A stretch of 64,000 nt of DNA, taken from assembly GCF_026210795.1 (NCBI RefSeq), contig NC_089429.1, positions 3,224,001 through 3,288,000 of the forward strand. Reading direction: 5' to 3'. Below the pieces are notes generated by a model. The model was given only the letters and a program-made list of their open reading frames with translations. It made no database searches and had not been told where the DNA came from. The position numbers and the translations under genes are program-made. The first letter of the stretch is position 1, and the number at the start of each line of letters is the position of its first letter. The DNA is from Rhizophagus irregularis. Its lineage: Eukaryota. Shown in pieces: positions 1-64,000 of the stretch.

Positions 1-174
1 TTGTATCAAAGATCCATCTATAGGTGTCTAATGTCTCATCTTCAATGATAGCACTTGCCACAATTCTAGTCTTATAATTATTATCAATTACTGTTAAGAT
101 GCATAGCATCATTTGAAACCTATTCGTATTATATGTTGTATCAAGTATTACAAAATTATTGTATTTGCTATATA

Positions 175-372
175 CAGTCAGCCCCCTTTATAGTCACACC
201 CCTTGGAACCGAAAAAAAAGGGTGTGATTATAAAAAAAGTCATATGTTGTGATTATAGAGGAGGTTTTTCTAATATATTTATTAGTACATTGGGCCAAAA
301 TATGGTATGCTTATAAAGGGGAATTTTATATGTTGTGATTATACGGGGGGTGACTATATAGGGGGTCGACTG
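175..372. mobile_element. Tc1/mariner-pogo-type MITE (CAGTC termini, TA TSD)
   Basis: TIR CAGTCAGCCCCCTTTATAGTCAC / GTGACTATATAGGGGGTCGACTG, with TA on both sides. Removing it restores the MULE frame (E-L-Y-S-K-Y). Confidence 0.9.
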
Positions 373-888
373 TAGTTCCCTTTGTACCGGTGACATCCAA
401 AAAAGAGAGCTTAATTTCCTTGAAATTGGGTCTAGTCTAGGTTTAACTATCCAGAGTGGCTCATCATCCTTCCATTCTAGTAATTGCTAAAGCATCTGGG
501 ATGCATCAGTGGCACCTAGATTGTTTTTCTGACAAAATTGATATACCGCGTTATATAAGTCTTTTTTATGAATAGGTTTGTCTGGATAATCATATCTAAG
601 CAAAGGATATATAGATCCTGAGTCTATTCGTCCTTAATTAACATACTTCTCTATATCTTCTAACATTTTAGGTGTTAATTTACGAAAACGTGATACTATT
701 TCACGAATAATTGGAGTAAAAGAATGATTATGATGATTGTTAAATGAATTGATCTTTACAACACCATTTTTTTTTGGACAGGTGACATTAAGTTTTCAGG
801 AATAGAGTACTCGTAAAGAAAAAGCATTACAGCACTTAATTAGATCTGAAGTGATTTGTGGATTATGTGAGCCAGACTTGGTGCATTC

Positions 889-2272
889 TATACATGCTGC
901 CCAAATTATTTTGGGATGCCATAATTAAAGCTCTGAACGGGTCGGTTTGGTCCGGATTATAGACGGTTTGGATTAGAGTCGAAATCTGTAATAACCGAAC
1001 CGAAAAACTGGCGGTTCGGTTCAGTTTAATCCGATTTTTATAAAAATGCGAAAAATCGAATAGCCAGCAATCTAGCGATCGTATAAAGTCGAGCTATATA
1101 TCATTGGATTCGTCTTGACGAGACGCATCGAATGGTGGTAAGAACATGTCTCTAGCATCGATAGATCACATGTTAACCTACGCTAAATGATTTATCAATA
1201 ATTGGAATTAGCAAGCTATCTATCGGTGCTAGAGACATGATCTTAGCACCATTCGACTCGTTTTAGTGAGACAAATCCAATGAATATAAATTCGTTCGTG
1301 TACGACCACTAGATGGCGAATAATATCAAGTTTCGCATTTTTTTAAAATTTTCGAGCGTTAAAAATTAAAAATTCCGATACATGAATTTATTCCTCGTCC
1401 AATAGTCCTACAAATATGAATTAGGACTCATTGGATTCGTCTCAATGAGACGAGTCGAATGGTGGTGAGATCATGTCTCTAACATTAATAGATCGTAGGT
1501 TAATTCATGCTAAATAATTTATAAAAAATTAGCATTAGCAAGCTATCTATCGATGCTAGAGACGTGATCTTACCACCATTCGACTCGTCTCATCGAGACG
1601 AATCCAATGAGTCCTAATTTATATTTGTAGGACCATTGGACGACGAATAAATTCATGTATCGGAATTTTTAATTTTTAACGCTCGAAAATTTTAAAAAAA
1701 TGCAAAACTTGATATTATTCGCCATCTAGTGGTCGTACACGAACGAATTTATATTCATTGGATTCGTCTCACTGAGACGCGCCGAATGGTGCTAAGATCA
1801 TGTCTCTAGCACTGATAGATAGCTTTCTAATTCCAATTATTTATAAATCATTTAGCATGGATTAACGTGTGATCTATCGATGCTAGAGACATGATCTTAC
1901 CACCATTCGACGCGTCTCATCGAGACGAATCCAATAATATATGGCTCGACTTTGTACGATCACTAGATGGCCGGCTATTCGATTTTTCGCATTTTTATAA
2001 AAAATCAGATTAAACCGAACCGAACCGCCGGTTTTTCGGTTCTAATACCCGAACTGAACCAAACTGAATTTTGAGCCAGTTTCGGATCGGTTCCCCGGTT
2101 TAGTCCGAACCATTCAGAGCTTTAGCCATAATTATAATTTGGGATGCCATAATTCATTCGGTTTATATATAATTTACTATGTAAAGTACCAAAATAATTT
2201 GGGATGCTATAATTGAATTTGGGATTTTACTTATAATTACGGCAGTCCAAAATAATTTGGGTGGCATGTATA
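889..2272. mobile_element. hAT-type MITE (TATACATGC termini) carrying a nested element
   Basis: 8-bp TSD GTGCATTC at 881-888 and 2273-2280. TIR TATACATGCTGCCCAAATTATTTTGG. An uninterrupted inverted copy lies at 12637-12813. Confidence 0.9.
926..2124. mobile_element. Non-autonomous hAT-type foldback element
   Basis: TIR TAAAGCTCTGAA/TTCAGAGCTTTA; 8-bp TSD GCCATAAT (918-925, 2125-2132); CCGAA subterminal repeats; interior ~1-kb palindrome centred near 1520. Confidence 0.9.
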
Positions 2273-3105
2273 GTGCATTCATAAGCAACCCTTCTCAAAA
2301 TTCCTTGTTCTTTTTCACTTATTCTAATCTTATGATCAAATCCTTCTTTTAATGCAAATTTGTCCAACCACTTCTTGAATCTATCCCAACTTGCGAAAGT
2401 GAGCCCTGGGACCAATTCCAAAAGTTGATCATCATCTGATTCATCATCTTATAAAGTGTCATCTGACGTTGGCAAACTTGGCTCAGAAGGCTATTTAGAA
2501 ACATGAATAAATCAGACGAAATATTAACAAAAAGCCATGATAAGTAAATGGATAACCAACATACATATGACATGGGACATGTTGGAGAAGCATATTGTAT
2601 CAGAGTATTATCAGCATCTGGAGCAACAAATTATGTAGGTTGTGTCAGAGCGGTATCATCAATATTTGATGTGAAGTGTGCCAGAGTAGCAGCGTATCTA
2701 TCTGGAGTGTATGATATGAAATGTGTTAGAATATCATCAGCATATTGTTCATCTGGGGCAATATATGACGTGAGGTGTGTTGGAGAAGTATATTGTACAT
2801 ATGATGTGAGGTTTGTATATTGTTCATTTGTATCTAGAACTTTATCTTGTAAAGTGTTATCAAATGTTGACAGGTATGAATCAATAGGCTATTAAGAAAA
2901 AAATACAGTCAACTCTCTCTATAGTCACTCCCGTTATAGTCACATTCTACTATATAGTCACACCAGTTGAATGTTCAAAACAATTTATTATTAAAATCTA
3001 TCCTATATAGTCACAATCTATCTATAGTCACTATCACACTTATCCTCAAAAATCTTATATTAAAAAGAACCGTTTATAATCACAGTTATATAAAGAATAT
3101 ATTAA

Positions 3106-6100
3106 TTGCTAGTCCGGATAAGATCTGCAGTGACACATATAGCTATTTACTATAAAAATTGGGGATAAGTAACATATAAAAAATATATTGTTTTTGAATC
3201 TCAAAGTCGTCTCTTTTTTATGGCGCCTAAAGCTCGTGAAATTGTTGTTACCTTGTTAGTAGTAGGTTCTATACTATTAGACTTGCACTATGGGCCATAT
3301 TCGCGTCTTTGGTGGCAAAAAAATAGTGACAATAAAGAAAATGAAATCTCAAATTATTTTCCGATTCGTATTGGTCAAACCACAAAAGCTGTTCTAAATG
3401 AAATGGACTTTTATACCACTATTTTACTAGGAAATTCTGAAAACTCTTTTGCTCCTGGGTTTATTTGTACTTCAGGCGTCTTTTCAAGCAGTGTAGAAAG
3501 TAGTTCTTCTGCTGCAGTTTCGAATCTATACGCTAGCATATTTCAAAAACGAACGCGTTTTTCTGGTCCACTTGTAATAGGATGGAATGATAAGGATATA
3601 ATTTCACAATTATCTCAAAATATTCCTTTTTTTCCTTTCTCTTTTCTTCTTGGAAAATATCTAATATTTGTTTATAGTATTGGCACTTCATTACGCGAAG
3701 ATTGGAATAATGGTGGGTTAAGATACAAAGCTTCACTCAACAATAAATATCATGATAAACCGGCAATATTTGTATCTACAATTGAAGATAAAGATTGTAC
3801 ACTTGAAATTTATCAAGATTACAAAATTAAAAACCGGTTTGTAGCCAATTCTCCAAATGAAGTATGGGAAATTTCAAAGTTTATAAAACAATATAAAGGA
3901 ATCCAACTTTTTGGCCTTGAAAATTCCTTTACAAGAAAATTTATTCAAGAGAATTCAAAACCCACATGCTCGCCAGATAATTGGCACAATTTTCCTTTAT
4001 TAAAATCTGTATTTGATTACAATCTTAAACGTCGAACACTTGCAAATGTAAAATGGTATCAATTCTTTGAATCTTGGGCTAAGAGTGAAAATCCAATAAT
4101 TGAATTTACGTCTAGTCTTGAGAAACTTTATCCAAGTGAGTATGAGTTTAGTGATCGAGAATTGAGAGCATGGAAAACAACATTACGTGCTGCAGGTTGT
4201 CACAATATAACGCCTTGGTCATCTCATGAATCTGAGGTATGGTAATGTGTAAAAATTTATTTTTATGTATAATTTAATTTGTAAAAATATGTGTAGAAAA
4301 TAGAGTAACTAAAAATTATTAGTATGAAATATATTTCAATAGTAATTATTATAATTTAATTTAGTAAAAAGATATGGCAAAATATCATGTAAAGAAAGTA
4401 TAAATAGAATTTATCAAATTTTCGTTACAAAGTAATAAAAAATCTTATATGTTATAGTAGTATCCAAAAAGAGAAAAATATTCGAAGTATTATTTATACC
4501 AATTATTATTTTTTTTTTAAAAAAAAAAAAAAAATTACGGGCAAAAAAAAATTTAGATTCTCATGACCCGACCCATCAAAGAAAATTTATGATATAGCAA
4601 ATAACCACCATTTTTTTTATTATAAGCTAATAAAATAATATTCTATCATCACTCTAAGTGGCAATTTTGGACGCGGTCAATTGATTACAAAAAAGATGAG
4701 AATTTATTATACATGTTATATAAATCAGGATTTCTCCAGACCAAGCCCCGACATATTCCAAACCAAACTCTAATTTTTTGGGATTGCTTTATACGTGCAA
4801 TGATGATAAATAATAAGACTCCAGATGGCAAGCGACGTATATTATCAATTATTGCTGATGATTTTACATATGCTGAATTAGAATTACAATTGGGAGTAAG
4901 ATATTAGTTTCAAATTATATGAATAATTAATTCTTTATTTTAAATTCTAATATCAGATATTAAATATTTAAATTTAGGTCAGTGCACATACCATTCTTGA
5001 AGCCCGTAAACATGCACGATTTATTGGCTATGGTGCTCCACCACTATTCAAACCTATTGTTCAACGAGTTAAATTATCAGAGGAATCATTAGTTCAATTT
5101 GAAGTTTTTTTTTCAAACAAAGAAAATGTAAATATGAGTAGTTATAAGACCGATAGTGAAACTGGATTGCCTGTACTGTACCTTCAAGATACTAAAGCAT
5201 TGTTATGGAAGAAGTTTTCAGAATCATTCCCTAATGGTATGCGAAGAACTTCATTTATGACACGTCTCCAGGGAAATCGATATCAATATAAAGAGGATTT
5301 GGGAGGCCTATGCTCAACCTGTAATGAATGTGGATACGAAGTTTTTGTGGAGATTGAAGATTTGATTGACAATTATGTTTCTGATATTCAATTACGGGTA
5401 TATATTTACCTATTAATTAATGAATAAATTATTTTAGTATTTATACTTCTAATTTAAATTTTTAATAGAAAGAATTAAAAATACAAGCACAAGTTTTGAG
5501 ACGTTATTTGCGTAGAGATTTTGCAAAAGAATTGAATATTGATTCATCAGGTTGTGCGAAACATAGTAAATGTATCAGTCATTGCCTACCCCATGCATTT
5601 GGTGAATGTTATTTGGACCATCCAGATACTTGTGACAACTGTGAATCCCTTTTATCATTCTTTCGATACTTTACAAAATAGCCTTGAACAAGAACAACAA
5701 GAAAAGTTACCAGCCTATCAAAATCGGTTGATTATTTTTATGGCACATCATGCTCGCAAATCTTACCTCAATGCACAGTTTAATGCTCAATTCTCTCAAC
5801 TTGATTCAGATGGAGCTTTAATAATTGTAGATTATAAGATGAAAATTCTTCCCAAAAAAGCTCGTGAAACAAAAAATGAATGGTTCGGAAAAAGAGGATG
5901 GACGCTTCATTCTGTTCTTGTGTATACGAAAAATCTTGAAAATAATAACCTGGAAGTGCAAGCTTTTGACCGTTGGTCTGGAGATACTCGGCAGGATGGG
6001 TGGTTTACGGCGTCCTCATTACATTCAGTAATAGAAACTTTGGAGCGAAAACCAAAATGGGTTACTATTATTTCAGACAATGGAGGACATTACCGTAATA

Positions 6101-8552
6101 CAGAATTAATGATTATTATAGGCCATTGGAAGGAATGGAGTCCTCGTAGATGGTTATTTTTGGAAGCAGGTGAAGCAAAAACCGCAATAGACTCTCACCA
6201 TGCTCAGGTATGAACAAATACCTGATTTTTTTGTATTATTAGTAATTGATACATATTATTATTTGTTTTAGATTTCTCACGCAATAAAAAGATGGGTAAA
6301 AATAGGACATGAAATAGAAGAAGGAGAAGACATTGAAAATGCCATCAAAGACCTTTCAGGTACTCATGTATCTCATCTTGAACCAGATCGTGATAAAGGT
6401 AAATATTTAGTTTCGTTTTTTTTTTGTTGAGAAAATGAATGATAATATATTTTGAATAGAAAAAGGAAAATTAGGAACGATAAATGGTATATCAAATTGG
6501 CATGAGTTTACTTGGCCTGAAACAGGAGAGAACACTGGATATATATGTACCCGTGCGCTGCCAGAATTTGGTAATTGGAATAAAATTTCCCACTGTCAAA
6601 TTGATAAAATTACAAAATCACGCACCTTTGGAAAACCAACTCCGATCTATACAACACATACACAACCTTCAAAATCATGGACTGTACCATTGACATCAAG
6701 AAAAGGTAATTTTTTCAACAAAATTGTTCCGTAATTAATTTGTATTGACAAACATCATGCTTTTCAGAAAATACCCAAGGAGATCAAGAAATTCAGGAAG
6801 TAAGTAAAACGAAACATATCAATGTTTATTTTTCGTCAGGATACCTGATAAAAGAGTTGTAAACACTAAACAGGTTGAAGAAGAACAAATCGAAGATATG
6901 GATATTGATCCAATATCAAAAAGGTATGTTGTACTCCTCTATATCGTCAGTGTTATTTGAATTATCGTGAATATATTCATATTTTTTGTTTGTAGTGCCA
7001 TTGTATTTGGTTGTGGATGGGCACTATCTGAAAATTTAAAAGTGAATCAAAAAGTACCAACTAAACGAATCACAGAACATGTCAAGGGATTGCTTACTAT
7101 AATGTTTCACTCTGGTACTGCTAATCCTAGGCTCAAAATGAATGCTAATGAAATGCACGAGGAGCTTTTGAAAAGAGTGACTGATAACGAAATTTCCAAA
7201 GATGACGTACCAAAAGTTTCCACAATTGCGAATTGGATAACAAGCACGTCACGATCATTCAAGAAAACCATGGCACTAAGGCTTCTTGAGGAAGCGGAGT
7301 CATCTGAGCAATAAGTTTGTATTCAATTATGCAAATAAAATTAGATAATTTTGTTTTTGTTTTATTTACTATATAATTTGTATCACGATCCAATATATGA
7401 TTGTGGAAAGAAAATAATAATAATAAATCTATAGCTAAAAAAAAAAAAATTCTAATCTAATCGAACCTAAATCAATAATCTAAATTTAAAAAAAAATAAG
7501 ATTGCGAAATATTCTCAAATTGCACAACAAATTCAAAAGGACTAAAAGATAAAGAATAAAATCAATAAAAAAAAATAAAAATAAAATCAGAAAAAAGATC
7601 ACTTCAGAACCTCTAAAAAAATCACCGAAATTAAAGGATTCCAGGCAAATCGTTCCTAAAAGATAAAAAAAAAAATCAAAAAAAGAAACAAATCGAAACA
7701 ACACCCAGAAAAAAAGATCCCACTTCCGAATCTCATAAAAATTACCGTGAAATCCTAGGACAAAAAAGATCAATTTCCTCTCCAACTCATAAGAAAGACG
7801 AGAGCGATGAACTGTTACTAAAAGATAAATAAAAAAATCAATAAAAAGAGACAAAATAAAAAAAAATCTAGAATAAAAAGGAAAACCCTTCCCATCTTCG
7901 AACCTTAGAATAATATTTACCACAAAATCCAAGGATAAATCAACAAATTCTACTTTGGATCCATAAAGAAAGAGAAACAACGCGAGGACGAACTGTTTCT
8001 AAATATTGATCTACAAAAAAATTTACAATGAAATAAATCAACTAAATAGAAATATTTCCAACTTCCGAATACATAAACTGTTTCTAATGATGAAAAATAA
8101 AATCAATAAAAAGAAAAAAAAAATCGTAATCACCAAAAAACTTACCACGAAATCCTTAAATCTAAGAAAAATAGAACTCAATGTTGACAAAAAAACTGTG
8201 GTGTCGTAACTTTTTGAGGAGTCTAAACCTTTCAAATAAACAAAATTTATATTACTTTATTATGGAAAATTGCTAAATGCATATTTTATAATTTTCATAA
8301 TTTTCTTGGAATCCAGCGTTCGTACATAGTAAAGTCGTTAAAAATACAACTAAAGACTGTTTTATGAAGGCTTATTCGAATTCTCTGGCCTTTTTTGCAT
8401 TAGATCGTATGATTTTTGTGTGCACAAAAATAGTTTGTGTAAACTTACTATTTAAGCGTTTTGTGCCATATTGAAGTGTTCAATAAGTGATCGGCAAAAT
8501 TTTACCCCAAATTCTTATATCAAATTTCTGCTGATCATATCCGAATCGGCAA
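3106..8552 (+). mobile_element. Sola3-like DNA transposon with TTAA TSD and TTGC termini
   Basis: TTAA at 3102-3105 and 8553-8556; the empty site is visible at ~30190 in the sister MITE. Imperfect 25-bp TIR TTGCTAGTCCGGATAAGATCTGCAG vs TTGCCGATTCGGATATGATCAGCAG. Confidence 0.8.
3220..7314 (+). pseudogene. Spliced Sola3-like DDD transposase with at least one frameshift
   Basis: GT-AG exons approx. 3220-4236, 4659-4895, 4978-5397, 5469-6207, 6272-6398, 6460-6705, small exons, 6996-7314. Motifs VDYKMKILP, WFGKRGWTLH, ISDNGGHY, FLEAGEAKTAIDSHH and a Cys-rich region. Frameshift near 5660. The Sola3 assignment is from motif recall. Confidence 0.7.
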
Positions 8553-8652
8553 TTAAATAACTTGGCATCTAATAATCGTACAAAGATGTATCATAGCTTG
8601 TTAGAATCGTCTCACTGAGACGAATCGAATGGTGGTAGTTTTATCCTTTTCC

Positions 8653-9928
8653 TTTGCTAGTATTTACGGCCAGACCACCCATTGCCTCTTATGAGACTAA
8701 TTTCGGGTCTGTGTCCTATCATCTTCAATGGGTAACCATTAAACCGAGTACTTAATTCCTCAGGTAACAGCACCACTACAGAAGACATCATCCATCAGGC
8801 CACATTTAAGGCTGATCTGAAGCTAGGAATACACTGCCTACTCATCCTATACCCATTGCATGATACTGGTACTCAATTTATTTTACGACCTTTAGAGAGC
8901 ACCTACAGGTAGCATTAACCATCTAGTACCCTTCCATAAGGACCCCGGATATCTAATATAAAGGTCATAATGGACTTTTGGCCAAAAACACCCCTTTTTG
9001 CTGAAACTCAAAAAATCGTTTTTTGTAAATATCTCAGCATCCAGTAATTCAATTTTAATGAACTTTTTTTTATTTTGTAGCCCTCATTTAGCTCTACAAT
9101 TTAAAAAAAAGTTCATCAAAATTGGACCACTGGATGCCGAGATATTTACAAAAAACGATTTTTTAACCCCTGAAAAATGGGCCAATCTGCCGAAAGTGTG
9201 ACTTATGACCTGTTTTGGAGATATCCGGGGTCCTCTTTCATACCACCATTTTAGGTACGAGGTTTCACTCAAAGGCTACTACAGTCCGTGATTACCTAGC
9301 ACTGATAGTACGGTTGTTTACCCCCAAGCGGTATACAGAGTGACCACTCCGATAATAAGCTTACACATCTGTTCAGGATCACCTCTTATGGTGGGTATCA
9401 ACTACCAGGGATCACCAACCAGGACCCAAAGAGTAGGGAATCGAACTCCATAACCATGCTACCTGTTCTGTGCACGAACACCTTGGTTGGCCTAAGACCT
9501 AACAGAAGGTCTAACTACCACTAAGATATTGCACCCTCAGCTTTACCATCTATGACGACCATCTAGCCATTACTGACCTCAAGCGGTATCGTAGAGTGAC
9601 CACCTGGACAGGAAGTCCCCCCTAAGGTATAGTAGTAACTAGTGACCTCAAAGACAGGACTGTGCACATGCCAATGGCCTCATAGGGTAACGGGCGTTGT
9701 GGTTGACATTGCTTAATTTTGGGCCAAATGTGCAGCCTAACCATACACACTAATTCACTATGATGCAGTCCAATTACGCTAATCTCTGTACCTTCACGCT
9801 ATTAGTTGTAGTGTCTGCAATAAAATTCGTTTAATTTCTGTGATTGGTGGAATTGAACCTGTGACCTCATACTCAGGCTTAATGAGGGTCTCAGTCACTT
9901 ACCACTGAAAAAGGGTGATCAACCCTTT
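8653..9928 (-). mobile_element. ~1-kb tRNA-headed SINE-like element, type-1 3' end, containing MITE 8939-9234
   Basis: Homologous to 30290-31266. B-box-like motifs on the minus strand near 9855 and 9440. The 3' end abuts AGTTTTATCCTTTTCC (8637-8652). Confidence 0.8.
8939..9234. mobile_element. MITE with AGGAC termini and 8-bp TSD (Merlin/MULE-like; superfamily uncertain)
   Basis: Perfect 16-bp TIR AGGACCCCGGATATCT; TSD CTTCCATA/CTTTCATA. The empty site is seen in the other SINE copies. Confidence 0.88.
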
Positions 9929-10409
9929 TGGTGCATCTTTCTACGATTATTGGATGCCAAGTTATTATGTGAAACGTAATATTTTTAGGTTTCGACAATT
10001 TTGACATGTTGAAACTATTTCGGCATTTCAGCATTTCGACAGATTTTAGTTTCAACATTTCGACAATAGCCTGTAAAATTTCAGCAGGCAACTTTATACT
10101 TAGCCTCATGAAAATTAAAATACAAGTAGATTTAACTTGCTGAACAACCTTACTTAAGCATAAAAGATAATTTGATATAATCAAAGTGGTGAGTAATAAA
10201 ATTATATTTTAAAGTAGTATTGTGATCCAGATGAATCCATCATCCGTTCAATTCAGTCCAAAAATAAATGGATGATCTGGATGAAAATCTGATTTAATCT
10301 AAATGGAAAAAGTTATATGTACAATCTGGATGATTTGGATCTAATCTGTTAAAATATAGAGATAATAGATAGCGGATTGGTCCAGATGAATGATCTGAAT
10401 GATCCAGAC

Positions 10410-10701
10410 AGGACCTTAGATATTACATATACAACTTAGTGGCAACTTTTTCGCAGATTGACCTAAATTTCACAAAAAAAAATCAGTTTTTTGCAATTAT
10501 CTCGGCATCCAGTAGTCCAATTTATGCGAACTTTTTTTGTTTTGTAGCTCTCATCGAGCTCTACAAAATAAAAAAAATCTGCATGAATCAGATCACTGGA
10601 TAACGAGATAATCACAAAAAACGGAAAATAAAAAAAGAGCAAATTGGGGTTTTTTTGGCAAAAAGTCAGTCGTGAGTTCTATAAAAGATGTCCAGAGTCC
10701 T
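10410..10701. mobile_element. AGGAC-family MITE (diverged)
   Basis: AGGACC...GAGTCCT ends and internal similarity to 8939-9234. TSD ATCCAGAC/ATCCAGAT appears once 10705-10959 is removed. Confidence 0.7.
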
Positions 10702-10704
10702 ATC

Positions 10705-10959
10705 TAAGGTTGCTTGCCTAAACCTTTCCAAAATTCTACAATTAGTTTCTCCAAGATTTTACTATAGTTTTATTATAGTTTCGGCAAAGTTTCAGCAGTT
10801 TTAGTATTTATAATAAGTTTCATCAGGTTTCACCTGGTTTCACCTTTCTCCAGAATTTCGCTAACTTTTTAATAAGACTTTCATATAGTTTTGGCAAAGT
10901 TTCGCTATTTCGGAATTTTGCCAATTTGCCAAAACCTCCTAATTTTTCCAGCAACCTTA
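10705..10959. mobile_element. TAAGGTTGC-family hAT-type MITE
   Basis: TIR TAAGGTTGCT/AGCAACCTTA; 8-bp TSD GTCCTATC. Confidence 0.9.
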
Positions 10960-11136
10960 GTCCTATCCAGATAATCCAGATGATTTTTAAATCAGATAAA
11001 TTCACAGATTGATGGATTGATGGATCGCAACACTATTTTAAAGTAAAACATATTTACAGTAATTTTATTTAACAAAATAAACATGTATAAAATATAATAT
11101 ATTAAAAATAATACACTATTTAAAGAAAGTATTGCA

Positions 11137-11854
11137 TAGAGTTCCGAATGGATCAGGTCAGGTTAGGTTAATTGATAAACCTGACCTGAAATTTTTTTTT
11201 AGGTTAGGTCAGGTCAGGTTATATCAGGTTGTCTGTTTAACCTGATATGACCTGAAACCTGAAAATTTTTAGGACTATTTTTATTAAAAAATTGAAAAAA
11301 ACGGTACAAAACTTTTTTTTTTTTAATATAATATTATGAAAAAAAATGTTTTTGCAACGTTTTTTATTAAAATATTGAAAAAAAATATTGCAAAACGTTT
11401 TTTTTAATATAACATTATGAAAAAAATGTTTTCGCAACGTTATTATTGAAATATCAAAAAAAAATGTTACGAAACATTTTTTTAATATAATATTATGAAA
11501 AAAACATTTTTACAACGTTTTTTCTCGAAATATTGTGATTCTATATTAAAATCATATAAAAAAGTGAATCGCAATATTTCAACTCACTTCTATTATATAA
11601 AATTAATATAAAAAGTGAATTGCAATACCACAACTCACTTTTTTTATATAGAATCTATATAAAAAAGTGAATAGCAATACTGCAACTCACTTTTATTATA
11701 TAGTAGAATCAATAGTTTCAAGTCAACAGGTCAATCAGGTCAGGTCAATCTTCATATCTGACCTGAATTTTTTTCAAAAATCTCATACCTGACCTGAATT
11801 TCAGGTCAAGTCAGGTCAGGTTACCTGAATTTGGCTGTCCTATTTGGAGCTCTA
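11137..11854. mobile_element. TAGAGCTCC-family non-autonomous hAT element (flanks rearranged)
   Basis: TAGAGTTCCGAAT...ATTTGGAGCTCTA ends and GGTCA subterminal repeats, related to 37767-38863. No TSD. Confidence 0.75.
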
Positions 11855-12636
11855 AGTGTGTAAAACAGGATTCGTAGAATGGTCAACAAATACTCGATCA
11901 AGAACAATATGAGTATATGACGTCGAGTTCTTGATAAAGCAGACTCAATAAAAGTGGAAATATCATTGGTGAAGTTATCATTCCTAGCATCAATCTTGAC
12001 TTGAATGGATGAAACTTGAAATTCTTTTTCTTTAAGCAAAAGCAGGCTCGTAAGAGCAAAGTCATATTTTCTAATTTGCTAAGCAAATCAACGAAATCAT
12101 CAGTACGTCCTTCATAAAGAGAAGGAGGAAGAATTATGGGAACTGAAAAAGTACGACTATAAGTCGATAAAAGGTTATTAAGTCGTATAAAATATGATGA
12201 CCATTTGGATTCAAATTGTGAAGAATATAAAGCAAAAGTCTTATGAAGAAGACGAATAGATTTAGCCACTTTGGAAAGAAATCGATAAGATTGTGTTAAA
12301 GACTCTAAGTCTTTAGGCTTCTTTGAAGTATAAGTGTTGCCAACAGTAACCAATAGCAATTTAACTTTCGCAGCTCTAAGGATCCTAGAGTAAAGATATT
12401 CACATTTTTGATTAAGTGGCCAAGCGTCAAAACTAATTTGGTTAATTGAACATAAAACATCCAATTCATCAGCAAAGGTTGTCCATTGTTTAGCAGAAAC
12501 AGAGTCAAATTTAAAGACACGTCAAGTGTTACGATTCAATTGTCGAGCATGAGCAGATTTGATAGCATCTGTTAAAAGTGATGCGTCAAAATATGTGATG
12601 ATAGGATTATGCATGGTCAGAGATGTGCATATCATG

Positions 12637-12813
12637 TATACATGCCACCCAAATTATTTTGGACTGCCGTAATTATAAGTAAAATCCCAAATTCAATTAT
12701 GGCATCCCAAATTATTTTGGAACTTTACATAGTAAATTATATATAAACCGAATAAATTATGGCATCCCAAATTATAATTATGGCATCCCAAAATAATTTG
12801 GGCAGCATGTATA
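12637..12813. mobile_element. TATACATGC-family hAT-type MITE (intact, 177 bp)
   Basis: 8-bp TSD ATATCATG (12629-12636, 12814-12821). Inverted copy of 889-2272 without the insert. Confidence 0.9.
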
Positions 12814-14499
12814 ATATCATGTACATCAAAAATGAACACAGTCAACATATAACGGTGAAGAAGTGGGCAGGACCAAATGAAACCTATTAGTGTAATAGTA
12901 TCAAGGTGATGATAAGTGCCTAAAGTGGGAGATGAATTTAAAGGGGTACAATCTTCGTAATTATAAGAAAGTAAATAATAAAATAATCTATGAACACGAT
13001 TATTAGTGACCTGGGTTGTTGAAGAAAAATAGGATAAAATTTGTCCAAATTCATATTAAAATCACCACAAATAGCAATTATAGCATGATGAAAGTTTTGG
13101 GAAGCAGCCAAGGAGAGAAGTGAAATTAACTGATCAATAACTGCATTACCAAGTATAGGATCATTGGTAGGTGGGATATATACAACAAAAATTCGCAATT
13201 TAACATTGCCTTTAAAATATAAATCTACCGATAAAATATGTGAAGAGTGGAATTCATAAAATTGAACATGTGTGGCTAAAGAATTGTGAATGAACAAAGA
13301 AACACCACCAGAGGAACGGCCATGTTTGGTCGAGTCGAGATCAGAATGAAAAGAGGAATAATCTTTAATTCGTTTAGATAAAAATTTTATTATTTAGGAG
13401 ATAAATGGGTGTCAATGACACCAATAAAGGAAATATGTTGTTGAGTGAAAAATGAAGAAATTTGGTCGATCTTAAAAGCACCTTGACCAGGAGTTTTAAG
13501 ACCATTAACATTAAAAGAAGAAATGTTAAATGAGTTGGGAATGGGGGAGGTTAAAGAGGAAAAAGAAAATAACATATCAGATAAAGAATCGTTAAAAATA
13601 TCATTATAATCAATAGGGTTAGGGAGATTGCACACAAAGGTATCATATTCTATATTATTGTTCATTATTAATGCACCATAATAAAAATTACAGGGTGAAA
13701 AGGGAGGTTAACAAATTAATCAGACGAAGTCTTATTGACTAGGTCTGAAGAAGAGCCACCAAAAATGGAGCTAATAAATCTTTCAATAGAGCCAGATAAA
13801 TGATCAAATTTGTTATCTAAAGATCGTTAAAAAGAATAAATTTCAGCACGTTCTTTATTAATAGTAGCTTCATCAGCAGTTTCAGGAATGAGAGAGGAAG
13901 GATTGTTGAAGCAGGAAGCAGGGACCATTGGAGGAGGGAGAGCCGGGCTGGAAAAGGACCTAGTTGAAGTGGGTGGGTTAGATTGTGTTATATAAGGGGG
14001 GTACTTTGGTGATTATCAACTAGCATGTGTGAAAAATTATTTGGATCAGGTGTGAGAACATCGTCTTACTTATGTCCAAAAACTCAAAGTTCTAGCCGAG
14101 ACATTCTTTGGTCAGCTAATTCAAGAGCATGTATTCTAGCATAGACACTAGCCATATCGTCTTGAAGGCTTTTAAGCATTGAAAGGATCTCTTGAATTTG
14201 GGAGCAATTGGGATTGACCAATGGGGTTTGTGGCCAGATGAGTTAGATGCAAAGGTATTATGGTGCTGAAAAGTAGAAAAGGAGACTGAACGGTCTTTGC
14301 CTTTATGCTCATTAGATCGAGGTCATTGAGCAGATTGATTAGGATTAGTTAGATTAGCAGAATTGGGCGAGGAGGTATTGTTGATATTATTATTATTCTG
14401 TCCAGTATTATTAGCCGAATGGTTACGCTGTCAAGAACTAGAATGATCTTTGGACTGAGAACAGGAGCGTTGTCTACTGTGATTAGCAGAAGAGTAGGA

Positions 14500-15802
14500 C
14501 CCAGAAAATACTTATATATGTAAGGTCCCAAAAATATTTTTTATTAGTAGCTCTAAGCATAGGTTTTTACTATAATCGCTAAGCATTGTTGATATCTAAC
14601 CTTAAAAATTATATAAAAATAAGCAAATCAATCTTCTAACCTAATTAAATTTTTATTATAACACATATAATTTATAAAATATATTTATTAATAATTAATA
14701 TATTTTATTAAATCTAATTTTAAATATGTTGTGAAGCTAAACTAAACATAATATACAAGTAGATTAACAATATTCAATTAATAAAGTTAATAAACAGTAA
14801 AAGAAAAATTCAAAATTAATACTATTACAAAAAATGTAAATTTCTCCATAAGTATTATACTTACACCCATAAAAATTAATATGTGGGTAGTTTCGAACTT
14901 GTTAAACAATTTTCAATTAATTTAGAAAGTCGATTTCATTTGACCAAAGAGGTGTAATTACGCTCTGAAGTTGTAAACGGAGAAATGAAAAATTCGGAAG
15001 TTAGTACCGTTATGAAAAATGCACTTTTCTCCATAAGTATTATACCCACACTCATGAAAATTAATATATAAGTAGTTTCGACCTTGCTGAACAACTTTCA
15101 ATTAATTTAGAAAGTCGATTTCATTTGACTGAAGTGGTGTAATTACGCTCTGAAGTTATAAACGAAAAAGTGAAAAATTTAAAAGTTATTACTGTTAAAA
15201 AAAATATGCTTTTCTATATAAATATCATACTTAGCCTTATGAAAATTAAAATACAAGTAGATTTAACTTGCTGAACAAACTTATTTAAGCATAAAAGATA
15301 ATTTGATATAACCAAAGTGGTGAGTATTGAAATTATATTTTAAAGTAAAACATATTTATAGTAATTTTATTTAATAAAATAAACATGTATAATATATTAA
15401 AAATAATACACTGAGTTTAATAAAAATTAAAAAGATACTATTGACAGACAATTAATAAAACATTGAAAAAAAAAAATGAAATTTCATCAAAAAAAAATTT
15501 TTGTTTATGTATTTATATAAAATTGTGAAATGTAATACAAAATTAATACTCACCGTTAGTGAAAATAAAATAAAAATTAATTATAAATTCAATATATAAT
15601 ATTTTAAAAAGCTATATAAATATGAAAAATAAGCAACTAAAAACTCTTAGTATTTTAAAATAATACCAAAAATATGCAATTTAATTATTTTACATAGTAT
15701 AAAATTTTCTTAAAATTAAGCATTATAAAATTCTTACATCATAAAACTTTACTATGTTGGCTAAGCATCTTGGTACAGTACATATATAAGCATTTTCTAG
15801 GG
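14500..15802. mobile_element. CCC-ended non-autonomous DNA element (CMC/EnSpm-like) in LINE C ORF1, carrying ~183-bp repeats
   Basis: TIR CCCAGAAAATACTTATATATGTA / TACATATATAAGCATTTTCTAGGG. TSD unclear. Confidence 0.65.
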
Positions 15803-17378
15803 TACTAGAAGAGTTATTATTATTAGATTGCCCAATATTGAAGCGTTCTTTTAAGTATGCAACAGGGTTACGAGTACAGAAACTGCCTCTAGAGTAGTTC
15901 AATGGGCATGCAGTGAGGGCGCAACCGAGTTTGCCGCATCTATGACAAAGCTTGTTGGTATTTTCTGGGAATTCCCATTGGAGTTTACGACCTTGTAAGA
16001 CAATTGATTGTTCCATCACAGAGTCCATCATTTGTTGTGATTTAAAAGTGATGTAAGCCCATCTTTTAGGTTTATAAGCAAGCCATCTAAAACCCAAAGA
16101 AAAAAAATAAATGAATGTTAGCTGTTATGAATGAAGTTGAAGGAAAAATTCCCACATAATTAGGGTTGGATTGGTCCTAGCGAAGACCGGTCCTGCATCG
16201 GTCCCAATTGAGGGATGGGGAATATTAACGGCCATAGCACCAATTTCTCGTACCAAGGGCGTTAAATGTACATCTTTGGTGTTGGGAGAGAGCTGAGACA
16301 AAACAGCGACAAATTCACATCATGATTTCTTTTGATCGAGGATAAAAGAACATGGCGTAATGCGTAAACAAGTGGAATAACAATAAATTGCCCACTGCTT
16401 GTCAATAAAATGCCAGATGGAGAAAACGTCATCGTAAACAATACGAGCTTATTGGACTTTAGCATTAGTATGTGTATGAAGGCAACAGGATTGTATTTTG
16501 CCATATTTTTTGAAAAGAACAGTAACATTATCTTTCTTGATAAAAAATGGGATATCAGTGACTTGGATAGTATGGAGATCTTTATCAGTTTGGAGTTGCT
16601 GTGGGTTGTGTAGGAAAAACTGGAGATCAGCAAGATTATCATATCAGAGAGAAAAGTAGGCATCACGTTCTTTGATCGAATTAAAGTGGATAACCAATCT
16701 TTTAAGGTAACCAGAACCAGAGATGCGGGCACAGCTAGTATATGAATGGTAAGTTTCCAAAAGGAGGTTGTTGACAGCGTTAATCATAGCTCGATTGGTA
16801 GGATATTTTTTAACAAATTCAGGGGAAGCATTAAGCGCCACAGCAGCCTGATAATCACACCTAAGAATGGTAATAGTGGACATGTCAAGGAGAGGAGGAG
16901 AAGTATCATTGGTGTTCATAATATTCTTATTAGGAGACGCGTTTAGAAGTGAAGTTTCTTTGTCCTTTGGAGCATGCATGGATGCGTTAGTATCAGACAT
17001 AATAGAACCAGACGCAGAAGGCGCAGCAGTATCTTTGGGAGGAGGAGATGAAAAATTGTCAGTATTATTTGTTGAGGAGGAGTAGTATTGCTTCCTCCAG
17101 CATCAGCCGCTGAGTTAGCGATGAAGTCTTCTTCCATGGAATTTTCAGAAAGCGTACGGGTACATTTGGAAGGGTTGTTTTTATTGTTTGTTTGTTTGAT
17201 ATCAGAGTTTGAAACATCGGAGCCAGAATCTTTGTTATTATTGTTTCATTTGTCTTTGCGCTTAGCAGGCCTCTTTTGGTTGCTGCCAGCTTTATTAGTA
17301 CTTTTATTAGTCATAGTAGTAGAATATAAGGTTGTGTTAGTACGAAGAGATAAAAATTTCTTCCGCGAAATTTTTGAC

Positions 17379-17643
17379 AAGTCACACTTTTAGCAGATTG
17401 GCCCATTTTTTAGGATCCAAAAAATCATTTTTTGTAAATATCTCAGCATCTAGTGGTCCAATTTAGATGAACTTTTTTTAAATTGTAGAGCTAAATGAAG
17501 GTTACAAAATAAAAAATAGTTCATTAAAATTGAATCACTGGATGCTGAGATATTTACAAATAATGATTTTTTGAATTTCAGCAAAAAGAGGTGTTTTGGG
17601 CCAAAAGTCCATTATAATCTTTATATTAGATATCCAGGGTCCT
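17379..17643. mobile_element. AGGAC-family MITE cut by the LINE C 5' junction
   Basis: Reverse complement of 8939-~9204, ending AGATATCCAGGGTCCT. Similarity stops at AAGTCACAC, where LINE C begins. Confidence 0.85.
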
Positions 17644-17649
17644 CAAAAA

Positions 17650-18700
17650 ACCTGTAGACCTACAAAAATAAGAAGAGAAACGTTAGTAAACGTTTCTTAA
17701 AAAAAAATTAAAAAATAAAGTTTCATAACATCAAGTTTCGCAATAGATGTTGCGAAACTTACCATTCTACCCAAAGTCCAATACCTGCAAAAAGAAAAAG
17801 AAAGAAATGTTAGTATTGTTTCTTTAAAAATAAAAAAATTAAAGATTTTGAAGTTTTACCTTCAAAATCCCGTTTAGAAAACAATCAGGAATCTGTAGGC
17901 CTAAAAAAGAAAGAAAAATGAAACGTTAATCACGTTTCGTATAAATTTTTTTAAAAAAAATAATTTAAAAAAAAACAAAAAATCGAAATGTTAGATATGT
18001 TTTGTTAAAGATAAACAAAATCAAAAAAACTTTGAAGATTTACCTTCAAAATTTCTGTCCATGAGCCATCTGAAAGCTGCAGTTCTAAAAAAAACAAAAA
18101 ATTGAAACGTTAGATACTGACATTTTGTTAAAGACAAACAATTAAAAATTTTGAAGGTTTACCTTCAAAATTTCCGTCCATGAGCCATCCAGAAAGCCAC
18201 AGTCCTAAAAAAAATAAAAAATTGAAATGTTAGATACGTTTCGTTAAAATAAACTACTAAAGTTAAAAAATTTAAAAAAATTTTGTTGTTTACCTTCAAA
18301 ATTCCATCTGTGAGAAAGTAATTCAATAAAAATTAAATTAAAAAAAAAATTCTGAAATATTTAAAAATATTTCGATAAAAAAAAGTAAATTAAAAAAAAT
18401 GAATCAAAATGTTAATAAACACTTTGATAAAGAAAGAAAAAAAAAGTAAATCAAAACGTTTAAAAATGTTTTGATAGAAAATTAAAAAAATATTAAAAAA
18501 TCAGAATGTCAATAAACGTTCTGATATAAAAATTAAAAAAAAAACATTTCAAAAAAAATAAAAAAGAAAATTTTGAAACGTCAGGTATAGAAACGGTTTG
18601 ACAATAAAATTAAAACGAAATGTAAGTAAACGTTTCGTTGAAAAAGTAGTTTTTTTTTAACGAAAAAATGAAAACATTACCTAACGTTTCATTATATAAC
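17650..18700 (-). repeat. Degenerate tandem micro-exon/intron-like repeats
   Basis: TTACCTTCAAAAT recurs at ~17856, 18040, 18159 and 18289. Minus-strand pattern is AG|GTAAA ... CTAAC ... poly-T TAG. Confidence 0.55.
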
Positions 18701-19079
18701 TATAAAAAAACTAAACATAGTTAAATTATTAATATTATAATTTAATTATTAGTATTTGTATTAATTTTTATGTTTTATATAAATTTTTAATTAAAATTAA
18801 CATTTTATGAAGTTATTTGTAAATTTTAAATATTTATTATATTTATTATTGTATAAAATTGATCTGTCATGACATTTGTATTATGTGGTAAGATCAAATA
18901 AATGATCAGCAAATGATTGGCAAATTAGTGATAAAATAGAGATATTCGCTATACTCTATAGAATTGCTTATAGAATCACAACTATCTTGTACTGATAACT
19001 TAAATACAACTAGCTATCAATATAAACTCTGTATAGGTGATAATTTTAATGATTGATTATCTGTTGATTTGTTCATGCA

Positions 19080-19323
19080 TAAGGTTGCTTGCCGAAACCT
19101 AGGGGTTTAGACAAGATGGCGTTTCGCCGAAAAGCGAAATTCTGCTGAAACTATATTAAAGTTATATTAAAAAACTGGCGAAACTTTGGAGAAAGGCGAA
19201 ACTGCCAAAACTTATTATAAATGCCGAAACTGCCGAAACTCTGCTGAAACTATAATAAATCTATAGTAAAATTTTGACAAAACTAATCGTAGGATTTTGA
19301 AGAGGTTTAGACAAGCAACCTTA
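19080..19323. mobile_element. TAAGGTTGC-family hAT-type MITE
   Basis: TIR TAAGGTTGCTTG/CAAGCAACCTTA; TSD TTCATGCA. Confidence 0.9.
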
Positions 19324-19912
19324 TTCATGCATAAATATTGTCGGGAAAAAGGCTTTGAATGTCAAATTTTTTGAAATGATAAAGATTCAAATGGCTATTC
19401 TATTATTAGATGCAAATTTTTTTATTGTTCTTTAAGTAGAACTTATAAAGTTTGTAAAGTTATTAATCAGAATTTGCATCATCAATGGAATTCTAATAAA
19501 TTTAACTGTGTATGGCATCATAACTTTACGTTGCCAAAATCAAAAAATCAAATAAGATGTACAACATTAGTGAATGTACATAATCATGAGTTAGTAAATT
19601 CAACTCAAATAGTTTTTTATAGATTGTAAAGTTACACCTATCATACAATTAAAAATTTTCAAAAAAAAAATATCTTTAACATGTTTTCATAGACAAGATG
19701 TCTATAATTCAATTTATAAATTGTGTGAAAATTGTAAAAATAATGAAAAACTTGATTCAGGCTCATTATTTAATGCTCTTTTTAAAAAAATAATGGAAAA
19801 TCTATATTAGAAGGTTTTTATTTAACATTCAGGTAATAAGCATCATTTATTTGGTATATTTTAGATGTCTTCAGAACTCAGAAATATATATACAGGAGTA
19901 GGTACACAGATA

Positions 19913-21244
19913 CACTACCCTCCAAAAAGTATCCGGTCAAGCTCTTTTCGATTTTCTCAAAATTGAATATATAAATTATCATTTTTTTTAAAAAAACCAA
20001 TTCTCCTGATTCTCAAGATTAAAATGGATGTATTTTTATTGTGTTATGATGCATGTACTGGATTTGGCGATTAAAACAAATAATAACACCTCAATTTTGC
20101 CAACAACGATCTTTACTTTTTTTGTTCACTATACCACTTGGCTATTTTAAAATGGAAAAAACTCGTGAGTTGAGTGAGTTTGAACGTGGGCAAATTATTG
20201 GCCTCTGGAAAAAAGAAAGAACTCATGAAGCTATCAGTCATGTCCTAAAAATTCCAAAAAGTACCATTACAGACACAATTGTCTGATACAAAAATTTTAA
20301 TACTGGATTAACAACTAAAAGAACTGGAAGACCATGTTCCATGAATAATAATGATTGTCGTAAACTTTTGAAAATTATTAAAAAGAATAATAAACTTTCT
20401 TTGGGTGAAATTCAGCAGAAATTTCATAGTTCACAGGATAAACAGATTTCAGCTAACACTATTCGTAAAAACCTTCATCAAATGCAAATTTATTCCCGGG
20501 TTGCTGTGCCGAAACCACTTCTTACAGAGTCTCAACGTGAAAAACGGTTGTCATGGTGCATAGAACGGCAAAGTTGGTCTGTGCAATAATGGAAAACTAT
20601 CATCTGGAGTGACGAATCCAGATTTACACTTTTTCAAAATGATGGTCCTAGTCATGTTTGGCAAAAAAATAGAACCCGATACAATATCGAAAATTTGACT
20701 CCTACAGTTAAACACGGTGGTGGTAGTATTATGATGTGGGGATGCTTTTCAGGAAAAGGACTGGGACTATTGGTAAAAGTAGACGGTAAAATGAATAGGT
20801 TAGATTATATTGATATTTTAGAAAAAAATTTACTGCCATTCATTCAATCAAAACATCACAGGCAACGGTACGCATTTCAGGATGACAATGGTCTGGTTCA
20901 TACTGCAAGAGATGTTAAAAATTAAATTGTACAGAAAAAGATTAAGATTCTTCCAGATTGGCCTTCCCAATTCCCGGATCTTAATCCTATTGAACATTTG
21001 TGGCATGAACTTGAATGAAGACTTCAAAAATGATCTGCACATCCAAAGAATTTTGTGAACTTGAAGAAGCATTGCAAGATGAGTGGGAAAGAATCCCACC
21101 CGAAACTTACATTAATTTAATTGAGAGCATGCCACGTCGAATTGAAGCATGCATTAAAAACAATGGATGGCTAACTAAATACTAATTATTATTAATAAAA
21201 ATATAATCTTTATTATTTGACTGGATACTTTTGGGAGGGTAGTG
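19913..21244 (+). mobile_element. Tc1-family DNA transposon (full length, inactive)
   Basis: 28-bp TIR CACTACCCTCCAAAAAGTATCCGGTCAA (2 mismatches); TA TSD. Confidence 0.95.
20152..21185 (+). pseudogene. Tc1 DD34E transposase pseudogene
   Basis: ELSEFERGQIIG (HTH), [41 protein letters not shown]. Several in-frame stops and a frameshift. Confidence 0.95.
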
Positions 21245-22190
21245 TACATTGTCATTATAGTAGAATTAGATAGAGTAAAGTTTTAATTTGCGTACAATTT
21301 TAGAATTTTTCATCTATAGTTAGGTTATCAAGATTGCGTATTTTTTATCAAAATTTTTATATGTAAAAAATTAGTTTGCATATTTTTGGTCTAAATTTGA
21401 CTGATCTTATATATATAATATATTTACTGTACGTATTTATTTAATCAATTGCATTGTAATATTTAGTATTAATTGAAAGAAATTTTTAAGGGTTAAAAAA
21501 AGACCCTGAATAATACTAATATAGGTAGGAGCTGAAGATGCGTCATCATCTTAGTAGCTATCAATATGTTAAAATTTGGGAATACGTATAATTATCAAAA
21601 ATTATTTGATTTTGCATAATTTTGATTGGATTTTAGAATGGTAAGATGTTGGATTTGCTTATTTTTGGTACATTTTTAGAAATAAGTTTCCTTTTTTTGT
21701 AATAATTTAATTTTATTAATGATCATAAAATAAATTTTTTTTCAAAAAAAATCTTTTCTGTATTACATATATAATATTTTATTGGAAATAATATGGTAAA
21801 TAAAGAGTAATTGGCTCATATTATTAATGCAAATCAAATTAAACTGCAGATATGAAGAAATTATTTAAATAGTCATGTAGTATGTTCAGAATATAAAACA
21901 GACGAAGACAAAGAATAATTTGATACAATTAATAAAAGAGCAATTAAAATTTTAAAAACTGACTTAAAGTTAAAGAATTAAAATGTGCATTTTGTAATAA
22001 TTTTAGGGGTTAGAAGTTATAAATGCGTACTGATCATAGTTAAAAGTGCTGCATATAGCTAATAGTAAATTTTTTTTTCTGGACCTTACCTATATCAGTA
22101 TTGTTCAGCAGGGTCCTGTTATAAAAAGTAAAATTTTAGAAAAATATAGTAAATTTTATTTTTTTACATTAGTATTTAGTTTTATAAATA

Positions 22191-22374
22191 CAGTCAAACC
22201 TTCATATAACGATATGTCGGGACATATATGAAATTTTTAGAAAATATTGTTATATCAAAGTTATACCGATATTTATATGTCCTTACATATAGTCAGAAAA
22301 TAAAATTTTATCAGTATATCAAGTTTTTAATAGTATATTGATATATCGAATATTGGTATATCGAGGTTAGACTG
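22191..22374. mobile_element. pogo/Tigger-like MITE
   Basis: CAGTCAAACCTTCATATAAC / GGTATATCGAGGTTAGACTG; TA TSD. Confidence 0.8.
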
Positions 22375-22666
22375 TAATATAGAAATCATGATAAAAATAA
22401 TTAATAACTTAATATCTGAAATTTTATTTGCATATTTTTGCAGGATTTCAATATCAAGTATTAATTATGCGTAATACTCATATAAAAAGTCTCTTCATAT
22501 AGCTTATAGTAAAAAAAATTTTTGCCACCTGACCCCTATATATATATTTCTGAATCCTATGTCTCTTTTACAGCAAGATTTATATCAACAATTTCATGAT
22601 GTGATGTTAAATGATAACATATGTAAAACAAATAAATACAACATGTATTTAATTTTATATGATTAA

Positions 22667-23112
22667 AGAAGGATCCCAAAAAATACATAAATAGTCACAT
22701 TTGAGTTTGCTTAAAAAGAACCAAAATTTTTATGAAAATCTTGCCTTTTTTAAATAATGCCGGTCTAAGCTATTTGATCATTATGTATCATAAAGTATGA
22801 ATTATATTAATTTTAATTATTAAGAAATTTGATTTTTTTTTTAAATAATAGTTTAAAAAAGTTTTTACGTAAAATTGATCATTCAAATAACAATCATTTT
22901 ACGGGTTAACGAGAAATCTGCTGTAAATCTATTAATTTATTATTGCATTTTATAGTATCTAATTTACTCACCGATTATGTTTAATTTTTAATATAATAAA
23001 CCATTTTAATATTGGCCAGCATTATTATAATTCTGATTCTGAAAAGTTACTTATTTTAGGCCAAAATCTTGCCAATCATTTATGACCTCCATATGTATTT
23101 TTTGGAGTCTTA
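22667..23112. mobile_element. Degenerate TTAA-inserting MITE
   Basis: TTAA on both sides; imperfect TIR around CCAAAAAATACATA; interrupts the MULE frame. Confidence 0.55.
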
Positions 23113-23547
23113 TTAAAGATAACTATGAGAAATTTCACAATGTAGCAAATGCTCTTGTAGAGAAAGAAATGATATCAACGTATACTTAAATCTTATAATG
23201 TATTATGAAAGCAATAGATAATATTATACTAAAATCTTTTTGAACAGATGCCAAATCTGACTTAATTAATGTAATTTCACTTTTACTGCCTTTTTTATAT
23301 ATAGCAAAATATTATTAAATACTTTAAAACAAAACTAAGCTCAAAATTTAATTCATTTAGTACTTATTTTTATTCATATAGAAATGCGTTAAGTATAAGA
23401 ACATTATATCCAAATCATTCTAGTTAGGCCATCTTTTTAATTCAATACAGGCATTTAAAACATGCAATCTGTAGAATCATTTAATGCTATTATTAAAAAA
23501 TCTTTAAATAGTGCCAGCATTTTATGTGATATTGAGAAAGTAATTAA

Positions 23548-24153
23548 GGGACAAATCGCCACTCAACTGGAGAATTTTAATAATGCCGATTTACGCAAAT
23601 TATCGCTAAAAATGGCTAATACTCCTTTTTTACTGGATTGTCATATCATCATATGATATGATACACAAATTTTAAAAATGGTAATTAATAGTGACAATCC
23701 TAGCTAAGCCACTTGCAAAGTTTGAAATCGCTAGAGTTTCGCGTCTTTGACTTTTCTATGTAGGAACGCAAGATTCTGACGGTAAATTTCCTATTAACCC
23801 AAATATTGGATGAAAAATTTTTGAACATTTTTCACTGTAACTAAGCTATATTTGGTTTTTTATTTAGTTTTTAAATCTTTATTTAGTTTTATTTGAATCT
23901 TTTTAATATTCACATTCTTTGTTAAACTTGTACAGTTTCTACTAAAACTACATATGTATACCTATAGTGCAAATTTATGAAATATTTTTTTTGGACATAA
24001 AAGTTATTGTATACTGTTTTTTTTCACTTATTGGAAAAAAAATTATAGTAAAGAACAAGAAATTCCAAAAAATTTTTTTTTATTAATTACAAAGCCCGTA
24101 AAATTAATTATAGAATGTCGATCATTTTCTCTGGTTGAATGACGATCTGTCTC
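23548..24153. mobile_element. TTAA-inserting MITE with G(A/G)G...CTC ends (Sola3- or Kolobok-like)
   Basis: TIR GGGACAAATCGCCACTCAACTGGAGAA vs GAGACAGATCGTCATTCAACCAGAGAA; TTAA TSD. Confidence 0.8.
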
Positions 24154-25140
24154 TTAATGATAAAAGACATAAAAGTAAATTTCAATATTGCAAATTGGTT
24201 AATTTTAAAGCTCAGCAAACAACAGTAGTACTTTTCTATTTATTTTTATAATTCTTTTCTAATACAATTCTTACTTAATTTTTAATGCTTCTTATTTTAT
24301 CTTGGCAAAGATTTCAAATCTTTCAATTATTACATATAAAGGATATTTAATGAAATCTTTTATTAATGATGAGGCAAATATTATTTTATTAAATTATTTG
24401 CATGATGTTATACAACTTAATAAACTAATATTTTCTATATAAAATAAAAGATTTTGGATTCTGATACCACTAATAAAAGTTTTATAAAAGATATTGTAGA
24501 TGAACTACAAATAACTTTAAAATCACTTTTAAATAGTAATACTTAAGGTTCAATTATTGAAATGTGAAAAATTCAAAGAATTAGTAGAATTTTATGTAAA
24601 AAAAATATTGTAGTCCTTTTTACCAATGAAATTCATTATTACACATATTTGGAAACTATTACAAAAGGTATAATCTTTATTATTTTTGACGTATTATGCT
24701 TTATTCAAGTTTAGCACAATTTTACATTTGAATTATTTCTGTTAGATGGTATAATAATAATGTTTTAATTAATCTGGATATTAATCTTAAGAATTCTCCT
24801 ATTTTTACAGCAGTAGAACCTTCTAATTCAACATTATTATCTCAAGTTGATTTATATTTCAGAGTTTATAACAGTTTTAAGGATCAGCATTAGGAAGTTT
24901 GATAAGCGTTAATTTATACTAGTATATATGTTGATTAACACTAGCTAGTTGTTCAATATGATTTACATATTAATCAATATCATATACTGGAGTATATCAA
25001 CATATCCTATGAAAAGTTTTTATACTTAAAATATACTTAAAATTTTATTAAAATATATTTAAACTAGAATTTAAGTATAATATAAGTGTATTTTTTACAT
25101 GTTTAAAATATTCTTAAAATGTGCTTAAAATTCAATTTAA

Positions 25141-26739
25141 TTGCCAATCTGCCACTCAACGATACAAAATTGATTAGTAGATCTGTCGCAAGTTCTTATA
25201 TGAATGACATTGATTGGCACATTTCAACTTCGATTTTGTCCTACATAAGTCATGCTTAATTAAAGTTGCTGGAGAAACTAGAGGGTTTTGCCAAGTTGAC
25301 GAAATGCCGAAATAGGGAAACTTTACTGAAACTATATGAAAGTCATATTAAAAAGTTAGCAAAACTCTGGAGAAAAGCGAAATCTGACGAAATTTATTAT
25401 AAATGCCGAAATTGCTGAAACCTTACTGAAACTATAATAAAATTATAGTAAAATCTTGGAGAAACTAATCGTAAAAATTTGGAGAGGTTTGGATAGGCAA
25501 TCTTATGCTTAATGTAACCATACTTTACCAATCAATAATGCAAAACGTGAATATGTTATAAAAAAAAAATTTTTTTTCGTTTGCTATAAAATTTAAAGAG
25601 TTTACTTTGGAGGAAGTCACCATTCCAGCTCATATTTTAGGTAACTTTTCACCAATTATTCGCGAATTTTGCAAATTTTACAAAGTTTTTTTGTATTATT
25701 ATATAATATATCACTCAATGTTCATGTCACATGACATATCGATCACTAATTAAAAAATTGTACCGCAAAAATGATCTGCACAAAGTCACAAATGTTTCAA
25801 AGTTTTCTCTTAAGTAAAGCCTTTTCAGACATTAGTAAACTTTTATTCTTCAGGTTCTTACCTACTCGTTTCAACCTTTTATTTAACAAAATAATGCTTA
25901 TTTGAGAAGTTTATATTAGGCTAACTTTTCCTACTTTTTTGACTTCAACATCCAGATGCAAGTTTGTATGAAAACTAAATATTATTTAAAGTACTTAAAT
26001 ACATGTAAATTTTTACAAGGAATCGAAATGCTTAGTGAGTAAAAGGTTAGTTTGATAATAAAATATTTATTAAATCCATGATTTTTGTTTTTTTCTATAG
26101 TTTATCTATATTAACATTGCAAAAATTACATATATAAATTTAATTTTAACAGCATAAAAAGAATATTTGACGTATATTACATACTGTAATCAAATAATAA
26201 ATAAATATTTTTCAAATTTAAAAATCTTTTATATATTAAATAAAATGTAAAAGTCATCATTAATAAAAATTTTTCAATATATATTTAATTTCAATAAAAA
26301 TTGACTTACAAAGACTTTAAAATATTTTGAATTTATGTGCAAAATTTCAGTATATATTATTATGTAGGATGGAGTAAAAATTTACTGTTACACAAATTTT
26401 ATAGTAAAAAAGTCCCTATGCCGATCCGTGATATGACCGGTGTTTGATATGGTATATTCTTGCTTAGATTAACAAAATAATGTTTTAAAAAAAAAATAAA
26501 TAAAATAAAATAATTTTTTTTTTTTTTTGCAATGTTTTAGTTTTACCAGTTTTATAAAACTATACTTAAGTAATGTAACACCTTTTTTTAATGTATTTTT
26601 AGGGCATTTATATTACAACAAAACGTTTTCAAACTTGTGCAAACGCCATTCAGAAGCAATAGTATTTAATATAAAAATGTCCGACAAGATTAATTATAGA
26701 TTGCTGATCATTTTGTATCGCTGAGTGGTGAATTGGCAA
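25141..26739. mobile_element. Non-autonomous TTGCC-ended TTAA element (same end type as the Sola3-like element)
   Basis: ~40-bp TIR TTGCCAATCTGCCACTCAACGATACAAAAT; TTAA at 25137-25140 and 26740-26743. Confidence 0.85.
25261..25505. mobile_element. TAAGGTTGC-family hAT-type MITE
   Basis: TAAAGTTGC...GCAATCTTA; TSD TGCTTAAT; inverted homolog of 10705-10959. Confidence 0.88.
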
Positions 26740-27154
26740 TTAAGTATATTTTAAGTATATAAAAAATACACTTATATTGTACTTTAATTTTAATTTAAGC
26801 ATATTTTAAGAATATTTTAAACATGTAAAAAATACACTTATATTGTACTTAAATTCTAGTTTAAGTATATTTTAAGTATAATTTAAGTACTTGGGCAAAA
26901 ATAAGTACATTAAAAGTATATTTTAAAAGTATTTTAGATACATTTTAGGTATATTATAAGTATATCATGAATTAAAATTGAACTTATTTTAAGTATATTT
27001 TAATAAAATTTTAAGTATATTTTAAATATAAAGACTTTTCATAAGGGTATATTGTTAATATACATGTCATTCAACTCTAATGTATAGTTCAATACATTAT
27101 ACATTATTCAATGCCTATTAATATAACTATATATATATATGAAAAGAAACTATA

Positions 27155-27332
27155 CCGTATTTTATCAAAATTAAGCACCTCATTTTGCAAGAGTTTTGGA
27201 CGAAAAATTTGGGGTGGTGCTTATTTTTGATATTATTTTTATTAGAAATATATATAACATTTGCATAAAAAATTTCGAAAAGTTTATGAGAGTGCTTATT
27301 TTTAAGTGATACTTAATTTTGATAAAATACGG
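27155..27332. mobile_element. CCGTA-ended MITE (Tc2/pogo-like)
   Basis: TIR CCGTATTTTATCAAAATTAAG; TA TSD. Confidence 0.88.
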
Positions 27333-27572
27333 TAAATGTTGTTATATTTTACTTTAAATAGTAAATGGCAGTAAGTAAAATAGTGCGTTGATTATGTATG
27401 CACAGTACATATATTTTTAATTATTTTATTTTAACCACTGTACTATTTAATTTACAGCTGATTGCAAAATTGTAAGACACCTTATGATTTTCAATTTGAA
27501 AATTTGATATTTTGAATTTTTCTAGAATTAGTAAAAAAGCTAATTTAAATACCTATTTTGGTAATAACTTTA

Positions 27573-29151
27573 GAGTATTGCTAAATCTCACCAGTGGTAA
27601 TTCTCATCAGTGGTGATTTTTACCGTTATTAATGTTGGCAGAAATTATGATTTAGCCAGAATTATAAAAAATTTTTTGCAAATTTTTACCAAAAAAAAAA
27701 ATTAAATGCAAGTAGTTTTTTTAAATATTGAACATGTTTTACTTAATAAAAAAACTTAATTTATTTGACTAAAGTAGGGAAAATTATACTTTAAATTTAA
27801 TAAACAGAAAAAAAAAATTTGAAAGTTAATAACATTATGAGAAATGCAATTTTTTCCAAAAGTATTACATTTACACTCATGAAATTTGATACACAACTAA
27901 TTTTGATATTGCTGAACATTTGACCAAAGTAGTGAAATTACACTCTGAAATTAACAAACAAAAAAGAAAAATTCAAAAGTTAGTACTGTTATGAAAAATG
28001 CGATTTTCTCCACAAGTATTAAACTTACACTCATGAAATTTGATATACAACTAGTTTCAAACTCGCTGAACAACTTTCACTTAATAAAGAAAGCTGATTT
28101 CATTTGACTAAAGTGGTGAAATTACGCTCTGATGTTCACAAACAGAAAAAAAAAATTTGAAAGTTAGTACTATTATGAAAAATGCGATTTACTCCACAAG
28201 TATTAAACTTACACTCATGAAATTTGATATACAACTAGTTTCAACCTCGCTGAACAACTTTCATTTAATAAAGAAAGCTGATTTCATTTGACTAAAGTGG
28301 TGAAATTACGTTCTAAAGTTCACAAATGGAAAAATAAAATTCGAAAGTTAGTACCATTATGAAAATGCGATTTTCTCCACAAGTATTAAACTTACACTCA
28401 TGAAACTTGATATACAACTAGTTTCAACCTCGCTGAACAACTTTCACTTAATAAAGAAAGCTGATTTCATTTGACTAAAGTGGTAAAATTACGCTCTGAA
28501 GTTCACAAACAGAAAAAAAATTTGAAAGTTAGTACCGTTATGAAAATGTGATTTTCTCCACAAGTATTAAACTTACACTCATGAAATTTGATATACAACT
28601 AGTTTCGACCTCGCTGAACAACTTTCAATTAATAAAGAAAGCTGATTTCATTTGACTAAAGTGGTAAAATTACGCTCTGAAGTTCACAAACAGAAAAAAA
28701 ATTCGAAAGTTAGTACCATTATGAAAAATGTGATTTTCTCCACAAGTATTAAACTTACACTCATGAAATTTGATATACAACTAGTTTCAACCTCGCTGAA
28801 CAACTTTCACTTAATAAAGAAAGCTGATTTCATTTGACTAAAATGTTGAAATTACGCTTCGAAGTTGGTAAACAAAAACAAATATTTAAATGTGTTTTTT
28901 CTTTCATAAATATTATATCTAATGTTATGAAATTGAAATATACTCCTATGGGTTTAATAGTGTAACAAAAGTAATATTTTTTGTATTAAAAACACATAAA
29001 ATATTAAAAGAAAAGAAAAGCAAAGCAAGCAAAGCAAAACAAATTTCATAAATATGAATATATGATAAATATATGTTATGTTATGTAACATAAGTAATCA
29101 CATAATTATATGACCGGTGAAAATCACCACCGGTAAAAATTTGACAATTCC
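27573..29151. mobile_element. Non-autonomous MULE-like element carrying a ~183-bp tandem array
   Basis: 9-bp TSD ATAACTTTA (27564-27572, 29152-29160); G...C ends; CACCRGTGGT subterminal motifs. Confidence 0.75.
27740..28920 (+). repeat. ~183-bp tandem repeat, ~6 units
   Basis: CACAAGTATTAAACTTACACTCATGAAA at 28011, 28195, 28378, 28559 and 28741. Confidence 0.95.
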
Positions 29152-29371
29152 ATAACTTTAACTCCTTAAAATTAATAAAGATTTTAAAGTAATTTATTTA
29201 TATTGAATCATATGATATATTTCTATTTTTATTTAAGGAGTTGAATAAACAGGTTTTTAACTTGATTTTTTACTGGTTTTTGAAAAATTTAAAATATCAA
29301 ATTTTCAAATTAAAAAATCATAGGATGGTCTACTGATCTTACAATTTTGCAATCAGCTATAAGTATATATA

Positions 29372-29552
29372 TGTTGTGCCTCAGATTGATTCTTGTCTCA
29401 GATTAAAACTACCAATAGGATGTGACGAATTATGTATATACATGTGATGATCTACATAGTAAAATTACCATATATGTAATGCACGTGATCTGGTGTTGAT
29501 CTCACGCAGCGTGAGTTTTAATCTGAGGCAAGAATCAATCTGAGGCACAACA
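29372..29552. mobile_element. TGT...ACA MITE in a TA microsatellite (Ginger- or Plavaka-like ends)
   Basis: 39-bp TIR TGTTGTGCCTCAGATTGATTCTTGTCTCAGATTAAAACT, 1 mismatch. Confidence 0.85.
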
Positions 29553-30289
29553 TATATATATATATTAATAAAATTAATATTTTAAAAAAAAATTATTTCA
29601 GTATACTCTATATTATATGTATCATGTAATACTAGATTACTAATTAGTAATTACTATGGTGCAGAACCTCTATAATAGGAACTTAAAAAATTTTAAATAA
29701 AATTTGATTTTATGGTTGAATTTTAATTTTATAAAAAAAATTAAACTCCATTTATTAAAAAGAATTGATTTATAAAATAAAAAAAGTCTCAATTTTTCAG
29801 ATTATGTAAGCATCACGTGATACATATATTAACCAATCAGAAATTAGGATTTTATAAGTTATATGATATAAAATTTATATAGTAATATATTTATTTATTG
29901 TATTTCATTATAAACTGATGAATCAGGTATACAATGATAAGATTTGTATTTTATTATATGTATTTTTTGACCAAATTAAAAATTAAAGTAATACAGTCAA
30001 CTCCCTCTATAGTCACTCCCGTTATAGTCACATTCTACTATATAGTCACACCAGTTGAATGTTCAAAACACTTTATTATTAAAATCTATCCTATATAGTC
30101 ACAATCTATCTATAGTCACTATCACACCTATCCTCAAAAATCTTATATTAAAAAGAACCGTTTATAATCACAGTTATATAAAGAATATATTAAATAACTT
30201 GGCATCTAATAATCGTACAAAGATGTATCATAACTTGTTAGAATCGTCTCACTGAGACGAATCGAATGGCGGTAGTTTTATCCTTTTCC

Positions 30290-31266
30290 TTTGCTAGTAT
30301 TTACGGCCAGACCACCCATTGCCTCTTGGCAGACTAATCTCGGCTGTGTCCTATCATCTTCAATGGGTAACCATTAAACCGAATACTTAATTCCTCAGGT
30401 AACAGCACCACTATAGAAGACATCCCCCATCGGGCCATTTTAGGCTGATCTGAAGCTAGGTACACACCGCCTACTCATCCTATACCCATTGCATGATACT
30501 GATACTCAATTTATTTTACGACCTTTAGAGAGCATCTACTTTCATGGAGGACTTTCGACAGGTAACATCAACCATCTAGTACCCTTCCATACCACCATTT
30601 TAGGTACTAAGTCTCACTCAAAGCCACTACAGCCCGCGATTACCCAGCACCGATAGTACAGTTGTTTACCCCAAGTGGTATACTTTGTAGTGACCACTCG
30701 AACAGGAAGTAGCAGGCATCTGTCCAGGATCACCCCTTATGGTGGGTATCAACCACCAGGGATCACCAACCAGAACCCAAGGAGTAGGGAATCGAACCCC
30801 ATAACCATGCTACCTGTTCTGTGCACGAACACTTTGGTTGGCCTAAGACCTAACAGAAGGTCAAACTACCACTAAGATATTGCACCCTCAGCTTTACCAT
30901 CTAGGACGACCATCTAGCCATTACTGACCCCAAGTGGTATCGTAGAGTGACCACCCGGACAGGAAGTCCCCCCAAAGTATAGTAGTGACCTCAAGGACAG
31001 GACTGCGCACATACCAATGGCCTCATAGGGAACGTTAGAAGGACACCACGACCCTTAGTTGAAATGTGCGGCCTAACCGTACACACTAATTCACCATGAT
31101 GCAGTCCAACTACACTAATCCCTGTACCTTCACGCTATTGGTTGTAGCGTCTGCAGTAAAATTCTTTTTATTTTCGTGGTCATGGAAATCGAACCTGTGA
31201 TCTCACCATACTCAGGCTTAATGAGGGTCTCAGTGACTAACCACTGAGATAGGGTGACCAACCCTT
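30290..31266 (-). mobile_element. Full-length uninterrupted tRNA-headed SINE-like element (977 bp), type-1 3' end
   Basis: Cloverleaf-like head with GGTTCGATTTCC; second B-box GGTTCGATTCCC near 30790; no T5 run on the sense strand; no conserved ORF; flanked by the 16-bp repeat. Confidence 0.8.
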
Positions 31267-31539
31267 AGTTTTATCCTTTTCCTGTGCAAACAGTCTTATG
31301 ACTTTATCTTTTATTTATATTTTAAATTTCGAAAACATAATCGAACAGTATTACAAAAATAAGAAAATAAACTAATAAAAAATAAAAAGAGTAGCTTCAC
31401 GACTCATACAAGTAAAGAAATCTAAACTAAAATAAAATCAAAGCAAAGAAAAACTAAACTATTACAGAATCGCATACCCCAACTTTACCCGAAGGCCAGT
31501 GTGAGTCAACTATCCAACATCCAAAAATCCAGTTCGTTA

Positions 31540-34500
31540 CCAGAAAGAAATCCTAAGAGGTTGAACTGTTAAGTGGCGCAGAAAATCCAGGTGCGAGATC
31601 CATGATCACCCCGAATTATAGAAGAGGATATCCAAGAAATCCAGGAATCCTGAGAAACTGTCGCCAAAGAAGAGTTGTGTTTTTGTGAAGAAGTAGCAAA
31701 AGAGGAGAAATTTGTATACGGGCCATGTAATTTGGAAGCAGCCGAGATACCCTGCGACTCTTCCCAAGCATGGAAAAGAACGTTCTGACACAACCAAATC
31801 TCACCATAAAGTTCGACTTGGAAGTTATTAAGAAGAGGAGAAATAATCTTATATATGACAGAAAGAGGAAAATGTTGGTGTAAAAATGCCGTTAAATGCG
31901 CAGGTAAAAGTCCTCTAGTAAGCCAAAGACAGGACGGAGAAGGAGAATCATAGTCCCAACAATCTAGAGCAAAAAATCCAATTTGGAAGGTAATATCCAG
32001 AGGTTTCAGAGTTGAGAACGAAGATAAGCAGGAATCTCTAAATTTAATAATTTCAGAACGATGTGTCAAGCACGGATTTAAATCCGGAAGAATATAAGGA
32101 CAAGTCCAAAGATAATTCAAATCTTCAGGAGCTGAGTTGCATTGTGGACAAAGCCAATCGGGAGAATACAAATAAGGTTTGCGTTGTTGAAGAGTAGTTA
32201 AAGTAGGCAACATATCCAAAAGGAGTTTGATACGAAAGATCCAGAATTCAGAACGACCATTCTTATGCGAAGCAAAACCTTTAATTTGTGAAAGGCAAAA
32301 ATATATACCAGCCCAGTCAAAAAGCGAAAGAGAACCAAGAGCAGTAAAGCGTGCCAGTGAACAGAAAGATAAAAGAGCACGAGCGTCTGCTATAGAGCGG
32401 AGAAAATGACGAATATTCATGTCAATAGGCAAAGAGTTAAAAGTTAACAAGCATGGAGCATAACAAAATGCCAAAGGCGAAACAGTAGGTTGTAAAGACG
32501 AATGAGCATCTTTAGCCAGAGAATCCGCTTGTATATTGTAGATGTCATCGCCATGAGCAGGGACTTTAATCAAATCGACTTTAAGATTACGATCCATGAT
32601 AAGTTGTCGAATAAAAAGCCAAAGAAGATGATTAGGTTCTCGAAGCAACTTCGGTGAGAAGGGAGAATCAACTAAACGTGTCCATAATGAAATTAATTGA
32701 CTACAATCAGTATAAATGGAGATTGAAGAGTCATGGGAGAGGGCATTCAATCCTAATAAAACAGCATAAATTTCAGAACGTAGAGCTGAAGGGAAACAAG
32801 AAGGAAGATGCATGGATGAAGATTCAAGGATAAATCCATCATCATCAAGAGCAATCCAAGCAGAAGCCATGGAAGAAGATAAAGAATCTTTGGCAGGACG
32901 GAAAGAACCATCGGTATACAGAGATTGTACAGAAGGCGGCAAGACAACTGCTTCTATCCCATTCTTAACGGGAGGAGAAAGGGTGAAAGAAGCGGTTGAA
33001 GGCGGGTTCGTCAAGTGAACAAGAGCCAAAGAGGTAGCAAAACTCCAGGAAGTAGATAAGGTTATGGGAAGATAAGCCGCAAATACTTTGGCATTTCTGG
33101 TAGGATAACCCATAGTATCCGATAGGATTACATTGAAAAAACACTTTTCGCTATTACAGCGTTGTTTAATGGCAGATTTTCTGGACAATGCGGGAATGTT
33201 AAGAGCACAGCCAGGACAAGGGTTACAGGTTCGTTCATCAGCCGAGGTAGATACAGGAAGCCAATGAGACATAATAGCCGAGTTTTGTTTACCTGAGGTG
33301 ATACATACACGGCCAACAGATAAAGTTTGAGTAGCAGAATCAAGATTAATAGCCCATTGAGGATAAAAATGATAATCTTTAACAGTATGATCTAATAAAC
33401 AAGGAGAAGCTAAAGTAAAAGAAGAATTAATATAATACAAAGACAAAAGTAAAGAAGAAGAAGAAGAAGAAAGTAAGTTATTTTTAATAAAATTAAACCA
33501 AATAGGAATTCGTCCTTTACGACCAATAATACCAAGGTATTGAAGATCAAGCCAATTCATAAGATAGCGTCCACAAGGAGAAACCAATTGAGCAAGCACA
33601 AATAAATTCAAGTTTTTCCAAAGTTTCCAACTTGTTTGAAATATGGAATGTGGTAGAATAGATCGAGGTAGAGACGGATATTGTGATTACGCCTCAGAGG
33701 CCGGAAGGAAAGAGACCACGTGATATTAAGTCGTGAAGAAAACAGAAGGGCATTAAATAAAGTATGTGTCCGTAAAGAAACAATTTGTGACCACGGCTCT
33801 AGGTTGATGATAGTTGGACAGCTTTCCGCGCTTAAAAAGCCTTGAAGATATGAAATAGCATAACTGGCAAACTCTCTAAAATCTGGATGGGTAAAAATTT
33901 TTTGCCAAGAAGCTACATGAGAAGAGAGAAATCAGTAAAAGGCATTTTGAATAGAGAAAGGAAGTTTCAAGAAGAGCAAAGCTAATGGAGTAGTAGCGGC
34001 GAGACCAGCTTTCCTTCTTATGACTGAAAACATGGGTGTAACAATTGATTGAATAGTGTTTTCAGAGAAGAGAGTAGTTTGAAGTCGAAATTTCAATCGC
34101 GGCAGGAGGACAGCATTGTAGAGATAGGCCACATGTTGCGCCAATAGTTTTTTTGGGCTAAGGAGAGCAGCCATATCTTTGACCATAGAGCGCGCTTGTT
34201 TAAGCACAAATTGGGAAAGAGGCAGATAAAGAAAACCAAACTCCTAAAAAACGGAAAGAAGTGTTCAAAGACAAAGAGGAAAGGGAGAGAGCCAAGTTGG
34301 AAACTAAAGGCGAAGGTGAAAGATCAAAAACAATCCTCAAAGAAGGGGAAGAAAACGAAAGAAGAACATATTTAGCTGAATTAGCTTGAACATTATTTAA
34401 AGTATAAAATTCAGCAGTAATAGAGAGGCGATCTTCAATTCCAGCTTTCGAAGAAGCTACAAGTGTAGAATCATCCATGAAAGTTAAATGTGAAATTGGT

Positions 34501-36923
34501 AAAGAATGTTGTTCAAATTCAAGTGGAGAATAATCTAAGAGAGCTGAAGATTTCAAGACAAAAGGATCTCGTTCATCTCGATTTAAAACAGTGAGTAGAG
34601 GGTTCAAATAAATAACCCAAAGTAAAGGCGAAATGATTTCTCCTTGATCGATACCAACACGTATTCAGTAAGCAGCTGTATCGCCATGACAAGTTAAAAT
34701 TTTGTTGTTACGTCATGTAAAAAGATTCAAAATAAATTGCACTAAAAGTGCAGGAATGTGTAATCTAATTAAAGCTAATTTAAGCATATTCAAATCCATA
34801 GAGTCAAAAGCTTTAGAGATATCTTGAGAAACGATCCATAGTTCCTGATCATCAGAAGAATCATGTTTATGCTGATGGATAATCGCATCAAGCATTTTGA
34901 TAGGAACATCAGTGGAACCACCAGGTAAACCCGCAAAGTTGCCTCCTTGCAGAATTTTACCATCAGCAAGGATATTAGAAAGACGATTAGTGACAACCTT
35001 AACTACACATTTTCGAACCGTTTCCAGAAGAGTAATAGGTCGAGTGTTCTTGAGCTGAGCATCAAAGTCATGAGGTTTAGGAATGGGATAAATCACGGCT
35101 TCACGCCAGTCAGCAGGAATATCACCGCGAGAAAGGCAAGTATTGGCAATTAAAAGAGAGAAATCCAAGGCTTTACCGGACAAATATTTAATCATCTCAT
35201 AAGAAATTTTTGAAGGGCCGGAAGCTTTGTTATTAGGCATGGAGGAGATCACAGCAGACCATTCTTGTAGAGAAATAGGTGCCAATACAGGATCATATAA
35301 AGAAGCGGACACACCAGAGAGGGGAGTGTAAGCTTATTGCCACCGAGCAGAAAATAAAGCAGTGGAAGAATGATGGACCAACGGAGGAGAAACAATAGAT
35401 TGAAAATGGGCAATAGCAGCTTGTTTAATGTCCGAAAGATCCGTCAAAAGAGTAGGAGTAGAGTCCAGGACAACCAGGACGTGGTCAAGAACAATCGAAC
35501 GTTTTTCAACTGATAGAGCAGAGTCTATAAAGGTGCCGAGCGAATTCGAAAAGTGTTCATCACGTAATGCGGTATAGTATTCCACAGAGTCTGTGAGATG
35601 TTGGGCGAATTTAGTAGATAAAAAGGCAGAAACTAAATTCTTCTGCGATCGTAAAAATGATTTAAATGCAGATACAGGAGTTGTGGAATAGGTAGGAACT
35701 GAATAATCAGGAAGCAAGGATGCAAAATTCTCAAGATGGGAAGGTAAAGCAGCAGTCATTTGCGCAATTTGAGTAGGCCGATTGGAACGACGAGTAGTAA
35801 GGCGATATAAAAATCGATCTAAAAACTTGTTAATAGCAATAAGTTTAGTTAATTCAGGAGAGTACGAATGTCGATGTGTGTTGGAGACTTTTTGAAAGGG
35901 TAATGTTTCAATTGCAGCACTAAGTATAGCAGCTTTCAAAGCATGCCACATACGATCAAGAGAAAGAGAAGAGAAATCAAGACGAGAGCTATATTGTCTA
36001 TCTAAATAAACTCCAAGAGAATCATCCACTTCAGCAGTAAAATTATTCCATTGTTCAGTTGAAGTGGAAGTATAAGAGAAAATAGTACGCATTTCTTTTT
36101 TTTGTTTAAGTCGAGATTTAGCCAAAATAGCAAAACAAGAACTGAAATCAAAAATAGTTGTAAGAACTTTGTGATCGGTAAAAGGACGATCCAGAAGATT
36201 AGGACAAGCGACCACTTGCGAAAAAAGAGCAGGAGCAGGAAAACCAGGCGAAGACCAGATATAATCCAGTCGGGAAGAACCATTGGCATAATAAAAAGTG
36301 GGATCAGGACCATTAATAGAAGAATGAGCTTGATGGTCGGTAAAAACCCAAGAAGAAAGTAAACGAAGAAGTTTAAAATGATTGGATGAGTAGTGGGAAT
36401 GAGCGACTTCATCAATGTTGAAATCGCCAAGGATAATTACAAAATAATCATTAGTTCAGGCATGATCGAGCCAAGAAAAAAGTTTGGCAATAAGATCATT
36501 ACAAATAGATTGATGAACAGAACCAGAAGGAGGATAATATAAAGAAATAATAGAAATTTTTGTTTGATGAAAAAAAAGGTCTAATTTAAGAAGACGACCG
36601 TTCCAGGAATCAATTGTTTGAACATGTTTATGAAGGGGATTACGTAATAAAATACCAACACCGTCATGAAGACGAGAAGAAGATGAGCAGGCCCAATAGG
36701 ACCTAAAATGATGTTGGAAATGTTCATTTTTGAAAATAAATTTAGCATTTGAAGGGGAAAGGCGGGTATCATTAATAGATAAAGCTCCAAAAGAAGAATG
36801 AAGAAAAAAATTAAGCAAATGTTGCTGTCGAACCGGAGAACATAAACCATTAACATTAATTTGACCAAATTTGATAAGAGGAGAAGGGTGAGGAGAAAAG
36901 TTATGTATTTTGTTGTCCATCAT
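31540..36923 (-). pseudogene. LINE A ORF2 (APE - RT - RNase H - CCHC), broken
   Basis: GQINVNGL, SRLDYIW, TDHK; KASGPSKI, RPITLLE, QDISKAFDS, FMDD; LYTDGS, RSEIYA, YTDC, KVPAH..NIQADSLAK; CPQC. Multiple stops and frameshifts. Confidence 0.92.
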
Positions 36924-37766
36924 TACTACACTATGATAAAAGGGTAAGTAGTAAAGGGAAATAATTGGGAGTTAAGAATTATTGGGAGTTCGCGTTATCG
37001 CAAGCAGCCAAGAATTGTTTTTGTTGAGCCATGCCTTGTTGAACTGTTTTAGTGAGTTCGGTAACTGTAGCAGTAAGAGAGGAAAGGCGATCTTGTGGTG
37101 AAGTGGCAGGACCAAGGATCAAACTCATACGGGGAGGGAGAGGAATATGCGATTGAGCAGTGAAATTGGGGCCATTTGGTGGCGAAGCTGGAGAACTAAA
37201 ATCCATGAGATTGTCACTAAGACGTCTAGGATCAGAGGATTCAGCATTATCCCATCCTTGATTCATAGGCTCTGGTACAGGAACAAGGGGAGTCTGAGGA
37301 TGCGGGATTTTGGAGATAAGAGGAGGAGAAGAAGAATGTTGATCTTCCAACCATTTGACATGATGTTGAAGTTGGGCAAATTCTGTAGTGAGGTGAGTAA
37401 TCTCTTCAAGTATAATAGTGATTTGTTCAGTAATATATTGCCAATCCATCAAAGGCGGAACATCCATTGCAGCAATGTCGTGATCCAAATCCGATTGAGA
37501 AGAACGATGAGGATGACGACGATTATTAGGATGAGAGCGTGAACGTGAAGATCTAGGGCGAGATTTGGATCGGGAAGGAACTCTTCTACCAGCGGTATCA
37601 GCATAAGAGCTGTGTTCTGAATTAGCAGGACGCGCAAAACGATTATGACGTTTAGCGGGGTGGGAAGGAGGTAAGTGTTTGTTGTATAATTCACGCAATT
37701 TATCATTGCTAGACCATGGACGAGAAGGACGTTGCGGAGCACGTGATGAAGCACATTTGTCCGGAT

Positions 37767-38863
37767 TAGAGCTCCGCACGGGTCAGGTCAGGTCGAGTAA
37801 TTTGTCTGATCCAAACCGAAAAATTTTTATCAGGTCGGGTCGGGTCGGGTAACCTGCTCTGACCCGACCTGACCCGTCTGACCTGAAAGTATTCAGGTCA
37901 TTTTTCTATAAAATAATATGAAAAAACGCTGTTTTGGCGATTTTTTTCATAAAAGAAGTGGGGAAAAATGCCGTTTCGGCATTTTTCCATTAAATAATAT
38001 GAAAAAACGCTGCTTTGGCGATTTTTTTTATAAAAGAAGTGAAAAAAATGCCGTTTTGGCATTTTTACATAAAATAATATGAAAAAATGCCGTTTTGGCG
38101 ATTTTTTTCATAAAAGAAGTGAAAAAAAATGCCAAAACGGCATTTTTCCATAAGATAAATGAAAAAATGCCACTTTGGCGATTGTTTCATAAAAGAAGTG
38201 AAAAAAATGCCGCTTTGGCAATTTTTTTCATAAAAGAAGTGGAAAAAAATGCTGTTTGGGCATTTTTCCATTAAATAATATGAAAAAACGCCGTTTTGGC
38301 GATTTTTTTCATAAAAGAAGTGGGAAAAAATGCCGAAATGGCATTTTTCCATAAAATAATATGAAAAAAGCCGCTTTGGCAATTTTTTTCATAAAAGAAG
38401 TGAAAAAAAATGCCAAACCGGCATTTTTCCATAAAATAATATGAAAAAACGCCGTTTTGGCGATTTTTTTTCATAAAAGAAGTGAAAAAAAATGCCGAAA
38501 CAGCATTTTTCCATAAAATAATATGAAAAAACGCCATTTTGGCGATTTTTTTCATAAAAGAAGTGAAAAAAATGCTGAAACGGCATTTTTCCATAAAATA
38601 AAATGAAAAACGCCATTTTGGCGTATTTGTTTATAAAAAACAATGCTGAAACGGCGTTTTTTTCATAAGGTAACATGAAAAAACACCATTTCAGAGTATA
38701 AACATTTTTTTTGAGCTAAAGTATTCGGGTTAACAGGTCAATCGGGTCAGGTCAAACCTGTAACCCGACCTGATACCGGGTCACGAATTTGACAACCTGA
38801 CCTGAATATTTTGGGTCAATCCGACGGGTCACCTGAATTGACTCTTACCCGTGCGGAGCTCTA
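37767..38863. mobile_element. TAGAGCTCC-family non-autonomous hAT element with an internal ~40-bp minisatellite
   Basis: Perfect 17-bp TIR TAGAGCTCCGCACGGGT; TSD GTCCGGAT/GTCCAGAT; tandem repeats at 37905-38690. Confidence 0.92.
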
Positions 38864-39339
38864 GTCCAGATTACAACCAGGGCGACCACAACGATGACAA
38901 AGAGAGGAGACTTCGGTAGGTTCATGCCAAGTAAGGCCAGTAGATTTGAGAGCACAAGTGATCCCCATAGCCGATTCTTTAGTAGCAGCAGAGGAGAAGT
39001 GTACATAGGCATAAGGTTTGGCCCTATAAAAAATATGTATACGGTTTTTATACTGTATATACGTATTTTTGATACAGTTTGCATTTTTACATACGGCATA
39101 TCAGTATAATGTATACTGTTCGCAAAATGTGCTTAGTAAAAAATACAATAAAGTATACGGTAAACATACTGTGTGATACAGTATATTAAATTCATACGTC
39201 TATAACGTATATCATTTCTACTGTATATCAGTATTTTGTATACGGTTCACAAAAATATTGTAAATAAAGGATACGGTATACGTATTATTCTACAGTATAT
39301 TAAAATTCATACGTTTATAACGTATTTTCTACAGATATA

Positions 39340-41085
39340 CACAGGTCAAATAAATAAAAATTAGATTTTTGCCCTTTTTAATATGGCTGTCTGATTTTTT
39401 GGCAATTTTAATATAATATTTCCGATTTTAATAATATTTCTGATTTTTAACATGAAATTGCCGATTTTTGGTTATTTGTAATAGGATTTTTCGATTTTAA
39501 TATATAACATGTGATTATGTATTACGGTTTAATATTTATTTATTAACTTAGATTTTTTTTTTTTATTTCAGTTATAATTATTTTTTTGCCTTAAAAACTT
39601 TACTAAAATACTTTTTAAATACTTTATAAAATAGAATTAAAATATTTTTTTTCTTAAATATAAATACATTTAAATTAAATAACTCATAATTTAAAATATA
39701 AACAAATATTATATTTTTTTTATATATATTTCAAAGTATGGTTTGAGCATTTTGGCTGAAGTAAATCTTATTCTTTTAATTAAAAGTAGTTTAGTAAGTT
39801 TAAAACTGTTAAGATCATAAAAGTACAGTTAATATTTTTGGAATTATTTACATTTTTTATATTATACAATAGTATTAAGTTACAAATTTTTTTACCTTCA
39901 GAGCGTATTTTGAGATCTTTAGCCAAAGTAAATCAACTTCTTATATTAATTGTAAGTTGTTCGGCAGGTTAAAATCTACTTGGATATTAATTTTCACGAA
40001 GGTACAGTTAATACTTGATGAGTTATTTACAATTTTCACAACAGTACTTATTCACGACTTTTATTTTTTTCATTTTGTCACTTCAGAGCGTATTTTGAGC
40101 ACTTTATCCAAAGTAAACCAACTTCTTATATTAATTGAAAGTTGTTTAGCATGTCAAAATCTACTTGAATATTAATTTTCACGAGGGTACAGTTAATACT
40201 TGATGAGTTATTCACGATTTTCACAATGGTACTCATTTACGAATTTTATTTTTTTCCGTTTTGTCACTTCAGAGCGTATTTTGAGCACTTTAGTCAAAGC
40301 AAATCGACTTCTTTTATTAATTGAAAGTTGTTTAGCATGTCAAAATCTACTTGAATATTAATTTTCACGAAGGTACAGTTAATACTTGATGAGTTATTCA
40401 CGATTTTCACAATGGTACTCATTTACGAATTTTATTTTTTTCCGTTTTGTCACTTCAGAGCGTATTTTGAGCACTTTAGTCAAAGTAAATCGACTTCCTT
40501 TATTAATTGAAAGTTGTTCAGCAGGTCAAAATCTACTTGGATATTAATTTTTACGAAGGTACAGTTAATACTTGATGAGTTATTCACGATTTTCACAACG
40601 GTACTCATTTACGAATTTTATTTTTTCCATTTTGTTACTTCAGAGCGTATTTTAAGCACTTTAGCCAAAGTAAATCGACTTCTTTTATTAATTAAAAATT
40701 GTTCAGCAGCTTAGAATCTACTTGAATATTTATTTTAATGAAGGCACAGTTAATATTTGTGGAGTTATTAATTTTTTATAATTGTGCGTATTGCATTAAA
40801 TTACAAGTAAATTTATATTCTTAATGTATTTTGTTTAAAATTAATTAATTATTTATTTAAGATTAGTTTTTTATTTAATATTGCTTAATAAAATATTTTT
40901 TAAATTTTAATTCAATATTACAATATAATTTTTTATAAAAATATATATTTCATAATGTATATACAATTTTTTTGTATAGTGAAAAAACTGAAAAATGTGG
41001 TTAAGAATTGGTAATACGGCTGTAAAAAGTCACAAATCGGACAAATATAGCTAAAATCAGCCAATTTTTATTTATTTGACGTGTG
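39340..41085. mobile_element. CAC-ended (CACTA-like) element carrying ~185-bp repeats
   Basis: TIR CACA(G/C)GTCAAATAAATAAAAATT; TSD ATA. CTTCAGAGCGTATTTT recurs at ~39896, 40081, 40267, 40453 and 40638. Confidence 0.75.
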
Positions 41086-41157
41086 ATAGAGTAAGTTTTT
41101 CTACACTTTAAAGCATCAAACAATACTAGTATCTGCTAATATGTACTACCCAAAAAC

Positions 41158-41400
41158 TAGAGGTAGGGTCCGGTCATCCGTTCAATCCGTTATTTCATCC
41201 GATCACGTGATGTAGATCACGGGTATGTAGATCATATCCTTTTAGGCGATACCCGTTCCACAAAAATATTTTTCTAAAAATCGATCTTACCGATTTTGGA
41301 AATTAGTGTAACATTCGACCTAAAAAAGGAAATGATCGACACAAATCACGTGATTTGACCGGATGACCGGATTTACGTTTTTCACCGGAGCCTACCTCTA
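41158..41400. mobile_element. hAT-type MITE
   Basis: TIR TAGAGGTAGG(G/C)TCCGGT; TSD CCAAAAAC. Confidence 0.9.
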
Positions 41401-41539
41401 CCAAAAACTCACTGATGTAAAATCACAATTATTAAAAAATTCACAAGAATTTTTGTTAATACTGTTTAATTTTTAAGTTCAAAGTCCGATTGATAATACT
41501 AAATTCAAAACTCAATTATAAATCATTTTTATAAATTAT

Positions 41540-43220
41540 AATTTAAAAATTAAGCAGTATTAAGGAAAATTCTCATGAATTTTTCTTAATACTACTTAAT
41601 ACTAATTTAACTAATTTAGTATTAAGGTTTTAATTTAAAAATTAAGCAGTATCAAGGAAAATTCTTGCGAATTTTTCTTAATACTGCTTAATTCTAATTT
41701 AACTAATTTAGTATTAAGGTTTTAATTTAAAAATTAAGCAGTATCAAGGAAAATTCTTGCGAATTTTTCTTAATACTGCTTAATTCTAATTTAACTAATT
41801 TAGTATTAAAGCTTTAATTTAAAAATTAAGCAGTATCAAGGAAAATTCTTGCGAATTTTTCTTAATACTGCTTATATCTGCCAATTCGTGAAATTAGCCA
41901 AACATAAAGATTTGCACATTTTAACAAGAATTATGTTTCACAAGCTTAAATTGTATGTGTTACATAATCAGATGATCTAAATCTATCAAAAAATAAAAAA
42001 AAATTTTTTAACGTTTATTCAAAAATAACAATGGCAACTACTTTCTTTTACAATCACTTTTCAATCACTTTTCAATCAGATTTTTGTTAGGTGACTTAGA
42101 AAAGTTTATAGGCATATATAGCAGGTTTTTTTTAATCAGTAAGTAAGAAAACAAATATTAATAATTTTTATTAATAAGAAAAATCTTTTTTCATTTATTT
42201 TTAACCTTATTTCCTTTTTTTTTTTAGTAAAAATATATACAAAATAAAAATGTGAGTTATGATTTAGAGTTTTTGAGATGTTTTTTTTTGTTTTTTACTA
42301 TACTAATTTTATTCTACTTGTTAATTACTTTTTAAAATTGATTTTATTAATTTATTCAATTTAAAACAGAAATGGCAAATAAAAACTTGTTAAGTAAAGT
42401 AAAAAGAGCCCAATAATACCTGTAAAGATCATCTTTTGGTAAGAATTATAATTTTAAAAATTTTTGTGTCAGAGTTTTATTCAATTAACAAAATCGTTAA
42501 TATCTCGGCGTACATGTATGCTAAACACATATATTTATATTCATATGAAAGCCCAGAATCTACTCTACCTGAACGAAAAAAGATTATTCAAATCGAATTA
42601 CTAGATGTGAAGATATTAGCGATCAAAGTCAAAGGTTAAAAATAAATATATTGAACGTAATTATTCAGCAACTTGTGATCCAATTCATGTGATATTTGGT
42701 TTATGGATAGCTCTTGATTACCTCTTTCTAATGAATATAAATTCATTCATCTAGCACACATACACGTTAAGTTATTCAATATTTTGTCATGACAATTATA
42801 TTTAAATTTTTTAATTTTAATGATATTATTAAAAAAATCAAAAAATAATATAATCAAATCAATTTTATTTATATCAGCGGTGTGAATCTATCATTTTCAT
42901 GTAAGTTGTATTAGCATTTTCTTAATAAAGTTAGTTTTTTGAATATAAAAACTTAATTCCATAAATCAGTCCATATGTTAATTCTAATTTAACTAATTTA
43001 GTAGTATTAAGGCTTTAATTTAAAAATTAAGCAGTATCAAGGAAAATTCTTGCGAATTTTTCTTAATACTGCTTAATTCTAATTTAACTAATTTAATATT
43101 AAAGCTTTAATTTAAAAATTAAGCAGTATCAAAGAAAATTCTCAAATTTTTCTTAATTCTAATTTAGCTAATTTAGTATTAAGGCTTTAATTTAAAAATT
43201 AAGAAAAATTTTTACAAATT
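41540..43220. repeat. 92-bp hairpin-containing tandem repeat, interrupted by an insert (41875-42977, TTA flanks)
   Basis: ATTAAGCAGTAT at 41549, 41641, 41733 and 41825; the array resumes at 42978. Confidence 0.85.
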
Positions 43221-46175
43221 TTCTTATTAAAAAAAAGAACTTTTAAATTACTAATTAAACTTTAAAAACAATCTGTATGATTTAAATTTTAAAAAAATAC
43301 TTCTGCTTTTTAATTTTCGCATTTCTACATTTAACCAATTAAAATTCAGCTGATCGCCGATCACATGCATTAATAACACGTTATTGTTTATTTTTTGTTT
43401 ATTTTTTCAAAAATATTCTTTTCTCTTCTTTTTTTTAGAAAAAAAAGACAATAAAAATGAATACCAAAATTATTTTAACATATAATAATAAAAATTAAAT
43501 AAAAAACTTATTTTGATAATATATAATATATATATTTGTACCAAACTACTAATTATACAAAAAGTGATATGCACGTATATCAATTAACAATTACTTTCAC
43601 TAATATCTCTCTGGAATTGTAATGGTGAATTTTAACAATATTAATTAAACAACTATATGTACACCGTTTTATGTTTTTATTTTTATATTAATATTATATG
43701 TTAACATATATTAATTATATTTTTTTTTTACTTTTATGTATTTTATTTAATTTTTTTAATATATTACTAACATTACTTCTATCGTTTTATTACTTTTTTA
43801 TATCTAACTAATATATTAATAATATTACTAACTTTTTATTATTTTTTTTTACTAACCTTTTATTATTCCTTTTTTATATTTAAAATAATGATAATATTAC
43901 TAATTAAATTTCTTTTTTTTTTGTTTATATTTTGCTAATATTATTTTTTTTACAAATAGTATATTATTTTATACTAGTTTTTTATTTATATTATTTATAA
44001 AAAAATATTTGTATATTTAATATTATTTAATAAAAATTTTATTGATTATAAATGCATTTTAAATTCTGTTTGCAAATATAAAATATACGATTTAATTGAA
44101 TAATATATACTATTTATCAGTACAAAATATGCAGTTTAAACTGGAAAAAAGTACTGTTTATCAGTATAAAATATACAGTTTATCCTGGAAAAGTATACTG
44201 TTCGCATTATAAAATATAAAACAATATACTGTTTATTGGTATAAAACATACGGTTTTTCTACTGTTTACAAGTATAAAACATACGGGTGAAACTGGAAAA
44301 ATATACTGTATGCAAACCGTATATATGATACGGTGTGCAGAATACCGAATATATACAGTATGTGAAAATACTGTAATTATACGGTAATAATACTATAAAT
44401 ATACTGTTCGCAAAATACGAAAATACAGTATACTAACCGTATATATATTTTTTATAGGGTGGGATTGTAAGAGTTGTAGGAGAAAGGGATGTTAACGCTT
44501 TTAGCGGAAACTTCTTCGGCAATTTCAGAAAGGTCAGCGGCAACAGAACCGCGTAGCGCCAGCAAGTGCAACATGAGCGCGTTTGACAGCGCGTTGATCA
44601 GGTGAATGAGAAGCAGGACAGACGCGTAAGCAGTATCCAGTACAAAGTACAGCCCACGTGTTTTCAAATTGATCCATGGAGGCGGCGGAGTCAAAAACTA
44701 TATACGCAGTGTGATAAAGTTTTGAAAGACGCGTGCGGCAGTGGGTAACAATACCATAACGGGAGAATGTGCCCCTTAATTGTGCATCGGTGACAAAGAG
44801 AGGGATGTCGGTAACTACCAGGGTACAAAGCTGTTCATCTGCCTTTTTAGCAGATGGGTCATGCTCGTGGAACTGTAGATCATGCAGGGAGGCGATAGGC
44901 GTAGCGATAGCTTTTTCCATATCAGGTTTGGAACGAAAGTAGACAACGATAAGTTTATTATCGCCTGATCCTTGAGTGGTAGCTTTACTACCATAAGAGG
45001 AAAAAGAGGAGAATTCTTGGTCGGTCGCGTCGCAAGCTTCGTGATTGGTTTTGAAGTGGGTCAAAATTCTTCAATAGTAGAGGGCGCAGCCGCAGCGCCC
45101 GCCGAAGGGGGAAGATTGTATAGCGGCAGTAGACGTGTCAGGAGACGCAGCGCGTTCGAGGTTCAGGAGGTGAAATTTCCACAGATTTTCCTTTATCTGC
45201 AGAGTTAGAAGGGGAATGTTGAGTCGTCATGGGAAGTACGAGTCGGGGAGGCGAAGGGGACGCGTTGGTGTCAACGAGAGGGGGAGACAAAGTTGAAGTA
45301 TTTTCCTGAGGAGCAGGAGGAGTCAAAATATTGTCTTGGTCCATAACAGGTTCAGAAGAAACCCGTGTGCGTTTTGCAAAGTTGTCGGTCAAAGGTTGCG
45401 AAGTAGGACCAGGAGTAGAAGCAGAAGAACCTTGACCTTGAACGTTGCCAGAAGGAGGACTCTGGGCAGGACGTTTTGGAGCAGAAGTACCAGAAGCTTT
45501 ATTATTTCGTCTGTTAGTCATAGCTAAAAGTAGAAGGGAGAACTAAAATATGTAATAGTTAGTAGTAACGCAAAGTAAATAATAAAAATACTTCAAAAAA
45601 ATCTTTTTTATTTTTTGTCGCAATATTGTCATGAAGGCAGTTTTATCCTTTTCCTTTGCTAATGTTTACGGCCAGACCACCCATTGCCTCTTATGAGACT
45701 AATCTCGGGTCATGTCCTATCATCTTCAATAGGCAACCATTATACCGAGACTTAATTCCTCAGGTAACAGCACCACTATAGAAGACATCCCCCATCGGGC
45801 CATTATAGGCTGATCGGAAGCTAGCGAGACACGCCGCCTACTTATCCTATACCCATTGCCCATTGCATACTGATACTCAATTTATTTAACGACCTTTAGA
45901 GAGCATCTACTTTCATGGAGGACTTTCGACAGGTAACATCAACCATCTAGTACCCTTCCATACCACCATTTTAGGTACTAAGTCTCACTCAAAGGCCACT
46001 ACAGCCCGCGATTACCTAGCACCGATAGTACAGTTGTTTACCCCAAGTGGTATACTTTGTAGTGACCACTCGGATAGAAGTAGCAGGCTTCTGTCCAGGA
46101 TCACCCCTTATGGTGGGTATCAACCACCAGGGATCACCAACCAGGACCCAAGAAGTGGGGAATCGAACCCCATAA

Positions 46176-49100
46176 GGGGCGTGCCAGAAATCAGCTGATT
46201 TCACTCAATTAGTAAGGCTAACCCTCCCACCCCCACCTGATCATTTAATCGATCATTTTGATTGGCTAAAACATTTTATATATAAGATTATAATTTCGCT
46301 TTACATCTGACTATCCGATCATTGGTTGAAAAATTTAATAATAGATATTGATTTTACATTGTTTAAAAAAAATTTTAATGATAAATAAAAAATCTTTACT
46401 ATCTATTTTCAAATAAAGTATAAATACATAAAAAAAAAAAAATAAATCATGCAAAGTTTTTTAAAAGCACCAAATTTTAGTAAAACGTTTTTTTATAAAC
46501 AACCACAAAATAAATACCAAGAATTTTGTAATGCATATGCATATTACAAGCAAGCAACGCTATGTGATCCTAAATTAAATCGTGAAAAATTATCCCAAGA
46601 ATGTGCAAGTGAATGGAAAGATGTTAAAAAACATGATAATGTTTTTATTGAAAGTAAAATTTGTGAATATTATGAAACTATACCTACCACTGTTCGTTCT
46701 CATCAACAAATTCTTATATCACGTAATGCAACGCCTAGTTCTCATCATACTCCTACACCTTCAACCTCAAAGCAATATAAAGAATATATTGACATTACAT
46801 CTTTACCAAAAAATGCCAAATCGCAATATGATGCAGCTGTAAAAATTAATTCAGCTATGAAAAAAATATCTGAGTGTGAACAAATGATGGAGATTGCATC
46901 AGACGATTCAATGAAAGTTATGTTATCATCTAAATTAATTGAAGAACAGAAAGTTGTATCAGAACAAAATGCACGGTTAAACAAATTAAAACGTCATGCT
47001 GATGCACAAGCAAAGCTAGCAGCAAAAAAGGACAAACTTTTTGAAGAGGGAATTGTAGAAAGATATGATACTCCAGGAAGGCCATCTGCAGCTATGAAAG
47101 ACCCAGAACTATGGGATAAAATACATGATAGTATTGAATTTGGAGCTGCTCATGCTAAACGTAGAAAAGTAGTTATTAAAGTAAGAACAATAAAACATTT
47201 ACGTGAAACTTTAGAAGAAAAATATAATACCTATTTATCTCGCCAATGCTTGTCAACTTATCTTCAACCTCGCCATCAGAACACTTTTGCTGCACGTCGT
47301 CATCATCATCCAACAAAAGTAGGCCTTGCCTCTGTAGCACGAACAGAAATGAAAACTCATATTGATGAGCATTATTGTCTAGCTTCTGTTAAAGCTGCAA
47401 GAACATTTGCTGAAGTTTTTGCAGATGAAACAATTATTATTTCTCAGGATGATAAGGCAAAAATTGGATTGGGAATACCTGCAGTTGGACGCACATTTAA
47501 AGCAATTCAAACAACAAATGAACCAGTAACTGTTGAGGATCATGATTTTCCGATGGGTTCAAAGATGAAATTAATACCATCTGTTTATCTAATAATTAAT
47601 CCAGCTGATTCAAGTGATACTCTTCGAACTGGGCAGCTCTCTATTTTCATTAGACCAGAATATTTTATTGGAACGTCATCTGCAACTCATATGGTTGATT
47701 TAAAAAATATTATTTCTAATGAAAAATTTTCTGCAACTTTAAAAAAAGAAAATGAAGTTAAACCAATTTTAATTCTTCTTGTTGATGGTGGGCCAGATGA
47801 AAATCCAAAGCATATGAAAAATATCATTCAATATGCTCACCTTTTTCATACCCTTGACTTAGATTATTTAACTATTCGCACTCATGCTCCAGGTCAAAGT
47901 GCATATAATCCAGTAGAACGAAGCATGGCATCTTTATCTGCAAAACTTGCTGGTATTACTTTACCGATAGGAGAATTTGGATCACATCTAAATAGTCAAG
48001 GAAATGTAGTGGATGAAGAATTAGCACGAAAAAATTTTGAATATTCAGGTAAAAGGCTTTGTGATATATGGGAAAGAGATGACATACATGGAAAACCTGT
48101 TACGGTTAAATATATCAATCAGGAAAAAAACCCGTTTGATAATGAGCCTCCAATATTATGGAACTGGATAGAACGTCATGCACAGATGTGTCGTTACTCA
48201 TTAGATATAAAAAAATGCAAAGACCGAGAATGTTGTTACGAGTACAGAGCGCCAGATGTAGCAACCCTTTTGGACGAAAATAATGGATTTCTTCCTTCAA
48301 TCATAAAAGGAAGAGATGGTCATTTCATTAACTCAATTCATGCTCTTGATTATTATGATAAGCTTAAAATTCAAGAGTATGATCGTTATTGTCCTTCAAT
48401 TTCACAGGAATTATATTAACGCTTATGTTGTAATATATGCGGCAAATATTTTCCAACTCTTAAATATATATCTGAATACAAACGAAATATACATTCTTTA
48501 AAACAAACTGCCAGGAAATCAAAACGAGTCCAGAAACAAAATAACGAAACAGAAATGGAATGTGTATTTATTGTAAATACAAACTTTAATGAAGCGGAAG
48601 ACATATTTCAAAGAGTTCCGTGGCAAGAAACAGTACAAGATTTTTGTGCAGTTCAGTCAGACGAAGAATAAATGGTATTGTTTTTAATGTTTATAAGATA
48701 TAATTTTTTTTTTATTTTCAGTGAATTTGTGATACATAATACAACATAAAACTGAATAAAGAAAAAATTTGCCGAACTATATAAAATGTAAATCAATTTG
48801 CCGCAGTGAAACTAATTAACTAACTAATTTCTGATTTCTGGCTATAGAGTTTCAGTCCGAAACTAAACTGTTCCTAAAAAAAAGAGAACGTAAGAAAGCC
48901 TTTTTTGGAAAAAATTAATCAACATTATCTCCCAACCTTCATTTACCTGTATTTTCGTACACCAACCTCCAACAACCCTACAAAAAGAAAAATAGAAATG
49001 TTAGTATATTCGTTTTTAAAGGAAACAACGAAAAAACTCCTCTCCCGGTCTCTCCTTACCAAAATCCAGAAGTTCAGTGACTCCGGTCATGCTGTTCGTC

Positions 49101-49627
49101 CGGAATCCCTATAAAAAAGAATGAAAAAATAAATTAAATTTCCTAAAAAAAACAAAATTATAAAATAACGAAAAAAACCTCTCTACCTCAATTCAAAAGT
49201 CCAGTCACGTTTCTTGTCTGGAAATCCTACAAAAAAAGAAAAATATATATTAGTTACGTAGTTGCATTCTTTTTAAAAAAAAAATCAAAAACGAAAAACC
49301 TCTCCTTCGGACTTTCCTTTCTCAATTCCAGAAGTCCAGTCCTATTTTTCATTCGGAAACCCTACAAAAAAGAAAAATAAAATAAATGTTAAATTTATTA
49401 AAAAAAAAATAAAAAATATATCGAAAAAACTTTTTACCTCAATTTCAAAAAGTCTGGCCTGTTTTTCGTCCGGAAACCTTACAAAAAAGAACCTAATTTC
49501 GGCAGTCGACCTTAAATTATTATATGTAAGAAATTAACCAATAAAAAGCATGTCACGTGATTAAAGACCTGATCCGCAGACTGAACCCCCCACCCCCTAT
49601 CAAATCAGCTGATTTCTGGCACGCCCC
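46176..49627 (+). mobile_element. Zator DNA transposon
   Basis: Perfect 26-bp TIR GGGGCGTGCCAGAAATCAGCTGATTT; 3-bp TSD TAA. Confidence 0.9.
46449..48671 (+). CDS. Zator (TP36-like) transposase: 656-aa ORF plus 83 in-frame codons after one premature stop
   Basis: SQDDKAK, DHDF, VDGGPDENP, APGQSAYNPVERSMA. After TAA 48417-48419 the frame continues RLCCNICGKYFPTLK...H to a stop at 48671. Confidence 0.85.
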
Positions 49628-50107
49628 TAACCATGCTACCTGTTCTGTGCACGAACACCTTGGTTGGTCTAAGACCTAACAGAAGGTCAAACTACCATTA
49701 AGACATTGCACCCTCAGCTTTACCATCTAGGACGACCATCTAGCCATTACTGACCCCAAGTGGTATCGTGGAGTGACCACCTAAACAGGAAGTCCCCCCA
49801 AGGTATAGTAGTAACCTCAAGGACAGGACTGCGCACATACCAATGGCCTCATAGGGAACGTTAGAAGGACACCATGACCCTTAGTTGAAATGTGCAGCCT
49901 AACCGTACACACTAATTCACCATGATGCAGTCCAACTACACTAATCCCTGTACCTTCACGCTATTGGTTGTAGCGTCCGCAGTAAAATTCTTTTTATTTC
50001 CGTGGTCATGGGAATCGAATCTGCGACCTCACCATACTCAGGCTTAATAAGGGTCTCAGTGATTAACCACCGAGATAGGGTGACCAACTCTAGTTTTATC
50101 CTTTTCC

Positions 50108-50260
50108 TTTGCTAATGTTTACGTCCGACCACCATTCACTCTTATGAGACTAATCTTGGGTCTGTGTCCTATCATCTTCAATGGGCAACCATTATACCGA
50201 GTACTTAATTTTTCAGGTAACAGCACCACTATAGAAGACATCCCCCATCGGGCCATTATA
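50108..50260 (-). mobile_element. 5'-truncated SINE-like unit (153 bp), type-1 3' end
   Basis: Matches 45655-~45807 and lies between two copies of the 16-bp repeat. Confidence 0.85.
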
Positions 50261-50762
50261 AGTTTTATCCTTTTCCGATTACTGGCTGACGAGTTATTCA
50301 ACAAAATGTTAAACATCGGCATTATAATATTTTTTGATTTACGTTTACTGCGCCATTTAACATTTTGCTAGATTTCTCGGTACCTAGTGATTGTAAAAAG
50401 ACGATTTATAGCTCGTTGGAATCGCCTCATCGAGACAAATCGAATGGTGGTAAGTTCATCTTTCTGTGATCTGTGATCAATATTGATGGAGTTATTACTT
50501 AAAAACCATTTAATATTTTTTAATTTCGGAAATTAATTTAGTGATTGGATTTCGACGTATTTTATACCATTAGAACCGTCTCATCAAGACGAATCGAATG
50601 GCGGTAAGATCATCTCTCTACGATTAATATTGGTGAAGTTACGATACAATAAAGTTTTAAGTATAATTTTGGCTAAAATTATGTTAATTTTTGGCCGGAA
50701 TTATGATATGCAAATATAAGAAATTTTTTATATAGTCACATCTCTTTATAATCACCAAATAT

Positions 50763-51231
50763 TGATCCTGGGTAACACCTACAAGCTTACTGTCCAGGTG
50801 GTCACTACAAAGTATACCACTTGGGGATTACAACTGTACTATCGGTGGTGGGTAATCGCGGGCTGTAGTGGCGCTTTGAGTGAGACCTGTTACCTAATAT
50901 GGTGGTATGGAAGGGGTCTAGATGTTTGAAGGTTATCGACGAAAGTCCTTCGTGACGTAGTAGTGGTGAGGGGTTATAATAGTAGCCGTTACAGTATCGT
51001 ACAACAGATTAAAGGACGAGTAGGGTGGTGTTCGGCAGATTCGAAGGCCTTCGGGTCCCTGGGATAAGTCCTTGCGTTTCGGTTGTGGTGTTGAATTGTC
51101 CCTGTTAAAAAGGTGGCGGGGATGGTTACATCATGGCTTAGTGAGGATGATGCAATGAACGACCTACCTCCATAGCCTTCAATAGAGGGTGCGGAAAGTA
51201 GTGGCCACTAAACTTACAAAACACTTGTAAA
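50763..51231 (+). mobile_element. 5'-truncated SINE-like unit, type-2 3' end
   Basis: Collinear with ~59812-60805 minus the MITE; ends CACTTGTAAA. Confidence 0.85.
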
Positions 51232-51555
51232 ATAATCACCAAATATGAGGATCATTGCAACTCTTTCCTGAATTTTTGAAAATACTAATAAAATTAATTT
51301 TTGAAATTTTCGTTCGAAAATTTCTAAGTGCTCGTTCATAATACTAATATTTCCACAGTTGCTTTCCTCTTTACTGAGCTTTATACTATGACTACACCTC
51401 CAGCTCCTTTTGTTATTAACCCAGATATTCTGCCGCCACCGCGTCCTGTTATCTCTGCTTCCCTTCCCTTCCAGGACCGACCCCTTTACCTTTCATTTCC
51501 CACCTAATACCGCCGGCGTACCAAATAAACGTTCGCGTACTGTCTCGAGGACGCT

Positions 51556-53520
51556 ATGAATGTTGATATAACTTCGCCCTCTGCTCCTGCTCCCAACCTT
51601 ATTTCTACCGTTCCTTCTGGTCTTCCTGTCAACAAAGTCCATGTGATTACACCTCCTCAAAATACTACCACTCCTGTTGAAACTGTTGATGCTTCTATCC
51701 ATGCTCCCTCTAACACCAGTAATAAAGGCAAAGCTGTCGTCTTTGATATCCCAGAACGACGACCATCTCCTGATGGGAATGCTGCTGCTATCAAATCCGC
51801 ACCTTCTCGTTATCATGCTGTGGCCTACTTACACGACACGCCTGACGCGTTCAAAGCTAAATTCACCACCAACTGCTCCATGTGTGACGAAGTGGATTGT
51901 TCGCTCTCCTGTTATTCTTCTTATGGTGCTCGCGCACGATGTGAAGGATCAGCTGATAACAAGAAAATCCTTATCTTCTTCAATAATCATGATGATTATA
52001 CCGATTGTATCACCTCCCCACGTGCCGATCTCCTTGATTTGGCCTTCAGTCATTATTCTCCTGCAGACGCCAAGCTCAGTGATGAAATGAAGTCTTTGTT
52101 CGTCACTGATATCCCACTTTTCCTAACCGAGACTCAAGTCCGTCAGGCATTTTCCCGATATGGCACTGTAATCAAGTGCAAACTTACTCCTAGGAAATAT
52201 TACTATAATGGACATATCCAGTTTTCCTCCGCAGATGCAGTTACCCAATTTAATGATATTTGGACGATCATTTGCCTTGGTAATTCTTTACGTGTCTGTC
52301 TGGCATCTTTTTCGAAATCCCAACGCGATAGCCGCAGAGAACATGTTGCTATCCTCGCCGGCATCCCAAAGAATATTAAAGAAGCTGACCTGTTGGAAAT
52401 TGCTACTCAAGTTAACGCTAAGGCCCTTAACGTTCCTCTATCTATCAGTTCCTACAAGCCTAAACCCTATGTATATTTGAATTTCTCTTCATTTGAATCT
52501 CTTGAAGCTGCCAAAGAAATGACCGTGGCTTTCCGCGGCAAAGGATTAACATGGCACCCTCCCAATGAAGCACAAACTTTATGCCAGGTTTGTGGGCGTC
52601 CTGGTTGTTCTCCCTCTGTATGTAATCCTCATACCACACGGAAAGTGGATGATCGCCTTAATAAACTTTATTCTCGCTTCAATGCTGGCTCTAGACGTGG
52701 TCATCAGGATTCACGCCAATCACGTAAAAATTCCAATTCCCGTTCAAGATCGCGATCCAATTCTAGATCCCGCAATAATAATTCCTCTTCATCCCGCTCC
52801 AACAACAATAACAATAATACTAACACTTCTCGTCCCAATACTTCTCGAAGTAACAACCGGACCAACAATAATACTAATAATCACAGGAACAATGAAAATT
52901 CTTCCGGTTCTACTCAACCTCCATATAAACCTCATTCTGTCAGTTATACACCACCTACTTCTCCATCTGACAATCCTGCCCATACACTTCCTCAACATAT
53001 TATTGATGATTTAAAGGTGCAGATCAAAGAGATCGTTAACACCCTACATACTCTAGAGGAAACTGTCTCTTGGATGAATGATACTATCACGTCCCATGAG
53101 TATAGGCTATCTGAGCTTGAATCAATGATGAATTATGACAACCCTGGTGACTCTGATTTGTATCTGCCTCGTGATGATCATGAAAATCAAAATCATTCTT
53201 ATGATAATGGATGGGATGATGCCCCACCCCATGACACGAATTCTGGATTCAATCTTCCTCTCCATACTTCCCCTTCTCTCATGGATACTTCTCCTGATGC
53301 TTCTTTCTCAGCTCTGGATCCTAACTCCGTCTTATCAAGAAGACATGTCCCGTTGCCTAACTCCCGACCTACTATTATTGCTCCCGATGCTAATACTTCC
53401 CGTTTGCAATTGGAGATTTCTAATGTCACCAATACACAAAAGAATCTTTCTGCCCAACTTGGTTCGATTATGGAAAAATTGGACTCCTTCTCTCCCTCAA
53501 AAACCCTCCCCTTCCAATGA
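51556..53520 (+). CDS. LINE B ORF1 protein (RRM domains, CX2CX4CX4C knuckle, SR/N-rich region, coiled coil)
   Basis: 654-aa ORF with LFVTDIP..AFSRYGTV, YVYLNF and CQVCGRPGCSPSVC. The true start may be ATG 51388 with a frameshift. Confidence 0.85.
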   Translation: MNVDITSPSAPAPNLISTVPSGLPVNKVHVITPPQNTTTPVETVDASIHAPSNTSNKGKAVVFDIPERRPSPDGNAAAIKSAPSRYHAVAYLHDTPDAFKAKFTTNCSMCDEVDCSLSCYSSYGARARCEGSADNKKILIFFNNHDDYTDCITSPRADLLDLAFSHYSPADAKLSDEMKSLFVTDIPLFLTETQVRQAFSRYGTVIKCKLTPRKYYYNGHIQFSSADAVTQFNDIWTIICLGNSLRVCLASFSKSQRDSRREHVAILAGIPKNIKEADLLEIATQVNAKALNVPLSISSYKPKPYVYLNFSSFESLEAAKEMTVAFRGKGLTWHPPNEAQTLCQVCGRPGCSPSVCNPHTTRKVDDRLNKLYSRFNAGSRRGHQDSRQSRKNSNSRSRSRSNSRSRNNNSSSSRSNNNNNNTNTSRPNTSRSNNRTNNNTNNHRNNENSSGSTQPPYKPHSVSYTPPTSPSDNPAHTLPQHIIDDLKVQIKEIVNTLHTLEETVSWMNDTITSHEYRLSELESMMNYDNPGDSDLYLPRDDHENQNHSYDNGWDDAPPHDTNSGFNLPLHTSPSLMDTSPDASFSALDPNSVLSRRHVPLPNSRPTIIAPDANTSRLQLEISNVTNTQKNLSAQLGSIMEKLDSFSPSKTLPFQ

Positions 53521-56500
53521 TTGAACACCAATTTATATCGGGTGGTTCACAGGGATCTCACCCCCCTGATAGTGCGCTACTTAATATTAATAGTCCTAAT
53601 AACTCTCCTTCTTCCTTTTCCCCTCTTATTAATTTTGGACAAATCAATGTTAATGGTCTGTGCTCCCCTGTTTGTCAGTTGCATTTGTTAAATTATTTTC
53701 TCCATTCTTCTTTTGGCATTTTATCTTTAAATGATACTCGTCTTACTTCTTCTAGTGCTAAATTTATTTATCAAAATGAACATGCCCAACATAATTTTAA
53801 GTCCTATTGGGCTCCTTTCCCTTCTAATTCACGACCTCATGATGGTGTTGGTCTTTTACTTCGCCATCCCTTACATAAACATGTTCAGAAAATTGATCCT
53901 TGGAAAGGTCGCCTTTTAAAATTAGATCTTTTTTTTCATCAAACAAAAATTTCTATCATTTCTGTTTATATTCCTCCCTATCATTCTGTTCATTATAAAG
54001 AACGTGATGCTATTTTTGCCCAACTTAATTTATGGCTTGATAAAGCCCGCTCTAATAACTATCACGTAGTCATCCTTGGTGATTTTAATGCAGATGAAAT
54101 TTCACATTCATATCTCCCTCAACATTATTTGAAAATTTTACGATCACTTTCTTCTCGATATTTTACGGATCATCAATCTTATATTTCTTCAATTTCAGGT
54201 CCTAGTCCTACCTTTTATCATCAGAATGGTTCTTCTAGACTTGATTATATTTGGTCATCCCCTGGCTTTCTTGCTCCCAGTCTTTTCTCTCATGTTGAAT
54301 CTAGTCCTAAGTTGAATGATAACCAATTTACTGACCACCGTGTACTCATAACGGCCTTCGACTTTAATTCTTGTTTCGCTACTTTAGCCAAAGCTAGACT
54401 AAAACAGAAAAGCGAACAACGCACCATTTTTCTCTATAAGAATTTAAAAGAAGACACGTGGGACACATTTTCTAATGAAGTAAACTCACGTCTTGAGTTG
54501 TACTTGGTCACACACCATCCTTCTGTATCTTCACTTTCAGCTCTTTCATTAGACAAACTTTGGTACGCTCTTAAACGCTCTATTCTTGGTGGTGCCATTG
54601 ATTCTCTTCCATTTCAACATGTATCCAATACTTATCACCATAAATATTCTCTGGAACTTACGATGCTTATTGCTATCAACAAATTCTTGGATAGATTATT
54701 GTTTAAATTGACCACATCTCAGACTACTCGCCCCGCTCAAATTTCACAAATGATCAATTCTTTACCTACACAATTAACTCTTTTGAAATTCCTTTTAATA
54801 GATTATACTATACCTACTTATAGTACAACACCACTTCCTGCTTTTGTCAAATTTTTGCGTTCACAAAAAGCTTTGGTCTCTGCTTATCTTTCCACGCAAT
54901 TTCATCAACATCGTGTGGATTCCATTGAATTTTATACTGCTCTTAGAGATGAACATTTCTCTACGTCGCCGGGTTCTTTTATCTCTTAAGCTCTGTCAGT
55001 GGAACATCGCTCTATCGTTCTTGATAGAGTTTTGGTTGTAATTGACTCCAAACCTACTTTACTTACTGAACCTTCAGACATCAAACAAGCTGCTATCAAA
55101 CACTTCCAATCGGTTGTTACTCCTCCATTGGTTCAGCATTCTTCTATTGATAAATTTCCTCCACGCTGGCAAAGAGCATATACTCCTATTTCTGACATCG
55201 ACTCGTCTTTATACACCTCGGTCATGTCTCCTATTTTGGATGATGAATGGATAAATATTCGCAAATCTATGCCTAATAACAAAGCCTCTGGCCCCTCTAA
55301 AATTTCTTATGAAATGCTCAAACATTTAACTGGAGAAGCTTTCAATTTGTCTCTTGTTTTAGCCAATGCCTGCCTTATTCATGGTGATATTCCTGCAGAT
55401 TGGCGTGAAGCGCTTATTTATCCCATTCCGAAGCCTCATGAATTTGACGCTCAATTAAAGAATACACGACCTATCACTTTATTAGAAACTGTTTGGAAAT
55501 GTGTGGTCAAGATCGTTACAACTCGTCTTTCAAAAATTCTAGCTGATAACCAAATACTTCAGGGTGGTAATTTTGCTGGATTACCAGGTGGATCTACTGA
55601 CATTCCTATCAAAATGCTTGACGCAATTATTCATCAACGCCGCTTTGATAAAACTGATGACCAAGAGTTATGGATTGTTTCCCAAGACATTTCTAAGGCC
55701 TTTGACTCGATTGATTTAAATATGCTCAAGTTGGCTTTAATCCGTTTACATATCCCACCCTTGTTGATAAAATTTATTATCAATCTTTTCACAAGACGCA
55801 ATAACAAAATTATTACTCATTATGGTGATACTTCCGGATATAGAGTTAGAATCGGTATTGATCAGGGTGAAATTATTTCCCCGTTATTATGGGTGATTTA
55901 TTTGGATCCTTTACTTACAACGCTTAATCGAGAAGCTTGTAATCCTTTTATTTTGAAATCCTCTGCTTTATTGGATTATTCCCCGATTGAATATGAACAA
56001 CATAACCTTCCTGTTTCACATATCACATTTATGGATGACTCTACTTTGATTGCTTCATCTAAACGAGGAATTGAAGATCGCCTTTCCATTACAGCTGAAT
56101 TTTATACTTTAAATAATACTCAAGCTAATTCAGCTAAATATATCCTTCTTTCTTCTGAACAATTCTCTCAAACTATAGTGTTTGATCTTTTCCCATCTCC
56201 TTTAATCCAAACTTGTACTCTTACTTTAAAAGCTTTAGCTTTATCCAAGTCTTTTCGCTTTTTAGGTGTCTGGTTTTGGTTTTCAGCTTCTTCTCGCTTT
56301 GTTCATGATCAAAGTATTTCCATGGTCAAAGACATGGCTGCTTTACTCAGTCCTAAGAAACTTTTGGCACAACATGTGGCTTATCTTTATAACGTTGTCT
56401 TACTTCCAAGGCTAGAATTTCGCCTACAAACCACATTATTTGCTGAATCCATTATTAATCGTATGGTTTCTCCAATGCTTTCTCTTATTCGACAAAAGGC

Positions 56501-58990
56501 TGGTTTAGCCTCAGTCACTCCTCTTTCCGCGCTTTTCACATTGTTGCCGTTCTCTATTCAACAAGCATTTGGTCGATTTCTATCATCTCATGTAGCTTCA
56601 TGGCAAAAAATTTTTTCTCACCCTTTACATATAAAACCTTTGCCAATTATATGATTACTTATCTCCAAAGCTTCCTAGATTGTGATGCCTGTTCTTCTAC
56701 TATTGACTTGGAACCATGGTCCCATACATTTTCCTTGCGAACACATTCTTTGTTTAATTCTTTATTATTCTCTTCTCGTTTGAATATCACGTGGTCTTTA
56801 TTGTTCCGACCTCTGAGGAAAGATCTACGTCTGGCAATTCCACTCTGGTCGATTTTACCAAAAGACTTATTCACTTCCATGAAAAATGTTCAGAAAAAAT
56901 TTTGTACTCGTTTTCTTGCCCAATTGGTTACTCCGTGTGGCTCTCGGCTTCTTCCATGGAAAGATTTACGCTTTCTTAAATGAGTTTCGAACAAAGGATC
57001 TGTGCCTGCTTGGTTTACTTATTTATTTAATTTAGTTGTTATTTCTAATTCTTCTTCTTTTTTTCTTTTACCGCAATTTAGAATACCTAATTCCTATACT
57101 GTAGCTTCTATCTGTTCTATAGATATTAGTCGAAATTATTTGTTCAATCCACAATGGGCTATTTTTTTTAATCGCGATACTAACTCTTTCCTTGTTGGCC
57201 GTGTGATCATTACCTATCCTGCTCCGCGAAATGAAGCTCTTATTTCACATTGGATTGCGTCATCTATCGATGACTTATTATCAGAATTCACTGCATGCCA
57301 AGGTTGTGCCTCTGCTATTCTGCGATCCTCTACTTCCAAAACATTGTTTAAACGATGTCCCTCTGAAAAGTGCTTCTCTTATATGCCTTTATCAAGTCTT
57401 ATCCGTTACCTTACGAAGCCTCATACTTATATACATGTGGATACTCGTTCGGTCTCACTTTCCGCTTCGTTAGGCTATGCCAAATCTCTTTTACTATTTT
57501 ATCTTTTTGCTCCAGTTCGGTTACCTCCTATGCTTAACCAAGTGTCTAGGATTTCTGATATCCAACTTCCTTCTTCGGTGTCTACCCTGTATATTGATGG
57601 ATCCTTCCTTCCTCCTTCTAGTCATCCGACACCTTCGATGGCTTATGCATGGACTGCTATCGATTCTGATGGTTTTATTCTTGAATCTCATTATAATACC
57701 ATTCCTTCACTCTTTCCCTCTGCATTGCGTTCCGAAATTTTTGCCTTATTGCATGGATTGGACTCCCTGCCTCGGTATTCCAAGATCACTGTCGCTACTG
57801 ATTGTGCTCAATTAATTTCCTTATGGACTACGTATGTGGATGCTCCGTTCATTCCTAAAATGCTCAAAGAATTCAACCACCTTCTATGGTCTTCGGCACG
57901 AGCTATTATTTCACATAAGAATCTGGAAGTTACTTTAATCAAGGTTCCTGCTCACGCTGACGATTCTTTGAATAACCATGTTGATGACTTAGCGAAAGCT
58001 GCTCATACAGACTCATGTCTTTCCTTTATTTCGCCTGCATTTTTAGCTCCTTGTATTTTACAATTTAATTCTTTACCTGGGGATATGAATATCCGGAAAT
58101 TCATTGGAGATATTTTTGACGCCAAGAGTCTTTTGACTCTTGCTTTATTACCAAGATTCAATCTTAATTCCTCTTTTTCGGATATTGATTGGGCTTGTAC
58201 CAAATTTTGTTTTAATAATAAACAATTACAATCCTCCCATCGAAATGGCCGGTCTGAATTTTGTGCTTTCCGTATCAAGATTTTATTGGATATGCTTCTG
58301 ACACTCACAACTTTTCAAAAACAAAAGCCTCATATCTATGATCCGAGTTGGCTCTATCCTCAGTGCAACTCCTCTCCTGAGACTTTAGACCACTTATGGA
58401 CTTGTCCTTATATTTTACCTGAATTTAGTCCTTTTAATACTTTTAAAACACTTCTGCTGGACCTTAAAACCGTTTGTCTTGGAAAATTTCTCTCTGCAAC
58501 TCCTTTGAAATCTTTACCGGACTATTTCGCTGTGAAATTTATGGCTATGGATTGTTGGGACTGTAACCCTCCTTCAAATTCTTGTCTGCGATTTGCACGT
58601 GGACTTATACCGATGTCTCTTACTAGTTTTCTTGGAACATATTTTTCATCATCCACTATTTGTTCTATTTTTGATACACCTTTACATGAATTTCATTTTG
58701 ATCTCTATGTACAAATTTGGTTGTGCCGTTCCGTTTTCTTTCACCATTGGGAATTAGCTCAAGGCATTACCAATAAAATGAAATCGTCCGCTATTGGACT
58801 TTCTCCTATTATTCGTCCTTTCTCAAATGTTTCTCCTTATTCTTTGACACCTTCCTTGGCGACAGCTTCCTTGGATTTCTGGGTTTCTTGGGTTTCCTCT
58901 TACATAATCCATGGGGGATCTTGGATTTCGCATTTGGATTTTTGGCACCGCTTAACAGTTCAGCCTCTACTTAGGATTTCTTTTTGGTAA
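53517..58990 (+). pseudogene. LINE B ORF2 (APE - RT - RNase H - CCHC) with two stops and one frameshift
   Basis: ORFs 53517-54989, 54999-56654, 56600-56983 and 57002-58990. Motifs LGDFN, SRLDYIW, GIDQGEIISP, FMDD, LYIDGS, KVPAH. The start overlaps the ORF1 stop (ATGA). Confidence 0.93.
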
Positions 58991-59270
58991 CAGATTGGAT
59001 CTTCGGATATGCTGGATAGTTGACTAACATTGGCCTTCGGGTAAAGTTGGGGTATGCGTTTCTGTAATAGTTTAGTTTTTCTTTACTTAATTTTATTTTG
59101 TTTAGATTTCTTTACTTGTATGAATCGTGAAGCTAGTTCTTTTTATTTTTTATGTTTAATTTTCTATATTTTATTTGTAATATTGTTCGATTTGAGTTTT
59201 GTACTTTTCGTTTAAAAATTTATAATAAAAGATAAAGTCATAAGACTGTTTGCTCATAATCACCAAATAT

Positions 59271-60805
59271 ATGAGTTGGTCACCCTATCTTAGTGGTTAG
59301 TCACTGAGACCCTCATTAAGCCTGAGTATGGTGAGGTCGCAGGTTCGATTTCCATGACCACGGAAATAAAAAGAATTTTACTGCGGACGCTATAACCAAT
59401 AGCGTGAAGGTACAGGGATTAGTGTAGTTGAACTGCATCGTGATGAATTAGTGTGTACGGTTAGGCCGCACATTTCAACTAAGGGTCATGGTGTCCTTTT
59501 AACGTTCCCTGCGGCCATTCGGCATGTGCGCAGTCCCCTGTCCTTGAGGTCACTACTATACCTTAGGGGGGACTTCCTGTCTGTGTGGTCACTCTATGAT
59601 ACCGCTTGGGGTCAGTAATGGCTAGATGGTCGTCCTAAATGGTAAAGCTGAGGGTGCAATGTCTTAATGGTAGTTTGACCTTCTGTTAGGTCATAGACCA
59701 CCCAAAGTGTTCGTGTACAGACAGATAGCTTGGTGGCGATTGGCTCAATTCCTCTCCGACGCCTTGCATGGCGTATTCCCTTGGCAGGGTTGATACCCAC
59801 CAATTAGGATGATGATCCCGTAACACCTACAAGCTTACTGTCCAGGTGGTCACTACAAAGTACACAGTGAAATTCGATAAACCGGATCTATCGGTTCCAC
59901 TAAAAATATCCGGTTTATCGGGATATCCGGTTTAGCGAAAAAATTTCGATATATTGAAAATCTATTATATTGAATTTTTAAAAAATTTTCATGCTAATAA
60001 AACTAATATACACTATAATTTGATTTTTTTCATCTAGTTTTAAGTTATAGGAGGTCATGAAAATGAATATAAAATATTTTAATTGAATATATAAGTAATA
60101 TTAACTTCAGCCGGAATTAAGATTTTTATAATTCCGGCCAAATTTAAGATTTACCGCATCACGTTACTTAAATTTTATTGGTTCCGAGCTACGTGATCCG
60201 GTTTATCGAATCATTTTTACTATAGCTGGTTAGAAAATTGATCCGTTATAGCGAATATCGAGCTTTTACTAGTAAACTCCGGTATATCGAGCCTATTTTA
60301 ATATACGTGATTTGGTTCCAGCAAAAAAGTCCGGTTTAGGCCCAAATCCGGTTTATCGAATATCCGGTTTATCGAATTTCACTGTGTATACCACTTGGGG
60401 ATTACAACTGTACTATCGGTGGTGGGTAATCGCGGGCTGTAGTGGCCTTTGAGTGAGACCTGTTACCTAATATGGTGGTATGGAAGGGGTCTAGATGTTT
60501 GAAGGTTATCTGACGAAAGTCCTCCGTGACAGTAGTAGTGGTGAGGGGTTTATAATAGTAGCCGATTACAGTATCGTACAACGGATTAAAGGACGAGTAG
60601 GGTGGTGTTCTTCCGATTCAAAGGCCTTCGGGTCCCTGGGGTATGCCTGATTGATGGACGTGCTGGATAAGTTGTCTTGGTTAAAAGGTGGCCTTGATGA
60701 CATCTGGTGGTTCAATGATGGTGAGGATACGAACGACCTACCTCCATAACCTTCAATAGAAGGTGCGGAAAGTAGTGGCCACTAAACATACAATACACTT
60801 GTAAA
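59271..60805 (+). mobile_element. Full-length SINE-like element, type-2 3' end, containing MITE 59863-60386
   Basis: Head GGTCACCCTATCTTAGTGGTTAGTCACTGAGA...GGTTCGATTTCCATGACC. The 5' ~450 nt is close to type 1; the 3' ~270 nt differs. Confidence 0.85.
59863..60386. mobile_element. pogo-like MITE
   Basis: Perfect TIR CACAGTGAAATTCGATAAACCGGAT; TA TSD; empty site at ~50812. Confidence 0.92.
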
Positions 60806-61285
60806 ATAATCACCAAATATGGACTGTCCCAAATGTGTGACTATAAAGAGAGTTGACTGTATAATACTTTTATAAAAAATTTATGTTATGCTAACTTTTA
60901 TAGTTTCAACCTCCAGATGTTACTTATTAGTGAAAGGTAAGTATTACTTTTAAATATATAAATATATGTATTTTTCTATGAAGAATCAGTTTACTTAATA
61001 AATAAAAAGCAAGTTTCTTAATAAAATTTATGGTAAATCTAAATTTACAATTTTAGCAAAAATTAGCCAATATTAAACTTATAAAATGTATATAAATAAT
61101 TGCTAATTTTTTTTGTATAAATACAATTTTAATTGCAAATTACATGTTATAATAAAATAATATTTTAAATATCTACAATATTTAACAAATTTTATAATTT
61201 GACTAATTTTTAAAAGTTGTTAATAGTAAAAGTATTTCAATAACTATTCAATTTTAATATAATTTAATATATAATTACTTTTAAA

Positions 61286-61482
61286 TAAGGTTGCGGGCTA
61301 AACTGGTTTTTGAATTTGGCAAAACGTCTAAACCTCAGTTTTGTCAATTTTTTTATAGGAGTTTATTATAGTTTTGTCATTTCATATGATTTTTATAATC
61401 AAGTTTCGCCAAATTTTTATTAATATTTTAATATAGTTTTATCAGGTTTCATGTTTACTATGGGGTTTCGCCCACAACCTTA
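61286..61482. mobile_element. TAAGGTTG-family hAT-type MITE
   Basis: TAAGGTTGCGGGC / GCCCACAACCTTA; TSD CTTTTAAA. Confidence 0.88.
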
Positions 61483-62466
61483 CTTTTAAAGGATATAAAA
61501 TAGCCTGTAAAATTTTAGTATATATTATTATATAAAATATTTAAAAATATTAATTAGTATTTTACATATCAACTAAATGATCTGCATTTTGTGTAATAGT
61601 ATACTTTGGTTTTCAATTTTTATCATGAAACTTCAAATTATCACATATTAATAATTTTGCATATAAAAATTAAAAATTATATAAATTATTTAATTTAAAG
61701 TTATATAACAATAAAAGGTGCCATATTTTATTTTTTTTCTTATTTAGGCATTTACTTTGCTTTGCACTTTTTTATAATTTAATTATTTTTTAATAAAATG
61801 AAACTTGTGATCGGCAAATGATCATCAAAGTGATATAAAACATATTCGCTAAGATGTTCTATAGGTAGTTCTATAAGTAATTCTATAGGTTGTTCAATAG
61901 ATTCTTTTAAAAGGTTATTATTAGGTGATATAGTATTTTCTAACTCAGTACTTTCAGTACTTTCATTAAAAAAATTTATTGGTATAAAGATATCTTCTGA
62001 AAAATTTATAAATGTTTCACAACCTGCTTTTATTATATAATGATTTTTGCCAAAGGAGTTTGTAAAATAACATCACATTAACTGGCATGTCTTTATTAAA
62101 TATATGTTAACAAAAAACATATGGGCTGATTTGTTTACTTTGCATTAAAAAGAGTTATTGAATTGATTTGCACAATTTTCGTTACTTAAAATTGTTTTGT
62201 AATACCAAAAAATTATCTGATTGATGATCACTTGACTAAATAATAAGTTGAACAAAAATTTACATTTGCAAAACTTAAATTATTAAATGTAAAAGAGCTG
62301 TGAAAAAACCCATTTCACTAATAAAAAATCCATTTCTCATATATATGGAATTTTTAACATATATTATTAAAAAGTAAGTATATTTTAATAAAATATAAAG
62401 TAAAATAAAAATTTATATAGTCTTAGTAGCTATAAATGTTTATAAAAGTATAATAAAAATATCATA

Positions 62467-62988
62467 CATCAGGAAATTTGTTTAGGCGTAATTTAGTGTA
62501 ATATTTCGAAGGTGGTGTAAAATTTCGAAATATTACACTAAAAACGTAATATTACAAAAGTTTACGCTCTTAAATTTGAATAATTATAGTAATTTAAGAA
62601 TATCTCGCTATCTACTGATCCAATTAAGACGATCTATAGCTCATTGGAATCAGCTCATCAAGACGAATCGAATGGTAGTAAAATCGTATCTTTACGTTTG
62701 ATAGATGACTTTCTATTAATTTAAAACTTTACTGCATACTATAAAGCGTTCTATCAACTGTAGAAATGCGAATTTACTACCATTCGATCCGTCTTGATGA
62801 GCTGATTCCAATGAGCTATAGATCATCTTGATTGGATCAGTAGATAGCGAGATATTCTTAAATTACTATAATTATTCAAATTTAAGAGCGTAAACTTTTG
62901 TAATATTACGTTTTTAGTGTAATATTTCGAAATTTTACACCACCTTCGAAATATTACACTAAATTACGCCTAAACAAATTTCCTGATG
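62467..62988. mobile_element. Foldback MITE (near-perfect ~220-240-bp arms, TA TSD)
   Basis: CATCAGGAAATTTGTTTAGGCG... is mirrored at the other end with only a few mismatches. Confidence 0.92.
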
Positions 62989-63654
62989 TATAAAAGATAG
63001 TATCATAATAGATATTTTCAAACAATAAAAATAATTATTTTATGTTGGAATTTGTATTACCATCTTTAGACGCAAATATATCAAGATTCACTAATCCGTT
63101 TTCTATAATTTTAGGCTCGTTGGAAAGCCCTTATTCTGGACTTTATAGGCGAAAAAAGAGCTCACCGATTGAATCATTAGATCCAGAGATATTTACGTTT
63201 AAAGTTGAGGTACGAACTTTTTAACATGCTTAAATGCAAATATCTTGGGATCCACTGATCCGTTTTTTATAAATTTAGGCTCTTCGGAAAGCCCTTGATC
63301 TGGTCTATATGAGCGAAAAAAGAGCTTGCCAATTAGATCATTAGATCTGGAGATATTTATGTTTAAAGTTGAGATACAAATTTTTAATATATATAGTAAG
63401 TGCTAAGAATTATATTAATTTAAAAGAAATATTTACCAACTTATAGTATAATAACATTAAATAAAAGTTTTTTAATACTCACCTCCAATTTACTGTATAT
63501 TATATAGTATTTTATATAATAAAAATGTAATAAAATCAATATTTTAATTAAAGGTAGACAAATTAGCCTATATGATTTTTTTATTATATGCATAGGTGTA
63601 ATGAATACTATAAAAAAATAATTACGTAAAATTTATATAATATAAGTTAAGATA

Positions 63655-63830
63655 AAAATCACCAGTGGTAAATTAGAATTTAAAAATAATAAAAATCACC
63701 AGTGGTAATTAAAATTAAAAAATTACCAGAGGTAAATTAAACATAAAAATCACTAATGGTGAAATTAACATTTAAAATTATTAAATTCACCAATGGTGAT
63801 TAAAATTAAAAATTCACCAGTGGTAAAATC
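63655..63830. repeat. TCACCAGTGGT short repeats, probably MULE-like subterminal motifs
   Basis: Six degenerate copies, resembling motifs at 27588-27615. Confidence 0.5.
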
Positions 63831-64000
63831 CAAATAAATTCTAAATTATTATATTATAATCATCTAATTTATTGTATAAAGGTTATATAAATAATTAAAA
63901 TCAGAAATTTAATTAGGATAATATATAAGATTAATTTTAACCTAAAGTGATTTAACCTGAATAATTTAACCTATTAGTAAATTTTCAACAAAAAAATGTA

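Follow-up and report, generated by a model that had tools for sequence, protein, structure and literature searches.

The stretch of Rhizophagus irregularis DNA presented above belongs to a repeat-rich contiguous segment of 64,000 nucleotides, hereafter the window, in which one junction between a DNA transposon and a SINE occurs twice. Positions 8556-8690 are near-identical to 30193-30327, including GAATGG(T/C)GGT, the 16-mer AGTTTTATCCTTTTCC and then the 3' end of a minus-strand SINE, just as the first-pass annotation had noticed. That annotation saw in the pair two independent hits on the same nucleotide by a retroelement that uses repeats as targets, in the manner of Tx1L of Xenopus, and the question is whether a retroelement returned to one base of its host or whether one composite was copied. 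The general proposal of a Tx1L-like element repeatedly striking one nucleotide of a DNA transposon is supported by tandem arrays with exact duplications, by the existence of empty sites, by 5' truncations at varying points and by a LINE occupying the same site. The locus also contains features beyond that annotation, namely a nested MITE, the missing duplication partner of the flagged SINE (S1), the missing right end of its host copy, further 16-mers at 31267, 45639, 50092 and 50261, as well as another target site, which bears an array too (50748-60820). Overall, LINEs and SINEs lie in tandem at two fixed points of the host, and we consider it likely that they do so since the LINE endonuclease nicks those sequences and primes reverse transcription.

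The host transposon is represented by a full-length copy, H1, and by a MITE derivative, H2 (Table 1), with TA-flanked CAGT ends. The copy starting at 2906 had been called a MITE, which needs correction: 2906-3105 lies 5.45 kb from the junction, and the interior in between is coding and holds an intron-split transposase-like gene. Judged by short length, lack of coding capacity and the presence of both terminal repeats, H2 and the metagenome locus L018 are MITEs and the copy at 2906 is not. No right terminal repeat of H1 was found in the 64-kb window. When compared to public contigs, the H1 gene has a 1-base frameshift at 5664 and a 9-base loss at 6138. A Pfam profile search of this gene gave no match, while the neighbours of its protein by feature similarity were DUF7869 clusters at 0.90, a lead only; DUF7869 is presumably linked to Sola-type transposases. 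Sola1/3 elements have been reported in Rhizophagus (PMC5751038). To judge from its deletion joint, which is the same in 4/4 public runs compared and also in L018, the MITE (29994-60859) is a derivative of a transposase-bearing full-length parent (H1) without 3106-8555.

Table 1. Features of the host transposon copies, the two target sites and the inserted elements (window positions).
Feature	Position	Strand	Remarks
Host left terminus, copy H1	2906..3105	+	TA then CAGT..., GTGACTATA subterminal repeats; 3 differences from 29994-30193
H1 transposase-like gene, intron-split	3169..7316	+	ORF with 96-97% identity to R. irregularis hypothetical proteins P0003/P0004
Target-left, first subterminal hairpin-type unit of the host	8556..8636	+	ends GAATCGAATGGTGGT
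Site 1 16-mer AGTTTTATCCTTTTCC beside S1	8637..8652	+	present on the left alone; partner lacking at the 5' end of S1
SINE S1	8653..9928	-	tail type 1; divergent block 9686-9726; head alleles like L009
MITE nested in S1	8939..9234		296 bp; 8-bp flanking duplication with one mismatch
16-mer TGGTGCATCTTTCTAC and hairpin arm of a different host element	9929..9965	+	cut geometry as at site 1
Left part of MITE copy H2	29994..30273	+	internal deletion joins H1 positions 3105 and 8556
Site 1 duplication 1	30274..30289	+	16-mer
SINE A	30290..31266	-	full length, 977 bp; tail type 1; tRNA-like head
Site 1 duplication 2	31267..31282	+	16-mer
LINE1	31283..45638	-	ORF1 (RRM), ORF2 (APE endonuclease, RT, RNase H); stops, frameshifts
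Site 1 duplication 3	45639..45654	+	16-mer
SINE B	45655..50091	-	full length; tail type 1; DNA transposon nested at 46176-49627
Site 1 duplication 4	50092..50107	+	16-mer
SINE C	50108..50260	-	5'-truncated (153 bp); tail type 1
Site 1 duplication 5	50261..50276	+	16-mer; native target-right comes next
Middle part of MITE H2	50277..50747	+	further hairpin-type units, empty
Site 2 15-mer ATAATCACCAAATAT, duplication 1	50748..50762	+	others at 51232, 59256, 60806
SINE F	50763..51231	+	5'-truncated; tail type 2
LINE2	51247..59255	+	organised as LINE1; identity to LINE1 64-70% in ORF2 and 83% over the final 400 bp
SINE D	59271..60805	+	full-length head; tail type 2; MITE nested at 59863-60386
Right terminus of MITE H2	60821..60859	+	inverted copy of the left end, then TA

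The first hairpin-type unit folds as DNA no better than shuffled sequences (z -1.28), so that 'hairpin' names an imperfect inverted arrangement rather than a proven structure. The GAGACGAATCGAATGGTGGT unit was also observed in the window at 1036-2002, 50377-50640 and 62600-62856, within unrelated palindromic elements, and in 17 fungal-type metagenome loci (L002-L020), as a conserved cis-motif. Besides, a palindromic hairpin-type MITE at 62464-62991 is missing from the matching stretch of locus L013 (1-759), and the difference is an insertion polymorphism with TA duplication.

The evidence for targeting comes mainly from the interior of H2. The 16-mer occurs six times in the window, every copy being exact, against an expectation of 0.22 even with up to 2 mismatches allowed, and six copies were reached in 0/100 shuffles. 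Five of the copies lie inside H2 and the sixth at the left junction of S1, all of them adjoining element ends. Within H2 the order is SINE A, LINE1, SINE B and truncated SINE C, with one 16-mer between neighbours, until host sequence resumes at 50277. SINEs A and B differ at 52/913 columns, and SINE C carries several private changes although it is predicted to be the newest, which goes against the inferred insertion order. The second array, 470 bases past the first and in the opposite orientation, has the truncated SINE F, LINE2 and SINE D with the 15-mer between neighbours, and this 15-mer is found in 4 exact copies in the window (0.07 expected), all at element ends. The LINEs are flanked by duplications at both ends, and the SINEs, which are non-coding (no ORF of 120 aa), combine target duplications with 5' truncations (C, F). 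Altogether, the window has 4/4 tail-1 and 2/2 tail-2 SINE 3' ends on target, and its two complete LINEs likewise; these come from only 2 hosts, and searches that set out from the target or the window favour on-target cases.

Some members of the arrays harbor DNA elements of their own. LINE1 holds two (37767-38863 and about 39022-44459), the latter being a 5.4-kb AT-rich element within ORF1 with CCC...GGG ends, a 3-base flanking repeat and 186-bp and 92-bp tandem arrays; a 184-186-bp repeat forms three dispersed arrays in the window (14784-15323, 27697-28893 and 39709-40785) that are 70-93% alike. The transposon in SINE B has GGGG ends, a TAA duplication and a single 657-aa frame with a weak ISAZ013-type DDE match in Pfam, and we take it to be Zator-like. 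The MITE nested in S1 is presumably hAT-like.

Sequences from outside the window provide the empty and occupied forms of these sites. Scanning metagenome contigs for the target-left hairpin motif yielded 19 loci, of which L004 and L015 were dropped as GC-rich chance matches and 17 of fungal type were kept. The hairpin pattern returned 0 viral loci and 3 chance matches in prokaryotes, the 16-mer with its right context matched a single viral locus by chance, and the SINE 3'-end pattern, an unbiased search, had 0 loci in metagenome, viral and prokaryote contigs. Locus L018, a complete MITE, has each target in a single copy and holds no insert, with 2 differences from H2 in the left 298 bases. Locus L009, a MITE of the same type, is empty at site 2 but holds at site 1 a SINE whose head is different and which borders directly on a 15-base copy of that site. 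Across the 17 loci 0/31 target-left matches were occupied, L018 alone being of the exact site-1 type, and 9/11 hairpin motif copies in the window are empty, which indicates that most hairpin units have not been struck. The middle of H2 (50277-50747) is about 8% divergent from L018 and has one repeat unit fewer, and both outer arms are almost identical; the switches in divergence coincide with the two arrays, hinting at recombination there.

In contigs of two public runs compared with 49950-50900, the left context of site 1 was found empty in at least 10 contigs (X1) and the right context of site 2 in at least 5 contigs (X4). SINE 5' ends of at least three lengths were joined to the site-1 target-right in public contigs (equivalents of 50088, 50210 and 50786), and public contigs matching 2800-10300 contained SINE-SINE tandems with the site-1 spacer and also with two variant spacers, which have the same pyrimidine-rich ending motif as site 1. 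Additionally, 12 of 85 public proteins close to LINE1 or LINE2 have a non-LINE leader; in 3/12 (P0128, P0118 and P0221) the leader is site-1 context in the expected orientation, and the other 9 could be tied to neither site. The P0128 gene model runs from SINE tail 1 through the duplication into a LINE1-type ORF2 truncated at a new point. Because L018 is empty, L009 is occupied, other truncation points exist and P0128 records a further fusion, these comparisons confirm at the sequence level that separate insertions have repeatedly taken place at the same base of the host.

The flagged copy S1 requires a more cautious reading. The differences from SINE A described earlier are present, with the unrelated block placed at 9686-9726 and about 20 bp deleted after 8906. 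With the block set aside, S1 and A are unlike at 84/916 columns and their host flanks at 5/298-299 (Fisher p=2e-6), and the branches are asymmetric, with 65 S1-only columns against 18 A-only ones. Such unequal, asymmetric divergence rules out a plain duplication of one composite (S1 with H1, A with H2). The first-pass annotation had held that equal divergence of host and SINE along their length would indicate such a duplication; the comparison gave inequality overall and a flank-like value in the 121 columns nearest the junction (5/121, p=0.16). The independent insertion proposed for S1 thus agrees with the total divergence, while the part beside the junction and the rare alleles that S1 shares with A, described below, weaken it; moreover, the block and the differing head are located in that portion of S1 which recombination likely brought in from another locus. 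The divergence of the left arms, tried as an insertion clock for S1, was rejected, as the arm lies 5.4 kb away and hardly varies across the family. C>T or G>A changes account for 36/65 S1-only columns, as expected of an old methylated copy, and CG methylation of transposable elements has been reported (PMC8647823).

At its 5' end S1 adjoins TGGTGCATCTTTCTAC and a foreign hairpin arm, 16 bases before the equivalent cut, and an empty form of this right flank is seen as loose ends before 9929 in 19 and 12 contigs of two public runs. S1 is therefore likely a recombinant, with a site-1 junction on its left and an older SINE from another locus on its right. It would have begun as a site 1 insertion, in H1 or in a MITE copy, and later have undergone recombination with a SINE of greater age that occupied the equivalent cut of another element, an exchange that would have taken away both the duplication partner of S1 and the right end of H1. 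As a recombinant, S1 would itself record two insertions at equivalent cuts.

A possible reading, to which we give somewhat less than even weight, is that S1 and A descend from one ancestral site-1 SINE insertion that was copied with its host, recombination later having put S1 behind a young H1 and replaced its 5' part. Among the 27 minority alleles of S1 that were listed, A shares 6 and B none (p=0.02), and C and D likewise none, as would be seen if part of S1 had a common origin with A, even though a small source subfamily would yield shared rare alleles as well. The flank-like stretch beside the junction points in the same direction. Moreover, recombination occurred in any case, given that S1 is without its duplication partner and the host without its right end, and the body of H1 departs from public contigs by just some 7 substitutions and 3 indels in 5.3 kb, with S1 far from its family. 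Against a single event stand the strong branch asymmetry and the position three bases before the 16-mer, at which H2 groups with the empty L018 rather than with H1 (one CpG site, a weak pointer); H1 is also the outgroup to this pair, H2 and L018 having one deletion in common. Even if the pair is one event, targeting still holds for the arrays. The S1/A pair alone does not prove two insertions, and it is weaker proof than the neighbouring arrays.

How the address is set must be considered in the light of the proteins. Both LINEs, which are interrupted by stops and frameshifts, have Pfam domains PF00076, PF03372/PF14529 and PF00078, plus the RNase H domain PF00075, and the combination of ORF1 with an ORF2 bearing APE endonuclease and RT is a layout common to several clades besides Tx1. 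Compared with PDB structures, the RT matched R2 (2e-19) and human L1 (3e-16, over a longer stretch) about equally, and the endonuclease domain had no significant match. The nearest relatives of the LINE proteins are from Rhizophagus or are unnamed, the closest being all from R. irregularis, and none was found among viral contigs by protein alignment. The endonucleases of LINE1 and LINE2 differ at many positions. It was observed that both (36459-36971 and 53424-54400) read N-D-T where APE enzymes usually read Q-E-T; the other catalytic motifs of both look intact by the residue roles that we presume. A third and more distantly related LINE was also noted on the minus strand at 11860-17380, in fragments that several DNA elements interrupt, and its 3' end was not found within these fragments.

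The SINEs of both arrays have head and body in common, and their last ~270 bases are unrelated, which defines tail types 1 and 2. Neither tail matches the 3' UTR of LINE1 or LINE2, and L1-type partners need no shared 3' tail. By position, tail-1 SINEs appear to use site 1 together with LINE1, and tail-2 SINEs site 2 together with LINE2; which protein moves which SINE we infer from this co-location only, and a simple pairing is opposed by the unmatched tails and by the two LINEs, which end alike yet occupy different sites. When the last 100 bases of SINEs and LINEs were folded, no common stem appeared. The SINE heads gave no match with ARAGORN at default settings or with Rfam, the latter returning only weak hairpin-driven hits, and at an 85% threshold a tRNA-like fold was obtained for 3/5 heads compared to 3/200 shuffles; A- and B-box likeness was judged against what we take to be the consensus. 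Between L009 (reverse strand 600-650) and window 31190-31266 a swapped segment of about 35 bases stands out from a remainder that is 93-94% alike, which suggests that heads were exchanged with different tRNA-like donors.

The mechanism that we propose builds on observations, namely two arrays with exact duplications, both sites in the empty state, members whose 5' truncation points differ and, in other assemblies, site 1 occupied by LINE1-type sequence. At site 1, the plus strand would be nicked first, just behind the 16-mer (…YTTYY(A/C)C^RAT) and within the arm of the hairpin-type unit that is common to many DNA elements of these fungi. The cDNA would be primed from this nick, at the 3' side of the element, after the model of established target-primed reverse transcription, and a second nick 15-16 bases away would give the duplication. 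As the duplication copy at the 5' side of the element would keep the full cut context, the next insertion would occur there and the array would grow. The same steps would apply to site 2 on the other strand. We favour the specificity of the endonuclease as the putative setter of the address.

Alternatively, the site could be set mainly by the RNA, with read-through into the duplicated target annealing to a loosely nicked target so that a lineage returns to the site of its parent. This would agree with exact 3' junctions that are without poly(A) or repeat tail, with SINE tails in which, as in the first 65-100 bases downstream, T never occurs four or more times in a row, and with two LINEs of near-identical 3' ends at two different sites; co-transcription with the target has been discussed for R2 and SINEU (PMC4494074). 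Nevertheless, tail-1 SINEs also occur at the variant spacers, several bases off site 1, and endonucleases that differ at many positions can explain two sites without any memory in the RNA, which makes this alternative unlikely. Equally doubtful is a broader version in which the MITE is a two-site landing pad: one SINE body would have swapped tails to follow two LINE lineages, the address would be inherited through the target flank on the RNA and not by the endonuclease alone, and, the site 1 motif being common to many DNA transposons, a whole class of them would be parasitised.

Another model would have the LINEs guided, as in Dictyostelium, by the Pol III-type head of a SINE and inserting at a set distance upstream of it, with only the SINEs reading the transposon sequence. 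The LINE 3' end indeed lies 15-16 bases upstream of a full-length SINE head in both arrays, and integration some 15 bp or 4-50 bp upstream of tRNA genes has been described for other elements (PMC5006619). SINEs, which have no enzyme of their own, however, share the duplication where no head lies downstream (B, F, the first insertions and P0128), and LINE and SINE duplications match to the base at both sites, so that this homing is improbable. It is scarcely credible that there is no targeting at all, the 16-mer being part of the ends of the elements or the arrays products of unequal crossing over or misassembly, since repetitive arrays and a rearranged S1 are outweighed by the single copies of the 16-mer and 15-mer in the empty MITE (the 16-mer as a part of the elements is ruled out by L018), by members that are different elements (LINE, full and truncated SINEs, 6-9% apart) and by equivalent junctions in independent runs and gene models. 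Nicking by a sequence-specific LINE endonuclease thus remains our preferred explanation.

The closest known system is that of SINEU-3 and Tx1-Mar, which insert in Mariner-N4_AMi of crocodilians (Kojima, 2015; PMC4494074). As in the locus described here, a SINE and a LINE share one site of a non-autonomous DNA transposon with a 16-base duplication, tandem copies sandwich one duplication, and truncated copies argue against hitchhiking. The R. irregularis system differs in its fungal host, the tRNA-like SINE head instead of U1/U2, the RNase H of the LINE, two sites of opposite orientation in one 0.95-kb element, each with its own SINE tail, and a target motif common to other DNA elements. The same source gives an on-target figure of 90% for the crocodilian system, which has no counterpart in R. 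irregularis, and regards a family as target-specific when more than 20% of its copies are flanked by the target (PMC4494074). Tx1L of Xenopus laevis, which inserts in Tx1D as summarised in PMC4494074, is likewise an APE-type LINE at a fixed point of a DNA transposon, with a different host superfamily and target, and enzyme specificity has been shown for Tx1L only; the comparison of LINE1 and LINE2 with the Tx1 clade concerns likeness in behaviour, not clade assignment. The dictyostelid TRE5 and DGLT-A elements (PMC5006619) resemble the two LINE cases in their short fixed distance from a Pol III-type head, whereas the duplication described here has a fixed sequence and is used also without any such head.

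Families of R. irregularis including SINE, LINE/L1-Tx1 and LINE/I were listed by Oliveira et al. (2024; PMC11075540), whose library may contain the families described here; insertion sites or nesting of families are not mentioned in the passages considered ('nested' has 0 matches). No target-specific LINEs or SINEs of arbuscular mycorrhizal fungi were found in the open-access literature, and Repbase or the supplements of PMC11075540 may hold them. The habit itself is known from frogs and crocodilians, and what is new is the fungal host, the LINE bearing an RNase H and the two sites used by tail-swapped SINEs.

Altogether, the locus would represent a sequence-specific LINE-SINE system in an arbuscular mycorrhizal fungus. 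Two LINEs with two targets and near-identical RNA ends, along with a SINE body with two tails, provide a natural paired test of whether the endonuclease, the RNA tail or the co-transcribed flank sets the site. A retro-integrase specific for 15-16 bases in fungi would also be of interest for tool building. Finally, the arrays explain how a 0.95-kb element grew to 31 kb, and they offer recombination points for genome rearrangement in a fungus that is thought to be largely clonal.

Follow-up and report, generated by a model that had tools for sequence, protein, structure and literature searches.

In Rhizophagus irregularis, one MITE family has two fixed sites at which units of two LINE subfamilies and of a ~1-kb SINE-like element with two 3′ types have piled up, and our analysis suggests that the protein of each LINE probably picks its site and probably mobilises one of the two SINE types. 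In the best reading, every LINE subfamily comes with a target and a SINE partner of its own, much as described for the crocodilian Tx1-Mar LINEs and SINEU in Mariner-N4 (PMC4494074). LINE clade, SINE 3′ type and site co-vary, with the LINE clade tracking the target as well as the SINE type does, and a non-coding RNA guide is not needed for the observed association. Positions below are those of the window, the whole 64,000-nucleotide stretch that was analysed.

Two target sites in one host MITE

The host MITE (29992..60861, minus strand) measures 825 nt with the arrays left out, and consists of pieces 60821-60861, 50277-50747 and 29992-30273 plus one copy per target. It is flanked by TA, has the ends TACAGTCAACTC, and holds the 15-mer site at MITE position 42 and the 16-mer site at MITE position 528. 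Arrays B (minus strand) and C (plus strand) lie back to back inside one and the same MITE copy, their units bordered by identical duplications, of 16 nt at site B and of 15 nt at site C. The 16-mer (minus strand) stands at the 5′ limit of array B (50261..50276), between SINE B1 and SINE B2 (50092..50107), between SINE B2 and the 5′ end of LINE-B (45639..45654), between the LINE-B tail and the head of SINE B4 (31267..31282) and at the 3′ limit (30274..30289). The 15-mer ATAATCACCAAATAT (plus strand) stands at the 5′ limit of array C (50748..50762), between SINE C1 and LINE-C (51232..51246), between the LINE-C tail and the head of SINE C3 (59256..59270) and at the 3′ limit (60806..60820). Exact copies of the 16-mer occur at six places in the window (chance expectation 7e-5 per window) and of the 15-mer at four (1e-3 per window). 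All eight window units and several outside junctions adjoin the target repeat, the denominator being these junctions rather than the whole genome; the rule of Kojima 2015 for a sequence-specific LINE or SINE, as given in the section used here, is that more than 20% of flanks are the same target repeat (PMC4494074).

At a third locus, A, a 16-mer copy (GGAAAAGGATAAAACT; 8637..8652, minus strand) lies 3′ of a SINE; behind it come ~85 nt of a palindrome arm that matches locus B at 98%, giving 101 nt of flank common to A and B that are 98% alike. The 5′ flank of SINE A holds an in-register homologue identical at 9/16 positions (9929..9944, minus strand) in place of an exact 16-mer, and these mismatched 5′ and 3′ copies are a point against plain target duplication. 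With B and C in a single MITE copy and a flank common to A and B, the window represents two targets and at most three arrays, which corrects the three loci counted in the first-pass annotation.

A metagenome contig (L001) carries a near-identical MITE over its full length, with the 15-mer site unoccupied and with an outer flank and a SINE head that differ from those of the window copy. Its SINE has a type-1-like middle and sits behind a 14/16 variant of the 16-mer.

SINE 3′ type follows the target

Type 1 comprises, all on the minus strand, SINE B4 (30290..31266; full length, 977 nt), SINE B2 (45655..50091; full length, cut in two by a DDE transposon), SINE B1 (50108..50260; 5′-truncated to 153 nt) and SINE A (8653..9928; full length, ~980 nt). 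Type 2 comprises, on the plus strand, SINE C1 (50763..51231; 5′-truncated to 469 nt) and SINE C3 (59271..60805; full length, ~1010 nt). The DDE transposon occupies about 46176-49623 (ORF 46446-48419), and 45655-46175 and 49624-50091 are the halves of the single SINE B2; SINE C3 carries a MITE insertion at about 59866-60385, and SINE A is interrupted by a palindromic MITE at 8939-9234.

All four type-1 ends (8653, 30290, 45655, 50108) adjoin the 16-mer, their 3′ modules being 86-94% alike, and both type-2 ends, 83% alike in their 3′ modules, adjoin the 15-mer, a pairing that has one array and one indirect gene model as its basis. In the final ~300 columns of the alignment the two types are 45-49% alike; they have the 5′ ~480 columns in common (76-95% alike). 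The first-pass annotation had described one 3′ end type at the 16-mer, another at the 15-mer and shared 5′ halves, all of which these comparisons bear out. Units of one array differ from each other by 5-14%, and the type-2 module differs internally among C1, C3 and the type-2 SINE of a second metagenome locus (L002), whose contig stops about 18 nt short of the SINE 3′ end.

The SINEs are non-coding (no ORF ≥120 aa) and repeated, show duplications of the LINE kind, and have base-precise 3′ junctions with no poly(A) or repeat tail. A B-box-like motif reading GGTTCGATT(T)CC and, weakly, an A-box-like one can be seen in them. Searches with ARAGORN and Rfam returned no tRNA or other family at threshold, and a Fungi_SRP match in the Rfam search (E 4.3) was treated as chance. 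No alignment of a SINE tail with a LINE tail was better than shuffles (0/12); between LINE 3′ UTR and SINE body 3/12 alignments had p<0.05 uncorrected, all of type 2, and we do not rely on them. A predicted C-AUAA-G hairpin occurs in both LINE tails and in type-1 SINEs, with AAUA in type 2; this small AUAA-loop hairpin is all that type 1 has in common with the LINE tails. Folding of nine ends gave z-scores never past -1.8, so the hairpins are suggestions only. Being common to both LINE tails, the hairpin leaves the choice of one LINE partner by a SINE type unexplained, which counts against partnership between particular LINEs and SINE types, as does the chance-level similarity of their tails.

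LINE endonuclease clades track the site

LINE-B (31283..45638, minus strand) and LINE-C (51247..59255, plus strand) each encode an ORF1 with RRM and an ORF2 with APE, RT and RNase H, and Pfam RRM_1, Exo_endo_phos, RVT_1 and RNase_H are found in both and in intact homologues. With these domains, target duplication, 5′ truncation and no LTRs, both are APE-type non-LTR retrotransposons. The ORFs of LINE-B are disrupted by stops and frameshifts, and two stretches of the element, about 37768-38862 and 39022-44459, are nested TIR insertions; the ORFs of LINE-C also contain stops and frameshifts. For RT, the top solved-structure match is human L1 ORF2p (E 7.5e-21), followed by R2 (6e-18); zf-RVT matched weakly in 1/5 homologues.

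The LINE 3′ UTRs are identical at 216/252 positions (86%), compared with 52-76% in 300-column windows along ORF2. The earlier observation that UTRs and tails are alike at different sites thus holds for the UTRs but not for the final tail bases, which differ between the two LINEs (...TTTGCACA vs ...TTTGCTC) and track the target too. The endonucleases are 68% identical, and a tree built from both window copies and 39 of the 79 homologues places LINE-B and LINE-C in separate clades with support 100/100. Intact natural copies occur in both clades (for example P0051 in B and P0002 in C), and there is a third endonuclease subclade, the P0033 group. Fifty diagnostic columns came from about the first 190 columns, most homologues being cut at the first TDH. 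The loop preceding the TDH motif is clade-specific in 10/10 B-clade and 8/8 readable C-clade sequences, one further C-clade sequence being unreadable. By its position in the sequence, this loop probably corresponds to the specificity hairpin, whose role is known from TRAS1/R1Bm in the part of that work used here (PMC1919474).

Junctions in public contigs

One stretch holding the type-1 SINE, the LINE-B tail and the MITE arm was compared with public contigs, with the type-2 end lying outside it; 1,880-10,950 contigs matched per run, and 24 of 906 loose ends were listed. Among the matches listed, the LINE-B tail and 16-mer lie directly on the MITE arm with no SINE (loose ends at 31266), in at least 13 contigs for X2, at least 7 for X12 and at least 5 for X5, where the consensus is poor; a LINE tail runs into the start of the 15-mer in at least 3 contigs for X12 and at least 2 for X14. 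LINEs are therefore found on the sites without any SINE, and the earlier statement that a SINE is the 3′-most unit holds at all three places within the window and fails in public contigs. The matches listed (24 of 906) include no loose end at the 3′ terminus of type 1, a result that says nothing on off-target copies.

In other assemblies the 16-mer stands in front of at least eight different 5′-truncation points and on both sides of a LINE tail fragment of 40 nt; of eight truncation joints, one (30407) lies inside the type-1-specific module and the rest are not typable. One X12 contig runs from the MITE arm through a 16-mer-like site, seven terminal bases and 195 unrelated letters into the SINE body, which we read as another 3′ module occupying a site of this kind. 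Both 5′-truncated window units are the 5′-most of their array (counted by hand, 1 in 21). Template jumping in a single event was set aside given that, among the matches listed, truncated SINEs also lie downstream of LINE tails and SINE tails in public contigs, for which sequential insertion is enough.

Spurious flank-derived exons occur in 4/224 public gene models, and all four fit the pairing of LINE clade and site. One C-clade model (P0014) has a LINE tail, 15-mer and SINE head at a different locus, another (P0016) has a type-2 SINE exon upstream, and two B-like models (P0157, P0212) have a host MITE exon immediately upstream of the 16-mer site. A metagenome scan gave two loci (L001 and L002), and scans of viral contigs and prokaryote genomes gave none in either.

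What sets the site

The first-pass annotation had proposed that the 3′ module of the non-coding RNA picks the site while the LINE just supplies enzymes. In bridge-RNA-like RNA-guided targeting, a segment of a non-coding RNA is complementary to the target. The association is complete in the window (4/4 and 2/2), and the 3′ modules differ while the upstream modules are common to both types, as a guide or adaptor would have it. We nonetheless consider such a module highly improbable: when the last 300 nt of seven SINEs were compared with both empty targets (60 shuffles each), the longest word matching either target was 7-8 nt (p 0.53-1.0) and 14/14 SINE-target pairs stood at shuffle level. Moreover, LINE tails occupy the target without a SINE, the X12 contig has another 3′ module at a 16-mer-like site, and the type-2 module is itself variable. 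SINE type does track the target, but so does the endonuclease clade, a correlation that the annotation itself had named as evidence against its proposal; its alternative, in which each LINE has its own APE specificity and its own SINE partner, fits best, the two endonuclease clades following the site.

The association could instead reflect shared descent, with MITE transposition, segmental duplication or recombination having multiplied a few founder insertions. B and C in one MITE copy and the flank common to A and B point that way, as does the head of SINE A, just 76-80% like the other SINE heads. This account is quite unlikely and largely refuted, because the 5′-truncation points behind the 16-mer are independent; the flanked LINE tail fragment, the separate MITE copy of L001 and the divergence between units of one array also argue against it.

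A more serious rival holds that the transcript extends into the target copy and the MITE, and that a nick of loose specificity leads to insertion only at places where the 3′ extension pairs with the nicked strand, an account we regard as unlikely. The precise, tailless 3′ junctions are consistent with such read-through, and the SINE ends lack a terminator, the first T5 run coming 136, 223 and 166 nt past SINEs B4, A and C3, the 3′-most units. LINE 3′ UTRs that are 86% alike serve two different sites, and in R2Ol and R1Bm annealing improves efficiency or accuracy, according to the portions of those studies cited here (PMC7265360, PMC6530143). Site identity would then be inherited via the RNA, with the divergence of SINE type and LINE clade as its consequence, a view we hold to be doubtful given that the endonuclease clades differ and track the site. 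At locus A, where a donor-like 3′ side faces a merely homologous, in-register 5′ side, pairing might even have overwritten a diverged target, making site choice homology-programmed and self-perpetuating without a guide module; that too seems rather improbable to us, and locus A may also be a recombinant of two insertions. Inner array units would run into the next element rather than the MITE, and Pol III transcription of the SINEs is putative, the tRNA searches being negative. The cited systems, in the parts used, credit annealing with help rather than site selection, whereas an endonuclease swap does select (PMC1919474).

Under LINE-encoded site choice, two nicks spaced by 15-16 nt during target-primed reverse transcription would duplicate the target, so each insertion would recreate the site and later copies would land beside earlier ones. 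SINE type would track the target because it tracks the LINE partner. Read-through RNA with a target copy would probably play an accessory part, aiding priming and holding lineages to their site.

Relation to known systems

As far as the sections of Kojima 2015 used here go, crocodilian Tx1-Mar LINEs and SINEU target Mariner-N4_AMi, a non-autonomous Mariner-type element with two unrelated hot spots used in opposite orientations (PMC4494074). Spot preference differs by LINE family and spot use by SINE family, SINEs are often tandem, SINEU-1 lacks a LINE-shared tail, and different SINEs are interpreted there as mobilised by different LINE families. The present system differs in belonging to a fungus, in base-exact 15/16-nt duplications between all units, in an ORF2 with RNase H, and in a ~1-kb element that has B-box-like motifs rather than U1/U2 heads and whose types differ in a ~300-nt 3′ module. 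Xenopus Tx1L, an APE-type LINE, likewise has a non-autonomous DNA transposon, Tx1D, as its specific target; SINE types and a second site are not described in that part of the same paper.

[quoted passage not shown] Their duplication is 12 bp long, their motif lies upstream of the element, and both partners carry a common 5′ signature; in the fungal system SINE and LINE 5′ ends are unrelated and the target is a MITE. R1Bm, R2Ol and SART1 are site-specific LINEs in which, on the evidence of the parts cited, downstream target RNA anneals to nicked DNA and gives better insertion (PMC7265360, PMC6530143, PMC1919474), and exchanging the endonucleases of TRAS1 and SART1 shifted the insertion site (PMC1919474); their targets are rDNA or telomeres, and read-through in the fungal system is putative.

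We found no site-specific LINEs or SINEs described in the literature for arbuscular mycorrhizal fungi, whose transposable-element libraries may already contain these families. The portions of two such surveys used here name SINE and L1-Tx1 families and give no target data; one of them, PMC11075540, records L1-Tx1 families for Rhizophagus irregularis. The crocodilian pattern of two hot spots in one MITE recurs in a fungus, a sign that non-autonomous transposons may have been adopted convergently as safe places to land. The sister LINE clades, with 68% endonuclease identity, nearly the same 3′ UTR, different exact targets and many public copies, offer a clean natural test of protein against read-through RNA, and whether protein or RNA chooses the site bears on retrotransposon-based gene insertion.

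Results

The window, repeat-rich and with a GC content of ~32%, contains six exact copies of the 16-mer GGAAAAGGATAAAACT on the minus strand and four of the 15-mer ATAATCACCAAATAT on the plus strand, where chance would give 7e-5 and 1e-3, respectively. Array B runs 16-mer, SINE (153 nt), 16-mer, full SINE split by a DDE transposon, 16-mer, LINE-B, 16-mer, full SINE, 16-mer; array C runs 15-mer, SINE (469 nt), 15-mer, LINE-C, 15-mer, full SINE, 15-mer; and at locus A a single full SINE has the 16-mer at its 3' end but lacks an exact copy at its 5' end. In each LINE, stops and frameshifts interrupt the coding regions for the RRM, APE, RT and RNase H domains. The insertion in SINE B2 (46176–49623) is a 3.4-kb TIR transposon flanked by a short duplication, whose 657-aa ORF weakly matches DDE_Tnp_ISAZ013, below the cut-off. 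A third, distant LINE (11900–17100; 25% and 34% identical to LINE-C in ORF1 and endonuclease) lies in fragments and breaks off at a TIR insertion, where the 3' part has been lost.

As the first-pass annotation had noticed, the four SINEs at the 16-mer share one 3' module (type 1, 86–94% alike), the two at the 15-mer share another (type 2, 83% alike), and a 5' part of ~480 alignment columns is common to both types, which are 45–49% alike over the 3' module. The LINE 3' UTRs (31283–31569 and 58990–59255) are indeed very similar, 86% alike compared with 52–76% in ORF2 windows; the adjoining C-terminal part of ORF2 is 45% identical in protein and 52–60% in DNA, a pattern that would reflect either recent 3'-end exchange or strong constraint. 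The ~1-kb SINE body (30290–31266; metagenome contig L002) is modular, with a GTGGTCACT...ATACCACTTGGGG unit present twice and a second B-box-like motif in mid-body; L002 has an extra module and joins a type-1-like middle to a type-2 end. An Rfam search of this body matched no family. For a segment common to both types (60434–60500), the Fungi_SRP model scored very weakly (12.5 bits, E 4.3); the GCTGTAGTGGC motif in this segment resembles the start of the fungal SRP Alu domain.

Joined without arrays B and C, their flanks form an 825-nt MITE with terminal inverted repeats flanked by TA. Its two insertion sites, which are used in opposite orientations, lie at positions 42 (15-mer) and 528 (16-mer). 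Another copy, with a different outer flank, occurs in a metagenome contig (L001). There the 15-mer is present once, with nothing inserted, and a 14/16 variant of the 16-mer is followed by a SINE with a type-1-like middle. The empty site and the reconstruction together indicate that the spacers are target-site duplications, and, since both arrays lie in one reconstructed MITE, they are not independent loci. A second copy of the MITE right end (2904–3105, 98%) adjoins ORFs at 3169–6213, which have no Pfam matches and may encode a transposase. An imperfect palindrome of ~100–150 nt (core ACCACCATTCGATTCGTCT; 1035–2003, 50376–50629, 62464–62991) recurs in several unrelated MITEs, and the 16-mer corresponds to a variant form of this palindrome's left arm. 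At loose end 31286, the consensus from sequencing run X12 continues from a C-type LINE tail into bases 1–8 of the 15-mer and then departs from it; the C target may accordingly be the short subterminal repeat motif and not the full 15-mer.

All 79 homologues of the LINE-C endonuclease region bear the name Rhizophagus irregularis, with identities reaching 94%, which points to this species or a near relative as the source of the window; LINE-B and LINE-C are 68% identical in the endonuclease. In a tree of the 39 of 79 that cover enough of the domain, the two fall into separate clades (support 100/100), and the loop preceding TDH is clade-specific. A third subclade (P0033, P0035, P0037, P0038, P0048) lies beside the B clade (100/99). 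Outside junctions were taken from public contigs of four runs in three studies, as the consensus of the best-supported rows among the matches listed. Among these matches, a LINE-B tail and 16-mer are directly preceded by a MITE arm in 13 contigs of X2, 7 of X12 and 5 of X5 (poor consensus), and LINE tails with LINE-C-like ends lead into the start of the 15-mer in 3 contigs of X12 and 2 of X14. A LINE can thus be the 3'-most unit: the observation that a SINE takes this place holds in the window but is not general, since outside it LINE tails lie directly on the target among the matches listed. Flank-derived spurious exons occur in 4 of 224 public gene models, and all four agree with the clade–site pairing: of the two in the C clade, P0014 runs at its end through the tail and 15-mer into a SINE head and P0016 has a type-2 SINE at its start, and the two B-like models, P0157 and P0212 (the latter, at 69%, just under the 70% class cut), begin in host-MITE sequence immediately upstream of the 16-mer site. 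Target therefore does track APE phylogeny, which the first-pass annotation had set against a role for SINE type, but not independently of SINE type; clades, junctions and gene models leave SINE type, LINE clade and site confounded three ways.

Discussion

We consider it fairly probable that the site is set by the LINE protein, with SINEs as partners. An endonuclease swap between TRAS1 and SART1 shifted the site (PMC1919474). Counting against this reading, both LINE tails carry the same AUAA-loop hairpin as type-1 SINEs (AAUA in type 2; folding z-scores are weak), leaving no visible basis for partner choice. That duplication accounts for the association is improbable: among the matches listed in public contigs, the 16-mer precedes at least eight different 5'-truncation points (one of eight typable, as type 1), some of which lie after LINE or SINE tails, and it also flanks a 40-nt LINE tail. 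To judge from these sequences, the 16-mer site has been targeted repeatedly, and duplication alone would not explain the pattern.

The suggestion that the 3' module of the SINE ncRNA picks the site found no support, and we regard such a guide as very unlikely. Between the last 300 nt of seven SINEs and both empty targets, the longest common words were 7–8 nt, at shuffle level in 14/14 pairs. The modules also vary: type 2 differs internally among three copies, and one X12 contig, among the matches listed, has at a 16-mer-like site a 3' module of 195 nt that deviates from the others. Because this contig matches SINE B4 from 30484, whereas type-2 SINEs match B4 only from 30536, the module is probably a third type. 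Site choice by read-through RNA, whose annealing aids insertion of R1Bm and R2Ol (PMC7265360, PMC6530143), seems unlikely, though less so. The elements end on a fixed base without poly(A), and 136–223 nt separate the 3'-most SINEs from the first T5 run beyond them; a putative Pol III transcript would hence include the target. At locus A, an exact 16-mer and 101 nt, 98% like locus B, follow the SINE, and the 5' flank holds an in-register homologue matching at 9/16 positions; RNA-templated overwriting would account for this mismatch, as would a recombination event joining two insertions.

Trypanosome ingi-clade elements are described as tandems of autonomous and non-autonomous copies with one duplication between them (PMC3820030). 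In crocodilians, Kojima (2015) found Tx1-Mar LINEs and SINEU elements inserted into a single Mariner MITE, at two unrelated hot spots and in opposite orientations. The families differ in which spot they use, and the author attributes the different SINEs to mobilisation by different LINE families (PMC4494074). The present system is alike in its two sites within one MITE, their opposite orientations and its LINE and SINE occupants. A literature search, mostly outside subscription journals and without Repbase, found no report of it; SINE and LINE families appear in two AMF surveys, whose available portions give no targets for them (PMC11075540, PMC11952901). These LINE/SINE pairs targeting a MITE at two sites represent a real and apparently undescribed fungal case of a known kind.

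Follow-up and report, generated by a model that had tools for sequence, protein, structure and literature searches.

Head-to-tail LINE and SINE arrays punctuated by copies of the local target site in Rhizophagus irregularis

The 64-kb stretch of Rhizophagus irregularis DNA analyzed here (the window) contains an array, termed array A, in which five identical copies of the 16-mer AGTTTTATCCTTTTCC bound four units (Table 1). Composition predicts 3.6e-5 copies of this 16-mer per 64-kb strand; the - strand of the window carries none, and outside the array there is one more, at 8637. The original prediction had placed five copies at the array boundaries, and all positions proved exact; the sixth copy had been overlooked. 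Between successive 16-mers the units measure 977, 14356, 4437 and 153 bp. Along + coordinates they run head-to-tail from a full SINE through a LINE and another SINE to a truncated SINE. The further claim that all four share one strand is borne out by LINE frames on the - strand and tRNA-like SINE heads at the high-coordinate ends. These same-strand units are parted solely by one identical target site duplication (TSD).

Table 1. Features of arrays A and B and of related loci (positions in the window)
Feature	Position	Strand	Remarks
Sixth 16-mer, host arm and full SINE-A	8553..9966	-	16-mer 8637-8652; SINE-A 8653-9927
Host dispersed repeat A, left arm	30190..30273	+	Downstream flank in element sense; 98% to 8553-8652, 72-89% to further window copies
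TSD copy 1	30274..30289		16 bp
SINE-A copy S1	30290..31266	-	Full length, 977 bp; tRNA-Leu(AAG)-like head; 47% GC; without poly(A)
TSD copy 2	31267..31282		16 bp
LINE A	31283..45638	-	~7.8 kb net, broken; ORF1 with RRM, ORF2 APE-RT-RNase H-CCHC
Nested element in LINE A ORF1	~37767..38863		Inverted ends and 80-bp tandem repeats; ends approximate
Nested 5.4-kb element	39022..44459		48-bp inverted ends; interrupts LINE A ORF1
TSD copy 3	45639..45654		16 bp
SINE-A copy S2	45655..50091	-	Full length, 983 bp net; 5.2% from S1
Nested DNA transposon in S2	46175..49628	+	3454 bp; 27-bp inverted ends; 657-aa frame
TSD copy 4	50092..50107		16 bp
5'-truncated SINE-A	50108..50260	-	3' 153 bp kept; 5'-most unit of array A
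TSD copy 5	50261..50276		16 bp
Array B	50748..60820	+	470 bp from array A; 15-mer ATAATCACCAAATAT x4 (50748, 51232, 59256, 60806)
Array B units			Truncated SINE-B, 469 bp; LINE B, 8009 bp; full SINE-B, 1009 bp net with 526-bp insert

The boundaries originally predicted for LINE A and the second SINE hold, but the 14-kb and 4.4-kb lengths stem from nested transposons. LINE A occupies 14356 bp for a net ~7.8 kb because of the 5.4-kb element and a second of 1.1 kb, and S2 spans 4437 bp for a net 983 bp because of the 3454-bp DDE transposon inside it, whose 657-aa frame gave a weak DDE match (PF07592, E 6.6e-5, below cut-off). LINE A is further damaged by frame changes and by five stops, counted where its frames align with the relative P0038. 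Pfam RRM_1, Exo_endo_phos, RVT_1 and RNase_H are present in both LINE A and LINE B, the LINE of a neighboring array. Both are APE-type LINEs, with an AP endonuclease and a reverse transcriptase (RT) in ORF2 and an RNA-binding ORF1, and their TSDs of 16 bp (A) and 15 bp (B) fall inside the 7-20 bp LINE range. Nearest proteins, among the 120 listed, are from Rhizophagus or without name; ten distant representatives are environmental APE-RT-RNase H proteins, and among PDB matches R2 and L1 score alike. These comparisons placed the LINEs in no named clade (I group, R1, L1/Tx1 or Proto1). The 28S rDNA insertion with 14-bp TSD that marks R1, and the 12-bp TSD and common 5' signature that mark ingi, are lacking here: the TSD is 15-16 bp, the window has 30 Rfam matches with no rRNA family among them, and comparison of the SINE with LINE B or the LINE A 5' part gave a best blastn E of 0.32.

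The SINE has a tRNA-like head, as expected of a tRNA-derived SINE with A and B boxes. At a relaxed ARAGORN threshold of 80, a tRNA-Leu(AAG) pseudogene was called in two of four SINE heads and likewise in 4 of 500 shuffles; at default or 90, no tRNA was called in the heads. The SINE sense strand has no T run of at least 5, which is compatible with predicted Pol III transcription, no more. SINE and LINE share no terminal homology. An internal motif (21/26) is common to SINE-B and both LINE 3' UTRs and was matched in 14 of 2000 shuffles; the figure is 149 shuffles for the truncated SINE-B copy, and for SINE-A there is no such motif. The head pattern had no match in viral or metagenome contigs, and the Rfam matches in the window, all below gathering score, were mostly miRNA models on inverted repeats and included no ribozyme or known ncRNA.

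Array B repeats the same arrangement around its own 15-mer. LINE A and LINE B share ~70% protein identity, the two SINE-B copies are 11.4% apart with a distinct 3' segment, and each array holds one LINE subfamily together with one SINE variant. The truncated unit is the 5'-most in both arrays (chance 1 in 12). LINE 3' and SINE 5' ends are homologous between arrays whereas the target repeats differ, and sites A and B show no evident common motif. In public contigs the empty site B, with a single 15-mer, is represented by the joint 50747->60806, at which 15-16 letters match either side, in three of four runs from three studies (6, 3 and 6 contigs). A single repeat in the empty target was thus seen directly for array B and, for array A, via the homologous host-repeat position alone. 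Judged from sequence, the array repeat is local target DNA and not an element terminus, because array B has its own 15-mer that is single in the empty site. The contrary case named in the original prediction, a 16-mer that is a fixed terminus, fails on the same observation of homologous ends joined to another repeat. Its central proposal, an array grown at one nucleotide position with a duplicated local target, is supported.

The 16-mer had also been assigned to a host MITE. That the host is a dispersed repeat was confirmed, and its further copies in the window carry related yet different 16-mers at the homologous position; MITE identity is unsupported because the sequence right of array A showed no inverted arm. 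At the sixth 16-mer, the 5' end of the adjoining SINE-A lacks a 16-mer, and an inverted arm piece lies next to it. Differences at this locus number 2/100 in the arm versus 104/950 in the SINE (Fisher p 0.002), or versus 17/269 in the SINE 3' part (p 0.12), and the SINE 3' end clusters with S1 at five of six informative columns. The 8637 copy may be a DNA-level paralog rather than an independent insertion.

Public contigs also contain junctions other than those in the window. A full-length SINE 5' end abuts the 16-mer and native flank in an opposite-strand joint (side 45) in runs X2 and X11, and again in the joint 50088->50262 of run X11. The SINE 5' end at the 16-mer and native flank is truncated by 107 nt in X1 (side 29) and X2 (side 19), and a SINE with 103 nt left occupies this position in X11. 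For array B, run X11 yielded the joints LINE 3'-15-mer-LINE 5' and LINE 3'-15-mer-truncated LINE, and run X1 a loose end of LINE 3'-15-mer-native flank. Outer junctions in contigs read as 14, 15 and 16 nt, and repeat length is constant inside each array. This evidence comes from the 15 of 159 joints, 12 of 93 between-letter rows and 24 of 1521 loose ends that were listed; several key joints are one short contig each, some without a side given, and placement in repeats was by 90% likeness. LINE-B-family gene models cluster in a public assembly of R. irregularis: of 26 models, 12 lie no more than 10 models from a neighbor with the same domain (9 of 23 without three models picked for closeness; random expectation, 0.3).

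We consider that the arrays were probably built by repeated target-primed insertion into a regenerated target duplication, a mechanism published for tandems of equal build (PMC2718515, PMC3820030, 10.1101/158386). The LINE APE would favor one position of a host repeat that exists in many copies and make nicks there at a distance of 16 nt (15 nt for LINE B), and target-primed reverse transcription (TPRT) would then copy LINE RNA in cis and SINE RNA in trans. Each insertion would leave a target copy joined to native upstream flank, which would be cut anew, so that the arrays would likely grow at the 5' side, as R1 arrays do. The host repeats preferred by LINE subfamilies A and B probably differ; a site preference of LINE and SINE is suggested by matches inside the examined stretch alone. 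The varied SINE 5' ends at the 16-mer fit a series of separate TPRT events, all at one nucleotide; 5' growth would begin with the full SINE-16-mer-flank form. Units derive from different source RNAs, with S1 and S2 differing by 5.2% and the SINE-B pair by 11.4%. The 5'-most unit of array A has 10 private changes in 150 columns versus 4, 4 and 6 in the others, an excess that opposes a youngest unit at the 5' end unless its source was divergent. Dating by private changes did not separate unit ages.

A single processive event, in which the RT jumps to the top-strand overhang, copies its 16 nt and regenerates a primer for the next RNA, would end on a truncated unit. The 5'-most truncation in both arrays and the constant repeat length fit such an event somewhat better; inseparable unit ages and the pairing of one LINE subfamily with one SINE variant per array also agree with it, and L1 ORF2p is described in part of PMC10830420 as jumping to new templates and to exposed genomic DNA. 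We nevertheless regard the event as unlikely, and it is doubtful in the same degree that a looping LINE enzyme strings together LINE and SINE RNAs, each subfamily having its own SINE variant and host-repeat target. The L1 ORF2p concatemers run template-to-template without a TSD between, in the passages of that report that describe them (PMC10830420). In contigs, native flank follows directly on the 16-mer next to a full SINE and on the 15-mer next to a LINE, and one LINE has a truncated LINE downstream of it; such junctions read as partial states and as first insertions that took place separately. A site preference is needed in any case for insertions to recur at one nucleotide, and it suffices by itself; a literature search that listed two papers gave no published case.

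Growth at the DNA level would start from one or two original insertions whose short repeats or SINE copies underwent unequal exchange or duplication. Such growth would agree with the mosaic look of the SINE copies and with the sixth 16-mer locus, where arm, repeat and SINE appear copied or rearranged as DNA. It is nonetheless improbable, given that the units are different elements with distinct variants, that truncation points fall exactly at the repeat and that SINE duplication cannot yield a LINE; 15-16 bp is also short for homologous exchange. More improbable still is a composite LTR-like element moving as one SINE-LINE-SINE unit: SINEs do flank the LINE in both arrays and the SINE variant tracks the LINE subfamily, but the internal repeats are local target and differ between arrays, the flanking SINEs are 5-11% apart with one truncated, TG...CA ends and an integrase domain are lacking, and LINE-repeat-LINE and LINE-repeat-flank junctions exist. 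Repeat misassembly is very unlikely as well. No contig among those listed spans either array, yet the units differ in their variants and in their nested inserts, the two arrays share a grammar with differing repeats, and independent runs contain the empty site and LINE-repeat-LINE joints.

Known element and array types were also set against the locus. As the original prediction held, resemblance to an LTR element is superficial: TG...CA LTRs and a 4-6 bp TSD are absent, no integrase family was found among 20 frames scanned, and the internal repeats are the local target. CRISPR arrays likewise duplicate a repeat with each new insert, but have a fixed repeat, short unique spacers and cas genes. 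The likeness is architectural only, extending to repeat duplication per insert and possibly polar growth. A CRISPR array was rejected, and the predicted CRISPR-like growth was not sustained, since the repeat arises as a by-product, is not the same at each locus, even in neighboring arrays, and is no fixed functional repeat; the inserts, of 153-14356 bp, are mobile elements with no sign of processing or function, and no Cas family, Cas1/Cas2 included, occurs among the 20 frames scanned. RNA guidance by SINE complementarity to the target was rejected, as none of 56 SINE-by-target tests fell under p 0.03; of 24 LINE-end tests, 2 fell under p 0.03, both AT-rich. Ty3/TRE5-like elements target positions upstream of Pol III promoters. 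Such targeting was rejected here because it explains LINE-before-SINE, not SINE-before-LINE, junctions with the same repeat.

On the likeliest reading, LINE subfamilies of an arbuscular mycorrhizal fungus stack up, together with a 1-kb tRNA-headed SINE, inside other repeats, a safe-harbor habit known for rDNA- and RHS-targeting elements. Such stacks are easily mistaken for LTR elements in annotation, and as ordered insertion records the arrays could be compared across strains of a largely clonal symbiont. Were the processive event true, it would add a step to TPRT and would be relevant to the multi-copy inserts that occur in retrotransposon-based gene insertion. Arrays of this kind in R. irregularis were not described in the literature searched, which was mostly without subscription papers. 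The main text of PMC11075540 has no match for 'tandem' or 'target site', and that of PMC8647823 none for 'sine', 'tandem' or 'target site'; supplements or TE libraries may hold the families.

TSD-punctuated stacking itself is already known from flies and trypanosomes, and the novelty implied by the original prediction falls to published TSD-parted tandems of LINE and SINE in trypanosomes (PMC3820030) and of R1 in Drosophila (PMC2718515). In trypanosomes, ingi/RIME, L1Tc/NARTc and Tvingi/TvSIDER1 form tandems parted only by TSDs, for which independent same-position insertions are invoked; like the arrays here, these join autonomous and non-autonomous non-LTR elements (part of PMC3820030). There the TSD is 12 bp, LINE and short element have a common 5' signature (76-79 bp in the ingi clade) and poly(A) is present (PMC3820030), whereas here a fungal host carries 15-16 bp TSDs and a tRNA-headed SINE without LINE 5' homology or poly(A). 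Concatemers of L1 ORF2p, in which one RT copies successive templates and on which the processive alternative is based, have no target duplicate between units as far as the relevant sections of PMC10830420 report; here there is one at every junction. Drosophila R1 in 28S rDNA resembles the present arrays in that APE-type LINE copies in a multicopy target are parted by the target TSD, of 14 bp in that case, with growth via 5' TSD insertion, and mixed R1A/R1B arrays occur (sections of PMC2718515). Here the target is a dispersed host repeat rather than rDNA, SINEs are mixed in, and site specificity is inferred. McGurk and Barbash describe TE dimers arising via double insertion, with the TSD kept in the tandem junction and non-LTR tail-to-truncated junctions, as in the arrays here (part of 10.1101/158386). 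Those dimers are mostly same-family and from Drosophila (10.1101/158386), whereas the arrays of R. irregularis stack three to four units of two element classes.

Array A, a succession of SINE, LINE A, SINE and truncated SINE units, carries the five identical 16-mers reported in the original prediction, and a sixth copy lies elsewhere in the 64-kb window. The opposite strand of the window lacks the 16-mer, for which 3.6e-5 copies per strand are expected. Self-comparison traced three of the four units, along with the stretch after position 8652, to one 1-kb element. RRM, AP endonuclease, RT and RNase H domains are present in frames on the minus strand of the long unit, which reaches 14.4 kb because two elements with inverted ends are nested in ORF1 of LINE A. 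Likewise, the second SINE extends over 4.4 kb because it harbors a 3.5-kb DNA transposon, whose open frame bears a weak likeness to ISAzo13-type DDE transposases. One of three loci of a 184-186 bp tandem repeat family falls inside an element nested in LINE A.

Features of arrays A and B and their surroundings (window positions; X1, X2 and X11 are public sequencing runs)
Feature	Position	Detail
Array A	30274-50276	minus strand
16-mer, array A	30274, 31267, 45639, 50092, 50261	
16-mer, sixth copy	8637	
DNA transposon	46175-49628	27-bp inverted ends, open 657-aa frame
Tandem repeat family	14782-15323, 27697-28893, 39700-40785	184-186 bp
Array B	50748-60820	plus strand
Inverted arms of host repeat	50728-50755, 60837-60864	
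LINE A and LINE B 3' UTRs	31283-31672, 58851-59255	
Distant LINE fragments	11900-13700, 15800-17050	minus strand
Motif with possible UUCG loop	31495, 59034, 51048, 60625	
SINE 5' end at 16-mer		full length; X2, X11
SINE 5' end at 16-mer		107 nt short; X1, X2
SINE 5' end at 16-mer		103 nt left; X11

Array B, which served as the main control, begins 470 bp past the last 16-mer of array A and consists of a truncated SINE-B, LINE B and a full SINE-B, with a distinct 15-mer, present four times, between the units and at both ends. A fixed element terminus, the reading under which the original prediction would fall, is excluded because the two arrays have homologous LINE 3' ends and SINE heads but no homologous repeats. 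Contigs from four public runs were aligned to 49500-61200. A joint from 50747 to 60806, with 15-16 letters matching both sides, was recovered from X2, X6 and X11, representing three studies (6, 3 and 6 contigs); empty site B therefore has a single 15-mer, as seen in several host-repeat variants. The joint was absent from X1, a possibly non-independent run whose longest pieces are identical to the window. Target B sits between inverted arms of the host repeat, and the empty site could fold as a hairpin. At site A, other host-repeat copies hold related 16-mers in the position of the 16-mer, followed by GATT or GATC as past the last 16-mer of array A, indirectly suggesting that the 16-mer is target DNA.

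Of the 159 joints and 93 between-letter rows in the contig alignment, 15 and 12, respectively, supplied the junctions. Among the joints listed, SINE 5' ends other than those of the window adjoin the 16-mer and native flank, and X11 has site B joints running from a LINE 3' end through the 15-mer to a LINE 5' end or to a truncated LINE. In X1, a LINE 3' end continues through the 15-mer to native flank. These alternatives support re-use of sites A and B but are no proof, since the contigs are short and repeat-derived, and some are single with the side not given. Independently, in a public assembly, 12 of 26 listed LINE-B-family models (at least 26 primary gene models; up to 15 listed members per cluster) have a same-domain neighbor within 10 accession numbers, or 9 of 23 by hand count after removal of three chosen for closeness. 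If models were spread uniformly over the accession span, itself an assumption, 0.3 would be expected, although TE-rich regions cluster regardless and the equation of accession order with gene order was checked with a single pair.

In TPRT, staggered nicks are made, cDNA is primed at the bottom nick and the stagger is duplicated. An inserted unit would leave a 5' target copy with its native upstream flank, cuttable again, such that every round would add one unit and one repeat. The arrays probably grew by repeated TPRT insertion of this kind into a regenerated target copy. We further infer an endonuclease site preference, growth toward 5' and mobilization of the SINE in trans.

An unlikely alternative is processive RT activity in which the overhang is copied, the primer regenerated and units added in one event. 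Consistent with such behavior and counting against repeated insertion, the sole truncated unit is 5'-most in both arrays (chance 1 in 12), repeat length is fixed within each array while outer junctions in contigs read as 14-16 nt, each SINE variant goes with one LINE subfamily (n = 2), and array A has units less altered than its 5'-most one. Jumping between templates and onto genomic DNA has been described for L1 ORF2p (PMC10830420). However, sequential insertion accounts more simply for the partial states in contigs and for the recurrence at a single nucleotide. Three other explanations are weak: duplication at the DNA level, a composite resembling an LTR element, and misassembly. The arrays as an LTR element were rejected, as was an RNA-guide reading (0 of 56 tests positive).

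The sixth copy lies at 8553-9966, where the arm (left part of site A's host repeat) is followed by the 16-mer, a full SINE-A and then a fragment of the arm in inverted orientation. This locus has no second 16-mer, leaving the SINE without a 5' TSD. Its 3' end clusters with S1, the full-length SINE-A at 30290-31266, so it may derive from S1's insertion followed by DNA-level copying or rearrangement; it was left out of the independent insertions. A similar SINE-head junction with a relative of the arm (50405 to 59275) occurs in three runs.

The SINE (977-1009 bp net, 46-48% GC) has no run of five T on its sense strand. Its head scores as a tRNA-Leu(AAG) pseudogene in 2 of 4 copies at relaxed threshold (4 of 500 shuffles); default ARAGORN and Rfam returned nothing. 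Copies appear mosaic and form two variants with a common 5' and a divergent 3' part, SINE-A in array A and at 8653, SINE-B in array B. The SINE may be of dimeric origin, as suggested by a 43-nt internal repeat in S1 and by another B-box-like hairpin around 30800. SINE tails do not match LINE termini. A short internal motif common to SINE-B and both LINE 3' UTRs (14 of 2000 shuffles, one among several tests) is no more than a lead. One motif that may form a UUCG loop is a candidate RT recognition element; its only four occurrences in the window are in the 3' UTRs of LINE A and LINE B and in the two SINE-B copies. The 3' UTRs of LINE A and LINE B fall within an 84% alignment, above the likeness of the coding regions (~70%); C-terminal protein halves are 28-58% alike. 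The LINE B RT frame is 98% identical to a R. irregularis protein, and every named match among the best 120 of 283 is from Rhizophagus, which identifies the host as this arbuscular mycorrhizal fungus or a very close one. Fragments of a more distant LINE have APE/RT-like and ORF1-like matches.

SINE and several LINE families (PMC11075540) and LINE R1 (PMC8647823) have been cataloged in R. irregularis; the main texts mention neither tandems nor target sites, and the papers listed by our literature searches included no account of comparable arrays in R. irregularis. Citations of tandem Alu and of the RHS hot spot were all that PMC7563717 and PMC3415434 added. The CRISPR-like framing proposed originally was not supported, and the array is no CRISPR. 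Arrays A and B probably work in the same way as R1 and ingi/RIME tandems but lack the defining features of the R1 and ingi clades. Array A is real and well formed, an example of an already known array type.

Follow-up and report, generated by a model that had tools for sequence, protein, structure and literature searches.

The 64-kb stretch of Rhizophagus irregularis DNA analysed here (the window) holds two arrays of LINEs and SINEs inside a single host MITE. In array 2, the 15-mer ATAATCACCAAATAT stands before, between and after a truncated SINE, a LINE and a full SINE, with exact copies at 50748, 51232, 59256 and 60806, all on the plus strand. The principal features, in which TSD denotes a target-site duplication, are the following:

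8637..9930, minus: solitary A-type SINE (body 8653-9930), with the array-1 16-mer and its flank at the 3' end
29994..60859, no strand: host MITE A, TA-flanked and with inverted ends, about 820 bp in its empty state (296+486+39), holding arrays 1 and 2
30274..50276, minus: array 1, with five exact 16-bp TSDs at 50261, 50092, 45639, 31267 and 30274
50748..50762, plus: 15-bp TSD copy 1, with native MITE sequence upstream
50763..51231, plus: 5'-truncated SINE with B-type tail, 469 bp
51232..51246, plus: 15-bp TSD copy 2
51247..59255, plus: LINE B, full length, decayed, 8.0 kb
59256..59270, plus: 15-bp TSD copy 3
59271..60805, plus: full SINE, about 1.0 kb without its insert, B-type tail, no poly(A)
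59863..60386, no strand: TA-flanked palindromic MITE, 524 bp, a later insertion into the full SINE
60623..60647, plus: short motif found in the tail of the B-type SINEs and in the 3' UTRs of both LINEs
60806..60820, plus: 15-bp TSD copy 4, with the native MITE end downstream

An earlier note on this DNA had described array 2 as four identical 15-mers bounding a truncated SINE, LINE B and a full SINE on the plus strand, roughly 470 bp from array 1 in the same MITE and on the opposite strand; this layout is confirmed, with a measured distance of 471 bp and array 1 on the minus strand. When up to two mismatches are allowed, the 15-mer has six matches against 0.85 expected, a number reached in 0 of 100 shuffles. 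The bases on either side vary among the copies, with one A possibly common to the element 3' ends, and because the flanking letters differ from copy to copy the shared block is set at 15 bp.

The inverted ends of the host MITE start CAGTCAACTC, and one pair, at 29994 and 60859, encloses both arrays; from the type of its ends we take the element to be Tc1/mariner-like. Contigs of four public runs (X1, X2, X5 and X11) were compared with positions 50000-60900 of the window, and the empty MITE copies with a single 15-mer that the earlier note had proposed to look for were found there, as a joint from 50747 to 60806, in six contigs of X2, six of X11 and one of X5 (three of the four runs; none in the X1 contigs). 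At this joint, 15-16 letters fit either side. Given an empty site with one 15-mer, the spacer of array 2 is a TSD derived from the MITE. A related MITE at 174-373 carries repeats two mismatches away from the 15-mer. Two further observations concern the MITE itself. In X11 and X5, its right end (60862) is joined to LINE B sequence (57118 and 59216), which suggests insertion of the host MITE, in its turn, into the very LINE that targets it. At 2906-7300, the first 204 bp match the host MITE's left end at 98.5% identity and are followed by a multi-exon frame; with no Pfam matches in the two pieces of this frame that were scanned, and no matching right end in the window, the region is possibly an autonomous relative of the MITE.

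LINE B comprises a remnant of ORF1 (51529-53520) with an RRM domain and, from 53517, an ORF2 with APE, RT and RNase H, spread over several frames and with an in-frame stop at 54987. The Pfam matches are RRM, Exo_endo_phos, RVT_1 and RNase_H, with RNase H in both LINE A and LINE B; the RT profile matches R2 and L1 ORF2 structures, and a PDB search with the LINE endonuclease (EN) gave weak exonuclease III-type matches only. With an ORF2 bearing APE and RT, no LTRs, a TSD and a fixed 3' end, LINE B is an APE-type non-LTR element. Its nearest proteins are from Rhizophagus irregularis and are at most 95% identical, and another LINE B copy in X11 starts at the same base, 51247. Among LINE and SINE copies, 5' truncation is variable and the 3' end is fixed; both LINEs have AATAAA about 32 nt from the 3' end, yet no poly(A). 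The APE motif at 53640-53740, which usually carries a metal-binding Glu, reads Asp in both LINEs, whose remaining catalytic motifs look intact.

The two LINEs are 75% identical in RT, 64% in the EN plus linker and 42% in ORF1, and their 3' UTRs are about 87% alike, with the last 25 nt identical. At 85% identity or above, 13 of 118 scored proteins are A-like and 14 B-like. Judged by their sequences, LINE A and LINE B are distinct multi-copy sister families. Fragments of a third, older LINE family, interrupted by insertions and with neither a 3' end nor a spacer recognised in them, lie on the minus strand at 11864-17340.

More distant relatives were sought in public contigs. At 80 metagenome loci examined, neither the SINE nor the host MITE was present; the SINE-head pattern had no matches in metagenome contigs, and searches with the LINE RT gave no match in viral contigs and distant or short matches only in genome contigs. 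Among the nine distant relatives with 3' ends listed, five are A-tailed. In a quick tree, which took in only relatives without family names and no named reference RTs, L001, the one other locus without a tail, groups with A and B in a clade of 11 rows (SH-aLRT 98) that excludes the tailed loci. The ORF2 of the Tx1 clade typically lacks RNase H; since RNase H is present here, LINE A and LINE B are not filed as Tx1. At L001:6186-6788 lies an intact relative (38% in RT, no poly(A)), with an ORF1-like start about 130 nt further on that weakly matches (E 0.02) the LINE start at 17123-17242 of the window; to judge from these letters, L001 could possibly be a head-to-tail tandem in another genome. 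A stem pairing the stop-codon region with the last 15 nt appears to close LINE 3' UTRs, with sequences that differ by family: it was reached in 0-4 of 500 shuffles in L009, L011, L015, L017 and L025, and in 28 and 63 of 500 shuffles in A (31283-31571) and B (58952-59255), and it was not seen in L001 or L014.

Six SINE copies lie in the window, all non-coding (no ORF of 150 aa or more) and TSD-flanked, some of them 5'-truncated. All have a common head, and their tails are of two types, A and B. The head of the full SINE (about 59276-59365) is tRNA-like, with A-box and B-box-like motifs; a closed multi-arm fold carrying these motifs was obtained (z -1.2 and -1.9), with no tRNA call by ARAGORN or Rfam, and searches for ribozymes or tRNAs gave nothing near threshold in the SINE, at the LINE 5' end or in the 3' UTR. 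The 3' ends are constant (4/4 A-type and 2/2 B-type) and have no poly(A). Within the window the subtypes sort by target: both B-type SINEs and LINE B sit at the 15-mer, and all four A-type SINEs and LINE A at the 16-mer, though the last 22 nt of the SINE subtypes match neither LINE. The B type contains an internal 26-nt motif that is matched in the 3' UTR of each LINE (5/300 and 0/300 shuffles); the A type gives no such match. The 11-nt core of this motif occurs only four times in the window (51046, 59032, 60623 and 31497), and the motif shows no unusual folding. The two B-type SINEs of array 2 differ across a segment of about 80 nt, and for this reason the truncated copy at 50763-51231 is not a local duplicate of the full one.

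In array 1, the 16-mers bound three SINE-A units, of which one is truncated and another is interrupted by 3.4 kb of inserted DNA, and LINE A, which itself bears nested insertions; LINE A stands before the last, uninterrupted SINE-A in the order of the TSDs given above. The two spacers are unrelated, as the earlier note had held, the best ungapped overlap being 7/14, and 5/15 against the reverse complement. The array-1 16-mer is likewise multi-copy; it occupies a 16-bp slot that is found between the same flanks in the uninserted units at 50437 and 50591, and the X2 consensus 5' of SINE heads (32 contigs, agreement 0.71) contains it. The sister family appears to use an unrelated 16-base site in the same way. 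The 3.4-kb element inside the array-1 SINE (46176-49627) has inverted ends that begin GGGG and is flanked by a duplicated TAA; its 657-aa frame gives a weak match to DDE_Tnp_ISAZ013, and it is presumably Zator-like; elsewhere, at 19909-21246, lies what reads as a decayed Tc1-like transposase element with inverted ends.

The solitary A-type SINE has the array-1 16-mer on its 3' side only; its 5' end bears a different 16-mer, in about the same register of a palindromic unit (8552-9966), and the SINE unit carries a later palindromic insert at about 8939-9234. Relative to array 1, its flank is identical at 99 of 101 positions and its body at 845 of 950 (Fisher p=0.0016), a contrast that is not significant when restricted to the last 227 columns (p=0.11). 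These unmatched TSDs could reflect a spacer carried by the RNA, gene conversion between MITE arms, or a deletion.

The 15-mer of array 2 recurs at other insertions in the contigs. The MITE flank is followed by the 15-mer and a LINE from 55274 in one X5 contig; the LINE end is followed by the 15-mer and then by a LINE from 56042 or 57635 (X5, one contig each), by the full LINE start at 51247 (X11) or by the MITE flank (one contig in X1, five in X2); and a B-type SINE end precedes the 15-mer in one X11 contig. The three truncation joints (55274, 56042 and 57635) all come from X5 and may be assembly chimeras, and because X1 is possibly the source sample and a single study supplied both X2 and X5, the independent support amounts to two to three studies. 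The rows listed comprise 15 of 260 joints, 12 of 168 linker rows and 24 of 2687 loose ends for positions 50000-60900, and 12 of 32 loose ends for 59208-59318; among them, one X11 LINE 3' end continues into an unrelated flank, and cross-use of the two targets between the families is absent from these rows and could hide in the rest. Summed contig depth at the 15-mer (59260-63) relative to the LINE end (59244-47) is 116k/288k in X11 and 107k/271k in X2; about 40% of the LINE-3'-end depth enters the 15-mer in two studies, a figure that is summed contig depth, not copy number, and that mixes A, B and other tails. The criterion for a target-specific element in the consulted text of Kojima (2015; PMC4494074) is more than 20% of flanks of one type. 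Only 8-11k of depth crosses from the 15-mer into the SINE head (59208-59318). A unit of SINE, LINE and SINE acting as an LTR element was considered and rejected, as about one tenth of the 15-mer depth reaches the SINE head and LINE-LINE and LINE-MITE junctions exist.

These joints also bear on the notion that each spacer marks one old insertion, later multiplied by MITE transposition, segmental duplication or unequal exchange. Although the inverted ends of the host MITE are intact and its depth in the run contigs is multi-copy, and although the solitary SINE has its 3' flank in common with array 1, the elements in the stack differ from one another, a segment distinguishes the two B-type SINEs, and the 15-mer is followed by no fewer than five different 5' partners, which leaves such an origin very improbable. 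In the portion of PMC4494074 that treats tandem insertions, truncated copies serve to show independence and as a test against hitchhiking; here, the insertions at the 15-mer are judged independent by their distinct truncation points, on single contigs of which three are from one run. Least probable among the alternatives is an account with arbitrary spacers, in which an array could arise anywhere, either because priming is repeated at one unsealed break or because the first TSD made is used again. It would accommodate the identity of the spacer copies, the common order of the two arrays (truncated SINE first) and the single off-target LINE end among the rows listed, but it is largely refuted by the recurrence of the same two spacers, with different truncation points, in runs of different studies. 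The same recurrence modifies a claim of the earlier note: that the spacer derives from the site holds for the 15-mer, which comes from the MITE, whereas the spacers are not peculiar to single sites and behave as two family-level targets. Its further view, that array building is repeatable, is borne out.

Array 2 is best explained as a set of separate insertions, stacked at a single 15-bp site in a multicopy MITE and probably made by a LINE family with sequence specificity, together with its SINE; the same 15-mer is also used elsewhere in related genomes, probably through targeting by this family, which would copy it at each landing. Under this reading, the APE endonuclease of family B would nick both strands 15 bp apart, and target-primed reverse transcription with two nicks would duplicate the 15-mer and leave the target open for the next insertion; arrays would grow because each insertion keeps its target, in keeping with the principle, set out in the part of McGurk and Barbash (10.1101/158386) seen here, that target-preferring elements which make TSDs preserve their target. 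New copies would enter the 5'-most TSD, by analogy with the re-insertion proposed for R1 in the relevant section of Stage and Eickbush (2009; PMC2718515), and the sister family A with the A-type SINE would use the unrelated 16-mer. A rule that array growth ends once the 5'-most element begins with T agrees with both arrays, but was dropped because the joint from 59270 to 56042 contradicts it. Both predicted nicks at the empty 15-mer read TAT and then a purine; since the nick motifs are common in the window (56 and 266 sites, the former for this pattern), specificity needs more information than those bases. The exact tailless 3' junctions may owe something to transcripts extending into the TSD and base-pairing with the nicked strand; the constant tailless ends fit such read-through priming, and equally an RT that starts at a fixed base.

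A stronger role for RNA can be envisaged, in which the EN nicks loosely, the target is set mainly by read-through into the TSD and flank, and a copy landing in a new multicopy repeat founds a new target lineage with its proteins unchanged. The two LINEs have nearly alike 3' UTRs ending identically, yet unrelated targets; their 3' ends are constant and tailless while over half of the listed distant relatives are A-tailed; and the SINE subtypes sort by target despite terminal sequences that match neither LINE. In addition, the array SINEs have no internal T5, with the first T5 lying 42-561 nt beyond the six SINE ends checked, the solitary SINE bears its 16-mer at the 3' side alone with a better conserved flank than body, and read-through pairing improves R2Ol insertion in the experiments excerpted from PMC6795142. 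Against these points, about one shuffle in four is expected to lack T5 as well, the contrast between body and flank loses significance over the last 227 columns, and the solitary SINE is explained as well by MITE-arm gene conversion or deletion. Moreover, the ENs have diverged, and swaps of the EN change the target in TRAS1/SART1, according to the passages of PMC1919474 available here; because these swaps move the target, EN-led targeting with help from RNA is ranked first and RNA-led targeting, which we consider unlikely, second. It is doubtful that tailless transcripts, running on through their own TSD and using it as a guide, set the landing site of this fungal LINE/SINE system and would allow retargeting to unrelated repeats without new EN specificity, with the SINEs following. 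The best reading remains one of two sister LINE families, both with a SINE subtype of their own, directed at different and unrelated sites of a single MITE family.

Several known systems offer comparisons. The ingi and RIME elements of Trypanosoma brucei combine a LINE bearing APE, RT and RNase H with a short partner, stacked at one site with a 12-bp duplication between them. RIME is a deletion derivative of ingi, unlike the short element here, an independent tRNA-like SINE. The closest parallel lies in the crocodilian SINEU-3 and Tx1-Mar, which, in the portion of Kojima (2015; PMC4494074) consulted, have a non-autonomous Mariner-type element as their target, make a TSD of 16 bp and occur as tandem insertions with the TSD sandwiched between them. 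The system described here likewise pairs a LINE with a SINE at a Mariner-type non-autonomous target in such tandems, but differs in its fungal host, its tRNA-like SINE head (theirs being snRNA-derived), its RNase H-bearing LINE, its mixed LINE and SINE stacks of up to four elements, and its two sister families at two sites of one MITE. In the tandem R1 elements of Drosophila 28S rDNA, copies are also separated by an exact TSD (14-bp in R1), and TSD-making with a target preference preserves the target (PMC2718515; 10.1101/158386, as excerpted); the R1 target is a conserved host gene, whereas here it is transposon sequence that differs between sister families, with SINEs in the arrays. Xenopus Tx1L, cited in PMC4494074 and PMC1919474, resembles the present LINEs in being an APE LINE that inserts specifically at one site of a DNA transposon, the non-autonomous Tx1D, but the arrays here include SINEs, none of which appear in the Tx1L accounts of these two papers as excerpted. 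For R. irregularis, a SINE and several LINE types are named in the main text of PMC11075540, in which "target site", "nested" and "MITE" occur 0 times and whose supplements or curated library may hold these families; likewise, the literature searched contained no description of target-specific LINE/SINE arrays in Glomeromycota, and Repbase or subscription journals may hold them. From the crocodilian and Drosophila cases, such targeting with stacking at TSDs is known already; new are the fungal host, the RNase H-bearing LINE, the lack of poly(A) despite tailed relatives and the switch of target at 75% RT identity.

Retroelements that target transposons and stack at TSDs appear to be extended from animals to a fungus. 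Two close families with unrelated targets of 15 bp and 16 bp in one MITE provide a natural comparison of the endonuclease with RNA-DNA pairing as determinants of LINE target choice, and an all-RNA inserter that is site-specific and whose target can be switched would be useful in genome engineering. For AMF genomics, the arrays suggest that some repeats accumulate within other repeats, away from genes.
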